DNA of 56,602 bases, the filler included, from Jimgerdemannia flammicorona (taxonomy: Eukaryota), in NCBI GenBank assembly GCA_003990765.1. It is 3 parts of 3 records of this genome, joined end to end, with 100 filler letters (N's around TTAATTAATTAA, not from the genome) between each part and the next. Parts side by side here need not be neighbours in the genome. Positions count along the whole stretch, not along the records: positions 37,804 to 56,602 come from RBNJ01002112.1; 2 more parts are not named here. The stretch is one strand, 5' to 3'. The stretch's first letter is position 1. Every line of letters starts with the position of its first letter. The notes under the pieces were generated by a model. It did no database searches. It saw only the letters and a program-made list of their open reading frames with translations, and had not been told where the DNA came from. Positions 1 through 56,602 of this stretch are shown piece by piece. The translations under genes were made by a program, and so were the position numbers.

Positions 1-1676
1 TTTTTTTCCGGTTTTCTTCGCTCTCATATTTCGGCTTTATTTTTTTCTGCTTGTGATTTTCATTCTCGCGTTCAGACTTCTCATCTTTCAAGGAAGAAAA
101 TGCGCCACGGGGCCTAGTAAGTTCTTCCGTAGGGAACGAAAAAGATGTGGGAAACGTTCGGAGGTATAAAACTTCCTAATGGAATCCAAAACGAGAGGAT
201 ACTTGCTTAATGCGTTGTTTTTTTTGGATCCAATCGTGTGCGCTCGAACATTAGGATGGCTTCGTTTTTTGCTTGGGCCATGAGGTGTGGAAAGTTTGCA
301 AGCGGCCAGGCATTGCAAACGTGGTGTAAGCTCCCCCATACATATGACTTTCCTTAAAATGTGTCAGATGAATAAAATCCATAAAATTCACCGAGTTCAT
401 GCGCTAACTTGGCTCGTGACAGTGCGTATAGCTTCAAGATAAAAAAAAAAAAGTGCATCCACGCATTCTTCCTAATTTGCATGAAGGTTATTTATCGATT
501 ATACTCAACCACAACCACGATACGTCAGGTTTTCTACCCTTCATCTTCACTTCTCATTATTGTATTTTTTTGACATCAGTTGGCGGCCCTGATGTTAGCT
601 TTGCCCCCTTCTTGTCGGCTTTAAAGGGCATTTCACAAGATGTTGATTTCTAACAAGGTTCTTCAGTTGTTATCATTGGAACTTACTGGCTTGATATTTG
701 CGAACAACCTCCCTTCGGGATACTTGGCGCCTCGGGTCAGGGCAAGCACTTCCGAGTTCACATTAAAGTCAACTTATTTAAAGCTCAAGATCAATCTGGT
801 TGAAGGGCGGGGAGGGGGGCATAGCATTGGTTTTGATGACATCCAGATCATGGTCTTGTTGGTCGACCAAAGGAAATCAAATATCTCAACGTTTCAAATC
901 ACTCTCCCTATTTTGAGTAAGATCCACCTTCTCCGTCTTGTTTGGACCTCCACATATCTCATGGTCGCCGATGTTGATGATATATATCTTGGAACTCGCC
1001 ATGTTTCGGCTACGCATACAGCAACCGTCAAACTCATGGTTCATTCCAACGATTTCTGTTTCTTGTACTTCTACATTTATTTATTTATTTTGCTTCCCTT
1101 CGTCTTTTGCATATTTTGCAGAATAAATAATAACCAGCGCAAGGAAAGGGAATGTCAAGGTGCTTGATAATTAAAGGGGATAAAGTATAAGTTTGTAACG
1201 CCTAAGGTATATACTAGAAAATATGTGCATTTGAAGGATCGAATGCAACACCCTCAAAAGGAGGAGCTAAATGGAGGTCAGGTCGGTGGAGGGGAGGAAT
1301 ATGCTGGAGGCAGGTGGAGGTGAGGAGTATGCTGAAGGCAGGTGGAAGGGTCAGAGTCAAGCGTCCGGGATCTCTGGCGTCAGGAAGTGCCATATGCTTG
1401 GCTTTACATAGTTTCACTCTCTTTAGATGCTGATCCTCGCATCCGATCCGATCTTGACTTGCTGCCTCATTTTGACACTATTCTTGACAACAAAGCAGAC
1501 ACAACTCCACCATATAAATCCTATCCCTTTCCCTCACCGACCGACACTCCACTTTCATCGCTTCGTTTGTAATAAGTAAGATTCAACTCTCACATCACAG
1601 TTCATCCACAATTTTTTTTAATTTTAATTTTTTTTTTAAAAAAAAAAAAAATCTCTCCCCCTTTTTCCTCCTGGCC

Positions 1677-2372
1677 ATGTCGCGCAACTCCGGATCTGGA
1701 GTTCCATCGCAGTCTTCAGATCCAGAGATTACCCCACTGCTCCTTTGTGCGCCGTGGACGCCTCCGGCATGGCTGATAAGCACCTCAGATCCTACGGGTT
1801 CATCCAATCGGGCGAACAATGCTGGCTACGGGGGCAACATGCCCTCTGTGCGCCCTGTACACTTCGCGCGTTCCATGCATCTGCCATCTTTCCCCACGAG
1901 TCGTGCAGGCCCTGTTGCTGTTCCAACCGGCCCTGGTCAGACGAACGCGGTCATATCTCTAGGCTTCACTGGAAACATCACCCCGGTGGGTCCTGGTCCG
2001 ACCAACCAAATGGTCTACGTTCAACAAACCACGGCGAATCCGACGAATTACCCTATGCATTCTTTTCTATCTGCCGGCTATGCAGGGCATGCCACTCGGG
2101 CAGGCTTAACTAATCCAGGACCGTTCGCGGGCAACACCAACTACGAGAGCTATCCTCCATCGGGTCACACTGTCTACAGTGTCACTGCAGCAGGCTCGGT
2201 AAGCTATCCTCTGAGCCACGCGGATCACGCTGGTCAGCCGAGGAATGTGGCAGGTTCCATAGCCTGCGCCGGTGTCGTTCCTGTGATGCCTCAACTGAAC
2301 CACGCGGGTCACGCGAACAAAGCTGGCCCGTCTGGTGACGCAAGCAAGTGGCCTGAGCCCAGAGCGGGTTGA
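1677..2372 (+). CDS. Hypothetical Pro/Gly/Ala-rich protein, 231 aa, single exon
   Basis: ATG-initiated ORF in CpG-intact DNA. TATA-like CATATAAAT near 1511 and AT-rich 3' flank. Loose repeats NAGYGG/YAGHA/HADHAG/HAGHA. No recognisable domain. Confidence 0.45.
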   Translation: MSRNSGSGVPSQSSDPEITPLLLCAPWTPPAWLISTSDPTGSSNRANNAGYGGNMPSVRPVHFARSMHLPSFPTSRAGPVAVPTGPGQTNAVISLGFTGNITPVGPGPTNQMVYVQQTTANPTNYPMHSFLSAGYAGHATRAGLTNPGPFAGNTNYESYPPSGHTVYSVTAAGSVSYPLSHADHAGQPRNVAGSIACAGVVPVMPQLNHAGHANKAGPSGDASKWPEPRAG

Positions 2373-2619
2373 ACGTAATTAGGAGGGGAAATGAGGGGTT
2401 GTGATGGAATTTCGTCCATCTCGTATAATGTGGTTCTTGTCTCTCCTTTCATTCCGTATAATGTCTCTCTTCCATTTTGTACATTCAAAAACTGCATAAT
2501 AGAATACCTTTGTTTTATGTCTTAGTGTCATGTTTACCCCTTCGTTAGTTGCAACAATTCACATAGCGTATATATTAGCATTAGCACATTATTCAAGGTT
2601 TTTTTTTGTAATCAGTATC

Positions 2620-2622
<3 letters not shown>

Positions 2623-2667
<45 letters not shown>
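2623..2667. repeat. poly(T) homopolymer, 45 nt
   Basis: Read directly from the sequence. Confidence 0.95.
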
Positions 2668-2815
2668 CATTGAAGTTTGACCGCTGGGATATTGCGCCCC
2701 TTAAAAATAGGAACGTTGCCATCTTAATTAAGTATTGTCATCAACAATATGTTGTTCTGGACACTAGATATCACTTGTGTATCCACAGCACCCTTACAGT
2801 GGAAAACGTCACCCT

Positions 2816-2828
2816 CCCCCCCCCCCCC

Positions 2829-2868
<40 letters not shown>
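2816..2868. repeat. poly(C)15 followed by poly(T)36
   Basis: Read directly from the sequence. Confidence 0.95.
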
Positions 2869-2869
<1 letters not shown>

Positions 2870-3729
2870 GTGCAAGGTTTCCAAAGCCCGAAACTGAGCG
2901 GACTCATTCTTCTGCGACTACCGCGGTCTCCTCCTCGTCGAACACACAGTGAGCGGTTTTTTGATTGTGGATATGAATCTCGGGGGGGAAGGGGGGGAGG
3001 TTCTGGCAAACCTTTGACGAGAAGCGATTACGAAACGCGGTGCCGGCGATGTGTAAAGGTGGGCCTAATTGTGAAAGATATATATGGGAGAAGGGGATAA
3101 TTCGTGCTTGGTCAAAGCAAACAAACAACAAACAAAAATAAATGAAAAGTTAAAGACCCTGATAAATTAGGATAGAAAAAAAAAAAAAGGGTCAATCAAT
3201 CAAGATATATTATTGTGTATAATTGATTCTATCCAAAATGAGCAAATTGACTTTCGAAATGGGAACACCGCATTCATTGTACCTCTTGTACCCCGCCCCA
3301 CCAAATCTTCTACCTCGATCTAACACTCCATCACCCTTCGAAGATCTTATCCACTCCCCTAATGTCTACTATTCTCGAGATTGACGGCGCGGCCCGAGTT
3401 TGATCTCGAGGTAAGTATTGCCTGGGAAGAGAAGCATTGGGACGTGACACGATGCCGAAAGTATGTGGGATATCATAACATGTGATACAACAATTCCTAC
3501 TTGTCGGTATTATTGTATCAAACGTCTCAAATACATTTCATGACCATTACTGTTACTACATCACGATGTACATTAATGGACGATATTAGTGCATTGGAAT
3601 TTACAATTTTCAGTTGTGAAGCGGCAGACAAGAAGAATGAACTTGTTTAGCCTACGAATCACATGCGCCAATCGTCTGATTCTATATATACTCCCCCCAC
3701 TAAATCTGTTCCACTCCTCCCTAACTGCA

Positions 3730-4293
3730 TCATGATACTTCCCCCGCCGCCTGCACCCTAAAGAACAGCTGGAAGCTAACGTCGGCCTCCCTAGTCCTCA
3801 GTCTCGGGGCGACCCTCATCACGCCAGCGAACACTTGGTCCATTAGCGCTTGATCGACGTTCACTTTGGTCTGCACGCCCTCCTCGGTGGTGGCGGTGGT
3901 GTTGAGCGCGACCTGCGGGGCGGTGAAAGGGGTGAGGATGAACTGGCATAGCAGGTCGAAATCGCAGACCACAAGCGGATGCCGCGCCAGAAGATCCACC
4001 ACCATGTCCTCCACGCAGTACATGTACTCTGTCAGCATGCTCATCGGAATGTTGAACGCGACCTCCTCCACCGGAGAGAGAAACCGCGATTCCACCATCG
4101 CCACTGGCTGGAAGGCCGAGGGCCGTCTTGGCGCTCCGTAGGAAGCGTCGTCGTAGTCGTAGTCGTCTTGTGAGGAGGAAAGGTAGAGGGGGGCTGGGGG
4201 GAGTGATGTGTCCTTGGCTTTTCCTTTGCCATTGTCCTTTTTGGACCGAGGCGAGAAGGCTCGTCGCACTCTTTGGAGACGTGATCTGAACAT
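3730..4293 (-). CDS. Hypothetical protein, 187 aa, single exon
   Basis: ATG..TGA ORF with GC-rich third positions like the neighbouring genes. Basic/disordered N-terminus followed by a globular-looking segment (VAFNIPMSML...FQLFFRV). Confidence 0.7.
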   Translation of the reverse strand: MFRSRLQRVRRAFSPRSKKDNGKGKAKDTSLPPAPLYLSSSQDDYDYDDASYGAPRRPSAFQPVAMVESRFLSPVEEVAFNIPMSMLTEYMYCVEDMVVDLLARHPLVVCDFDLLCQFILTPFTAPQVALNTTATTEEGVQTKVNVDQALMDQVFAGVMRVAPRLRTREADVSFQLFFRVQAAGEVS

Positions 4294-5253
4294 GATGTGT
4301 GGCGGTGGTGAAGGGAGGGGGGGTGGGTTGGAAGGTGCGACAGAAAATGGAGAAACGTGATTCCAAAAGGAGCGAATTTAAGAACGTCTGCCCAGGTGGT
4401 TGGAGGCCCGTGACTACATCATATGTCAACCCTTATTGTAATAGAACGACAGCTTATTTTTGGATAAGTACTCAGCCACTCAGTTTAGCCAAGAGTGCTG
4501 CGGGGCTGCGGTTGAAATTTCCCTTCCAGTGCTACAGAAGCTTCTCACTGGACCCTGGACTGGGACATTATTCAATAAATTCATTTGATCCCACACAATA
4601 TTCTTCCCCATTATGCCCTCTCTATCAAAGGAGCGGAACATCATGAGGTGTCAAATAATTATGTCACATATAAGCTTGCTGACGCACAGACGATGTGTCA
4701 CTTAGAGAGCAGTAATAGATAAATCCATGCTGCGGATGGGCTGCGCGTCATATTACAAAGTGGAAAGGCTATGATGGGCTCAGACGAAGAGGTGGCTCAG
4801 AGTATGCCGCAAAGTCGATTCGATAGTGCGACAGATTTAACAGATTGAACGTTGGGCTCGGGTTTCTCGGTGTCAATTGCGCTCAGTTGACAGTAGTGCC
4901 CTTTTTTTTTTTTTTTGACAATGGGCGCTGCAAAACCATGTTGATGCGTTCGTTGCTTCAAATTTTAGTACAATCACAGTCAGGCATGCAGGAAGGAAAG
5001 ACATTGGCTGATTTTGGGTGAAGCGATAAACGGAACACTGATCGGATCATAGAGGATTTATTTTCTTGAAAATCAATATAACAGACTAGAGAGCGTATAA
5101 CCTAAGTATGATGATACTCCTGCTTAAAACGCAATTAACCGCCAAAGCTGTATAACGAGACGGACGATAATTACTTTTCACCTTTTGCTGGTCTCCTTTC
5201 TCTTCAAATATTGGACAATCAAATAAATTTACACCGCATCCACCCGCCCACTC

Positions 5254-5839
5254 TCACCCATCCACTCCCACCGCAGCCTTCAATGCCCTCTCATAAACCG
5301 GTACAACCCCCTCCTCGCCCACGACCTTCCTAACGCCCACGGCGTCGGCCCTATCCCTCCCATCGCGCAAGACGTTCGCGACGCGCACGCGGTCGGTCAT
5401 GCTGAGCCCGTCGGTGGCCCTCTGAAAAAGCTCGGTCCAGACCTCGTCAACGCGCGTGAGGTACGACTCCAGCTCCGCGGCCGTCGCGGGAAGGACGGAG
5501 AGGTGGTCGTGGAAGTCACCAGTCACGCGGAGGAGGTATTGGGTCGCAAGCGATACCGAGGGGAGCGTTAGAATCTCGCTGATGATCGGAGAGAGGTCCG
5601 TCCACGAGGTCGCGAGCGATTGGTAACCTGTTGTGTCGGTTCTGGGTACGAGGGGGCGCGAGAGATAGGATGAGGAAGGGGCTGCTTGACAGTAATAAAA
5701 GATTGCATACGTACCTGCTGCGGAAGTTGCGAGTGACCATCAGGATGGCATTGTCGAGGTGGTTTATTTCGGTTTCCTCGTTGGCGAGCTTCCCACGTGG
5801 TTTCAGGCGACGCTGTTCTGTGTGAATATTGTTGTGCAT
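5254..5839 (-). CDS. TFB6: Tfb6-like (TFIIH-associated) protein, ~170 aa, 2 exons (5839-5715, 5641-5254)
   Basis: The GTACGT..CCCAG intron (5714-5642) joins in frame: ...HLDNAILMVTRNFRSR-TDTTGYQSLATSWTDL...ATQYLLRVTGDFHDHL...LSMTDRVRVANVL. The LD..L.v.R, GY.s...DL, QYLL and SMT(D/E)(R/K)VR motifs match my recollection of the fungal Tfb6 family. Needs an HMM check. Confidence 0.6.
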
Positions 5840-6231
5840 GGAGTTTGTGGTGGAAAGGTGGGTTGAAATTGTAGTAAAGCCTGTCTCGACCACGTGTCTG
5901 CGAAAGCCACTCGAGCCTCACTACCTAATTATATTGCAGGATGAATGAACAATATTTTTTTGTAAAACAGCAACTGGTCGTTCGGCCGTTACCCCCTGGC
6001 ATCCGTTCACATTTTCACAGATATATTGCCAGAAAACCATTCCTCAAGAGAACCTCTACCCGTAAAAATCGACGGCGAGCGTGCGCATTAATGTCTTCAG
6101 GCGCTAAGGCCCAGTCGTCTAGAATATCTAAGTAATAGCACTATCCCGCTAATCGCATGCCACGTCTCCTATATCTATCACTCATCACACCCACAAAAAA
6201 TCCCCCCCCCCACTGGCTTCTCCACGCACGT

Positions 6232-8130
6232 CTACATCAGTCCATGCCTCTTGGCCATGGCAAACGCAACGATCCCCCACAAGACCATCGAAGCTACAAT
6301 CCAAAAGAACCAAACCAGATCATTCTGGTCGCGCCCGGGAACCTTAACGTTCATGCCGCCCAGGCCCGCAACAAGGGTCATGGGCGCGACGATGGTGGCA
6401 AACACGGACAACCGGCCGATGGCGTTGTTGGTTACCGCCGAAGTCTGCGTCAGCTCCACCGAGACTTGTGCAAGGTAGCTCGAGTGCGACCGCGCCAGAA
6501 TCTTGTCATACCCATTTAGGTTCTGCACCATCGTGATGATATGATCTGGTAAGGTGAATTCGCGGGCGGTTGGATGAGTTGATGAGAATGTGCGTGTAGT
6601 TCGTAATCACCAAGCGATGTAGAAAAGAAGAAAGAAAGAAATGCACCTTGAATATCCCCCAAATACAACGCTATATTATGATGCATCCCTTTATTGATCA
6701 TCGCTCCTACCCCACCTCCCGCCATCCCACCCGCCACCTCAGCCGCAGTTTCCTTAACTCTATCCTCAAACCTCTTCATGAGCCCTCTAACGACATCGGC
6801 TTTTGTGCTAAGCAATCTCAGCAGTAGCATGACTTTCTTCCTGCAGTGACCGATCCGCCTAAGCATGTCCGACTGTTCGGATTCCTTGAGCAGTAGGACG
6901 AGGTCGTCGATGGAATCGGCTTCGAGCTCAATCTGCTGGATGTGTGGCGCGAACGAATCCGTGATGTCGTCGATCACCGCATAGTTGATCCAGTCCGGCG
7001 TTACCGTGATGAAGTCCTTGAGCTGTTGCAGCCGCTTGCGCACCTTGTGCGGATGTGGAGCCCGCTTAAAGTGGAACTAGAGAAGGTTTTTTGGGTGAGT
7101 GGGTAGGTGTGAGTTGAGGGTGCGGATTGGAAAAAAGCTGTACCCACGGTTAGGATGCCGTTTTTTAGCACGATGTTATAGAAGCTCAAGGGTCTCATGT
7201 ACTCGGAACTCTCTTGATCTTGGTCGAACGACCGGAAGCACACGAACATGTAGCTCCCAAAAATCTCGCACTTCTCACGCGTCTCCTGCATCTGGATATC
7301 TTCCGCTGTCAATGGATGGATGCGGAAGACCTATAGGTGGAGATGCATTTTGAGCGTATTTTCAAACGTGTTCTTCAATACAATAGCATACTATAATAAC
7401 CCAAACCCTTACTAAAACTTCGTCAATGACGTTTTGACAGACCGCAGCACAAACCTTGCTCATCATCCTCATCTCAGCGTCCGTGGGAGCCAGCACGTCT
7501 ATCCAGTATACGCCTTCCCGGAGCAAATCCGACAATGGCCGCCCTTCAAACGTGATTTCGTTTAACGTTCGCGCGCGAATGGTCCCTGTAGCGACGCTGT
7601 AAAATGTGAAGCGCTCGGTTGTTTCATCTATAAGGCTCTGAGTTTTTTGTGGGATGTAATCAAGGCGGTATAATGAGTATTAAGGTTCAGATATGCAATG
7701 CCATTTTTCCAATATAACAAGGACACGAAAGACCTACCTTTGTGTAATCTCCATAGAAACTCTGTTTTCTCCGCACGGCGACGGTCTTCTCCGGGTCCCC
7801 TACCTGTTCTGCATCCGAGTCATCCGAGTCTGCGTACCCAAACTCCCTCTCGGCGTACTTGTTGAGCACATCAAAGTTCACGTCCCCTTCCCTCTGGTTA
7901 CCGGTCTCGTCGGCGTGGATAAGCGGAAAACAGACGTCCTCTTTGGCCTTGGACCCACGCCGCAGCTCTAAGTTGGGGATTGTCTCATCTACATCGTCGA
8001 GGGGATGAGGCGAACTGCAGAACTCTGGGTCAGGGCTGTTGTCGCGGGTGATCTGGATGGTTAGGCCCTGGTAACGAGCGGTACGTGAGGAGGAGGAGCG
8101 GTTTGGTTGTCTTCTTGTATTTGTCGACAT
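6232..8130 (-). CDS. ALR1: CorA-family (Alr1/Mnr2-type) Mg2+ transporter, ~500 aa, 5 exons (8130-7738, 7637-7455, 7330-7148, 7076-6647, 6545-6232)
   Basis: All introns are GT-AG and in frame (1503 nt total). Motifs YWIDVLAPT, FRIHPLTAEDI, YAVIDDITDSF, LYLGDIQDHIITM, and GGMNVKVPG (GMN signature) between two C-terminal TM helices. ALR1 versus MNR2 orthology is not resolved. Confidence 0.93.
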
Positions 8131-8295
8131 TTCAGGGTGACCAAGGAACTGTCAGGCAACAGGCTTGTCCGATATTAAAAAGAAAGACTGGAAGCACGTG
8201 ACCACAACCAACCGTCACAATGCTTTTTTGGGTGTCGTCTATAGCGGCAACCGTCACAAAGCCAGTAATTCGGTAGCATGTGGCTAGAGTTATAC

Positions 8296-9390
8296 GATAT
8301 ACAATTCTAACCAGAGGGTGGGGTCCTCTGCCCCCTTTCTCTGCTACCTTACTGGTCACAAGGTTTGGTAGGCAACCTTCCAAGTCCCCTTTCTCCTATT
8401 GTTACCCCCTCTACCTCAGGTTGGTTTACTGTGTCTACATAGACATAGTGGGAGGAGGGCAATGGTGATGAGTTGCTTCTTTATCAGTGTTGGATTGGTG
8501 TCTTTTCTACTTTTTCACAGATTCTGGTACCTTCAGCTATATCTAGAGTATACCTATTTTAGTATAGCACCTTCTTCCTTTTACTATCATCAACAAGGTG
8601 TTGTCTTAGTATATTATGAGTTATATAAGGAGTCAGCCAACCTTGGGCATTAAGTGTCCAGTATAGGTTATCTGCAGGTCCTCAGTATTTGTGGTGGGGC
8701 TCTCTGGCTTTGGTGAGCTTCTCAGTGAGCACAGTTCTGGCATAGGTGACTGTTTTTCAGATGTTATCAAGATGGAAGGAGAGATGGCTGTTACAGATAG
8801 GAGGAAGGGTAATTATAGTGAACCAATAGGGTACTAGGCTAGGAGTAGTCATTGGGGCTAGAGTGAGTGCTACTTCAGTAGGGTCTTTTGATTGATGTAG
8901 AGTAGTTAGGTGGTAGGTATTACTCTTGGCTTCTTTTGGCAATTCAGCAGATTGGGCCCCAGTCATTAGAGAGAGTTGGGGGATCTAAGGCTACTTATTT
9001 CAGATATCTTGGCTACACTCAACTAAAACTGGGAGCTGATATAGTAATGTGATTGAGGCTTACAGGCTTGAGTAGTAGAGTATTGAGGGTCTTCTTCCAT
9101 CTCATATGTAAGTCCTCTACTTATCTCATCTAGGAGAACCAGGTCCTACCTATTGTAATATACTTTAATGAGAGTTTTTTTTTTATCTGTCATTTTCTTT
9201 AGAGTGGTAGAAGCTATTCTATTTAGCTTGAGTATGGTCTTATATATATATTGGGGTCTTGGGTATATGCTTTTGGTCATTGGCATATGGCTGAGTTTCC
9301 CCTAGTAGTAGGGAGAGTATGGTGTATAGAATGAGGTGTGGGTCAATATAGGCCCTACTGTATCTGGCATGGTCAAGCTGCTGGACAATA
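8296..9390. mobile_element. Unclassified hypermutated repeat fragment
   Basis: CpG disappears abruptly, TAG/CTA become abundant, and minus-strand coding-like stretches are broken by stops. Family not recognisable. Confidence 0.4.
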
Positions 9391-9524
9391 GCTAGTCTAG
9401 ATTAATGGGGGGGCAGTGCTTGATGGGTGGTGGAGGAGAGTTTTGGCCTATATAGTCTAGGTTCTTTTCTAATAAAAATCCACAGGACTCTGAGTTCATA
9501 AAACAAAAAAAAAAAAAAAAAAAA

Positions 9525-9585
<61 letters not shown>
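9391..9585 (+). mobile_element. LINE-type 3' end (G-rich tail, AATAAA, hairpin, ~85-nt poly(A))
   Basis: AATAAA 9471-9476, GGACTCTGAGTTC 9485-9497, then poly(A) to 9585. Same layout as the other LINE 3' ends. The 5' limit is approximate. Confidence 0.55.
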
Positions 9586-9588
<3 letters not shown>

Positions 9589-9879
9589 GGATCCTCATTT
9601 TATGTCTCATAAACCATTTTCACATAATGGAGTCAGAACATATGTACCAATGCCTTTTTAGCATCAGTGAGGCCTTTGATATTTATCAAGCTCTATTTGA
9701 ATAGTATTAGCCAACTATCTCTAATGTCTGGGCTCATTATAATTAAGGCTTTCTCATCAATAATAATGTTTGGAAAGTTTATATTTATTAGCTGGAGAAA
9801 TATAAGAAGTCAAGTACATGTACTGATGGTGTTACATTTGAGAAATATCAGAAAACTAGCATTTATGAATCTGTTCAAT

Positions 9880-12800
9880 AGTTTAATATTATAATATACT
9901 ATAGAATTCTCCACTATACTACTCAGAACTTGGGGGGAATCTATCTTATCACTTACTTATCTTATTGCTAAATACCATTTTAGTCTCACTTCTCTCCAAT
10001 CCCCACCTCTGCCATATCTTAGGCCACAGATCTCTCCTATATTTCCAAAGACACTCCATGCTATCTTCTAAGTAGAAGTTATTTACTAATATCTTACTTA
10101 ACAGAAGACAATCTCATCTCTATATCTGGGGTCCCCATTCCTCCTCTCTCTTATCACCTCTCTAATAGAGATCAATATGATATATCCCATCAACCACTCT
10201 CTATCAGAATCCTCTGTAATGTATCCTATGACTCTTCTCTAAAGCCACCAGAGATAGAAGATCACCAGTCATACTATAGAGAGAGAACCAGGCCTTCCAT
10301 ACTCTCTATATACTCTCTGTCCCTCAACTCACTTGCTTGCTTCAGCCACTATACTCTCAAGCAGTGAAGATACTTAGGAAAATTCACCAGATCTAGGCTA
10401 CTCTGGTCTACTAGCTAGGTCATATCTCTCAACCAATCTAACTTTATTATTCTGCCTATATCCAGGTCCTGGCCATCTTCAATAATTACTTGACCATCTA
10501 TGCTAGAAAGTTCAAGTAGTACTCCAGATATTATAGTTTAGGTAACTAGTATATATTCAATACTGTCACCCTTTCTGCCAGAGATATATATTGACTCTCT
10601 TATCCCAAGAGAGTACTTTTCTACTCTACTAACTGCTGCTCTCACCATCCATATAGTAGTAAGGAGTCATATATTAAAAAGTAAATTCCCAGATAGCAAA
10701 CTATCTCTTTTATAGAGATAATTATTCCAATTACATTTCCACCTACTATCTCTCCTCCTAACACTAAGATCTCATACTTATACTAGTTGAGCTTAGTACC
10801 TGAGCATCTCTCATATTACTCAACTACTCCCTTTAGTGCTATAACATCCTCAGCTGACCCCAGCCTAATTACTATATTATCAGTGAAGGCCCCTATCTTT
10901 CAATTAACCCCCAGAATGTCCAACTCTCTCATATTTTACCATATCATATTCAAAAGAGATACCAGGGACAATATATATAGAATTAATAATAGTGGATCCC
11001 TCTGTAGTACTTCTTTGCCCAAAGAGAACAAAACTCCTCTATATACATTTATTATAATTACTACCTGACTCTCTTCCAGTAGACTGACCAAGGCCTGCTG
11101 GACCCCAGAGAGAACTTCAATACACTTTAGCACCCCTTCCAACTATACTCACCAGACTCTGTCATAGGCCTTCTCTTGGTCCAAGAAAACTAGCTGACCA
11201 TTTACTCCAGCAGTATAAGCTTTCTTGATAATACTATACACCCAGATAGTCTCATCTCTAATCAGATATCTCTCTATGAAGCCTCTCTGCTCAGCCTCTA
11301 AAATCTATTGTACTACTCCTTGCAGCCTAGCTATCAATACTTTTATAACCAGTTTGTGATCTATATCCAGAAGTATAATTGGTCTCTAGTTCTTTTACTT
11401 CTCTCTTCTCTTTTTATTCTTAAACAACAGAGTCATACATAAAACTCAAGCTCTACCCTCCAATCCATGCCCCTGAGCCAATTACTTCATTATACATTGC
11501 TGATATTTTCTCCAGGATCAACTTGACTCTTGCTATCTTCTTCTAAAAATCCCACTATAAGCCATCCTTCTTTAGTATAGTCCTAGAGCTCATTATCATC
11601 AAAATCCACCAAATCTTATTTCCTAAGATAGTAGCACCAAGGTCATCTAAGTCTACTGCTGGATCAGAGTGCTGTTCCTCCAAGTGCCTATCAATGTCTA
11701 GCACCCCCACCTCTCTATCCTCCTTGCTCCACAAATGTCTCCACCATCTGCTCAACTGGTTAAAAATCACTAGTATCCCAACAATCAACTTCCCAGCCTC
11801 ATCTAAAACTCCCTTCCACTGCTGCCACACTCTCCTTATCTGTAGAGACTATGATAAAAACTTAATAGGTCTTTTTTCCTCCTCTAGTCTCTGTTACTAC
11901 AGCTGGACCACCATGCCCTTAATCTGTAGGTTCTTCTTTTATCTCAGTAAACTCTTCAGCTCTTCCACCTCTAGCCTAATCTGCTGTATATGCCAATTCT
12001 CTTTCTCACTATCATTTAACAGATCTGCCCAAGTCACCAATAACCTCATCAACCTCTGAGAGACTCACCTCACTTGCTTCTTCCTCTGAGTACCCCACAT
12101 TCTTCCTGTCTTCCTCTAGTACTATTGTGTCTCAGATTTCAATTATATCTAGCAATCTCTAATCTCCAGCCCCTCTGCTTACCAATTAAGAATCCTAGAG
12201 CTAATATCTATTATCTATGTCTCTTATAGAGAGGTCTCTCCTAGCAAGAGATATTCAGTTACTAATATCCAGACCTCTCTCCACTTTCTTCAAAATATCT
12301 CTCTCCTAGAAGACCCTAGTAATCTGACCACAGATACCAAATAGTTTCTAAAGTCCTCTAGATATTAACTCTCCAGCAATCAGTAGTCAACATCCAGTCA
12401 ATCCTCAAGTCTGCCCTACCACTCAGTGGGTAAAGACTCTATGATCTCCTCAGTCAAGCCTCCTGATACATATCTACTAAAGAGCTTAAGTATTTGACTT
12501 TCTCCCAGACTTCTATACCACTACTCCTACCTACTATCTCTCTTTCTTTATCTATTCTGTCTATCTTTCTATTATGTATTATATTAAAGTCCCCTCCTAG
12601 ATAATCAATCTCTATCTCCACCAATGCTCTAGATTCTTATAGTTCTTGAATACATTCTACTCTCTCCCTCCTTTCTACTGGATAATAATATAACTCAACT
12701 ATCAAAGGCCTCCAGCCTGGCCTCTTTCAAACTCCCTACACTACCCTACTCCCCTAGTGTCCAATGTCTCCAATATCCTTCTTGCTCTTCCTAACCAGAA

Positions 12801-13379
12801 TACCCACTCATTCTTATCAAACAGCTATACTATCTCATTTCTTCTCTAGTCTAGAATATCTAAGTCTCTATTATACCTAATATCCTACAGTAGGAACAAA
12901 TCTGCTTCTATCCTCTTCAGCCATCCAAGGTATTTCATCACTTCACTACTCCTCATTACTCATTGATATTTAAAGATAAGATTCTAGTTATACTGTTCAT
13001 ATTGAATAATATTATTTAGAGAATAGTCATCTACTCTACAGTTCTATGCTTGCTATATCACTAGTAATATCTAGGTTCCTCTCTGCCTCCAGTTTATCTG
13101 CCTCTCTCTGCTGAGCCTCTAATACCTCTAAGATCTTCTGATAATCTATATCATCCATAGCCTCCATCTCTGTTTGGTACTCCTCACACACTATCTACTA
13201 CTTTACTAGTCTTTTCCTTGGGTTTCACATATATGCAGCCCTGTTATTTGCAATTGCCAGAAGTGCTGCCTCTCTGTTATCATCTACCTAATATATCTTA
13301 GCCTTCAGCAATACTGCTATTATCTCATCCTGAAGTTTTTATAATACCTTCTCACTATGCAAGATTTTACCCCAGTGTC
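9880..13379 (-). mobile_element. Degenerate L1/Tx1-clade LINE (copy A): end of ORF1 plus most of ORF2
   Basis: ORF2 start ATG AAC AGT ATA ACT AGA at 13000. APE endonuclease and RT remnants (FLDQEKAYDRV ~11160-11190, RDPLL). Colinear with the 40283-46068 copy. Many TAG/TAA stops. Confidence 0.9.
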
Positions 13380-15215
13380 TTTTTTTTTTTTATATATATA
13401 GTCTCTTAGACTTTATCATTTATTATCAGTCTATCAAATATTAATATAGTAACCCAGTCCACCACTCCATCTCCTATCTAATCCCCCTAGGGCCCCCCCT
13501 CCCCCCTATCCCCTCATGCTTAAAGACTACCTTACTATCTACCACTATAACTCTCCCTCTACTCTGCTTACAGATCTTCTTCATAAGCAGTACTGACAAC
13601 TCCCCTGCAGATTCCATTTCAGCTACCAACTCATCAAGATATCTACCATCAACCCTTCCTATCTTAACAGTTGCTCTTCTAAACTCAATTGTCTCCCCTT
13701 CTCAAAGACAAACAGCCAGTATCTAGTCAACTCCACCTATACAGCCAATGCCCACCCAACTATGAGCCACTCATTTCCAATTTTCCCCACCAATCTATCT
13801 CTTAAGTCTTCTCATCTATCTCACTCATCCACCCCTCTCCTCACTATCTCCAGTCTAGTTCTAACTACTAACCAAAAGTCTCCAAGTATCTCATACTACT
13901 CTCTAAGCCAATGTTTGGGTGTCTGTATAAATTCTCTTTCCTGACTTACATTATAGCACTCCTCACACTCAAATTGTCTTCCTTCTATAAGATGGCCTGA
14001 GTAAAAGTTGAGTATGATATTCCTCCTCAGTATGTACCACTAAACCACTTAGTACTTAGGTGGCAGCCATTGCTATATCTCTACACTCTAGGCCCAAACC
14101 CTATTCCAGTTCCACTTCTCTTCAATATCAGCCAACTATTAGCCACTAGATCATATATCCTATCTCAACTCTCTCTAGCACTTGACCCTATCACTAATAT
14201 TAAAGTCAATTAGGAGAGTACCCCCCAACAATACTCAATCTCATCTCCATATCTCTGGACCCTAAGACATCTCTCCTTTCACCCCCTGCTAGCAAATACC
14301 AATATAGTGTACCCCCTTAACTACTCTCTACCAAAAGCCCTTATGCTGCATGTATCCACTATTCTGAAGCCCAACCAAGGACAGTAGATCTCCCATAGAG
14401 TCTCTTGATAAGAATCTCATCTCCCAGAACTTTTTTATTAGAGAAACCCAGCTATCACTCCTTAGTTCCACAGCTCTCTTCAGCCACCAAGCTCTCAGAT
14501 AATGCAGCTTTTTTGAGAAGTCAACCAGCCCAAGGCCTCCTCTAGCCACTGGCAATGACATAATTTTCCAGCTAATCTGACTCCTTCTCTCACCCAGATC
14601 TAACCTTTGGTTAGCTTCAATAGCCTCTTTACTACTCAGGCTAGAAAGTCCAGATAATATATCAAATACCACAGCTTTAACAGTCAGTAGACATTCAAAA
14701 TTGAAACATGATCCACCAAAGAGATGTGGTGGCCTCTCTAACTTCACAGAGCCTCCTCCCAAATAGCCACCCACTATTTCTACTAAGATCTTAGTAGGAC
14801 TGACCCATAAACTGAAAGATAGATGCCCAAGTATCATACAGTATCTCCAGCAGGGACAATTGTTCTAATGATATCCTCTCCCACCAGACTATTGTTCAAT
14901 ACTATCATTTCACACTTGTACTAGTTGAGTTTAGCCCCAGAGAGTATCTCATACCACTCTACTATTTTCTGGAGCTCTTCTACATCAGCAATCAATTCTA
15001 AGCCAACTACTATATCATCTGTAAAGGTCCCAACTTTCTACACAATTCCAAATACTGTGAGCTCAACTATCTTTTGCTGAATTCTGTCCATCAATAGCTC
15101 TAAGAATAGAGTATATAAAATAGAAGACAGTGGGTCCCCCTAGAGAACACCTCTACCCAGAGAAAATACCACCCCCTGATGACTATTGCATATGAGTACT
15201 GCTCTACTCCCTTTC

Positions 15216-16588
15216 CAGAGTGAGCTAAGCCACACAGACAGGGGCAATATGGATAATACAGACAACATGGGCAACATGGGCAATATGGGCAGGCAAGATG
15301 AGCAAGATGGCAAGATGGCAAGACGGGTGACATGGGCAAGACAGATAGACGGCAAGACAGGTGATATGGGCAAAATGGGCAAAATGGGCAACATGGGTAA
15401 TATGGGCAACACAAGTGGGCAACATGGGCAATACAGGCAACATGGGCAGGCAACACAGGCAATACAGGCAATACAGGCAACACAGGCAATACAGGCAGGC
15501 AAGATGGGTAAGATGGGCAAGATGAGCAAGATGGACAAGACAGGCAAGATGGTAAGACGATAAGATGGGCAATATGGGCAAGACAGGCAAGATGGACAAG
15601 ATGAGCAAGATGAGCAAGATGGGCAAGATGGGCAAGATGGGCAAGATGGGCAAGATGGACAAGATGGCAAGATGGCAAGATAGTAAGATGGGTGACATGG
15701 GCAAGATGGGTAGATGGCAAGATAGGTGACATGGGCAAGATAGGCAAAATAGACAAAATGGGCAATACAGGTAATACAGGCAATATGGGTAGGCAATACA
15801 GGCAACACAGGCAATACAGGCAATATGGGCAACACAGGCAACACAGGCAATATGGGTAATATGGGCAACATGGGCAACATGGGCAACATAGGTAGGTAAG
15901 ATGGACAAGATGGGCAAGATGGGCAAAATGGCAAGATGGGTGACATGGGTAAGATGGGCAGACAGCATGACAGGCAATATAGGCAAGATGGGCAAAATGG
16001 GCAAAATGGGCAATACAGGCAACACAGGCAACATGAGTGGACAAGATGGGCAAGATAGGTAAGATGGGCAAGATGGGCAAGATAAGCAAGACAGCAAGAT
16101 GACAACATGAGCAATATGGGCAATATGAGTAGACAAGACAGGCAAGATAGGCAATATGGGCAAGATGGGCAAAACAGGAAAAATGAGCAATACAGGCAAT
16201 ATGGGCAATATGGACAACATGGGTAATATGGGCAACATGAGACATAGGCAACATGGGCGGGCAAGACAGACAAGATGGGCTAGATGGGCAAGATAGAAGG
16301 TACTAATAGGGGTAGGTCAGATGCACTAGATGCCAAGTACTTGAGGTGGTTGGGGCTCACAACTCATATCTACTGGGTGGGGCAGACCAGGTAGGAGGAT
16401 CTAGTTACTCAGGCAGTGAGGTTGTAACTTATACCCTAAAGGTGCAAGGCTGGGTGAGAGTGAAGGTGGGTTGATATTGGGGTGGAATGGGGCTACTGAT
16501 GTTGTATGAGGATATGTGGTATGTTATAGATAGTTAATAAATGAGACTACAGTCTAAAAAAAAATAAAAAAAAAAATAAAAAAAAAAA
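15216..16588 (+). mobile_element. Non-autonomous minisatellite (VNTR) retroposon with poly(A) tail and TSD
   Basis: ~14-bp TSD: CTCTACTCCCTTTC (15202-15215) and CTCTACTCTCTTTT (16589-16602). About 1.05 kb of 9-bp repeats, ~260 bp of unique G-rich sequence, AATAAA 16536, hairpin 16544-16555, A-rich tail 16556-16588. Confidence 0.8.
15243..16295 (+). repeat. 9-bp minisatellite (GGCAAGATG / GGCAACATG / GGCAATATG / GGCAATACA variants, with some 8- and 13-bp units)
   Basis: Read directly. On the order of 110-120 units. Confidence 0.95.
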
Positions 16589-18802
16589 CTCTACTCTCTT
16601 TTAGTAGAGCTGATCATTGTTACTTAGAACTATTGAGGAACTCTAATCCTATCTAGTACCTTTGCCAATCAGACCTGCCTAACCTGATCATATGTCTTCT
16701 CCTGATCCAAGAAGACCAATCTTCCATCTAGCCTACAGGTTCAAGTCTCTTCAATAATATCATGGACCCAAGCTATACTATTTCTAATGAGTTGGTCTCC
16801 TACAAAACCTCATTGCTCCTCACCTAAGACTTGCTGGGCTATCTTCTACAGCCTCACAACCACTACCTTAGTGATCAACTTTTTGTCCATATCCAGGAAC
16901 ATGATAGGTCACCAGTTCTTCTAGTCCTCTCTCCTGTCCTTATCTTTATACAGCAGTGCCACCAGCCCCAGATCCTGCTCTCCCACCCACTTCTCTGACT
17001 GTAATACTAAGTTGCAAAGTGCTATCATCTCTCCCAGTACTCTAGAGACTCCCACTATCTTCTTCCAGAAGTCCTAGAGCAGACCATCCTCTCCTAGTAC
17101 TGTGTCCAGCATAGTCATAGCAAGAATCTGACAAATCTCCTCCTTCTGTACTAGCATCACCAAGCCACCAAGTTCCTCTACTTGAGGTGGATACCAATCC
17201 TTCAAAGTATATTCAATGGTGGCAGCATTGGCCCCACCCTCCTCCTCACTCTACAAACTACTCTACCTCTTCTTCAGTAAGCCTAGAATATCTTATAACC
17301 TATATACCAGCAGTCTATCAGAATCTAGTACCCCCTCTCACCTCTGCCTCACTCTCCTCATCTGAAGGATTCTTGAGAGGTACTTAGAGGGCCTCTTCCC
17401 CTCCTCTAGCCCCTGCTAGCATAACTGTATAGCCAAACACTATACTTGTATCTCCTCCTCCTCTCTCAACATCTGTTATAACTCAGTGACCTCCAGCTTA
17501 GCCCACATCAATCTCCAGTCCTCCACCCCCTTCAGGGCTAAAAGATCTGCCCAATTTTCCTGAAGCTGAGCCAATCTAGCAGAAGCCCAGGCCACCCTCC
17601 TCCTCCTCTATCTTCCTGCTACCCTGCTAGCCTCACTCCAGTAAACTCTAGTAGCCTTCTTCAATCTTATCCATTGAATACCAACTGGGGCACTCTCATG
17701 TACCCAACCCTCCACTTTCTACCAAATGTCCTCAGCCCAATTGTTGCATAACTCCTTCTCAGCCAACAAAGAGAAATTGAGATACTAATATCCAGATCCA
17801 TCCCTACTTCCCCCAAACTGCCCTCACCCTAACAAGCTTCAATGATCTGACCATAGGCACCACTCAACCTCCAGAGACTTCTAGACATCCAGACCCCAGT
17901 AGTTGGCTGTCAGTACTCAGTCAATTCTAGTTTCCAGACCACCCACCCAATGAGTATAGATTCTTTTATCTCCCCACATCACCTATCCAGCATCCACCAA
18001 GAAACTCAGTCACTCCACCTTCTCCCAACCACCACTCCTGCCTCCTGCATTTCTCTCTCCATCTGTCTTATTCAACTATACTAAGTGAACCATATTGAAG
18101 TCCCCTCCAAGCACCTCTACTCCTGCCTCTGCAAGTACTCTACTATCCAAAAGATAATCAATCTACTCTATATGCTCACTTCTGATCACAGGGCAGTAGT
18201 AAGGTCCAACTACAATTAACTCTTATCCAGGCTAATGTCCTCTCTCCAAACCATATGATTCCTCCAGTTCCTGCTCCTATAAATTTCTCCTCACTCTTTC
18301 TATACCAGTAGCTCAATCTTACTATTCCAGACTACTACTCTACCCCATTCTCTTGTTCACTCCTATTGATCAAGATTCTTCTCACATTGCACATCTTATA
18401 GAAGAAAGAGATCTGCCTCTAAACCTTTTAACCAAGTAAAAATATTGTATCACCTCCCAAAACCCTACAGACTATTCACATTTAATGAGAAAATGTTAGT
18501 TGTACTATTTATAAGGAATAATGTTAAATAGATGTATCCACTTTACAACACCATATTCACTTTCTCTCTAGCTAAGTCCAATCCATACTCAGTAGCAGTC
18601 TCCACTCTCTCAATCAGCTTAGCTTCTAGTCTACCCAAGAGTTCATCCATCACTACATCATTCTTTAACTCCATCTCCTCTCAGTACTCTAAACAAACCT
18701 CTTGCTAAATTTCCAACCTACTCCTCTGCTCTTATCAGAAGACTGCATGCTCTCTAGCAGCCACCACCATCTCTGTCTCTCTTTTTTTTTTTTTTTTTTT
18801 TT

Positions 18803-18902
18803 NNNNNNNNNNNNNNNNNNNNNNNNNNNNNNNNNNNNNNNNNNNNTTAATTAATTAANNNNNNNNNNNNNNNNNNNNNNNNNNNNNNNNNNNNNNNNNN
18901 NN
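18803..18902. other. Artificial contig linker N44-TTAATTAATTAA-N44
   Basis: Exactly 100 nt, with stop codons in all six frames. Identical to the linker at 37704-37803. Confidence 0.98.
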
Positions 18903-18938
18903 AAAAAAAAAAAAAAAAAAAAAAAAAATCAATTAGCT

Positions 18939-20010
18939 AGGACAAACATTTGGTGGTATGGCGGGAACAATGGAGATGACTTGGCCGCTATTATACCATA
19001 CGCGAGAAATGGTGATCTTTTGTGTCGGAACGCTTTCTGTGAAGAATGCCGCAAATTCAGACATGGAGGGACACAAGTGAAGTTGCATGGCAAACAAGAT
19101 CGTTTGGGCGCATTTTTTTTCGCTTGGCGCCAAATTCAATCAAGAGAATAGAGTATTCAATGTAATTGGTTTCGAGGATATCGGCACTGTTCAATTTGAG
19201 ACTCAGCATCGCTTTGAAGTAAAAGGTATTGGTTATGAGCGTCCTGCAATCGACTCCTAATATCTTTGAGATATGGCATCAAAAGCTGAAAGATTGAGCT
19301 TAAAATATACTTCACTGAAAAAAACTTTCAATCCCCACATTATACAAAGACGCACCAGCGTATTAGAAATGGAGGATGAATAGGAGCAGAATAACTACAA
19401 AGAAAAAAATGAATGCCAAAAACAATATAGTATAATGAACGGTCTATACCAGATACTTCAGACAGTTCTAAATAACTTATATCCAGACTACTGAACTATC
19501 ATCTAAATATCTCTCTAGCTATCAATAGAAGCTTTGTACAAGGTCCTCCTTTGGATTGATTTACTTATTGCTGTCATTTTAAGTGATTCAAATTAGGGTT
19601 ACAAACACAATTTGTTCATCACGTATTATGACGAAGGGGGTGGATAGAAGAAATTCGAAAGGGGTCCTGCTATCATCAGGTCGGGTTACAGAGTGCTATT
19701 CGACAACAAGAGTCTTGCTCCGCAACAAGCGTATGCAGAAAATTGAACGGTGATCGTCAAAATACTTCATTCCTCCTCAATGACCAAATCCTCGCTGGAG
19801 ACACGCAATCGCTAGCCTACTTCACAATCAGTAGCGAGACATAGTTCTTCCGACCTGTTTTCATCGGGTTCCAGCTGTTTATCATAGGCCTGAATTAAGA
19901 GAGGTACACCTTTGACACGCACAGCGAGGAAACCTCCGTGGACTATCAACGCCTCATTTATCCGGGCTTGCAGTTCGAAGGCGAGCGTAAATTTCGGCAA
20001 TATATATAAT
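18939..20010 (+). pseudogene. Possible disrupted host gene remnant, unknown family
   Basis: CpG-retaining DNA with protein-like plus-strand segments (RTNIWWYGGNNGDDL...; GYKHNLFITYYDEG...; ERYTFDTHSEETSVDYQRLIYPGLQF) broken by stops and frameshifts. Confidence 0.25.
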
Positions 20011-20029
20011 AAAGACCGACTTCTATATA

Positions 20030-22130
20030 TTCATGGTAATAGATATAACTTGAAATCCTTCGAACTGGTCTGTTATTATTATGTTCTAGTCTTTCTGAGT
20101 ATATATAGATCATCAATTCTTGATAGTTGATAAACATTCTTTTCTATAATATTATTGAGTTTCTAAAGTCTACTACTAATTTCTATTCTTCTTTCTTTGA
20201 TATTATAATTACTAGTGAGGTCCGGAGATTTGATGAGGGCCAAATAACTCTAAATATTTTTTCTATATATTATTACTTAAATTCTAGCAGGTGATATGGT
20301 TTTTCATATGTATGATCACTATTAGATAGATTTGATATATATCTCTAGTATATATTATATTTTCTCTCTATTGATATATATTATTGAGATTATAACTTAA
20401 TATATGATATATAATTTTATACTATATATATGTATATACTCTTATATCAGTTCTATGTTATTTATCAGTAATATGTAAAATTTATTCTTTTTCTGTTTTA
20501 ATTTTAGAAATTCTATAATAAAGGTTATGAGTCCTGGTTAGTAGTTAAGAAAATATCTCTTTGCTATATATTATTATTAAGACAACTATTGTAATATTAA
20601 ATATATAATCTGAGAAATATGGTGGATTTTTTTATCTTAAATACTTAATTTTCTTTTGACTTCTCAGAGTTCTTCAGATATAGGAGTAAGATCAAAGTAT
20701 ATCTGTCTACAGACTTACTAGTTTCCTTATCTCTTTACTTTTGAACTATTTTAATCTAAGATTTATTCACTCTAGATACTGGAGATATTTATATAAGTTT
20801 ACTAGCTATAGTAGCTAAGTTAGGACTTATTTTCTTATAAGTTATCTTTTATAACTATAAGATTCTTATATCTATAGAATTCATACAATTATGAGGTTTT
20901 CACAAATATAAGATTCTTATAATTATAGGATTCTTATATCTATAAGATTAGGTATTAAGATAGTAACTTTATATATCAATATATGACTATATCAGTTTAT
21001 TAGTTTTATATTATTCATTATTAATATATGAAATACATATGTGATCTATATAAGTTTAATAAAATATCTCTCTTTCATAATAAAGGTTATAAGCCCTGTG
21101 AGTACTAAGTAACTATATACAAATCTCTAATATATACTACAATATAATGAGTCAAGATCAGTCTAGTAATATAGATATACTGATTGTGAGTATTCCAGCA
21201 ATAGTAGAAGTAGTCTCTATTATAACTACTATAGATATAATTATAGTATAAGTATAGAAAATATAGTTCTAATTATTAGTATAAATACAGCCAAGAGATT
21301 CATCCTGGTCTTCAATAAGAAAGATTATATTATTTGAGTATTCTATATAATAAATATCTTTATTCCATATACTGAATCTTTTCAATAAATATAGCTTAGT
21401 AGAGTATATAAAACTATATATATAAATTCAAGATTACAATACCCTAAATAATTGTTGAGATTGCTTTTATCTTTTCAAACTTATAAATAATCTATTATAT
21501 CTTAGTATACTTGTCAGACTAAGTCTAAAGAACTTGAGAAGTCTACTAATTTAGAAAGAATCTATATTATCTACTATTTAAGAAAGAATCTATATTACTT
21601 AGAAAATTACTGCTTAATTAGAAAATTGCTAAAAATTATCTATATTATATAAAATAGAGAACTTATACTCATTTCTGAGAGAAACTATTAAATATTTTAT
21701 TGCTTTTTTGATAAATTAACTATAGGCTCAAGCCAATCTATATATATAGTAGTCTCAATCTTATAATTTATCTCTATTAGACTAGTATATTATATTTGAG
21801 AACTCAACTGAGAAGATTTTCTTTAAATCTATATAACTTTTCAGCTCACAAAAACCTAATAGTCAAACTAGATATATTTGATATAATATCAATCTCTACT
21901 ATTATATATAAGAGAATGAGTCATTACTAGTAATTAGATAGAAAGAGAGATAATCTTCTCAAGACTTGTCAATTATCTAGTATTAGAAGGATCTCAACTA
22001 GAAGTTAGTATAGTATAGAATTCTTCACTAGTACTAACAGATCTATTACTAAGAGATCTGATCCAATCAGATCAATTAGATAATATAGATGACTTTATTA
22101 GAAACTTCAATGAGCTCACTTTTATCTACA
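20030..22130. mobile_element. Extremely hypermutated AT-rich repeat, possibly the 5' part of the plus-strand Gypsy continued at 27945
   Basis: CpG-poor and TA-rich. Ends in coding-like ...IDDFIRNFNEL just before LINE C. LTR boundaries not identifiable. Confidence 0.35.
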
Positions 22131-25100
22131 CCTCTTTCAGATATATTTCATATTATATATATTATACAAATATATATCTACATATTTTACACTGTTTTTT
22201 GACAAATAGTCTTATAAATATATTATTGATTCAGAGTATAAAGGAGTATACTGAGCAGAGTAGCTCTAATACATTTGACTAATAATATGTGGGGAGGAGT
22301 TATGACTTAGAAGTAGGTCTGTTGAACTCTTATTTAGATAAAAGTAAAGTTGACAGAGAAGAGAGATCAGGTATAGGAGGATAGAAGGCTGAAAGAGTAT
22401 GCTTTACTGATAAGATCAAGGCTGAAGATTAGTTAGTAAGACTGAATAGATAACTATAGAGAGATAAGAAGAAGATATAGACTGTAGGGCCTGGAGGAGC
22501 TGCTCAGAGTAGTAGTAGTAGTAGAGCTGGTAGAGTAGTAGCTAGAGTGAGAAGGGAGACTACTGATGAGAAATAACTACTAATCTAAAAAAAAAATCCA
22601 GATGTAATAGTTAATAGAAAGTCTGAGCAGAGAGATAGTATGAGGTCAGGAGACTTAACTGATGGTATAACAGATCTAATAGTAGTATTATTACTCAAGA
22701 AATCTGTATCTGAATTCATAGTTACTCTGTACTTTTGAGGTTTGATAGTTATAGTAAAATAGATTCTGAAACTACTGACCTAGGAGGTGAAGAGAACTAT
22801 CTCAGTGAAGTTTCTGAAGAGGCTCAAGGGGGTTAAGGTGGGCTTTAAGGAGGAGGATTTGATGCTGAAAGTACTAGAGAAAGGAGTAATAATCAGGAGA
22901 GTGACTATTTCTATGATAAGATACTTATACTGAGACCCTTAGGTAGTTTAGTTAGTGGTAGCTAACATTTCTACTATAAGAAGAAAGAGATCAGAAAGCT
23001 AATTATTGATGTTATCAAGAAGTATAGAGATGTTCTAGATATAAAATTTTAGATCTGAGAGGATATAGAGTTTAGAATAGATAATATAGATATTTAGATG
23101 AGACTGATAAGTAAGAAGAACATGAGAAAAGAGAGAGATTAACTAGTATTACTGAGGTAGGGCCTAGTAGAATATAAGGTATCAAGAGTGAAGAGGATGT
23201 CTGAGAAGGAGGAGAACTTGCTAGAGGTACTAGAGGATCTGGCAGAAGTAGTAGAGAAGAAATAGCTGATATTGAAGGAGTTTAAGACTAAGATAGTGAT
23301 AGAGATTGTCAATAATAAGAAAGTGTATCTAGATTGAGCTACTTGAGAGAGAGCTTAAGGAATACAGCAATAGAAAGATTTGCTGATAAGTTTGGAGAGA
23401 GTTTTGAAAAAAGTAAAGACTGCTGAGAGAGTGAGGTTAAGGGCCAGTACTTGGATGAGAGAGATGATGATAATACTAGAGAGGGATTTAGAGAAGGGTA
23501 TGGCTCAAGAGAGGAGTATAGTAGTGAAAGATATAGTAATAGTAGATAGAGCTCAGATCCAGTATAAGGTTCTGATGATTAGAGGAGAGAATGAGTTATA
23601 GGATATATAGAAGAATGACTAAGATGAGTTAGTGAGGGTGAATATTAATGAGAGTCAGAGAGTAGGGGAGCTAAGGTTGAATCTGGAGAAGGAGGTAGTT
23701 AGAGACAATAAATGGCTATAAAGGGTAATAATAAATATTATAGCTGATGAGTTGGAGGGGGTATATTTTTACATTATCAATGAGAGATACTAAGGAGATT
23801 TCTTATGAGAGGAGAAAGTGGTATATAAGCTAAGAAATGAGATGATAGTAGCTTTACTAAAGGAGAAAGAGTATGAGATTAATGAGAATTAAGAAGCAGT
23901 ACTCTTGGGGATTATAAATGAGCATATAGCTTATCTGTAGAGTCTGAGAAAGGAGTTGGTAAAATAGTAGATAGTGTATGAGAAATATAGATTATCAATA
24001 AAGATACAGAATGAGAAAAACTATCTAGAGATGTTGGTAGCTCTGAATGCTCAGCAGAGGGGAGTGGTTGAACTTGAGGCTGAAAGAAACTTAAATGTAG
24101 CTAGAGATATAGTAAGTATGAAATTATAGAGTAAGACAATCTTCTATATATATTTTTCAATATGAACAGTATAACTAGAATCTTTTCTCTGAATATAAAT
24201 AGGTTACAGAGAGCAGAGTAGTGTCAGAACATTTTCTTCTAGTTGTGGGGACTAGATGCTGATCTGTTTTTACTATAGAATGTAAGTTATAATAAGAATT
24301 TAGATATATAGGACTAAATGAGAGAATGGGGAAGAGAGGTGATATAGTGGAGTAGAGTGAGTATTCTAGTTTAGAAAGAGAAGAAGGACATTGGGAATAT
24401 TGAATACTGAGAGAAAAGAATAGTATAGGGGATATAGAGGAGACCTAGTTAGGGCCCAGTAGTTGTCAGGTCTTACTACTATCTAGTAGAAAGAAGAGCC
24501 TGATTGGAGTGAATAAGAGAACTGTAGGACTTGAGCAGATTGATAGAGATGGGTATTAACTGTCTAGAGAGAAATTTAACATAGTTTATAATGGCAGAAT
24601 AGACAGAACTAAAAGTGGAAGAGAGTTGTTTAGCAGAAGTAGAGATATAAAAAGTTGAGAGAAGATTGAAAGACTTAGCTCTCTAGTGAATACTGGTAGA
24701 CAAGAGTAGAAAGATTACAGGATATATACTCACTAGATTGATGGACTTGAATATAAGATTGACTGGATCCTGACTGCTGAGTACTAGAAGAGAGATATCT
24801 GAAAATTGCTAAAGATCTATAGTCTGATCATTAGATTCTCCTAAGATATAAAATATTTGGAAGAAGTGGGGAGAGGCCTGGATATTAGTATCTGAACTCT
24901 TCCTTATTAGATATACTCTCTTTATGAAATATCTGGGTTGTAGACATTAAATAGAGAGTTCTTACTTGGAGAGTAGCAGGCCTTGCTATTGGAGATTAGT
25001 GTAGGTTAAAGTTAATGCTCAATACTTCTAAAGGAAGACTGAGAGAGTATGTAGTACTCAGAGGTAAGGCTATATATAGTAGGCATCATACAGGCTAGAT

Positions 25101-27944
25101 AAACTATTGATAGAGTAGGCTGAACTATTGGAAAACAAGAAGATATTATATTGAAAAGTCCAGTAGATTAGGTTAGAGATAGAGAAACTGCAAGATTTAC
25201 TATATAGAGAGGAGGATGTATAAGTAAAGGATATGGTAGCCCAGCTATAATGATAAGACCTGGAGAAAGGGAAATAGTTAACAAAGTTCTTATCTAGACT
25301 CCTTCAGATAAGGAGAGTAAGACAGCAATGAGATGGAGTATTGGATAAGATAGAGGAGCTGGTGGTAGAGACTCAGAATATCTTAAATCAGCTGAGTAAA
25401 TGCTGAAGGCTACTGTGGAGTAAGGAGAAAGATGGGGAGAATGAGTAGACCATTGCACAGTATCTGAAGTAGTAGTATCTAGATCTGACAGAGGGTCTGG
25501 GAGAGCTAGAGGTGCTGGTTTAAGGAGAGAAAATTCTCTGGATCTTAGCTATAACTAGACTCAGAATGACCCCTAGAGAGAATAGTCTGTCCTGAAATTT
25601 CTGAAAGAAGATGGCAGGAGTGGAGATTATATTGAAGGAGATGTTATAGATATGTGATATAGTTATTAGTTCTAGGGAGTGGATAGGGGAATAGTGTCTG
25701 AGACTTATAACTCTGTTGTATAAGGATAAGAAGAGAAGAAAGGAGTGGAAGAACTAGAGGCTAATCATGCTTCTGAATATAGATTATAAACTGGTTATGA
25801 AGATCTTAGTGACCAGATTATTAGAGGTGGCCCAGTGGGTATTGAGAGAGGAATAATAGAGTTTTGTTAGTAGCTAATTAATTAAAGATAGAACAGTATG
25901 GGTCTATAGAGTTATTGAAGGAGCTAAAGTTACAGGAGTGAATAGTTGTCTGATATTTCTGGATCAGAAGAAGATATATAATAGGGTGAGAAAGTGTGGT
26001 TAGAAGGGGTATTAAAGTATATTGAGGTCTCTCCAGACTTTCAACAGATCTTAGTCAGTTTATTAAAGGGAAGTTAAACAGTAATTCTTATAAATAGATA
26101 CTGAAAGATATCATTCTTTCTGAGGAGAGGGGCACTAGGTGATCTACTCTCTCTTATTCTTTATATTCTCTCTTTAGAGTCTTGGTTAGACAGAATTTGG
26201 TACAAGGTGGAGGAGTTAACTATTCTGAATAGGAATTGGAAGATGTAAGTCTTTATAGATAATATAATAGTTAGATTGAGCTCTGTAGAGGATTTGGCCA
26301 CTTTGAAGTAGGCAGTAGAATGATACAAAAAGTGCTTAAGGATTAAGCTTAACTGACACAAATGTGAGACTCTAGTGCTAGGTGGCAGAATAGTGAGAGG
26401 AGATATAATTAGAGTAATTATCTCAATAGGAGAGGTGGTCTGCTATTTGGAAATCTATTTCTCAGTATATGGCTCTCTGCTGCCTAAGGTATAGTAGAAG
26501 TAGAATATGATAGAGTAGAGAAATATACTTCTGAGCTAGTATGGCTGATAGATCTCTTTAGCAGAAAGAGTGATGGTGCTAAATATATACTGATTGTCTA
26601 AGCTATAGTAATCTGAGATATCACCTAGACTTTTCAGCTTAGATAGTAAAGAGACTTCTGAGAATAACCAGATCTTAGATTGAGACTGAACAATATAGTC
26701 AGATTGGATGAGATATATTGATATTACTAGTAGGCCAGGAGGGCTATAGTCTTGTAGATTTTACTAAGTACTTATATTACTTAAGGATATGGTGGCCAAA
26801 ATATACTAGTGAGCTGAGAGGTCAAGGCTGGATATCTCTTATATAGAGAGTGTGGTAGCTAAAATATACTAGTGAGCTAAGAGGTCAAGGTTGAGTACCT
26901 CTTATATAGAGAGTGTAGAAGGCATAATTCTCTTTCAGAGGAGCATCTGGAGACTTGCTCTCTCTGGTGACTCTTGAGGAGAGCTATAGAATATAGTTTA
27001 AGAGCTTCTGGTGAGGATGGTTAATGGGATCTATAAAATTAATATCTATTAGTATAGTGATAAGAGAGAGAGAAAATGGAAACCTAAGATATGAAGATAG
27101 AACTATCTTCTACTGGGGAGTACTCTAGTAGATGGTTTTTATCTTAAGGATGATATAGAGTATCTTTGAGAACAGAAGAGAGATTTATAGTCTGAGTCTT
27201 GGCAGAGAGTGGGAATTGGTAAAGAATAGAACTGGGCTAGTGTCTGATCATAAAGCAAAATAGTGACTCAGTGACTTTTACTCAAGTTTTGAGTAATGTG
27301 ATAGAGGCTTCTATAGTAAAATATAATGTTAAACTTTCAGTCAGAGTATCTGATAGATGGGAGTATCTTTGATTATAAGGAGTATTATAATATCAAGTAG
27401 GTAGAGGAGTAATATAGATCTTAGAATATTGGTTAAAAGAGTGTGAGATCTTAGCTGACTTCTGGTGAGTGATCAAAGATCAGCTAGGAGTATATCTATC
27501 TATATAGGTAGCAGGATACTCTTTGGGTACAGCTGGTGAGAAAAGTCAATAATGAATGGTTGTTGGTTAAATAGGTTCTTACTATATAGATTAGACTTTT
27601 TGGACATTTACTGTATATTTTTGAGGATAGCTAGAAGCTGGTAAGAGGGGTGTAAGTAGTAAGATAAGAGTAGTTAGTATTGGAGTTATTGAATGGGTGG
27701 CAGCAGAGATGGAAACTCAGAGGAGGTCTTCATCATAGACTTATTAAAAAGATATATACAAAGAGTAGAGAGAGGGTCTAGATATCTGAAAGAGTGGTTT
27801 TCTTTAGATAAAATAGAGAAGGAGGAGAGACTCTCTGTAGGATTGAGTAGGGGGGAGCTTCTTTATATTGATATAGTATAGAATAGTTGGTGATAAATGT
27901 AGGAGTCTAAGTGACTATAAAAAAAAAAAAAAAAAAAAAAAAAA
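22131..27944 (+). mobile_element. Near full-length, heavily mutated L1/Tx1-clade LINE (copy C)
   Basis: 5' end resembles copy D. ORF1 remnant, ORF2 ATG AAC AGT at 24162, FLDQKKIYNRV ~25955-25990, hairpin 27904-27916 and poly(A) to 27944. The 5' boundary is approximate and no TSD was resolved. Confidence 0.9.
26788..26918 (+). repeat. 63-bp tandem duplication inside LINE C ORF2
   Basis: TGGTGGCCAAAATATACTAGTGAGCTGAG.. (26790) repeats as TGGTAGCTAAAATATACTAGTGAGCTAAG.. (26853). The differences I can see are all transitions. Confidence 0.9.
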
Positions 27945-29765
27945 CTTTCAAAGCTTATATAAGAATTAGAAAATCTCATTACACAATTCTGATTTCCCTC
28001 AGAAGCTCCACCGGTCTCCTCTATTGAACTACTACTAAAACTAGTAACTATAGTACCAGAAGGACTAGAAATAGTCTCTTCAAGGATACTCAGATCTACT
28101 ATATTTTACCTAAGATCAATAATATTATATTTAAAATACTCAAGCATTCTAAGCTCTAGCAATAACTCAGAAAGTAAATTAGAACCAGAATCAGAACCAG
28201 AGTCAGAACTAAAAGACAGTGATAATAAAATAACTATTCTAATATCAATCTTTGCAGAATACTCAGAAGAAGATCTAAAGAATTCCTTAATAAGATTGAA
28301 GAAATAGCAGCTCTAAAGAATCTCTCTATCTAGAGAAAAGTTGCTATCTTCAAGGTCCAACTCAGAGAACTATTTAAGAGAATTTTTAACTAAGTAGCAA
28401 ATAATATACATTTAGACCTTAGAGTAGTCATCTATATAGTATCATTCTAGAAAGAAGAATATAGAGCTATGATCTACTGGCTTATCAAAAAATATACAAG
28501 AAATGAAATCTACTATAAGATTCAAGAGTTCATTATAGAGATGAAGATAAATCTCAGAGAATTACCTAAGATATTCTTTACTAGAATCTATAAAAGAATG
28601 TATATAGTCAGGTTCAATATCACTAACTAGAATATTATAGGTCCAATGATCTTTATAAATGAGATTTCCTCAAATATTATCTAATATATCTACACCTTAG
28701 GTATCAGAAGGTCTGAGAATTTTTTGATGTTAGATAAGAAATTACCTAGAGTGATCATAATAAGAAGAATGACAAAAAAGACCTTCTGGTCAAAATCCTC
28801 TAAGAACTCTTTCAAGAATATAGAAAATCAAAAGAAAGAAAGCCAACCAAGAAGTAAAAGAAAGAGAGAAACAAATCCAAGATCTTAACTCTAAGTTAGA
28901 CTGATTGGCTGGGCAAATAAAAAAACTCACTATATATAAAATTAGAGCTATCTATAAAATAATAGAGAATATACATTATAAAGAAACTATGACTATCTAC
29001 TCAGAGATAATAGAAGCTATCAGTCATAAGAAAAAAGAAGATATCTAGTCCAAGATAGAGCCCAAGTCTAATGCTTCTACTGCAGATAGTTTGGATACTA
29101 TACTACAGAATGTGATAATAGAAGAAGTGATCAAAGAAACTCAGAACTACTAAATTAAAAGAATACAACTCAGTACAAAAAGACTGAAGCTCACTCTGTT
29201 AAATATCTTAAAGAAGAAAGTAATAGTAAAGACTATAGTGATCTAGACCTACATATATCCAATCAAGGTCATTACTAGAAAACAGTCTATCTAGCTAAGA
29301 AAGAGAAGAGATCAGTAGAAAGACTGTTTAGAAATACTAACAAAAGAACTATCTAGAAAGAAAATGAAGAAGATGAAAAGGAGTAGGTTGAGATATCTCC
29401 CAGACTCTTTTATCTTTTGTATCTAAAATAAATAAACTACTACTGAAGGATGAAGAAATAGAGTAAAAAAAACAAGAGTCTATTATTCTGAAGCTCAAGA
29501 AGAAATATATTCCAAAGACTATATCTAGATATATAGTGATGAGCAAATGGGTAATAATGTTTTGAAAATTTTACTTTTATAAATAATATCTCTATAAATA
29601 ATTAATATAATGAAATGTAACTTATATTTTCCAAAAGCTCTTGCTTTTCTTTACCATTGGTTAAAATATCATTTTGATACCATTATTATTTAGCTTGCAA
29701 TAAATTTTTACATTAATACTATGTATTGTTACTCTTTTGGTTTTTCCACTGCCATTTTTGCTATT

Positions 29766-30780
29766 TTAATATTTCACATAATCTCCTTTGGTCTTATATA
29801 CAGCAGCAATGCGTCTTGGCATGCTCTCAATTAGGTTAATGCATTTTTCGGTTAATATGCCTTCCCATTCATACTCTATATGTTCCCAAAGCTCTTGCAT
29901 TCCTTTGGGTGATTCATCATACACATTGAGCAGTTGTTTGAGATGTCTCCAAAGATGTTCAATTGGATTAATATTGGGGGACTGTGCTGGCCAATCTAGC
30001 AAATAAATGGAATTGTTCTTGAACCAGTTGCACACCATCTTCGATGTATATTTTAGATCATTATCTTGTTGAAATATCACCTTCTTTTTGTCTATTCTAA
30101 AGAATTTAATAGATTCCTTTAATTCATCTTCGAGAATTTCCATATATAGCTCCAAATTCATACGCCCATTGATTCTGCATATATATCCAATGCTATAGTA
30201 ACTTATACATCCCCAAATCATAATCGATCTGCCACTGAATTTCAATGTTAGAGTTACATGATGTTGCTCAAGCTATACCCTGGGCCTCTTCTATGCCCAT
30301 TCTCATCCATCTGATCCCAAACAGTTGACTTTTGTTTTGTCTGAGAATATCACCCATTTCCAGTCATCTATGGTCCAGTCCTTGTATTTTTGCGAATTCA
30401 TACTGCGATTTGATATAGCATGGCAACAATAACAACTTTTTCTACTTCACAAATAACTTCAAACTGATACCTTTTAATGTTCGATATACTGTAGTTGCAC
30501 TCACACTGGCTCAGCCCTCTTCTTGAAGTATTTTTGTGACATTTGCAGTGGTTTCAACCTTACCACTGGACATCTGGTGGACAATCTATGATCTATCTTG
30601 AGTAGATAACTTTGGTGGATGACCACCTTTTAATATGTTTGTATCATCACAATGCTTGTTTTGGATGCGGCTAATTGAAGTAATGCTTATGCCAATTGCT
30701 TTGGCAATCTTTTTTGCCAACTGCCCAGAATTCAACCTATTGATGATAGTGTCATAAATCTCAATAGATAGCTTCTGCAT
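29766..30780 (-). pseudogene. Tc1-family DDE transposase, disrupted
   Basis: HTH N-terminus with GGHPPKLS. Motifs WTIDDWKWVIFSD, IMIWGC, FQQDND, WPAQSPNINPIEHLW. Several stops and a frameshift. Confidence 0.92.
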
Positions 30781-30828
30781 TTTATATAAGAAATAAATGT
30801 CAGTATGAATTTTTACACCATTTTTATA

Positions 30829-30890
30829 CCAAGAATGACATCAAGAATGATGCTAAGAATGATGTCAAGAATGACACCAAGAATGATGAC
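30829..30890. repeat. 12-bp tandem repeat (CAAGAATGACAY-like) x5 upstream of the transposase
   Basis: caagaatgacat caagaatgatgc taagaatgatgt caagaatgacac caagaatgatga. Confidence 0.85.
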
Positions 30891-32997
30891 ATATGTCACA
30901 GCTATATAAAAGATTGAGCGGGTTATGTGAAATATTAAAATAGCAAAAATGGTGATGCAAAAGCCAAAAGGGTAACAATATATAGTATTAATGTAAAAAT
31001 TTATTGCAAGCTAAATAATAATGGTATCAAAATGATATTTTAACCAATGGTAAAGAAAAGCAAGAGCTTTTGGAAAATATAAGTTACATTTCATTATATT
31101 AATTATTTATAGAGATATTATTTATAAAAGTAAAATTTTCAAAATATTATTACCCTTTTGCTCACCACTGTACCTATAATAAAGTCTGGCAAAAAATTCA
31201 AGAAATTAAGATAGAAGTCTCTCTCCTATAGTTCCTATAACTAATATCTACTAAAGTTTAAAACAAACTATTGAGAACCACTAGGTCCAATACTAGCCAA
31301 GTTCTAATTCCATAAGAACTAGTACCAGCTACCATCTAGACTATAGAAAGATATATTAGTATATATCTATATAGAGATATTAGAGGACAGAAGGCAAAAA
31401 TCCTCATTAATATAGGAGTAGCTATCTGTATTATTGTCAAATAATTTTTAGACACCCTTTAGTTGCCCATTGATAGACCATCTAACCTCAGCATCATAGT
31501 AGCAGATAGAGCCCAAACTCAACTCTTTGAAGAAATATAAAATATCACTATCTCTCTTAGATACATTCAGTTCTCTATTCTAAAAGCTATTATCACTAAA
31601 GCTATTATCTATAATATAATTTTTGATACCAACTAGATGAAGGAAATGAATATAATTATTAATATTAGCCAACAGATTCTCAAATTTAACTATAGAGAAA
31701 AGAAGTACAGAATCAAAGTGACTAGCTATAAGCAATTGAGAAAGAAGAAAATTATTATCTAGAAAGAATATACTAGTAGTGAAGAATCTACTATAGAGAA
31801 AGAAGGTAAATCTGAAGATAGAAATAATCTCAGACTTAACCTATAAATCAATCTAGTAGATAATAGATCAGAAAACAATATATAGGCTAAAAATACTATC
31901 TCTATTATAATTGAAGCTATTGCAAGATAAACTAGAGAATATACTATCTATCTCAAAAGATACAAAACTCTAAATATTTCTTTAAGATTATTAAAACAAG
32001 AAATTCATCTAATACAGCCTATTCTGAGTATAGAAAAAGAATGAAGAAATACAATCATACTCTGAAGATATCTATAACTAAAGCTAAAGAAGTATATATA
32101 AATAATCTGAAGTTAAGAAGTATCTAATAAAGAAATCTCTAAATAAAAAATACCTAAATAGGAGGAACTCTCTGAACTTATTATCTAATATAACTCTTAC
32201 TGGATGTTATCAAAAGATGATGATCTCTGGAATACTGAAAAAGGATCAAGTATAGTTATTATTATTCTAAGATGAGAAATATATCAGAAAAGAGCCTTTT
32301 GGTTAGAAAGATACTAGTATCAAAAGATCTTCTGCTCTCTCTAAGACTACTGCTATCAGTGCTACATATTAGACTAGTAAGAAAGATAGAGATACTGCAG
32401 ACCAGGATCTCTATTATAATTATATAGATAACTATCTTTTAAGAAACTACTATAATATTAAAAAGATGAGCTAATAGATAAAGACACTTTATCTAAATAG
32501 AAGTATATTTCTTAGCTACCATTTTTTCAACTTATGATAAAAATAAATCCCAATTCTCAAGATAACAAGAAGTTAATAACTAAGAACTATATTTTTAAGT
32601 AATGAGATATTATAATCATGGAAAACACCCAGACTGCTGAGACTGTCTATATTAAAAGATTTACCTCAGCCAAGATACTACTATATATATACTTAAGAAA
32701 GGAGATAATAGAGCTCAGATCTGAAGAAATTAGCCCAAAAAACTAAAAAAAAAAACTCTCAAAATCTATAATCTAAGAAATAACATCTTAGCTCTCATTA
32801 GATATAAAACTTATCAAAGATGGATAGAAGATACTATCAGCTTTATGAAAGCCCTAGACCCTATAGAAAAAAGAGAAATCAATTATCTCTGAGGCCCCTC
32901 TACTGGAGCCAGATAGCCACACCTCAATCTTAGAATATAGAGACTTACATCTACTAGAGCTTCAGCCCAAGAATAATCTAAACTTAATAAAGATATT

Positions 32998-33405
32998 ATC
33001 TAGTATGTCTTTCTATATTCCAAGATCAAACTCTTAATAAAGACTTATCAAGAAGATATAGGATATGATCTTTACAGCCTTAGAGATAAATCTATTAAGT
33101 CTGAAAGAATAATAATACTTAGTACAGGACTAGCTATACAGTCATCCAAAGAAACTTACATCTAACTGACCTCAATATCTGAGCTTGCTAGATAAGAAAT
33201 AACTGTAGAGGGAGAAATAATAGATACTAGATATATAGGTGAAATCAAGATCATTCTAAATAATAGTAGTATAGAATAGGATCAAATCTACAAAAGGCAA
33301 AAGATTATATAAGTAATCTTCATAAAGATCAAGACTTCCTAACTATAAGAAGTCTGCAAACTGACTCAAGATATAAGATAAACTAAAAAATTGAAAAACT
33401 CAGAT
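32998..33405 (+). pseudogene. dUTPase domain of Gypsy family II pol
   Basis: IGYDLYS, LSTGLAI, SELAR, VEGEIIDTRYIGEIKIILNN and QKII*VIF match trimeric dUTPase motifs after G>A/C>T changes. Confidence 0.85.
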
Positions 33406-34427
33406 AAGAAAGAAATATACCTTCTCTAGGTTAACCACTTCAAGAAGAATACTTTTTGATAAGTATACTATCAATCAGTTAAGCTATATAAGAACCTCAT
33501 CCTAAAACTAAAAGAATAGACCATCTTCAAATCTTTATACTATCTAATTCTAGAAATCTCTTCTTTGAACTCAAGAGGACATTAAGAATCTAGATATAAA
33601 AGAATATACATTTCCTGATAAGATAAATTCTATGTACTCTCAAGTAATTAACCAAGGCTGAGATAGTCTCATTCTGTCAAAAAGAACTATTATAGATCAT
33701 CTGGTACTCTATCTCAATCAGATATATAGAGAAGTTTATAAACTAAACCTATCAAAAAATAGCAAAAGGTCTCAGAAGAAAGAAAGACCTTTCTGTAACT
33801 CAGAAGAAAGTAAAGCCTTTTACTAATATTAGAGAAAAATTAACTCTCTAATAATAGTAGTAACTTGTAGAACTTCTTTATAAATACCAAGATATCTTTA
33901 CTATAAACTATAGTAATCTACTATATAACTAATTATACCATTATAGTATAAATATAGAAAATATAACATTTATCTAGTAGAAGTCTTATAGAATACTCTA
34001 CTATCTAAAAACTTTCAAGAAGGAATACATTTAGGAACTCTTAGATAATAGAGTTATCTGATCCTCTATTAGTCTCTAGCTAGCTCTATAATTATTATAT
34101 CTAAGAAAAGAGGATGGAGACTCTATATAGATTACAGAAAGCTCAACTTAGTTACAGAAAAAGATATCTACTCTTTGCTCAGAATTAATAATCTCTTAGA
34201 CTAATTATAAGATACTAGATATTTCAGTAATATGAATCTTTTTGCAGAATTTTATAAAATCTATATAGATTCTAAGAATATTCAGAAAACAGCTTTTCTC
34301 ATATTTGAAAAATTGTTTAAATACCTCTAAATACTCTTTGGACTCTGTAGTATATCTCCAATCTTTTAGAGAATGATGAATTTAGTCTATAGCCTACTAA
34401 TTTACCACTACTTAATTATATATATAG

Positions 34428-35960
34428 TATCACATAGAGGGTACTAAGTTCTATTAGAGTGTCTTTCCAAAATCTTATAGTCCTTAAACTTTTTATCTTT
34501 AAACTATTCTATTATCTCTTAGATTTACTTATATAGAATTGAGTAAAGAACTAGAACTCTTGTACACTTAAGTGGTTGGATACTTGAATGCTTAAGTGTT
34601 TTTAATACTGACTTTATTTCAAAGGAAATGAGAGAGATATTTATATAGAATATAATTCAATAATTATTAAGATATAAAGCTAAATATAAAATCTAGTAAC
34701 TAAATAAAATATTTGAATACAGGAAACTTTAGATTGTAAGTACAAATTTAAGTACCTATATAATTGATTATATAAGATCAGAATGCTGGAATAATTTCTG
34801 ATAGTTATATAAGGTCAGGATACTAGAATATTCAAGTATTTAAATAAATAGTTATATAAACAAATTATAGTAAAATATTCAGAATCCTGGGGACTTCATC
34901 TTCATCACTATCATTAAGACTAAAGGTTGGAGACAGAATATCTTCAAAGGAAATAGGGTCAGTAAATATTTCTGTTTTATTTGTTTTGTATATATCAATT
35001 AGTAAGATGATATTATTATCAGTAATATCATCATGATCAACAGCAGTGAGAAGGAGATCAGGGGCTCTCCAATCTATGACATTTTCCTCTATAAAGAAGA
35101 GAACAAAGATAGGATCTTGAGGGAGTCTGATCTGGATACTGAGGTCTTAGAATACTGAGATTAATCCTTGTAGAAATTGATCTAAATTGTTCTCAAGAAT
35201 GGGATTTCAGAACTTTTCTACCTTATCACTTTTGAGAGTAATAGTGGATTGGGCTCCTGTAATTACTATAGCTTCTAGTACATCTGTATAATAGGCTGAT
35301 AATTTCTTGAAGTCTAAAACTCTGGTATACTCTAAGTTAGAGATTGATCAAGATATATATCTGAAGATCTGATGGATCTTTTTGGCTACTCTCAATTTGC
35401 ATATATCTATAGGGGTGTCATCTTATATCTCTTGAGAACTGGTCTGAGGGAATTCCCAGCAGAGGAGGTTTCCTATTTCATATTCTTACCACATCCAGAG
35501 TTATTCAATAGTAGTAGTGATCTTTGTCTCCATTTTATAGTAGTAGAGGGTAAAGTGGTAAGAGTCATCAGTACTCAAGTTGAGGCTAGGAATCCTTCTA
35601 GTGCAGATCCTCATAGCTCTCCTGATGTCTTGGAACATTCTCTCTTAGACTGAGAAGCCTTGGTAGTTCCTGGATCTTGAGGTTTGATAAGTGGCAGGTA
35701 TTTTGTTTATAGTAAGTCTTTTGAACTATTTTGGGATTTTGTGAGTCTTATTTGAGTTGCTGCCACTGTGGTTTCTTAGTTCTTCTTTTATATTCCTTGA
35801 GATATCTATCTTATGGTCATCATGACTCATGGTTTATTATTATTACTCATCTTATAGTCTGGATGAGTATACTATATAATCTTCTTGAGTTCCAATCTGG
35901 TAACTTGTAAGGAAAGACTGTCTCCTATGATAATGTTACTATTCTAAGATCACTATTATA
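34428..35960 (-). mobile_element. Solo LTR, a diverged relative of the family III LTR, with 4-bp TSD ATAG
   Basis: Colinear with 38289-39865 and 51364-52939. ATAG at 34424-34427 and 35961-35964. Removing it restores the host RT codons TAT ATA GAT AAT (YIDN, from YIDD). Confidence 0.9.
34865..35701 (-). pseudogene. LTR-encoded ORF, solo-LTR copy (279 codons, start ATG>ATA)
   Basis: One frame from IPATYQTSRSRNYQG to ...FEDILSPTFSLNDSDEDEVPRILNILL*. Contains only in-frame indels and point stops. Confidence 0.75.
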
Positions 35961-37464
35961 ATAGATAATTCCAATATCTATTTAGCAAATTTCAAAAAAT
36001 ACCTGTACTACTTAGAAGAATTCTTCTAGCTCACCCATAAGAACCAACTGAGACTCAATATTAAGAAATACTACTTTAGAAAATAGAAACTTGAATTTTT
36101 TAGATTTATAGTTTCTAAAGAAGAAATTTATATAGACTCAAAGAAAACCAAGAAATCAACAACTAGCCAGTATCCAAGACTCAGAAGAAAACACTATCAT
36201 TTTTAATACTAGTATTCCACTATAGAAGATTTATTAAGAACTTTATCCAAATTGCTACTCTAATTTAAATTTTCTCAAGAAGTACCCTATAAATAGACAG
36301 AACTATAAGAATTAGCCTTCAGAGAACTCAAGCACTCTATGACTACAATACTAATTCTTATATGATTCAATTTATAGAAGTTATTTATCTTTTATATAAA
36401 TATCTCTAAAGATGATTCTAGTCTAAGAAAGATCTGACCAGTAGTACTATATGATAGTTTATATAAGCTAAGTTACTAACTAGCAGTAAACTAACTATAG
36501 TAGTACTAAACTAGAATAACTTATAGTTATATAGGTAGTTACTCTATTTAAATACTATTTTATCAGAAAAAGATTCACTCTAATAACTAACTATACTACT
36601 CTTAAATAGCTATTTAACTATAAGTAATCTACTGAAATTCTTATCTCCTAGATCCTTATCCTACAGAATTATAAAACCACTATTATCTACAAAGCAGAGA
36701 AAGCTCATAACAATATTGATATACTTTCTCACCAGCCCTAATAAACTAGAAGAAGGGTATACTATCAAGGAATTATATTCTAAAGAAAGTTCCCATGACT
36801 ATTAAAGTATAAGAAGATCTTATTTAAAAAAAAAATCAGAAAGCTTACTAAGAATAGCTAAATATAGAAAAAGCTATAAACAATAAATCAATATTGGCCC
36901 AACCTCAGAATATAAGTTAGAGACATATTCAAGAAATATAATATTTGTCAGAAGTACTAAGGAAAGAAGAACTATCAAGCATTATTATAATAAATTACAC
37001 TATCAGAAAATAACTTTTAAAGATAGAGAGTGAATGTTATTAAATCTCTATTAGTTATACTAGAAAAAATAAATATATTCTAGTATTTATAGAATATCTA
37101 ACTAAATGATCTGAAGCTTTCTCAATGGAAATTACTGATATCTCTATTATTGTTAATCTACTTTATGATCTTATACTTAGATATAAACTCCTAGAAGAAC
37201 TTATCTCTAACTAAGATATATAATTTATCAATAATATATATAACTATCTATCTGAATATTATTAACTATATTGAAGTTCTGTTCTCTAAAGAAGAAGAGC
37301 TCTTAGAATAAAGTGACTCAGATATATACTATGATGAGCAATAGAATTGTACTACTGAAATCATAAATTAGCCATATACCATATCTAGTATACTAAGTAA
37401 CCAAGACTGTCTTACTACACCAACTTATATAATTAGTTAGAGATACCAGAAACAGTATGTTTAT

Positions 37465-37525
37465 CTGTACTGAGTGAGTATATTATACTGAGTGGGTATA
37501 CTATACTGAGTGGGTACACTGTACT
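37465..37525. repeat. 18-bp tandem repeat TACTGAGTGGGTAYACTR x3+
   Basis: Read directly from the sequence. Confidence 0.85.
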
Positions 37526-37610
37526 ATCTAGAAACACTTATTATAGATAGTAATCTATAGTTAGTAACATAGTAACCAGATAGTAATTACAACTATATAA
37601 AATACCCACC

Positions 37611-37703
37611 CCCTAGGGGGATTGGGTAGGGGTGGGGCACTGTGTAGTATATAGAGGATAGATAGGTATATTAATAAAGGATGGAGTCCAAGTAACTATA
37701 AAA
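37611..37703 (+). mobile_element. LINE 3' tail fragment at contig end
   Basis: CCCTAGGGGGATTGGGTAG matches the LINE B 3' end. AATAAA, then AGTCCAAGTAACT (37685-37697), then the start of poly(A). Confidence 0.7.
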
Positions 37704-37803
37704 NNNNNNNNNNNNNNNNNNNNNNNNNNNNNNNNNNNNNNNNNNNNTTAATTAATTAANNNNNNNNNNNNNNNNNNNNNNNNNNNNNNNNNNNNNNNNN
37801 NNN
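37704..37803. other. Artificial contig linker N44-TTAATTAATTAA-N44
   Basis: Identical to the linker at 18803-18902. Confidence 0.98.
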
Positions 37804-38066
37804 GTTGTTTGTTTTGGTTCTCTGATTCGACGCGTCTCGGTGCTCAGTATATATGCATTTGGTCCTGATTGGTAAGGTTCTGTTTGTGTAGATCTTGTGT
37901 TCCGTGACTTCATATTGACTCAGCTTTGTGCGCTGTGACTTCGGTTTGACTCAGCTTCGTGATCAAGCAGGTGATTTCCAGATTTGTTCGGAGGTCGCAT
38001 GTGATCTCAGTGGCTTGTTCAGAGGGTGACATATAATTTCGGTGGCTTGGAGGTTGTGCACTTACA
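37804..38066 (-). mobile_element. Probable 5' portion of a younger LTR from another family, cut by the contig end
   Basis: CpG-retaining block ending sharply in ...CACTTACA (TGTAAG on the minus strand). Short internal repeats (TTGACTCAGCTT x2, GTGGCTTG x2) and TATATA near 37847. Confidence 0.45.
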
Positions 38067-38288
38067 AGTTCAGAGAAGGCTTTTTACTATCTTTAGTAAT
38101 ATCAGAACAGTAGTTTTCTCTATTGCTATCATAGAATTGTACTAGCTTTCTATAACTACTGAAAATATATATATCAAAAATTATAATATTTATTGTCTTT
38201 ATAGAAGATATATGATTTAAGATAGTTTGTAGCTTAGAGTTTTTCATTCTTTATACTTTCTGTAGCTTTTTAGTATGATTCTAGCTAG

Positions 38289-39865
38289 TGTTACATAGTG
38301 GTTGCTGAGTCTTTCAAATATATCAGATTCTCTTTAAGATGTATCTCTTAGACTAACTCAAGTTTGTTATAAGTAAGTTCTTATTAGAGTACCTTTCTAA
38401 GATCTTATAGTCCTCAAACTTCTTATCTTTAAACTATCTTATTATTTCTTTAGATTGCTTATAAGGAATTATATATATTGCACTAAGAGGAACTGACTTT
38501 ATTTCAGAGGAAATAAGAGGGATATTTATATAAAATATAATTTAATGATTACTAAGATATAAAGCTAAATATAAATTCCAATAACTAAATAAAAATACCA
38601 GGACATGGAAAACTGTCAAGTTCCAGGGTCAGCACAGATAGTTGCACAGGTTCAGGATACTGATATAATTTCAGTAATATAGAAAAATGGTGCTGAAATA
38701 ATTCTGAGTTATATCAAAATACCAGTGGAGGAATAGCTATTATATAGGAAAAGAGTGCTGGCATAATTCAGTATAACCAAGGAACTTCAGAGCAGAATGT
38801 TCAGGACTATAGGGGCTTTGTCTTCATCAGAGGTCAGGATGTCTTTGAAGGAGATAAGATCTACAAACATCTTGTCCATCTCATTATCATTATATAAATT
38901 ATACATTTCATATATATCATATGAGATAATATCATCACCAATGACATCATCACATTTGGTAGAGAAATTAGGGGCTCTCCAATCTATAAGATTCTCTTCT
39001 ACAAAATAGAGAACAAATGTGAAGTCTTGGAGAGGTCTAATCTAAATACTTGGATCTTGGAATACTGAGATCAATTCTTGTAGAAATTGATCTGAGTTGT
39101 TCTGGAGGATGAGATGCCAGAAGTCTTCTACTTTATCACTATTGAGGGTGATAGTAGACTGGGCTTCTGTAGCCACCCTGGCTTCTAGTATATTAATACA
39201 GTGGGCTGATAGATCTCTGAAGTCTGAGACTCTAACATACTCTAAGTTAGAGATTGACCATAGTGTATGTCTGAAGATCTGATAGATCTTCTTAGCTATT
39301 CTTACTTCATATATATCCATATAAGTGGTATCTTGTAACTCTTAGGGGCTAGCCTGTAGGAACTCCTGGTAGAGAAGGTTTTCTATTTCATACTTCTGCT
39401 ATATTTGGAGGTATTTAGTAGCAATGGTGATTCTTGTTTCTATTTCATAGTAGTAGAGGATAAAGTGATAAGGATCTGCAGTACTCAGGTTAAGGCTAGG
39501 AGTCCTTCTTATATAGGTCCTCATGGCTCTTCTGATGTCTTGGAATATCCTTTCTTCAACTAAGGTGCCTTAGTGGTTCCTTGACCTTGAGGTTTGGCAA
39601 GCAGTAGGTATTTTATTTATGGTAAGTCTTTGAGCTATTTTGGGATTGGTGGATCTTATTGGTTGCTGCTACTGCAGTTTCTTGATCCTTCTTTTATATT
39701 CCTCAAAATATCTATACTGTGATTACAATGACTACAATTGGTCATCATTACTCATCTTATAGCCTGAGTGGTCATGCCATATGATCTTCTTGTACTCTAA
39801 TCTGGTGGCTTGTAAGGAAAGGCTGTCTCTTGTACTGATGTCATCATTCTGATATCACTATTACA
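38289..39865 (-). repeat. 3' LTR of Gypsy III (1577 bp)
   Basis: TG...CA termini. Aligns end to end with 51364-52939, with mostly transition differences. Confidence 0.95.
38787..39611 (-). pseudogene. LTR-encoded ORF, 3' LTR copy (275 codons, start ATG>ATA)
   Basis: Same frame and length as the 5' LTR copy. The stops I read here correspond to CAA/CAG/TGG codons in the other copy. Confidence 0.8.
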
Positions 39866-39875
39866 TCTTCCTCCT
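39866..39875 (-). other. Polypurine tract AGGAGGAAGA
   Basis: Directly abuts the TG start of the 3' LTR on the minus strand. Confidence 0.85.
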
Positions 39876-40364
39876 AAATAAGGATCTCTTTGAACATCCT
39901 TATTCATTGGTCCAGTCCTGAAAAATTTATTGATTCCATAACCTCTGGCAAGGGGTCAAAAAGTAGTATTTATGGACTGATATCTTCCCTATATATTTTG
40001 GCATAATGGTGAAGAGTTGCTCCCTTCATATAGCATAAGGGCCTGATTTTAATCTTGACCAATTAGTTGATAGTTCAAACTCCTCTGGCTTTGAAAGTCT
40101 TATGAATGAGTAGTTGTTAGTGCCATATCTCTTAGAGAATGGTTCAGATAGATAGCCTGCTAGTCATGGGATATACTATTATAATTTTCAGACTAGAACC
40201 TCATGGATGGTCATTATGTTTTGCTTCTCTTATATAGATTTATGGTACTTCTTGAGTCTATTCCTATATACCATGATAGACATGGCTTTCACCAGTAACA
40301 TTCGGGTGACACAAGACTCAGACAACACTTTTTACAATGTTTTTGGTATCCGACGACTAACAAC

Positions 40365-42280
40365 ATGAATGGCAACGATCGAACTGGTGAGCATACTAGC
40401 CAGGGGGGTGACAGCACCTTTGGCTGGCAGCAGGTGGGGAGGAGGGGAGATGGTCTGGGGATGCCAGGGGCCTCGATGGCTAGCCAAGGCCCTGGTGGCG
40501 GAGGGAGGGGCAGTCTGAGGCAGAGAGGAGGGGAGAGATCAACCTTTGCTGACAAGATCAGAATGGGGAAGATGGCTTCTGGGCTAGATGGTTAGCTGGG
40601 CCTGGGGAAGGCACCGATGGCTACTGCTGGGGGTCAGGGATGTGTACCCCAGAGTGCTTCTAGTGGTAGGGAAGGGGCCGGAGTAGGGGCTGGAGATGTG
40701 ACTGCTGATGGGGCTGTGACTGGGGATCTGGCAAAAAATCCAGATATGATGGCAGTTGGTAATTCCAGACTTGGAGTGGGCATAAGGCCTGGGGACCTGG
40801 CTGATGGGTGATGGGCATGGTGTTGGCCCCGTTACTCAAGAAGTCGAGGTCAGAATTCGCAGTCATGATGTGCTTCTGGGGCTTGGCAGTGACAGCGAGG
40901 ATGATTTTGGGGCTGGTGGTACAGGAGGCTAAAGGAGCAGCGTCGGTGAAGTTCTTGAGAGGAAAGGAAGGGGTTGAGGTGGGGTTTGAGGAGGAAGATA
41001 CATTGTTGGCAGCCATGGAGAAGGGGGTGATGGTTGGTGGAGTTGTGGTCCCTATGGCCCAGTGTATGCGCTGAGACCCTCGAGTGGTGCAGTTGACAGT
41101 GTTGGACCTCCTGACTGTATCAAAGGAGAGGACCAGGGAGTTGGTTGTGGAGGTGGTCAAGGAGTATGGTGAGATTGTGGATATTAGGTTTAAGGTCTGG
41201 GAGGGAATGGAGCTTAGAACTGGTGATATCGATGTCAGGGTGAGGCTGGCTGGGAAGGAGAATATGGGGAAGTTGAGGGACTGGCCAGCGGCACTGTGGT
41301 GGGGACCGGTGGAGTGTAAGGTCACTAGGGTGAAGGGGACTCCGGAGGAGGAGGAGGACCTGTTGGAGGCTCTGAAGGACCTGGAAGAGGCAGTGGTGAG
41401 GAGGAGATTGGCCTGGAAGGAGTTTGAGGCCAGGATGGTGGTGGGGGAGGTGGATGGGAAGAGGATCCAGATGGAGAAGGGGGCCTGGGAAAAGATGCAG
41501 GGGAGGAGGATCCAGAAGGAGCTGTTGGCGAAGTTGGGTGGGGGTGGGGCTGGTAGAAGCTCAGGAGAGGGAGTTGTAGGGTCGCAGGAGAGTGCCTGGG
41601 CTGAGGGGGGAGAGATGGCCCAGGGCGAGGTTCAGATTGGAGGTGGGGCAGGGAGGGAGGGCATTTTGGAGGCGGATGCCAAAATGGGTGAGGGTGTATA
41701 CCCTCAGTATAGTGTCCTGGATGGGACAGAGGGGGAGGAGGAGTTGATGGATGTGCCGGATGAGGAGTGGGATGAGTCGGTGAGGAGGAGCACACTGGTG
41801 GACCCTGAGGTGGATGGAGGACAAATCGCTCAGGGGGCGGCAGAGACAGTTGATGAGGAGAAGTAGATGTGGAAGACCTTGAAAGGGGTAGCAGCTGAAG
41901 AGCTGGGGGGTGAGGACTTCAGGGTGTTGGAGGAGAAGTATTGGGAGGAGATCCTACAGGGGGGGGGGGTGCCGAGGAAGATGAGGAATGAGATCCTGGT
42001 GGTCCTCCTGGAGTCAGTTGAATATCAGGTTGATGATCAGCGAGAGGAGGAACTTAGGAGAATTGCGAGTGACAGAGCACTTTTCTTGTGGAATTCGAGG
42101 AAGGGACTGGAGAAGTGGCGCACTGTCTGCTTGGACTACAGGGCTGATATGGAGGAAGTGGACAGGGTGGAATGTCAGGAAATCTTGGGGGCACTGGATG
42201 CTCAGGATAATGCAGAGGGTGATTTGGAAGCTGAGCAGTGCTTGGATCTGGCGGGAGATGAGATGAGTATAGAATTGTAG
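40365..42280 (+). pseudogene. LINE ORF1 (~640 codons; a few stops and a frameshift near 40808)
   Basis: Chain of ORFs at 40365, 40617, 40808, 41084 and 41867. RRM-like core (VVKEYGEIVDIRF), homologous to the ORF1 remnants of copies A-C. Confidence 0.8.
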
Positions 42281-42311
42281 GGTGGGGTCTCTATTGCAAC
42301 ATTCCTTCAAT

Positions 42312-45300
42312 ATGAACAGTACAACTAGGATTTTCTTATTGAACATTAATGGGCTACGGGGGTCGGCTAGGAGGAAGTTTATATTTGGTTGGCTTAAGGG
42401 ACTGAATGCAGACCTCTTCTTACTGCAGGATATTCATTATGAGGCAGATGTGGACTTACAGGATTGGACTAAGGAATGGGGGGGTGCAGCAGTTTGGAGG
42501 GGGAAAGTGTGTATTCTTGTTTAGAAAGGGATGGGGGACATTGGGAACATTGGACATTGGAGGTCTCGGGTGGTGTGGGGAGTGTGGAAGAGGTCTGGAT
42601 GGGGCCCGCTGATGGTCGGGTCCTGTTACTACCCAGCTGAGAGAGGGGAGAGGGTGGAATGGATCCGCGGATTGAAAGAGGCTGGTGTGGTGGGTGAAGT
42701 TGGGTTAGACTGTATGGGGGGTGACTTTAACATGGTATGGGATAAGGAGTTGGACAGAACTGATAGAGGGAGAGGCGTGTGGGGTGAAAGTGGTGGGTTG
42801 GGTGACTGGTTGGAGATGGAGAGAGTGTGTTCTCTAGTAGACTCAGGAAGACATTTTTGGACTAATCGGTGGATGTATACCCACTGGGCGGCAGAACTGG
42901 GCTCCAGGATTAACTGGGTTCTAATGGCAGAGTGTTGGGGAACTGATGTCTGGTCGGCGCTGGAAGTCATATGGTGTCTGTGGTCTGATCACTGGGGGCT
43001 GCTTAGAGGGGAGAGGTTTGGGGGAAATGCGGATGGGCCGGGATATTGGCAACTAAATTCTTCCCTGTTGGAGGATAGGGTGTTGTGGGAGAGATGGGAA
43101 TCGGAGGTGGTTGGAAATATCGGCAGGTGGCAGGAACAAGGACTGGCGATTGGGGACCACTGGAGAAGGCTGAAGGTGAAGGCTCAGGAGTATTGGAGGG
43201 AAGTGGGGAAAGAGAAGTGTGCCCAGCGAAGGCGGCGGGTGCTGTGGGCTTCGCGGCATCTGGCAGCACTCATGGAGAGATGGGCAGGTGTGTTGGAGGA
43301 TGGGGCCATGACTGATTGGCATATTGCAAGGATCCGGCAGGAGGTGGAGGAGCTCAAAGAGGCATTATGCAGGGAGGAGGAGGAGCAGTTGTAGGGAATG
43401 GTGGCCCACCTGCAGTGGCAGAGGCTGGAGGAGGGGGAGAGGCCTACCAGATTCTTGTCATGGTTGTTACAAGCTCGACGAACGAGGCAACAGTGGGAGG
43501 GAGTTCTGGATGAGAATAGCGAGCTGGTGGTGGAGACTCCAGCAATTCTAGGTCTATTACGAACCCGTTGGGGGAATCTGTAGAGTGAGGAGGATGGGGG
43601 ATTGGATGCCCTGGACATTGAAAGACAGCTGGGGGATTGGCACCCGGACCCTGCAGTTGGACTCGGGGCATTGGGAGACCTGGTGAGTGGTGAGGAGATT
43701 TGCAGGGTTGTGGCCTCAATGAGTAAGGAGACAGCTCCAGGAGAGGATGGACTTCTCTGGGATTTTTGGCAGAAGATGACTGGGGTGGGTGAGGTGCTAG
43801 AGGAAATGACTGCTATGTGTGATGGAGTTCTTCGGTCTGGTGCCTGGATTGGGGGACAGTGCTTAGGGCTGGTCTCTTTGCTCTTTAAGGACAAGGGTAG
43901 GCAAGAGGACTGGAAGAACTGGTGGCCAATTATGCTGCTCGACATGGACTGCAAATTGGTGACGAAAATCTTAGTGATGAGGTTGCAAGGCATCGCTCAG
44001 CAGGTTCTTGGTGTGGAGCAATGTGGGTTTGTCAGTGGTCAGTTGATTCGAGATGAGACAGCCTGAGTTCATAGAGTGATTGAAGGTGCCCGGACAACAG
44101 GAGTGGATGGCTGATTGGTGTTTCTGGACCAAGAGAAGGCTTATGATAGAGTGCAGAGAATATGGCTGGAAGGAGTGCTGAAGTGGATTGGTATCTCACC
44201 AGGGGTCTGAAGTTCATTAATCAGCCTTCTAGAGGACAGTCAGGCAGCATTGGTCATCAATGGCCACAGGGGAGTGACTTTTCCTCTGGGGCATGGGGTA
44301 CCACAAGGGGACCCCTTGTCACCTATATTGTATGCTCTTTCCCTGGAGCCACTACTGGACAGGATTCAGCGTAAGATTGGAGGCTTGGACATTTTAGAGG
44401 TGAACTGGAAGGTGGGGGCCTTTGCTGATGATATGGTGGTCGGGCTGGACTTCTTGGGAGATGTGGGAGAGTTACAGAGGACTGTAGAATGGTATAAGTG
44501 GGGTTCTGGTACTAAACTTAACTGGCACAAATGTGAGATGCTGGTGCTGGGTGCTGGAATTGTTGGTGGCGATGTTATCGGGATAGTGGTACCAGCAGGG
44601 AAACCAGTGCACTACTTGGGGATCTACTTCTCAGTGTTCAGATCTCTTCTTCCCTGGGCATAGTGGGACCATAAACTTCTGGAGTGGGGTAATGCCTTGC
44701 TGTGATGGGGAGACTGGCATATGTCCCTTGCCAGAAGGGTGATGGTGTTGAATGTATACTGGATGCCAAAGCTGTGGTATGTTGGATATCATTTGGATTT
44801 CCCAACCTGGGTGGTTAAGGAGTTGTCGAAGATGGCGAGGTCATGGATCTAGGGAGGACGGCGAAGCCAGGTTGGTTGGGAGGTGCTCACACTGCCCTTG
44901 GAAAGAGGTGGGCTAGGCCTAGTGAACTTTACTAAGTGGCTTCTATGTCTGAGAGCCTGGTGGCTATGTAGGGTGAGCAAGCTCAGGGGGCAGGAGTGGG
45001 TGCCACTCATGCAGAGGTTGTGGGAGGTTCGGTACTCCCCACATGGTAGCTCCGGGGATCTGCTTGCAATGGTGGCCATGGAAGGGAGCAGGAAGATGCA
45101 GTTTACAGGCTTTTGGTGGGGGGTGGTAGATGGTGCTAAGAAGATTGGACTTCGGTGGTGAGGTGAAGAAGCTGAGGAGGTTTGGGGACCGTGGATGTGG
45201 TGGTGAGACAGGCTTCTATTGGGTGGTGTCCTGGTGGAGGACTTTCAGCTTGGCGAGGGCCTGGAGTGTTTGCAAGGCCTAGGTGGGGACCTGTGGCCAG

Positions 45301-45974
45301 AAGCCTAGCAGAGGGTTGGAATTGGAGAGGAGTGGAATTGGAATGGACTCTGGCTTTGGAGCAAATGGGTGTGGCAGTGGCTGCCCCCCAAGTTCTGGGT
45401 GGTGTGGTGGTGGGTCCTATGGTGGAATGTGATGTTGAACTATCGGTCTGGACACTTGGTGGATGGTGGGGTATTCGAGTGTGAGGATTGTTTTCATGTG
45501 GGTCAGGAGGGAGGAGTGATACAAACACCTGAACATTGGCTTGGGGAATGTGAGATTTTGGGGGAGTTTTGGAGAGGTGTTAGGAACAGGGTAGGGCTGG
45601 GTGCCATGGAGAGAGAGGTAGAGGGGAGGTGGGGAGAGCTCTGCCAGTGACTGGTGGGTGGAGTTGGGGACGAATAGCTGACCCTTAGTTGGGCTTTAGC
45701 TATGTGGGTTGGGCTGGCTGGACATTGGATTTATGTATTTGAGGAAGGGTGCCAGGTCGGGGTTGGTGACAAGATGGCCTGGTGGGAATGGTTGATGTTG
45801 GATATTTTGAATGGCTGGTGGCAGAGTTGGGGGATGGGTGGGGGGTACCGCAGGGGTCTGGTGCAGTGTATCACCCAGAAGAGTGGTGGGAGGGTTCAGG
45901 TAGTTGGTAATTGAGTGGTGCTCGAGCAGGGAGAGGTTGAGGGAGGGGGTTTGGGCCCCTGGGGCATTGGTTGA
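42312..45974 (+). pseudogene. LINE ORF2: APE endonuclease + reverse transcriptase + C-terminal Cys/His motif (~1220 codons, internal stops)
   Basis: LNINGL, LLQD, GGDFN, SDH, PGYWQLNSSLL, APGEDGL, LDQEKAYDRV, GVPQGDPLSP, FADD, YLGI, GGLGL and CEDC..TPEHWLGEC all lie in one frame. Confidence 0.95.
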
Positions 45975-48748
45975 GGGTAGGGATGACATTGTATTGTTTA
46001 TATATATTATAGACTTCAGTAATAAAGGGCAGTCTAAGAGACTATAAAAAAAAAAAAAAAAAAAAAAATGTACCATAATAGATAGTATAGTCTCTGAGAT
46101 TTTTTTAAGCCAGAAGATAGTTCTCTTGATATCTTGTATATAGAAGAGTCCTTCCTATTTAGGCTCCAGTTTTCATGACCATGAGGCTTCTACCATATTT
46201 TGATATAGTAGGACCTTTTCTCTGATTTGGATGGGTTCTAGGGTCTTGTGATTCTTTTCCGCATTCTTCCTTATTAGTACTTATAACTTGATGATATAAT
46301 CTTCAGCCTTCTTTCTGATTTAGTATAGCCTCTGGATTTCTGTATCAACTCATCTCCAAGTTAGGTCTAGATTTATAACTGAGGTTTCATCAGAATCTTC
46401 TTTTCTAAAGAGCAGTTCTCTTAGAGTAAAGTGTGTACTTTGTGACTATATATCTCATAGGATAGAGAGAATAGTTGAGAGGTAGTTATCCCAATTCTCA
46501 TATGTGTCTGAGATCTTTACCAGGATGTTCTTGAGGGTCTTATTGGTTCTCTCTGTCTGTCCATTTCCTTGAGGGTGATATATGGTGGTCTTGATGTACT
46601 GAATCTTATATTTCTAATATATTATCTTATAGAATCCATTGACAAATTCTGTGCTGTAGTCTGTTGTGATTTGCTTTGATATCTTGTAGTGGCAGATGAT
46701 TTCTTAGTGCAGGAAGTCAGCTATAGAGAGAGCATTGGCTTCTTGTAATGCTCCTGCTTCTATCTATTTAGTAAAGAGGTCTACAATAATTACATATAAT
46801 ATAGCAGTTTCCTGATAGTATTACTGGTAGTGGCCTAATGATATCTATTACAATGTGGTGGAAGGGGATAGGCTCAATTCTTCATGACCTGAGTACTTGG
46901 TCTTGCTGATCTTGTTTCTGTTTTTGGCACTTGTCACACTCTTTGACAAATTGGTGCAGGTCTTCTTCTATCTCGGGCCACTACATAGTTCTTCTTGTCT
47001 TGTCATATATATTAGTTCCTTCTAGATATCCTTGTTTGTGTACTTTCTTCATTACTTGATACTTCTTGTATTTGGATATTACAAGCTTTCCTCCTTTTCT
47101 GAGTATAGTGTTGTCTAGTTCAAACTGTTTCTAAGTCTAGTTGATAATGGTGATTATTCAGGGTTTGAGGTGGTTGGACATCTTTTGCTGCCCAAGGTAG
47201 CTGATTAATCCATAGTATAACTCCTTATTCATATTGAATAGTCTTGATGGAGGTGTTTTGGAGTGTTCTTGAGAGTGTATCAGCATTGATATTGATTTTT
47301 TCTGAGCAGTACTTAATAGTACAGTCATACTCTTATAGTCTGTAGATCCATCTGGCATATATTTCTTTGGAGTTCAGAATGTGGAATAGCCAGGCAAGAG
47401 TGGAATGGTCTGTTTGAATGGTGAAGTATTTTCCAGCTAGGTAATAGTGGAACTTGTCTACTGTCCAAACTACTGCTAAGTATTTGAGCTTACATGACTC
47501 ATAGTTCTGTTCTGCTTTACAAGTACCTTGGCTTATATAGGAGATGATATATTCATGTCTATCTTTCTTCTGAGCTAGGACTGCTCCAAGTCCTATAGTA
47601 CTTGCATCTGTCTGCAAGATGAATTCTAGGTTCCAATCTGGTCTTCTGAGGATAGGTGCTTGGGTCAACCTGGTTTTGAGTTTATTGAAGGTTTCTTGGT
47701 ATTTCTTGATCTATTTGAATTTGGTTTCCTTTTTCAGTAACTTATAGATAGGTACTATAATGTTAGAGTATCCTTTGATGAATTTTCTGTAGTAGGAGGC
47801 TAGTCCAAAAAAGGCATAGACTTCTGTAGTTGTTCTGGATCTCAGATAGACTGCAACAGTCTCAATCTTTATGAGGTCTGTGTAGATTCCAGTCTGATTG
47901 ATGAGGTATTCTAGGTAGATGATTTTCTGAGCCACAAACTTATATTTCTTGGACTTGATATAGAGGTCATACTCCTTGAGCTTCTTGAGGGCTAGCTGTA
48001 TGTAGTTGACATATTCCCATACAGTGTTGCTGAAGATGATTACATCATCAACATAGACAAAGAGCTATTTTCCAATCTCATTACTGAAGACTCTGTTCAT
48101 CATTTACTGAAAACTTGCTGGGGCATTGCACATTCCAAATGGCATTCACAGATAGAAATAGGTGGCATTAAGTATGATGAAGGCTGATTTCTCACTGGCA
48201 TCTTAAGTGAGACTAATCTGATAGAAGCCTGAGAATAGATCTAAGGTAGTGTAGTATTTGGCTTCACTTCTAAGAGTAGTAAGGATTTCTTGAATATTTG
48301 GCAAAGGCTGCCTATTCTTCTTGGTAATTGTATTGAGTTTTCTGTAGTCAATACAGAGTCTTAGCACAAACTCTCCAGGCTTGCTTTCTTTCTTTGAGAC
48401 AAGGACAATGGGTGAAGCCCAGAGACTGATAGCTTGCTTGATAATTCCAGCTTCTTTCATTTCCTTGAGTTCTGCTCACAGTCATTCTCTATAGGCAGGT
48501 GGTATAGATCTGGCTTTCTGGTAGATGGGCTTGGTATTGCCAGTATCAACTTCATGATAGTACTTAGGTTCTTGATTGTAGATATCCCTGAAGTCTGTAG
48601 TAAGTACTCCTTCATTCTGGTGCAGGATCTTAAGAAGTCCTTCTTCTAGAGGAAAGTTTTCTCCAATGGTATATGTGTGCTTGTTCTGGTCCTTATCTTT
48701 CTTATATTCAAGTTCAGTAATCTTGGTGGTAGCATAGGCTCCTCTTCT

Positions 48749-49162
48749 GGTAGATCCAAAGCCTTGTTCTTCTCTCTTAGTCTTGATGAGTTTGATGACT
48801 TCCATGATCTTGGGCTTCTTGATTTCATAGATCAGTATCTGGCCAATCCTGTCATACTTCTTGACTTTGAATAGGGTAGTGGGGTTGTAATTCCTGACTA
48901 TAAGAAAGATCTTGCCAGTGTAATCAGAGTCAATTACTCCTCCTTCAACTGAGATTTCACTTTTGGCCAGACTGCTCCTGGTTTTGATAATTTCAGCATA
49001 GTTCTCTGACAGCTTGACTCCAATTCCAGTGCCAAGTAGTGTAGTGGTCTGTGGTTTGAGAGTAGCATCTTGAATGCTGGTAAGATCTATTCCTATGGCT
49101 CCTTCAGTCTTATATTCTGGAATCTTGGCTTTAGAGTGAAACTTCTTAACCATGAGGGTGAT
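48749..49162 (-). pseudogene. dUTPase domain of Gypsy III pol, between protease and RT
   Basis: All five trimeric dUTPase motifs in an open frame: AIGIDL, RSSLA, GGVIDSDYTG, DRIGQ, REEQGFGST. Confidence 0.95.
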
Positions 49163-51342
49163 GTCTGGTTCTTGTTTCTCCTCATCATCACTGTCAGCTT
49201 GAAGCTCTGGGGGCTGGTCATTTTCTTCAGCTTTCCTTTTTACTTCAGTGGCTTCTTGCTCATGTTTCTGTTGGCAGATTTTCCTAACTTCACTGATATA
49301 GGACCAGTAGTCATTCAGGTGTTCAGAGTAGTACATCCTAGTATTATGGGGGCATCTTCCTTGAGGGGTATAGCCATCAATGATCTTGTTGTACCACTGC
49401 TCATCTATGAGCTTGGGTGTCTTGTTCTTATTCTTTTTCACTAAGTATATGAAGACTTCTGTGTCCTCTTCATCTCCTTTCTCTATGTCTGGTAGAACTT
49501 CTTTGTAGACATTATACCTTTCTTCCTCTATAGTTGATCTGCATCTTCTGGGCATTGAGATCAATGATGGCCTTAGCCTTGTGAAGTCATTAGTTACCAA
49601 TGAGGATATTATAGTTGGTGGCACTTATAATAATCAAATTTACTGGGATGGTAGCTTCTTCTATCTTGATAGAGACTTTTTGGATTTTGTCAAGGGGGGT
49701 AGCTTATATACTATCTGCTGTGACATAGACCATTTTGGTAGACTCTTCAATGTCTCAGCCTAGGTGGTCAATTGTCTTCTTACTTATGAAGCATCCTCTA
49801 GCACCAGTATTAATAATGGCATCAAAGATACAATCTTCGATCTGATATAAAGTATAGACTGATATCTTGTGCTGATCTTTGGATTCTTCATCTGAGTCTT
49901 CTTGATCATCTTCCTGTACATTGTGAGCTTTTACAATCTTGTACTCTTGATTCTTAACAGTAGTTATAAGTTCTACTCTTACATAACTGCTATCTGAAGG
50001 CAGGGACTTCAGCTAGCTGTCCAAAAGTAGCATTGACCTTCTATTCCTTGAGGTCCTTGTAGATATCATACTGGTGGATCTTGATCTTATGCAGCTTCTA
50101 TTCCTTCTTATCTTCACTTTCTCCTGAGACTGGAGTAGTGCCTTCAATGATTTGGCAGGCAGCTTCATCTAACTCTATGTCTTAATTAATCTTCTCAGGT
50201 TGGGTCTTACTTTGAATAGTGACAGCTGGGGTCTTCTTTGGTCTTCCAACTGGCTTGCTGTTGCCCTTCTTATTATAGGGCTTGGACCAGGTCCTGGTAC
50301 CTTCAGTAGTAGGGTAGAATTCGAGCTCCTTGTAGTATTCTTCATTATCAGTATCACTAATATCCTCAATGACTACTGCATTAGTTTGTTCTCTAGTTCT
50401 GCTAGTATTGCTTGGTTGGGCTTTATCTTATTTTGGTCATGCAACTCTTTGCATAGTGGCCTTCTTCTCTATATCTGAAGTATGTAATATTATGTTCTTC
50501 TGTAGCAGCTACAAATCTCTGCACTGGTCTCCTATTGGTACTTCAGACTTCTCTAACAACATTACTAAGATGTGCAGTCATCTTGGTGAACTGCTTGCAA
50601 GTTCCTCTACTGGGTCAGCTTTGGCTATCTTGGGGGTAAGTGGAGATGGTTGTCTGTTTATAACTGTAGTAGATATGATACTAGTTGGCTTTGATGACTC
50701 TATGTTGATACTAGTTATTTTCTTTATTGAGTATTTGGCAGGATATCTGGCAGTCCAATATCTCTGTATAAAGACCACTTTTTGATCAAGAGTCAGTACA
50801 GTTGAGGTAGACTGGATTGTTAGAGCAATTTCAAGATGAATTTCTTTAAGAAAGGTTGAATTTGCTATTTGTTCCTTGATGTGGTCATTATAGCTACCCA
50901 AGACAATCTGGTAACAGATTTGGATATAGAATGAGTTGGGATCTTCACTGAGTCTCTGGCAGATAGTATTGAGTTGATCCTTGAAAGCTTGTTTGATCTC
51001 TTCAGTATAGTATGTTGTTCTGAAAAAGGCCTTTATGTTGGCAAGGTTGGCTGCACCAGCATCAGCAATAGTGGCTGTATTGAACTTGTCTCTGACAGGT
51101 CCTCTGAGGCTGACTGATAGAAGGACCAATTGTACATCCACATTGAGGGCTCATATAGTGGCAAATTGTTCAAAGTCTTCAATAAAGGTCAGGATTGACT
51201 CTTTAGTAGTATATCCACAGAATGTAGAGAGACATATTTCTATTTTATCTTGAATTCTTGCAGAGGTGACTCTTGTAGTTAGAGTAGTTGTTGTGGTGGT
51301 TGTTCATTTTTCAGCTTGAAAGTGAGAGATTCATCTTAAATC

Positions 51343-51360
51343 ATCAGCCAATAGATACCA
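51343..51360 (-). other. Putative primer-binding site TGGTATCTATTGGCTGAT
   Basis: TGG begins 3 nt inside the 5' LTR boundary. The priming tRNA cannot be identified because of mutation. Confidence 0.55.
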
Positions 51361-51593
51361 AGTTATTATGTAGTAATCACTGAGTCCTTTAAATATATCA
51401 GATTCTCTTCAAGGTGTATCTCTTAGACTAACTCAAGTTTGTAATAAGCAAGTTCTTATTGGAGTGCCTTTCCAAGGTCTTATAGTCCTCAAACTTCTTA
51501 TCTTTAAACAGTCTTGTTATCTCTTTAGATTACTTACAAGAAAGTGTGTGTAAGTGAACTTGACTGACTTTATTTTAGAAGAAATAAGAAGGG

Positions 51594-51601
51594 TATTTAT
51601 A
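51594..51601 (-). promoter_or_regulatory. Likely canonical LTR TATA box (TATAAATA) with AATAAA ~20 nt downstream
   Basis: Also present at 38523-38530 and 34638-34645. AATAAA at 51569-51574, 38498-38503 and 34613-34618. Confidence 0.55.
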
Positions 51602-51857
51602 CAAAATATAATTCAATGATTGCTAAGATATAAAGCTAAATATAAATTCCAATAATCAAATAAAAATACCAGAATATGGAAAACTGTTAAGTTTCAGAGT
51701 TAGTACAGATGGTTGCACAGGTTCAGAATACTGGTATAATTTTGGTGATATAGAAAAATAGTACTGGAATAATTCTGAGTTATATCAGAATACTGGTGGA
51801 GAAACAGCTGTTACATAGAAAAAGAGTGCTGGCATAATTCAGTATAACTAAGGGACT

Positions 51858-52682
51858 TTAGAGCAGAATATTCAGAACTATAAGAGCTTCATCTTCATCA
51901 GAGGTCAGGATATCTTCAAAGGAGATGAGATCTGCAAACATCTCATCTGTCTCATCATCATCATATAGATCATGTATTTCACATATGTTATATGAGATGA
52001 CATCATCACTGATAATATTATCACATTTGGCAGGGAAATTGAGGGCTCTCCAATCTATGAGATTCTCTTCCACAAAATAGAGAACAAATGTGGAGTCTTA
52101 AGGAGGTCTAACCTGGATGCTTGGGTCTTAGAATACTGAGATTAATCCTTACAGGAATTGATCTGGATTGTCCTAGAGGATGGGATACCAGAAGTCTTCT
52201 ACTTTATTACTATTAAGAGTGATAGTAGACTGGGCTTTTATAGCTACTCTGGCTTTTAGTACATTGATATAGTGGACTGATAGGTTTCTGAAGTCTGAGA
52301 CTCTAATATACTCCAAGTTGGGAATTGACCATGATACATGTCTGAAGATCTGATGGATCTTCTTAGCTATTCTTACTTCATATATATCTATGGAAGTGGT
52401 ATCTTGTAACTCTTGGGGGCTGGCCTGTGGGAACTCCTGGCAGAGAAGGTTTCCTATTTTATACTCCTGCCATATTTGGAGGTATTCAGTAGTAATGGTG
52501 ATCCTTATTTCCATTTTATGGCAGTAGAGAATAAAGTGATAAGGATCTGCAATACCTAGGTTGAGGCTAGGAGTCCTTCTTATACAGGTCCTCATGGCTC
52601 TTCTGATGTCTTGGAATATCCTTTCTTCAACTGAGGTACCTTGGTGGTTCCTTGACCTTGAGGTTTGACAAGCAGCAGGCAT
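51858..52682 (-). pseudogene. LTR-encoded ORF, 5' LTR copy (ATG intact, 274 aa, 4 internal stops)
   Basis: ORF-track entries 52173-52682 and 51858-52073 are in the same frame. The four stops between them are CAG/CAA in the 3' LTR. Confidence 0.82.
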
Positions 52683-52761
52683 TTCATTTATAGTAAGTCT
52701 TTGAGCTATTATGGGATTGGTGGATCTTATTGGTTACTGCTACTGCAGTTCTTTGATCCTT

Positions 52762-52769
52762 CTTTTATA
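52762..52769 (-). promoter_or_regulatory. TATA box (TATAAAAG) ~80 nt upstream of the LTR ORF
   Basis: Conserved at 39691-39698 and 35785-35792 at nearly the same spacing from the ORF start. Confidence 0.55.
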
Positions 52770-52939
52770 TTCCTCAAGATACCCATACTATGGTTACAAT
52801 AACTCACAATTGGTTACCATTACTTATCTTGTAGCCTGGGTGATCATACTGTATAATCTTCTTATACTTTGATCTGATGGCTTGTAAGAAAAAAAGCTAT
52901 CTCTTATGCTGATATCATTATTCTAAGATCACCATTACA

Positions 52940-55590
52940 ATATACTGATAAAAATAGAAAGAAAGTTACTTATAAAAAAAGAAAATAAGTATTACTCAGT
53001 ATCTAGTATCTAACTCTAAATAATATAGATTCTAAAAGAAGCTTGAACTCTATTATATTAAACTATTTAAGATTCTCAAGAAATATAAATCTATCATATA
53101 TAAGTTGAATCTCTTAGCAATACTAAAAAGAATTTATCCAGTGTTTTATATATCTCAATTTCAGCAATATATTCTAAATATCTTTGAAGAAAAAACTATA
53201 CTATCTCCAGATTTAGTAATTATTGATTAGCAATTAGAATATAAAGTAGACCACATCCTAAATTACAAGGATTACTAATTGAGATAAGCTGCCAAGTCTA
53301 CTCAGTACTATCTTATGAAATAGAAAGAATACTCTAAGTATAATACTATCCAGAAAAGAGAAAACAATCTTTTATTAAATATAAAATAAGTAGTAACCTA
53401 ATATAGATATATTGGAAATTCTAATAGAATTTCTGAAAAATAGTTATATCTCTAAATATCTCTAATGAAGAAAAGTATAAATATCCTGAAACAATCTCAT
53501 ATAGATAACTTATCCCTAATATAAGTATCTAGCAATAATACTAAGAATAAATTAAGAATAAAATTACTATTACTATTCTTATAGCTATTAAATACTAATG
53601 AAATTTTACTAAACTATCTTCTATTAATATATGAATCTCTAGAGATCTAGATCTAAATAAAGTCTAATAATATCTTAGAAGAATCTAATATTTTCAAGCT
53701 TTTTGCTACTATCAAGAATTAAAGAAGTATTATGAGATAAAATACCTCATCTGTTAACAAGCTACTCTTAGTACTACTAAATAATAAGTCTGTCTTTTCA
53801 TTAATAACTATATTTATATTATTACTAAAAGATTCTATATTATTTTCTATATCTAACTTTAAGTTCTTAACTATCTCTATAAAGTATTCTTTGAAAATAT
53901 TGTCAATCTGAGTAATGAATAATAAAGTGATATTATCTTTCAAGTAGTCTAGTATCATTATAAAAAAATTATTCAGTTCTTAGTATGTTTATCAGAGATT
54001 TATAAATTCTAGTATATATTTATGATAATATGTTATAAACTCAAACATATTTTATAAATATAAATAACTTATAAACAATAGACAAACATAAGATAAAATT
54101 TCCAAAAAAAAACTATTTTATTTCTTTTTTTATTTATAAATACTCCTATAAATATTTCCCTCTATAGACACTTTCCTTCTAAAAATACTTTCTTCTTCTG
54201 TAAATAGTTTCTTCTACTATATATTCTTTTCTATATTCTACTCATCTCTTCCTTAGATTAAATCATTCTTATTCAATGAAAGAGGAATATTGAGAATATT
54301 GATTATCTCATTATCTTCATCTGAGTCAATATCTTTACCCAGGTTATGAACTGTTTTTTCAATCTCAAGTGGATTGATATAGTTATAAATCTTATTGATC
54401 ATTCCAAGCTATTTCATATATATTTTCTTATACTCTCCTTTGTTGAAAGTTCTTGATAAGACATCAGACCAGGTAATATAATTCAACTATAATTATATAA
54501 AGGAATAAGTATATACTAAATAAGTATATACTGATAAATATAAATCCACAAACTTAAAAATATACTTATAAATATATAAATAATAGTAACTATATAATGG
54601 TTAATATGTTTATCTTTTTGAAATATATTCACAAATCAAAGTTTTCATTTGAAGAATATAAAATAGAGTAGTTGCTTTATATAGTTGCTATAGAATGGCT
54701 TACTGAGCTCACTCTTATCATCTTTTAGATAAATGAAATTATTCTGGACTTACAAATATTGTACTACTTATTGATAAGTATGAGTAAGATCTTTTGGAGC
54801 TATAGATTTTAGCTATTTCACATCAGAGAAGATTTGATTAAACTTTTTATCAAAGACTTTATAAATGTGGGAACAGCAGACTATAATCTGATAGTGTAGC
54901 TATTTTTTTTAATAAAAATGAAAATAGTTGAGTTTGTGAACTATTAAATAAATATACAAATATAATATAAATGAAATACTCACTATAGTATAAATGGAAC
55001 CATTGCTGTCTTTGGCCTTTAAGCTTACATCCTTCAAAATTTTAATGATAATATCTGTTTTCAGATTACCATCATACTTTGGGAAAAGATCTTCAAGAAA
55101 AAGATGATGAAGAAGCATGTTCACTGTAAGCTTTCAGATCACTTCATTAATCTTATATTTCCAGCTAATACCTATAGATTTGCTAAATTATGATAAGAAA
55201 ATTTAATTCACATTCATAATTAAGCTATAATATATAAACTATAATTTATGAACTTATTTTCAAAAACAACTTACCTATTTCTTTTTCTATCTTACTTAAC
55301 CATCTGTCCTATATATCTGACCAAATGAGCCTCCACATCATCATTCTGAAGTATTTTGTTATCTAGAAGCACCTGGTGCTCTCGGCTGTATACCGGGATC
55401 TTACTCAAATTACGTGAGGAATCCAAAGGGAGTAGGTAGCTTTTAATTATATGGTTGTGAGGAGAACTAACAGACACCGCACTGCTGGCCAGTTCTCTGT
55501 ATGGCAATATGGCAATTGATACAGCAAATATATGTATTCGAAGTACCGACATGGACTTGAACCTTTTGAGTATTTTTCCGTGATTCATTA
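52940..55590 (-). pseudogene. Hypermutated, apparently intron-containing coding remnants, probably genes of an unclassified DNA element
   Basis: Protein-like minus-strand segments (LLHHLFLEDLFPKYDG, SKPFYSNYIKQLLYFIFF, YITWSDVL, ISNPCNLGCG) separated by GTAAGT..AG AT-rich spacers. CpG-free below ~55380. Confidence 0.35.
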
Positions 55591-56159
55591 AAAAGGAAAA
55601 TACGGAACTAATGCGAATATCCTTGTATTTGTGGTGCCGTTTCCAAAACCTGTAATACGTAGTTGAGATCTTTGACAGAGATTATCTGTTTTATCTGTTA
55701 AACTCATTTGAGCAACCTTTTCTAGGTAACTAGACATAAACTTTGCTTTTAGTTTCCAGTTTTGAAAGGAGTTGAAGTGTATGGCTTATTTGTACAATGT
55801 AATCCTTTCAATAATATAAGTTAAAGTTACATGCATGTTATCTCGTATTATACATAAAGCTACCCATAGAATGTCCCAGGTAACGTTTCTGTCGTATATG
55901 TAGTCGAGCGCCTCAGCCTGTCTGCCCAAGTTAACCAGGTTGTGCTGTTATTTAGGTAGTCTGTGGAGTAGACCCTGCCTAATATTTTGTACTGTCACAA
56001 TGTAGAAGCTCGTCTTGGAGTCTGAGCCCTGTGGAGAGCTGTTGGAATTCAGTTCAACAGTGGGAAATAAATTATTAGCGAGCTTTGGAATACCTACCAC
56101 GTGATACAATATAGCATTTCCCGAAGGAGTCTTCGTCGAGCTGGTGGAGAAGTTGTAAC

Positions 56160-56460
56160 TATCGACCTTGCGCCTCTCTCAAAAGTTATGGCGCCATCAG
56201 GGTCAAACCTTAAAAATCGTGGATCGATCGGATCGACGGCAAAACAAAAATTTGATCGACGATTTAGATTGACATTACAAATTGGGTTTTGATGCTCGAC
56301 CAAAATTGTATCGACATTTCTATCGGTATTTTGAAATGGTGCGCTATCTGGGTCAAAACTCCAAAGCGTGGATGGATCGACGACAAAATTGGATCGATGA
56401 CAAAATTGGATCGACGGATCGACATCAAATCGACACTAGCAAATATTGGATCAACATGAT
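56160..56460. repeat. Cluster of (AAAATTG)GATCGAC-like motifs, resembling transposon subterminal repeats
   Basis: Roughly a dozen ATCGAC/GATCGA motifs, including tandem ACAAAATTGGATCGA units, in CpG-rich DNA near the contig end. Confidence 0.6.
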
Positions 56461-56602
56461 AATTTTGAATTGCCCTTGAAAGATAAGCCGCATGGATGGA
56501 ATAATGTTCCAATTTGATACTTTGATTTGAATATAAATATATGATGTAAATGATTACGTGATTTTGGGCATTTCTTAGATGCTTCCCTTCACTTGACAGG
56601 GG

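Follow-up and report, generated by a model that had tools for sequence, protein, structure and literature searches.

The locus analyzed here raises the question of whether transposons in a fungus outside the Dikarya carry the scar of a RIP-like mutation process, as an earlier note on this DNA had proposed, and which process could have left it. The authors of the Zoophthora radicans study (PMC11105155) state that RIP had not been seen outside Dikarya. The window, i.e., the whole stretch of DNA analyzed (56,602 nucleotides), consists of three contigs with artificial joins at the two linkers listed in Table 1. The complete dataset is one 56-kb window, with essentially one clean LTR pair.

The host is, based on its CorA exon, a member of the Endogonales (Mucoromycotina), either Jimgerdemannia flammicorona itself or a fungus very closely related to it. 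The exon has 87-100% identity to J. flammicorona proteins, and in a CorA tree it groups with these proteins (support 100/100) within a Mucoromycotina clade (95/94). The expectation that the host belongs to the Mucoromycota and is not an ascomycete was borne out by both results. A kingdom-wide RIP screen tabulates J. flammicorona as "no_rip."

Table 1. Features of the window, with positions counted from its first nucleotide (o/e, observed/expected).
Feature	Position	Strand	Evidence and remarks
Unique gene control region	1..8295		460 CpGs, CpG o/e 0.96, TpA o/e ~0.7
TFB6-like	5254-5739	-	Pfam TFB6 match, inside unique region
CorA exon	6516-7076	-	Pfam CorA match, inside unique region
CpG-free transposon block, contig 1	8296..18802		GC 39-45%; 4 CpGs, all in minisatellite
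Poly(A)-tailed remnant	8296-9585		Within contig 1 block
LINE copy A	9880-13116	-	Self-BLAST to LINE copies B and D
LINE fragments	13861-14126, 16687-17107, 17747-17961	-	Self-BLAST to LINE copies B and D
9-bp minisatellite (GGCAAGATG)n	15238..16294		TRF; sole 4 CpGs of contig 1 block
Assembly linker (N run, TTAATTAATTAA, N run)	18803..18902		Second copy 37704-37803 (repeat search)
CpG-normal stretch, start of contig 2	18929..20223		45 CpGs, o/e 0.94
CpG-free transposon block, contig 2, Tc1/mariner excepted	20224..37703		GC 22-36%, TpA o/e 1.15-1.29
Old LINE copy B	23015..27944	+	Aligns with copy A (BLAST, 64-69% identity) and with D
63-bp tandem duplication in LINE B	26790..26915		Repeat search; differences all transitions
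Poly(A) tail of LINE B	27919-27944	+	TRF
Tc1/mariner DNA transposon, younger	29516..31187	-	DDE_3 and HTH Pfam matches; 266-bp TIRs; CpG o/e 0.27
L0, third copy of LTR family, contig 2	34445..35963		71-76% identity to L1 and L2
L1, Gypsy 3' LTR	38305..39865	-	TG..CA ends, 0 CpG, alignment
LINE D target-site duplication (TSD)	40267..40282 (left), 46069-46084 (right)		16 bp, 3 differences
LINE D, least decayed element, nested in Gypsy element	40283..46068	+	Exo_endo_phos and RVT_1 matches; poly(A) tail
Gypsy internal region (gag, protease, dUTPase, RT, RNase H)	46085..51379	-	Pfam matches
L2, Gypsy 5' LTR	51380..52939	-	86% identity to L1; PBS-like TGGTATC adjoins
Further CpG-free transposon remains	52940..55382		0 CpG, GC 23%
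Integrase SH3 fragment	53036-53227	+	PF24626 match
CpG-normal unique DNA, right edge	55383..56602		46 CpGs, o/e 0.99
CpG-free stretches	8296-15323, 16259-18802, 20224-28011, 30920-37703, 46975-49837, 50323-55382		0 CpG each

Composition of the repeats and their surroundings

The earlier note had described the repeats as almost CpG-free and rich in TpA, and both descriptions hold. Six stretches totaling 32,067 bp contain 0 CpG, with 879 expected from base composition; in the contig 2 block alone, 172 were expected in 20224-28011 and 134 in 30920-37703. The Gypsy block (46070-51379) has four CpGs. The estimate, made by eye, of about four CpGs in the contig 1 block, all in the minisatellite, was exact (positions 15324, 15350, 15558, and 16258). 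Among 62 anchored units of this minisatellite the variable dinucleotide is TG in 35, CA in 19, TA in eight and CG in none. Old repeats have a TpA o/e of 1.0-1.3 vs. 0.6-0.75 in genes, and of the cytosines surviving in 29 kb of them, 54% precede T (o/e 1.62), compared with 25% in unique DNA. In the oldest blocks the classical composite RIP index takes positive values (0.22-0.64).

The mutation is restricted to transposons and its borders are sharp, the CpG at 8295 being the last before the repeats and that at 55383 the first after them. The adjoining unique DNA differs in composition (CpG o/e 0.96, a value also found in the 4.7 kb of positions 1-8295 that lie outside long ORFs). For the CpG-normal beginning of contig 2 (18929..20223), a Pfam search returned no match.

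Within the transposons there is a gradient with element age. LINE D and the Tc1/mariner element have a CpG o/e of 0.27-0.28 and a folded CpA o/e of 1.29-1.33; the old blocks are without CpG, their CpA/TpG is lowered and their TpA is raised. LINE D itself has a GC content of 54%, a CpG o/e of 0.28, raised CpA/TpG and a TpA o/e of 0.6-0.7, and its ORF2 frame is interrupted by 13 stops (six TAG and seven TGA).

Mutation spectrum between related copies

Copies that were identical at their origin show a transition excess acquired after insertion. The LTR pair L1/L2, in which a polypurine tract complement lies directly right of L1 (39866-39880), differs by 207 transitions, nine transversions (five of them within one poorly aligned 22-column patch) and three indel events, giving a transition to transversion ratio of 23. 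The calculated rate of C>T at CpA in this pair is ~100 times the per-site transversion rate. These counts confirm the earlier reading that indels are rare and that such copies differ almost only by transitions, which had been based on the first 23 LTR bases (seven of seven differences), the LINE D TSD (three of three, all in TpG/CpA context) and the 63-bp duplication (here seven of seven). The TIRs of the Tc1/mariner element are an exception, being 94% alike with 10 transitions and five transversions. Since the differences sit between LTRs, between TSD copies and inside a tandem duplication, the changes arose after integration.

The rate depends on the base 3' of the cytosine. Taking the ancestral base to be C at every variable site, as these rates presume, the variable C-bearing sites of the LTR pair were 20 of 20 for CpG, 112 of 224 for CpA, 52 of 160 for CpC and 15 of 228 for CpT (CpA vs. 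CpT, odds ratio 14, P = 2e-26; CpC vs. CpT, P = 6e-11). The same order was found in the LINE A-B, L0-L1, L0-L2 and old LINE vs. D comparisons. The effect of the 5' base is small, with 0.28-0.34 of sites variable for all four bases, and CpG was lost whatever the preceding base (ACG, CCG, GCG, and TCG). The context-resolved spectrum of the LTR pair and the family copies therefore extends beyond CpG, to which only 20 of the 207 transitions trace, and 112 transitions that create TpA can be seen directly.

Both strands are acted upon, as 84 of 282 C sites (0.30) and 123 of 360 G sites (0.34) vary. Shuffle tests on the 207 LTR events detected no clustering by strand or by copy (strand, P = 0.65; within L1, P = 0.70; within L2, P = 0.52). 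The absence of strand runs is also compatible with many rounds of a burst-like process, as superimposed rounds could erase them.

The direction of change, judged against homologous sequences, appears to be GC>AT. Relative to the polyprotein P0121, replacements in the Gypsy element run 175 in the GC>AT sense vs. 45 in reverse (P = 3e-19), although P0121 shares only 40-44% identity with the element and possibly comes from a GC-richer genome, which would inflate this asymmetry. The same alignment bears out the damage to conserved residues described in the earlier note. Of the 12 Trp positions aligned, four have become stops; the replacements include His>Tyr (8), Asp>Asn (12), Cys>Tyr (3), and Met>Ile as ATA (3), and the element has 20 in-frame stops (tblastn with P0121). 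Six Arg positions read TAY, for which a second step outside CpG is needed. Old LINE copies have T/A at 461 positions where LINE D has C/G, and the opposite at 170. Polarization of L1/L2 by L0 was ambiguous, L0 itself being heavily mutated (C>T 33 and G>A 56 vs. T>C 41 and A>G 47).

Candidate processes

The proposal of RIP-like repeat hypermutation in a non-Dikarya fungus is supported by these results: the host is not an ascomycete, the transitions reach beyond CpG, and unique DNA has a different composition. For the process itself we lean, at slightly better than even confidence, toward a methyltransferase-directed (DIM-2-type) C>T mutation that is limited to transposons and accumulates gradually. 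After insertion, transposon DNA would undergo cytosine-targeted C:G>T:A mutation ending sharply at the element edges. Both strands would be mutated at a rate set by the 3' base, with CpG going to completion, CpA and CpC following and CpT almost spared. The likely agent would be a DNMT1-superfamily cytosine-5 methyltransferase of the DIM-2 type that is recruited to transposon heterochromatin and methylates CG and non-CG contexts, after which methylated or enzyme-bound cytosines would deaminate to thymine. The hits would probably be many, independent and spread over time, as opposed to single-strand bursts of the Neurospora style. The lack of strand runs leans toward such gradual, methylation-linked decay, as does supplement file 3 of PMC12543289, in which J. 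flammicorona has 37,472 repeat matches that are 1 kb or longer and 95-100% identical; the earlier note had allowed for this or for a repeat-mutating pathway.

RID-1 is reported to be confined to Pezizomycotina, and DIM-2-like homologs to be present in Endogonales (PMC9963178). The DIM-2 link for J. flammicorona comes from one table of that paper, Dataset S1, which lists three DIM2-like proteins with BAH and C5-MTase domains and a reciprocal best hit to N. crassa DIM-2. The J. flammicorona rows of this dataset contain no DNMT1, RID1 or DNMT5, which may reflect gaps, as the assembly has a BUSCO completeness of ~70%. The preference of DIM-2 has been given as CpT in a review (PMC13297926), and in Zymoseptoria Dim2 promotes mitotic C>T at CpA in transposons (PMC8016269). 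In the window CpC is hit far more often than CpT, a context order unlike any preference of DIM-2 or RIP in the literature cited.

A true RIP-type defense is less likely. It would recognize homology, with repetition as its trigger, probably around the sexual (zygospore) stage, and act through a RID-independent DIM-2/heterochromatin-type pathway with many rounds summed. Neurospora is known to have a RIP pathway that depends on DIM-2. The near-pure transitions, the 3'-dinucleotide specificity including CpA>TpA at the rate calculated above, the TpA gain, the stops, the sharp repeat borders and the positive composite index are all RIP features, and the DIM-2-like paralogs of Dataset S1 (PMC9963178) would fit as well. 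However, neither strand-coherent nor copy-coherent runs were found, roughly one in four CpGs survives in the younger multi-copy LINE D and Tc1 elements, whose TpA level is normal, and efficient RIP should preclude the near-identical repeats recorded in PMC12543289. In addition, the transposon nest offers no unique insert as a control for homology dependence.

Ordinary CpG methylation and 5mC deamination, combined with a universal GC>AT decay bias and no non-CpG targeting, is improbable as the whole explanation. CpG loss is indeed the fastest and most complete, the younger elements show solely CpG loss with TpG/CpA gain, and the LTR pair contains ten double differences of the CA/TG type, classic descendants of CpG. 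Yet CpA varies seven times more often than CpT, a difference not predicted by neutral decay, and the transition to transversion ratio, the TpA-creating changes and the TAY codons at Arg positions all speak against it. The context table, with 112 CpA and 52 CpC transitions vs. 20 at CpG, contradicts deamination of CpG only.

Still less probable is deamination by a single-strand enzyme of the AID/APOBEC kind, or an editing step that acted on the cDNA or RNA of retroelements prior to their integration. Stops accompanied by G>A and C>T changes in retroelements do resemble APOBEC-type restriction, but the paired copies place the changes after integration, the minisatellite is affected too, and the strands are about equally affected. 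APOBEC enzymes are guided by the 5' base, which has little effect here, the 3' base being decisive. Finally, it is hardly credible that no mutation process took place and that the pattern is native base composition or an assembly artifact: the LINE sense strand is strongly G-rich and young LINE D already shows some of the ApG/CpT excess (o/e 1.2-1.3), but the pattern is common to unrelated families (LINE, Gypsy, and unclassified remains), contig 1 alone holds both normal genes and a CpG-free block, and the LTR, TSD and tandem-duplication comparisons, which measure change directly and independently of composition, contradict it.

Comparison with known systems

The window adds a RIP-like scar in the Endogonales (Mucoromycota), a group where a published screen reported none, with the neighboring genes untouched. 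It resembles the RID-dependent RIP of Neurospora crassa and other Pezizomycotina in its C:G>T:A transitions confined to repeated DNA, its choice of target by the 3' neighbor, including CpA>TpA, its TpA gain and nonsense codons, its sharp borders and the positive composite index of its oldest blocks. The context order of Neurospora RIP is led by CpA; here it is CpG >> CpA > CpC >> CpT, and the LTR pair is without strand-coherent runs. The reported restriction of RID-1 to Pezizomycotina (PMC9963178) and the tens of thousands of near-identical repeats kept by the J. flammicorona genome (PMC12543289) are further differences.

Dim2-type mutation, with which we group the DIM-2/heterochromatin RIP pathway of Neurospora, is similar in several respects. 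Its C>T changes at CpA are likewise confined to transposons and do not need RID; in Zymoseptoria tritici they can accumulate mitotically (PMC8016269), and DIM-2-like genes are listed for J. flammicorona (PMC9963178). The present case differs in that CpG is fully erased, CpC is affected too, and the host is a non-Dikarya fungus.

The CpG/TpCpG hypermutation of Pucciniomycotina (PMC3318451, PMC4352252) shares with our window a CpG-led C>T change in repeats of large, transposon-rich genomes; here, however, a 5' T is not required and most post-insertion changes are at non-CpG sites (CpA and CpC). The RIP-index signal of Z. radicans (Entomophthorales, Zoopagomycota) is another non-Dikarya hint; it comes from a different phylum and was obtained with a composite dinucleotide index over 1-kb windows, not with spectra of paired copies (PMC11105155). 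Vertebrates, plants and Rhizophagus irregularis, whose transposons are CG-methylated (PMC8647823), combine methylated transposons with unmethylated genes, as is presumed here, and their CpG likewise changes to TpG/CpA. In contrast to their CpG depletion (o/e about 0.2), that of the old repeats described here is total (o/e 0.00) and the mutation extends to CpA and CpC, with transitions far outnumbering transversions.

Host and repeat content of the window

The linkers between the contigs (an N run, TTAATTAATTAA and a second N run, at 18803-18902 and 37704-37803) are artificial, and the adjacency of the contigs and the gene order across them are therefore not real; LINE and LTR families are common to all three contigs. 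The CorA exon of contig 1 has 87% and 100% identity to two Jimgerdemannia flammicorona proteins, while its next matches, in Umbelopsis, Mucorales and Glomeromycotina, reach at most 70%. In a maximum-likelihood tree of 23 CorA rows the exon groups with the two Jimgerdemannia rows (support 100/100), and this group lies within a clade of Bifiguratus, Umbelopsis and Mucorales (95/94), with the three basidiomycete rows placed elsewhere. The identities and the tree placement indicate that the host is an Endogonales fungus (Mucoromycotina), in agreement with an earlier note which had guessed at Mucoromycota. The J. flammicorona assembly comprises 231 Mb, is 73% repeat and has an N50 of 10.9 kb; all spectra described here derive from one 56-kb window with one clean LTR pair.

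Genes and repeats of the window.
Feature	Position	Strand	Remarks
TFB6-like ORF	5254-5739		contig 1; Pfam; ordinary gene
CorA exon	6516-7076		contig 1; Pfam; ordinary gene
Transposon remnant	8296-9585		ends in 86-bp poly(A), 9500-9585
LINE A	9880-13116	-	older copy
9-bp minisatellite (GGCAAGATG)n	15238-16294		~115 units, inside transposon block
LINE B	23015-27944	+	older copy; further LINE fragments exist
Tc1/mariner element	29516-31187		266-bp terminal inverted repeats
L0, third LTR copy	34445-35963		alignment
Gypsy element	38305-52939	-	1.56-kb LTRs with TG..CA ends; Pfam
LINE D	40283-46068		within Gypsy element; poly(A) tail, 16-bp target-site duplication
dUTPase (PF00692, E = 3e-27)	48485-49624	-	Gypsy pol, between protease and reverse transcriptase

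The Pfam scan covered 126 of the 171 listed stop-to-stop ORFs (at least 60 aa) and 21 longer ORFs; the oldest LINE copies, scanned as short stop-to-stop ORF pieces, gave no match. No homolog of LINE D ORF2 was found at E <= 1e-10, and tRNA and Rfam scans of the window were without a match. In the Gypsy element, the left LTR is flanked by the complement of a polypurine tract and the right LTR by a TGG-type primer-binding site. Its dUTPase-bearing stretch of 380 aa is still open, despite 20 stops elsewhere in the element. The LINE sense strand is G-rich and C-poor, with a GC skew of about +0.45, and of -0.45 in the inverted copy, among LINE D, LINE B and LINE A; the skew may be native to the family or may stem from a strand-asymmetric process that preceded insertion. 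The minisatellite yields three spurious ORFs of 360-400 aa, and two long poly(T) runs (2623-2667 and 2833-2868) are present in the contig 1 gene region.

CpG loss and the spectrum of changes since insertion

The observed/expected ratio (o/e) of CpG in 2-kb bins is 0.84-1.07 over positions 1-8000 and 0.00-0.03 in most bins between 10 kb and 54 kb, the last CpG before this block being at 8295 and the first beyond it at 55383. Six CpG-free stretches, together 32,067 bp, contain 0 CpGs versus 879 expected from base composition. The near-total absence of CpG that the earlier note had reported by eye, with about four CpGs from 8296 to 18802, was borne out by the count, which found exactly four there, every one within the minisatellite. 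CpG loss is not general to non-coding DNA, since the 4.7 kb of the contig 1 gene region (1-8295) that lies outside long ORFs has a normal CpG o/e of 0.96 (TpA o/e 0.73). CpG-normal DNA at 18929-20223 and 55383-56602 directly adjoins CpG-free DNA. At the start of contig 3, 11 CpGs in 213 bp (37828-38040) are followed by 264 CpG-free bases (38041-38304) up to the LTR, which are either a transposon remnant or mutation spill-over into the flank. The variable dinucleotide of the minisatellite, read in 62 anchored units, is TG in 35, CA in 19, TA in eight and CG in none, a mix as expected for descent from an ancestral CpG.

The LTRs of the Gypsy element (L1, the 3' LTR, and L2, the 5' LTR) were identical at integration, so that their differences arose after insertion. 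Of 1547 aligned sites, 207 now show a transition and nine a transversion (216 in all), five of the latter in one badly aligned patch of 22 columns, and there are only three indel events. Transitions account for all differences in the first 23 LTR bases (7/7), the LINE D target-site duplication (3/3) and a 63-bp tandem duplication (7/7). The earlier observations that transitions occur nearly alone in these three sequences, and that indels are rare, thus hold. The Tc1 terminal inverted repeats are an exception, with ten transitions and five transversions, which argues that, unlike the LTRs, they did not undergo hypermutation. All 11 CpGs of the Tc1 element are situated between the inverted repeats and none within them.

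To tabulate context, C/G was assumed ancestral at every variable site and both strands were folded. Of the C-bearing sites in the LTR pair, those variable were 20/20 for CpG, 112/224 for CpA, 52/160 for CpC and 15/228 for CpT (CpA versus CpT, odds ratio 14, P = 2e-26; CpC versus CpT, P = 6e-11), and the changes are accordingly not limited to CpG, in line with the earlier note. The 5' base had little influence (0.28-0.34 for all four bases). Only ten CA/TG double differences, in which an ancestral CpG mutated differently in each copy, were present in the pair, so that 112 conversions of CpA or TpG to TpA are directly observed. Calculated from these counts, each copy has since insertion lost all CpG, about 33% of CpA, 20% of CpC and 4% of CpT, and the CpA rate is roughly a hundredfold the per-site transversion rate. 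The identical order of contexts, blurred by saturation, was found in comparisons of LINE A with LINE B, of L0 with L1 and with L2, and of the old LINE copies with LINE D. Among surviving C residues, 54% precede T in 29 kb of old repeats (o/e 1.62) versus 25% in unique DNA.

Direction, age and candidate mechanism

L0, itself heavily mutated, was uninformative as an outgroup (C>T 33 and G>A 56 versus T>C 41 and A>G 47). Direction was instead read against P0121, a Gypsy polyprotein of 1,499 aa which is 40-44% identical to the element and the sole usable homolog in the Gypsy search. Replacements attributable to single GC>AT transitions numbered 175 versus 45 in reverse (P = 3e-19). The element has 20 in-frame stops, with Trp changed to a stop at 4/12 aligned positions, and His>Tyr (eight), Asp>Asn (12) and Cys>Tyr (three) replacements; at six Arg positions the codon is now TAY, which corresponds to a CG>TA double change. 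These codon changes agree with the damage to conserved Cys, His, Trp and protease Asp (D>N) residues that had been noted at first reading. Similarly, the old LINE copies have T/A where the GC-rich LINE D has C/G at 461 sites, and the opposite at 170. The complete absence of CpG alongside plentiful TpG/CpA fits the C>T direction only.

Both strands are affected (84/282 C sites and 123/360 G sites variable), and the events per LTR copy, 110 and 97, are equal and evenly spread along the LTR. Shuffle tests found no clustering by copy or strand among the LTR events (P = 0.52-0.70). The repeats can be arranged by age: LINE D and the Tc1 element, which keep about a quarter of their CpGs (o/e 0.28 and 0.27), show an excess of CpA/TpG, and their TpA is low or normal; in the Gypsy element virtually no CpG is left and CpA/TpG persist; and in the oldest blocks CpA/TpG are lowered and TpA is raised, the GC content is 22-35% and the composite RIP index is positive (0.22-0.64). 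We infer that a single process, with relative rates of approximately at least 9 (CpG) : 1 (CpA) : 0.5 (CpC) : 0.1 (CpT), would account for all these stages.

For cytosine-5 methyltransferases the 3' neighbour matters and the 5' base is indifferent, which is otherwise for APOBEC-type deaminases and UV damage. The reading we lean towards, as somewhat the more probable, is a mutation process of DIM-2 type that would be coupled to methylation and limited to transposons, with damage accumulating gradually. According to one survey, RID-1 is exclusive to Pezizomycotina and DIM-2-like homologs are present in Endogonales and Glomeromycota; its Dataset S1 lists three DIM2-like proteins of J. flammicorona, each with BAH and C5-MTase domains and with N. 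crassa DIM-2 as reciprocal best hit (PMC9963178). The dataset contains no J. flammicorona entry under DNMT1, RID1 or DNMT5, and does contain one under DNMT1 for Endogone sp., of the sister genus (PMC9963178). The three DIM2-like proteins without DNMT1 may mean that DIM-2 expanded once DNMT1 had been lost, or that the gene falls in a gap of the assembly. Zymoseptoria Dim2 is reported to promote mitotic C>T mutation of transposons at CpA (PMC8016269).

RIP that is truly homology-triggered and independent of RID is a less probable reading, its main weaknesses being the absence of strand runs, the CpGs still present in younger elements that are multi-copy, and the 37,472 matches between near-identical repeats, each 1 kb or longer, that supplement file 3 of a kingdom-wide screen lists for the species (PMC12543289). 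It is also only tentatively that we would credit Endogonales with a mutator that is independent of RID, in which DIM-2 paralogs would act on repeated DNA at CpG, CpA and CpC and spare CpT. Deaminase editing, CpG-only decay plus neutral drift, and native composition were each contradicted by the tests; UV-type damage was rejected as there is no dependence on a 5' pyrimidine, plant-like CHG targeting as, among CAN triplets, CAG mutated least (23/65), and cDNA or RNA editing as the differences are post-integration and the minisatellite is affected.

Meaning and comparison with known systems

The paired-copy spectra demonstrate heavy scarring of transposons, in non-CpG contexts and by a target rule of its own, in an Endogonales genome of 231 Mb of which 73% is repeat. 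Within the reach of sequence evidence, the interpretation of the earlier note, RIP-like hypermutation of repeats, finds support. If the DIM-2-paralog mutator were true, RIP-type defence would predate Dikarya with the DIM-2 branch ancestral, or would have originated independently in Mucoromycota, and the "no_rip" status of the species would be an error caused by the high repeat share of its genome, about 73%. The spectra and the reported repertoire (three DIM-2-like proteins; no RID, DNMT1 or DNMT5) provide a concrete, testable system with which to address whether the DIM-2 branch of RIP has an ancient origin, and why such mutation does not halt genome expansion.

RIP and RIP-like hypermutation have so far been regarded as traits of Dikarya. 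In the 2025 kingdom-wide k-mer screen of Badet and Croll, RIP-like enrichment was confined to ascomycetes, and supplement file 12 gives J. flammicorona n_noncoding 23, n_repeat 0, ratio 0 and "no_rip" (PMC12543289). As described there, the test looks for a higher signal in repeats than in non-coding DNA as a whole, on scaffolds >50 kb (PMC12543289); with 73% repeat and an N50 of 10.9 kb, a signal could, in our view, hardly be expected to emerge from it. This is a warning that screens of repeats versus other non-coding DNA overlook the signal in mostly-repeat genomes. A 2021 paper notes that no RIP signatures had been found in Gigaspora or Mucoromycotina (PMC8647823), and a paper on Zoophthora describes a RIP-index signal and gives Dikarya as the only group with RIP observed before (PMC11105155). 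In the literature searched, no paper dealt with Endogonales, CpG and transposable elements together. On the sequence evidence, the new aspect appears to be RIP-like hypermutation of methyltransferase type outside Dikarya, with a context rule of its own. It differs from the RIP-like patterns of basidiomycetes, which two papers describe as centred on CpG or TpCpG (PMC3318451, PMC4352252).

Follow-up and report, generated by a model that had tools for sequence, protein, structure and literature searches.

Evidence for a protein-coding gene within the long terminal repeat of a Gypsy retrotransposon from Jimgerdemannia flammicorona

Each long terminal repeat (LTR) of a Gypsy retrotransposon family present in Jimgerdemannia flammicorona has its own gene of ~270–340 codons, encoding a new and mostly helical protein family. 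Three copies of this gene were found in the window, by which we mean the whole 56,602-nt stretch of DNA analyzed here, and all three are pseudogenes. Comparison with intact relatives points to a real gene that was under past purifying selection and was kept open in diverged lineages, and not to a chance frame. The best explanation of the data as a whole, to which we assign a probability of roughly 0.6, combines a real LTR gene with an LTR that would contain two promoters and a protein that might act as a nuclear regulator.

The window consists of three contigs, joined by runs of N at 18803–18902 and 37704–37803. The third contig contains a direct repeat of ~1.58 kb (51364–52939 and 38289–39865), and a diverged third copy is present on the second contig at ~34428–35960. 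A BLAST search with the 5′ LTR returned exactly the two other copies, one with 86.0% identity over 1,565 nt, the other with 71.4% identity over 1,415 nt together with an 88-nt piece. The Gypsy element, its LTRs and all copies of the LTR ORF lie on the minus strand. Alignment of the LTR copies gave a length of 1,576 nt for the 5′ LTR (51364–52939, starting with TGTAATGG and ending in CATAATA) and 1,577 nt for the 3′ LTR (38289–39865, 86% identity to the 5′ LTR, the differences being nearly all transitions). The diverged LTR on the second contig (34428–35960, ~1,533 nt, 71% identity to the 5′ LTR) is a lone LTR, beside which no internal element sequence was found. On the first contig, a TFB6-family match and a CorA fragment were observed, which fit a fungal host, as does the CpA>TpA hypermutation described below; the ESM Atlas gave only bacterial CorA clusters for the CorA fragment, a result uninformative as to the host.

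All three repeats start with TG. The 3′ LTR ends in CA, and the 5′ and lone LTRs end in TA, corresponding to a C>T change. A polypurine tract, AGGAGGAAGA (39866–39875, minus strand), abuts the 3′ LTR on its upstream side. The TG..CA ends and the abutting polypurine tract show that the 1,576/1,577-nt repeats are true LTRs. A possible primer-binding site, TTGGTATCTATTGG (51348–51361, minus strand), contains TGG and is located 2 nt past the 5′ LTR, as read directly from the hypermutated sequence. For the full element, a target-site duplication was looked for and not found: the flanks (ATAT and CTAG) differ, which may be due to recombination between copies or to later mutation. The lone LTR has a possible 4-nt CTAT target-site duplication and nothing more.

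Between the two LTRs, the Gypsy internal coding region spans 46455–51150 on the minus strand, from gag to an integrase fragment. It comprises a gag-like ORF (50578–51150), a protease-like stretch (49755–50012, recognized by a sequence motif only and without a Pfam match), a dUTPase ORF (48482–49624, PF00692, E = 2.9e-27), a reverse transcriptase (RT) domain (47711–48475, RVT_1), an RNase H domain (47333–47710, RT_RNaseH_2, E = 5e-31) and the integrase (IN) fragment (46455–46613, rve_3), which is a weak match with E = 0.0094. The domain order between the LTRs is thus gag, protease (by motif), dUTPase, RT, RNase H and integrase (weak). The position of the RT before the integrase, the two LTRs and the polypurine tract identify this element, by its sequence organization, as a member of the Ty3/Gypsy group. 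A nested G-rich LINE-like (non-LTR) element on the plus strand (40000–46075, limits approximate; RVT_1 with E = 2.3e-14, and a weak endonuclease match) splits the 3′ part of the Gypsy element.

The frame described in the original prediction was recovered by translation of 52682–51858 on the minus strand, which gave the predicted protein. This copy consists of 274 codons and a stop, and corresponds to nt 258–1082 of the 1,576-nt 5′ LTR, so that the frame is, as proposed, wholly inside the LTR. It retains its ATG and contains four internal stops, TAG at codon 170 and TAA at codons 178, 185 and 195, all of which are Gln in intact relatives. The second copy, in the 3′ LTR (38787–39611, minus strand), has ATA in place of ATG, and its four internal stops occur at places other than those in the first copy. 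The reciprocal pattern claimed for the two LTRs was borne out: Gln is read in the 3′ LTR at all four stops of the 5′ LTR, and the four stops of the 3′ LTR are Gln, Trp, Gln and Gln in the 5′ LTR. The third copy, in the lone LTR (34865–35701, minus strand), contains seven stops and indels of +9, −15, −3 and +21 nt. It is located on another contig, separated by a run of N, and keeps the start position, the frame and the stop with in-frame indels only (net +12 nt), the start codon itself being ATA.

The internal stops of the three copies were compared with the intact relative P0002. Fourteen of the 15 aligned with Gln or Trp, indicating that CAA, CAG or TGG codons had been changed by a transition. 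The sole exception aligned with Cys in P0002 and Tyr in the 5′ copy. With four, four and seven stops, and with the ATG missing from two of them, all three window copies are pseudogenes. A tblastn search of the window with seven family proteins gave no match outside the three LTR copies. Since the window copies are pseudogenes mutated in a manner like that of repeat-induced point mutation (RIP), there is no working gene here.

The mutations responsible for this damage have a characteristic pattern. The 5′ and 3′ LTRs differ by 209 transitions and 10 transversions, with 112 transitions and one transversion inside the ORF. When the copy with C or G was taken as the older state, the changes between the LTRs were found to affect 140 of 236 CpA sites (59%), 44 of 162 CpC sites (27%) and 25 of 235 CpT sites (11%), where at most 20 of the 140 CpA events may have been old CpG sites. 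The damage is split about equally between the two LTR copies (98 and 111 events), and CpG is nearly missing from the element, with an observed/expected ratio of 0.02. This is the signature of fungal RIP, C>T/G>A change with a preference for CpA. RIP-like hypermutation of C>T/G>A type thus inactivated the three window copies once they had inserted.

Related copies were found in a DNA run from a soil metagenome (5% of words), in which 975 short contigs aligned to the LTR, 73 of them with at least 99% identity. This was the only sequencing run listed for the sequence, and no RNA run was among those listed. Relative to the window, the soil copies showed 47 A>G and 27 T>C differences, against 24 G>A and 9 C>T. 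Among the positions listed, 52100, the first base of stop codon 195, was G at a depth of 330 out of 334, and these soil copies therefore carry CAA there. At 80% likeness, coverage of 51772–52041, comprising the ORF tail and the stretch after it, was almost bare.

The openness of the ancestral frame was assessed from the aligned LTR pair. In the frame of the ORF, no stop shared by both LTRs occurs for 293 codons, compared with 46–80 codons in the five remaining frames; at 35% G+C, 293 codons is far beyond chance. Indels relative to the lone LTR also distinguish the ORF from its surroundings. The four indels in the ORF (9, 15, 3 and 21 nt) are all multiples of three and all lie in its C-terminal part; none was found in the 649-nt N-terminal domain. 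In the flanking LTR sequence compared (~740 nt), there are 11 indels (2, 2, 1 and 1 nt upstream; 34, 18, 4, 12, 1, 31 and 18 nt downstream), eight of which are not multiples of three. Frame-breaking indels are thus not as common in the ORF as in the flanking LTR sequence compared (0 of 4 versus 8 of 11).

To identify relatives of the LTR-encoded protein, several protein searches were carried out. With the X-masked translation as query, four relatives with 59–69% identity were recovered from 5.8 billion proteins by a word-indexed search, including one full protein of 271 aa that starts with MPA. An exhaustive HMMER search of 1.84 billion representatives gave five matches, with identities down to 29–39%. 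A profile search of the 5.8 billion proteins extended the family to 11 relatives, with identities down to 27–37%, including open proteins of 325 and 342 aa. The open full-length forms (271, 325 and 342 aa) share 33–37% identity between clades. All 11 relatives originate from ENA or JGI metagenome contigs of 600–4,848 nt, in clusters of 1–6 members, and none was found from an annotated genome in the same searches. The coding contigs include those of P0010 (4,848 nt), P0006 (2,375 nt) and P0003 (1,625 nt). As products of gene callers, these proteins are ascertained for being open.

The sequence blocks shared by family members include W(Q/H)EYEI, AKK(I/V)HQ(I/V)FRH, WNP(I/L)LxDxPDQ, F(Q/E)GPxI and PYF. 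The acidic tail that comes after these blocks is variable, contains DLI(S/T)F and terminates in LNF(L/T)(L/I). All full-length members start with MPA or MPP, and the A-rich context of the ATG is conserved. The shorter family proteins, which start at an internal Met, are probably truncated gene calls. No fused forms of 600–2000 aa were found among 8000 candidates scored, which is weak evidence.

The DNA context of the family outside the window comes from one relative, L001, on a 1,345-nt metagenome contig. It contains an intact ORF of 323 codons at 69–1040, with 51% identity to the window copy, and is homologous to the LTR from the upstream TATA box (TATA1) to the U5-like end. The contig ends inside the LTR on both sides, and residence in an LTR outside the window is therefore deduced from homology. 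A first metagenome scan gave 285 pattern matches, none of which was confirmed, and a second scan gave the single locus L001. Viral and genome contig collections yielded no further DNA locus of the family. Intact relatives of the predicted protein are thus found both as proteins of 271–342 aa at 27–69% identity and as an open frame in a homologous LTR.

We examined substitution patterns for signs of selection on the encoded protein. Standard Nei–Gojobori dN/dS gave 0.35 for the 5′/3′ LTR pair, where no selection is expected. Because nearly all changes are transitions and the unselected pair already gives this value, the ratio is uninformative and was set aside. Using transversions only, pN/pS was 0.36–0.48 in comparisons with L001 (p = 2e-5 to 2e-4, with one branch common to all three comparisons, so that they are not independent), and 0.30–0.34 for the N-terminal domain in comparison with the lone LTR (p = 0.007–0.012). 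The dN/dS comparison put forward in the original prediction is thus biased in its standard form, and gives values below 1 (0.30–0.48) when limited to transversions.

Nucleotide identity to the lone LTR is the same for the ORF and for the upstream non-coding LTR, 75.5% in both cases. Transversion divergence from the lone LTR is 3.5% for the N-terminal domain, 3.2% for the upstream sequence, 7% for the tail, 11.3% for the downstream sequence and 11.4% for the U5-like region. Since the N-terminal domain and the upstream LTR are equally diverged, the ORF cannot be distinguished from the 5′ part of the LTR by substitution rates alone. Three observations instead carry the case for coding selection, namely frames that are open at deep divergence, indels that stay in frame and synonymous transversions in excess.

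The equal conservation of the upstream sequence also bears on whether the frame is a relic, a once-coding or captured frame with no present protein function, in an LTR conserved as cis-acting DNA or RNA, the open relatives being a product of gene-calling ascertainment. Such a relic would fit the death of all three local copies, the conservation of the upstream non-coding LTR to the same degree as the N-terminal domain of the ORF, and the fact that database proteins are open by construction. Conservation of a cis-acting element, however, would not be expected to yield frames of 271–342 codons that stay open at 27–37% amino acid identity with shared motifs, nor to keep every indel in the ORF in frame, nor to produce an excess of synonymous transversions. 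We therefore regard a relic as very improbable. The original prediction of a selected accessory protein stands as far as coding under purifying selection is concerned, on the evidence of the open relatives, the in-frame indels and pN/pS of 0.30–0.48, but the copies in the window are dead.

The arrangement of motifs around the ORF suggests how it may be expressed. In the 5′ LTR, TATA1 (TATAAAAG, 52762–52769, minus strand; LTR nt 171–178) starts 87 nt upstream of the ATG at LTR nt 258, and the stop codon is at LTR nt 1080–1082. A second TATA box, TATA2 (TATAAATA, 51594–51601, minus strand; LTR nt 1339–1346), starts 257 nt past the end of the stop codon, and AATAAA, resembling a poly(A) signal, follows at 51569–51574 on the minus strand (LTR nt 1366–1371), 27 nt from the start of TATA2. 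The LTR ends at nt 1576. TATA1, TATA2 and AATAAA with the TCAGT that follows it are present in all four LTRs (the three in the window and L001), while the sequence between them is poorly conserved. In all copies, a stop codon is kept at ~495 nt from the end of the LTR, and we therefore rejected the idea of the ORF being an extension of gag that starts in the LTR. An arrangement in which the reading frame starts within the LTR is found in TYA of Ty1.

Because TATA2 and AATAAA come after the ORF, the ORF would be placed in U3. The spacing of 26–27 nt would put the hexamer at the expected start site, so that genomic RNA would not carry it at its 5′ end. TATA2 and AATAAA would then mark the usual U3/R border, with a U3 of ~1.37 kb containing the ORF, as with sag of mouse mammary tumor virus (MMTV), a short R and a U5 of ~190 nt. 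TATA1 would drive an unspliced mRNA of ~1.2 kb, started and polyadenylated within one LTR, so that the protein could be expressed from any single LTR, whether 5′, 3′ or even solo. On the basis of these motifs, we lean slightly towards an LTR with two promoters, an ORF in U3 and an LTR-contained mRNA.

Alternatively, genomic RNA might start from TATA1, in which case the ORF would lie in an R of ~1.2 kb as the first cistron upstream of gag, repeated at the 3′ end, and TATA2 would not be a promoter. A comparable layout, with ORF1 upstream of gag, is found in the Ogre elements of plants. TATA1 is kept 65–90 nt before the ATG in all four LTRs, which would suit this arrangement, as would the conserved A-rich context of the ATG and the uniform MPA/MPP start. 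In that case, however, genomic RNA could be made only if the AATAAA of the 5′ LTR, at ~1.2 kb from the cap, were passed over. In addition, TATA2 is invariant in the four aligned LTRs, and its spacing to AATAAA is held at 26–27 nt even in the distant L001, which, as far as motifs can be relied upon, argues for TATA2 being used. We consider a long R unlikely, and retain the two-promoter arrangement as the working model.

The encoded proteins have a recurring charge layout. The first 45 residues have a net charge of +5 to +8 in four of the five members, and +1 in P0010. The acidic tail varies in length (59–126 residues) and has a net charge of −15 to −26. A structure model of L001 residues 1–225, built from 14 sequences, had a pLDDT of 73.5 and a pTM of 0.63, with a helical core (residues 60–160) of pLDDT ~88–96 and a small beta hairpin region.

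No characterized domain was matched by the family, a point that the original prediction had raised as bearing on its novelty. Pfam searches with 10 family members gave no family at E ≤ 1, except for ATG5_HBR (0.088) in two of the 10, which we took as noise. The element's own gag showed no similarity to the protein (E = 6.5). A sequence profile search of the PDB gave no matches at E ≤ 1, and a Foldseek search with the L001 model gave nothing at E ≤ 0.001 in the PDB or BFVD. In the ESM Atlas, the best feature score was 0.83 and the structure TM was at most 0.33, with no family assigned. Exhaustive fold alignment of the L001 model gave a best Z of 3.8. The DNA-binding domains of ParB, SopB, VirB and KorB accounted for six of the top 30 rows (residues ~69–154, Z 2.8–3.8, rmsd 3.8–4.8), which is within chance for helical models. 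A fold model of P0002 (pLDDT 52) was also tried, and its best Z of 4.4 fell on one long helix and is meaningless.

From the charge layout, we tentatively conjecture, at well below even odds, that the protein may act in the nucleus to regulate either transcription of the element itself or silencing by the host. In this role, the N-terminal segment would be basic, the helical core would bind nucleic acid or chromatin, and the variable acidic tail with DLISF..D and LNFLL would form an effector or activation region. A basic segment, a folded core and an acidic, hydrophobic tail would suit an RNA-handling adaptor almost as well. Such a factor might be an export adaptor like Rev or Rem, a packaging protein or a chaperone, with the basic, arginine-rich N-terminus on RNA and LNFLL, a hydrophobic C-terminal motif kept in most full-length members, serving as an export or interaction signal. 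Complex retroviruses have genes of the Rev/Rem type at the 3′ end, which fits this role, whereas Rev-like proteins do not typically have an acidic tail of such length. In the searches above, the family also showed no similarity to any RNA-binding family, nor to the element's gag as noted above, and we consider an RNA-handling function quite unlikely.

Taken in its fullest form, the nuclear regulator would belong to a "complex" lineage of fungal Gypsy elements, in which the LTR is a gene cassette, with promoter, ORF and poly(A) signal, for a transactivator or anti-silencing protein of new fold, made from 5′, 3′ and solo LTRs. We regard this scheme as rather unlikely. If it is true, dispersed solo LTRs would remain a source of a factor with which the family evades genome defense. 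If the protein does counter silencing or a RIP-type defense, it would offer a direct means of studying how transposons and host defense come into conflict in fungi.

It is customary to regard retrotransposon LTRs as control regions that do not code for protein, and to see accessory genes located in or over an LTR as a retroviral trait. A conserved gene wholly inside a Gypsy LTR would mean that a "complex" organization has also arisen in retrotransposons outside animals. Solo LTRs, which are usually deemed inert scars, could retain the capacity to encode protein. Such a protein family is hidden from annotation by repeat masking; a database of 5.8 billion proteins yielded only 11 members, and all were metagenomic.

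Individual parts of this element have counterparts in other LTR retrotransposons. LTR elements of fungi and rotifers are reported to have a dUTPase between the protease and RT (PMC6431247), and fungal Gypsy elements of this kind are attributed there to Riccioni et al. 2008 (see also PMC2864245). The fungal dUTPase Gypsy elements have the same backbone of gag, protease, dUTPase, RT, RNase H and integrase, and no LTR ORF is mentioned in that account of them (PMC6431247). The LTR ORF is the new part here. Extra ORFs captured downstream of pol have been described in plants and rotifers (PMC6431247), and brtn is an extra ORF of the Boty/BcGypsy1 element of Botrytis (bioRxiv 10.1101/2021.04.13.439636). 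As far as these accounts go, brtn and the plant and rotifer ORFs are likewise genes additional to gag-pol, with unknown or accessory function, but they lie between the LTRs, whereas the ORF described here is within the LTR. By its position, it is therefore duplicated at both ends of the element and left behind in solo LTRs. Searches of open-access text, including passages of PMC10787394, PMC11302176 and PMC4031123, gave no case of an ORF inside a retrotransposon LTR. In the same searches, no LTR-borne ORF was found for Gypsy elements, in agreement with the original view that an LTR-encoded protein is not a standard Gypsy feature. The extra ORFs of Botrytis, plants and rotifers have no sequence relation to the LTR ORF, for which Pfam and both protein-database searches returned the small family alone.

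Two TATA boxes within one LTR, giving distinct classes of RNA, occur in BARE1 of barley. That element resembles the one described here in having two conserved TATA boxes in one long LTR, promoter use in our case being a prediction from motifs; no ORF is known to lie between the two TATA boxes of BARE1.

The closest parallels are found in retroviruses. MMTV sag is a superantigen ORF in the U3 of the LTR, and nef of HIV/SIV and bel/tas of foamy viruses are genes that overlap U3. For the LTR accessory genes of MMTV and foamy viruses, expression is driven by promoters distinct from the main one. What is shared is an accessory gene that lies within the LTR or overlaps it and that is found at the 3′ end of genomic RNA; for the present ORF, the motifs suggest a position in U3. 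Sag, nef and bel/tas belong to vertebrate retroviruses, whereas the present ORF is contained in full within the LTR of a Gypsy (Metaviridae-type) retrotransposon. The LTR ORF showed no sequence or fold match to them (Pfam, E ≤ 0.001; BFVD, E ≤ 0.001), searches from which a distant kinship may escape. Accessory LTR genes are thus already known in retroviruses, and what is new here is an accessory LTR gene in a Gypsy element, together with the new protein family that it encodes.

The window also carries sequences outside the Gypsy element and its LTR ORF copies. Contig 1 contains two host-gene fragments on the minus strand, one matching the TFB6 (TFIIH subunit) family at positions 5254-5739 (E = 4.5e-06), and the other matching a CorA-type Mg2+ transporter at 6516-7076 (E = 1.3e-10). 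The TFB6 match is a hint that the host is a fungus. Further along the same contig, positions 15100-16320 are occupied by arrays of repeat families at 9-nt spacing. The minus strand of these arrays contains long open frames (363-400 codons) in which L, P, C, H and A are abundant, but the region is most likely a minisatellite and not a gene. The second contig, which is AT-rich, carries a fragment of a Tc1/mariner-type transposase on the minus strand (29766-30272, DDE_3 match, E = 9.9e-08).

The LINE-like element nested in the Gypsy element lies on the plus strand (approximate limits 40000-46075) and displays an unusually strong strand asymmetry in base composition. Its sense strand is G-rich, with a G+C content of 0.53 and a GC skew of +0.45 to +0.46. 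In two further stretches of the window, 22001-28000 and 10001-14000, the skew runs from +0.38 to +0.49 and from -0.41 to -0.52; these stretches may be additional copies, in either orientation.

CpG is nearly absent from the Gypsy internal region (46200-51300), with an observed/expected ratio of 0.02, compared with 0.52 on contig 1, indicating that the repeats have lost CpG in addition to undergoing CpA>TpA changes. P0015, a metagenome protein related to the LTR ORF product, has Cys, His or Trp at positions where its closest relative P0013 has Arg, as in the window copies. Judged from the residues at the protein level, such differences would be consistent with similar hypermutation in other, still-open members.
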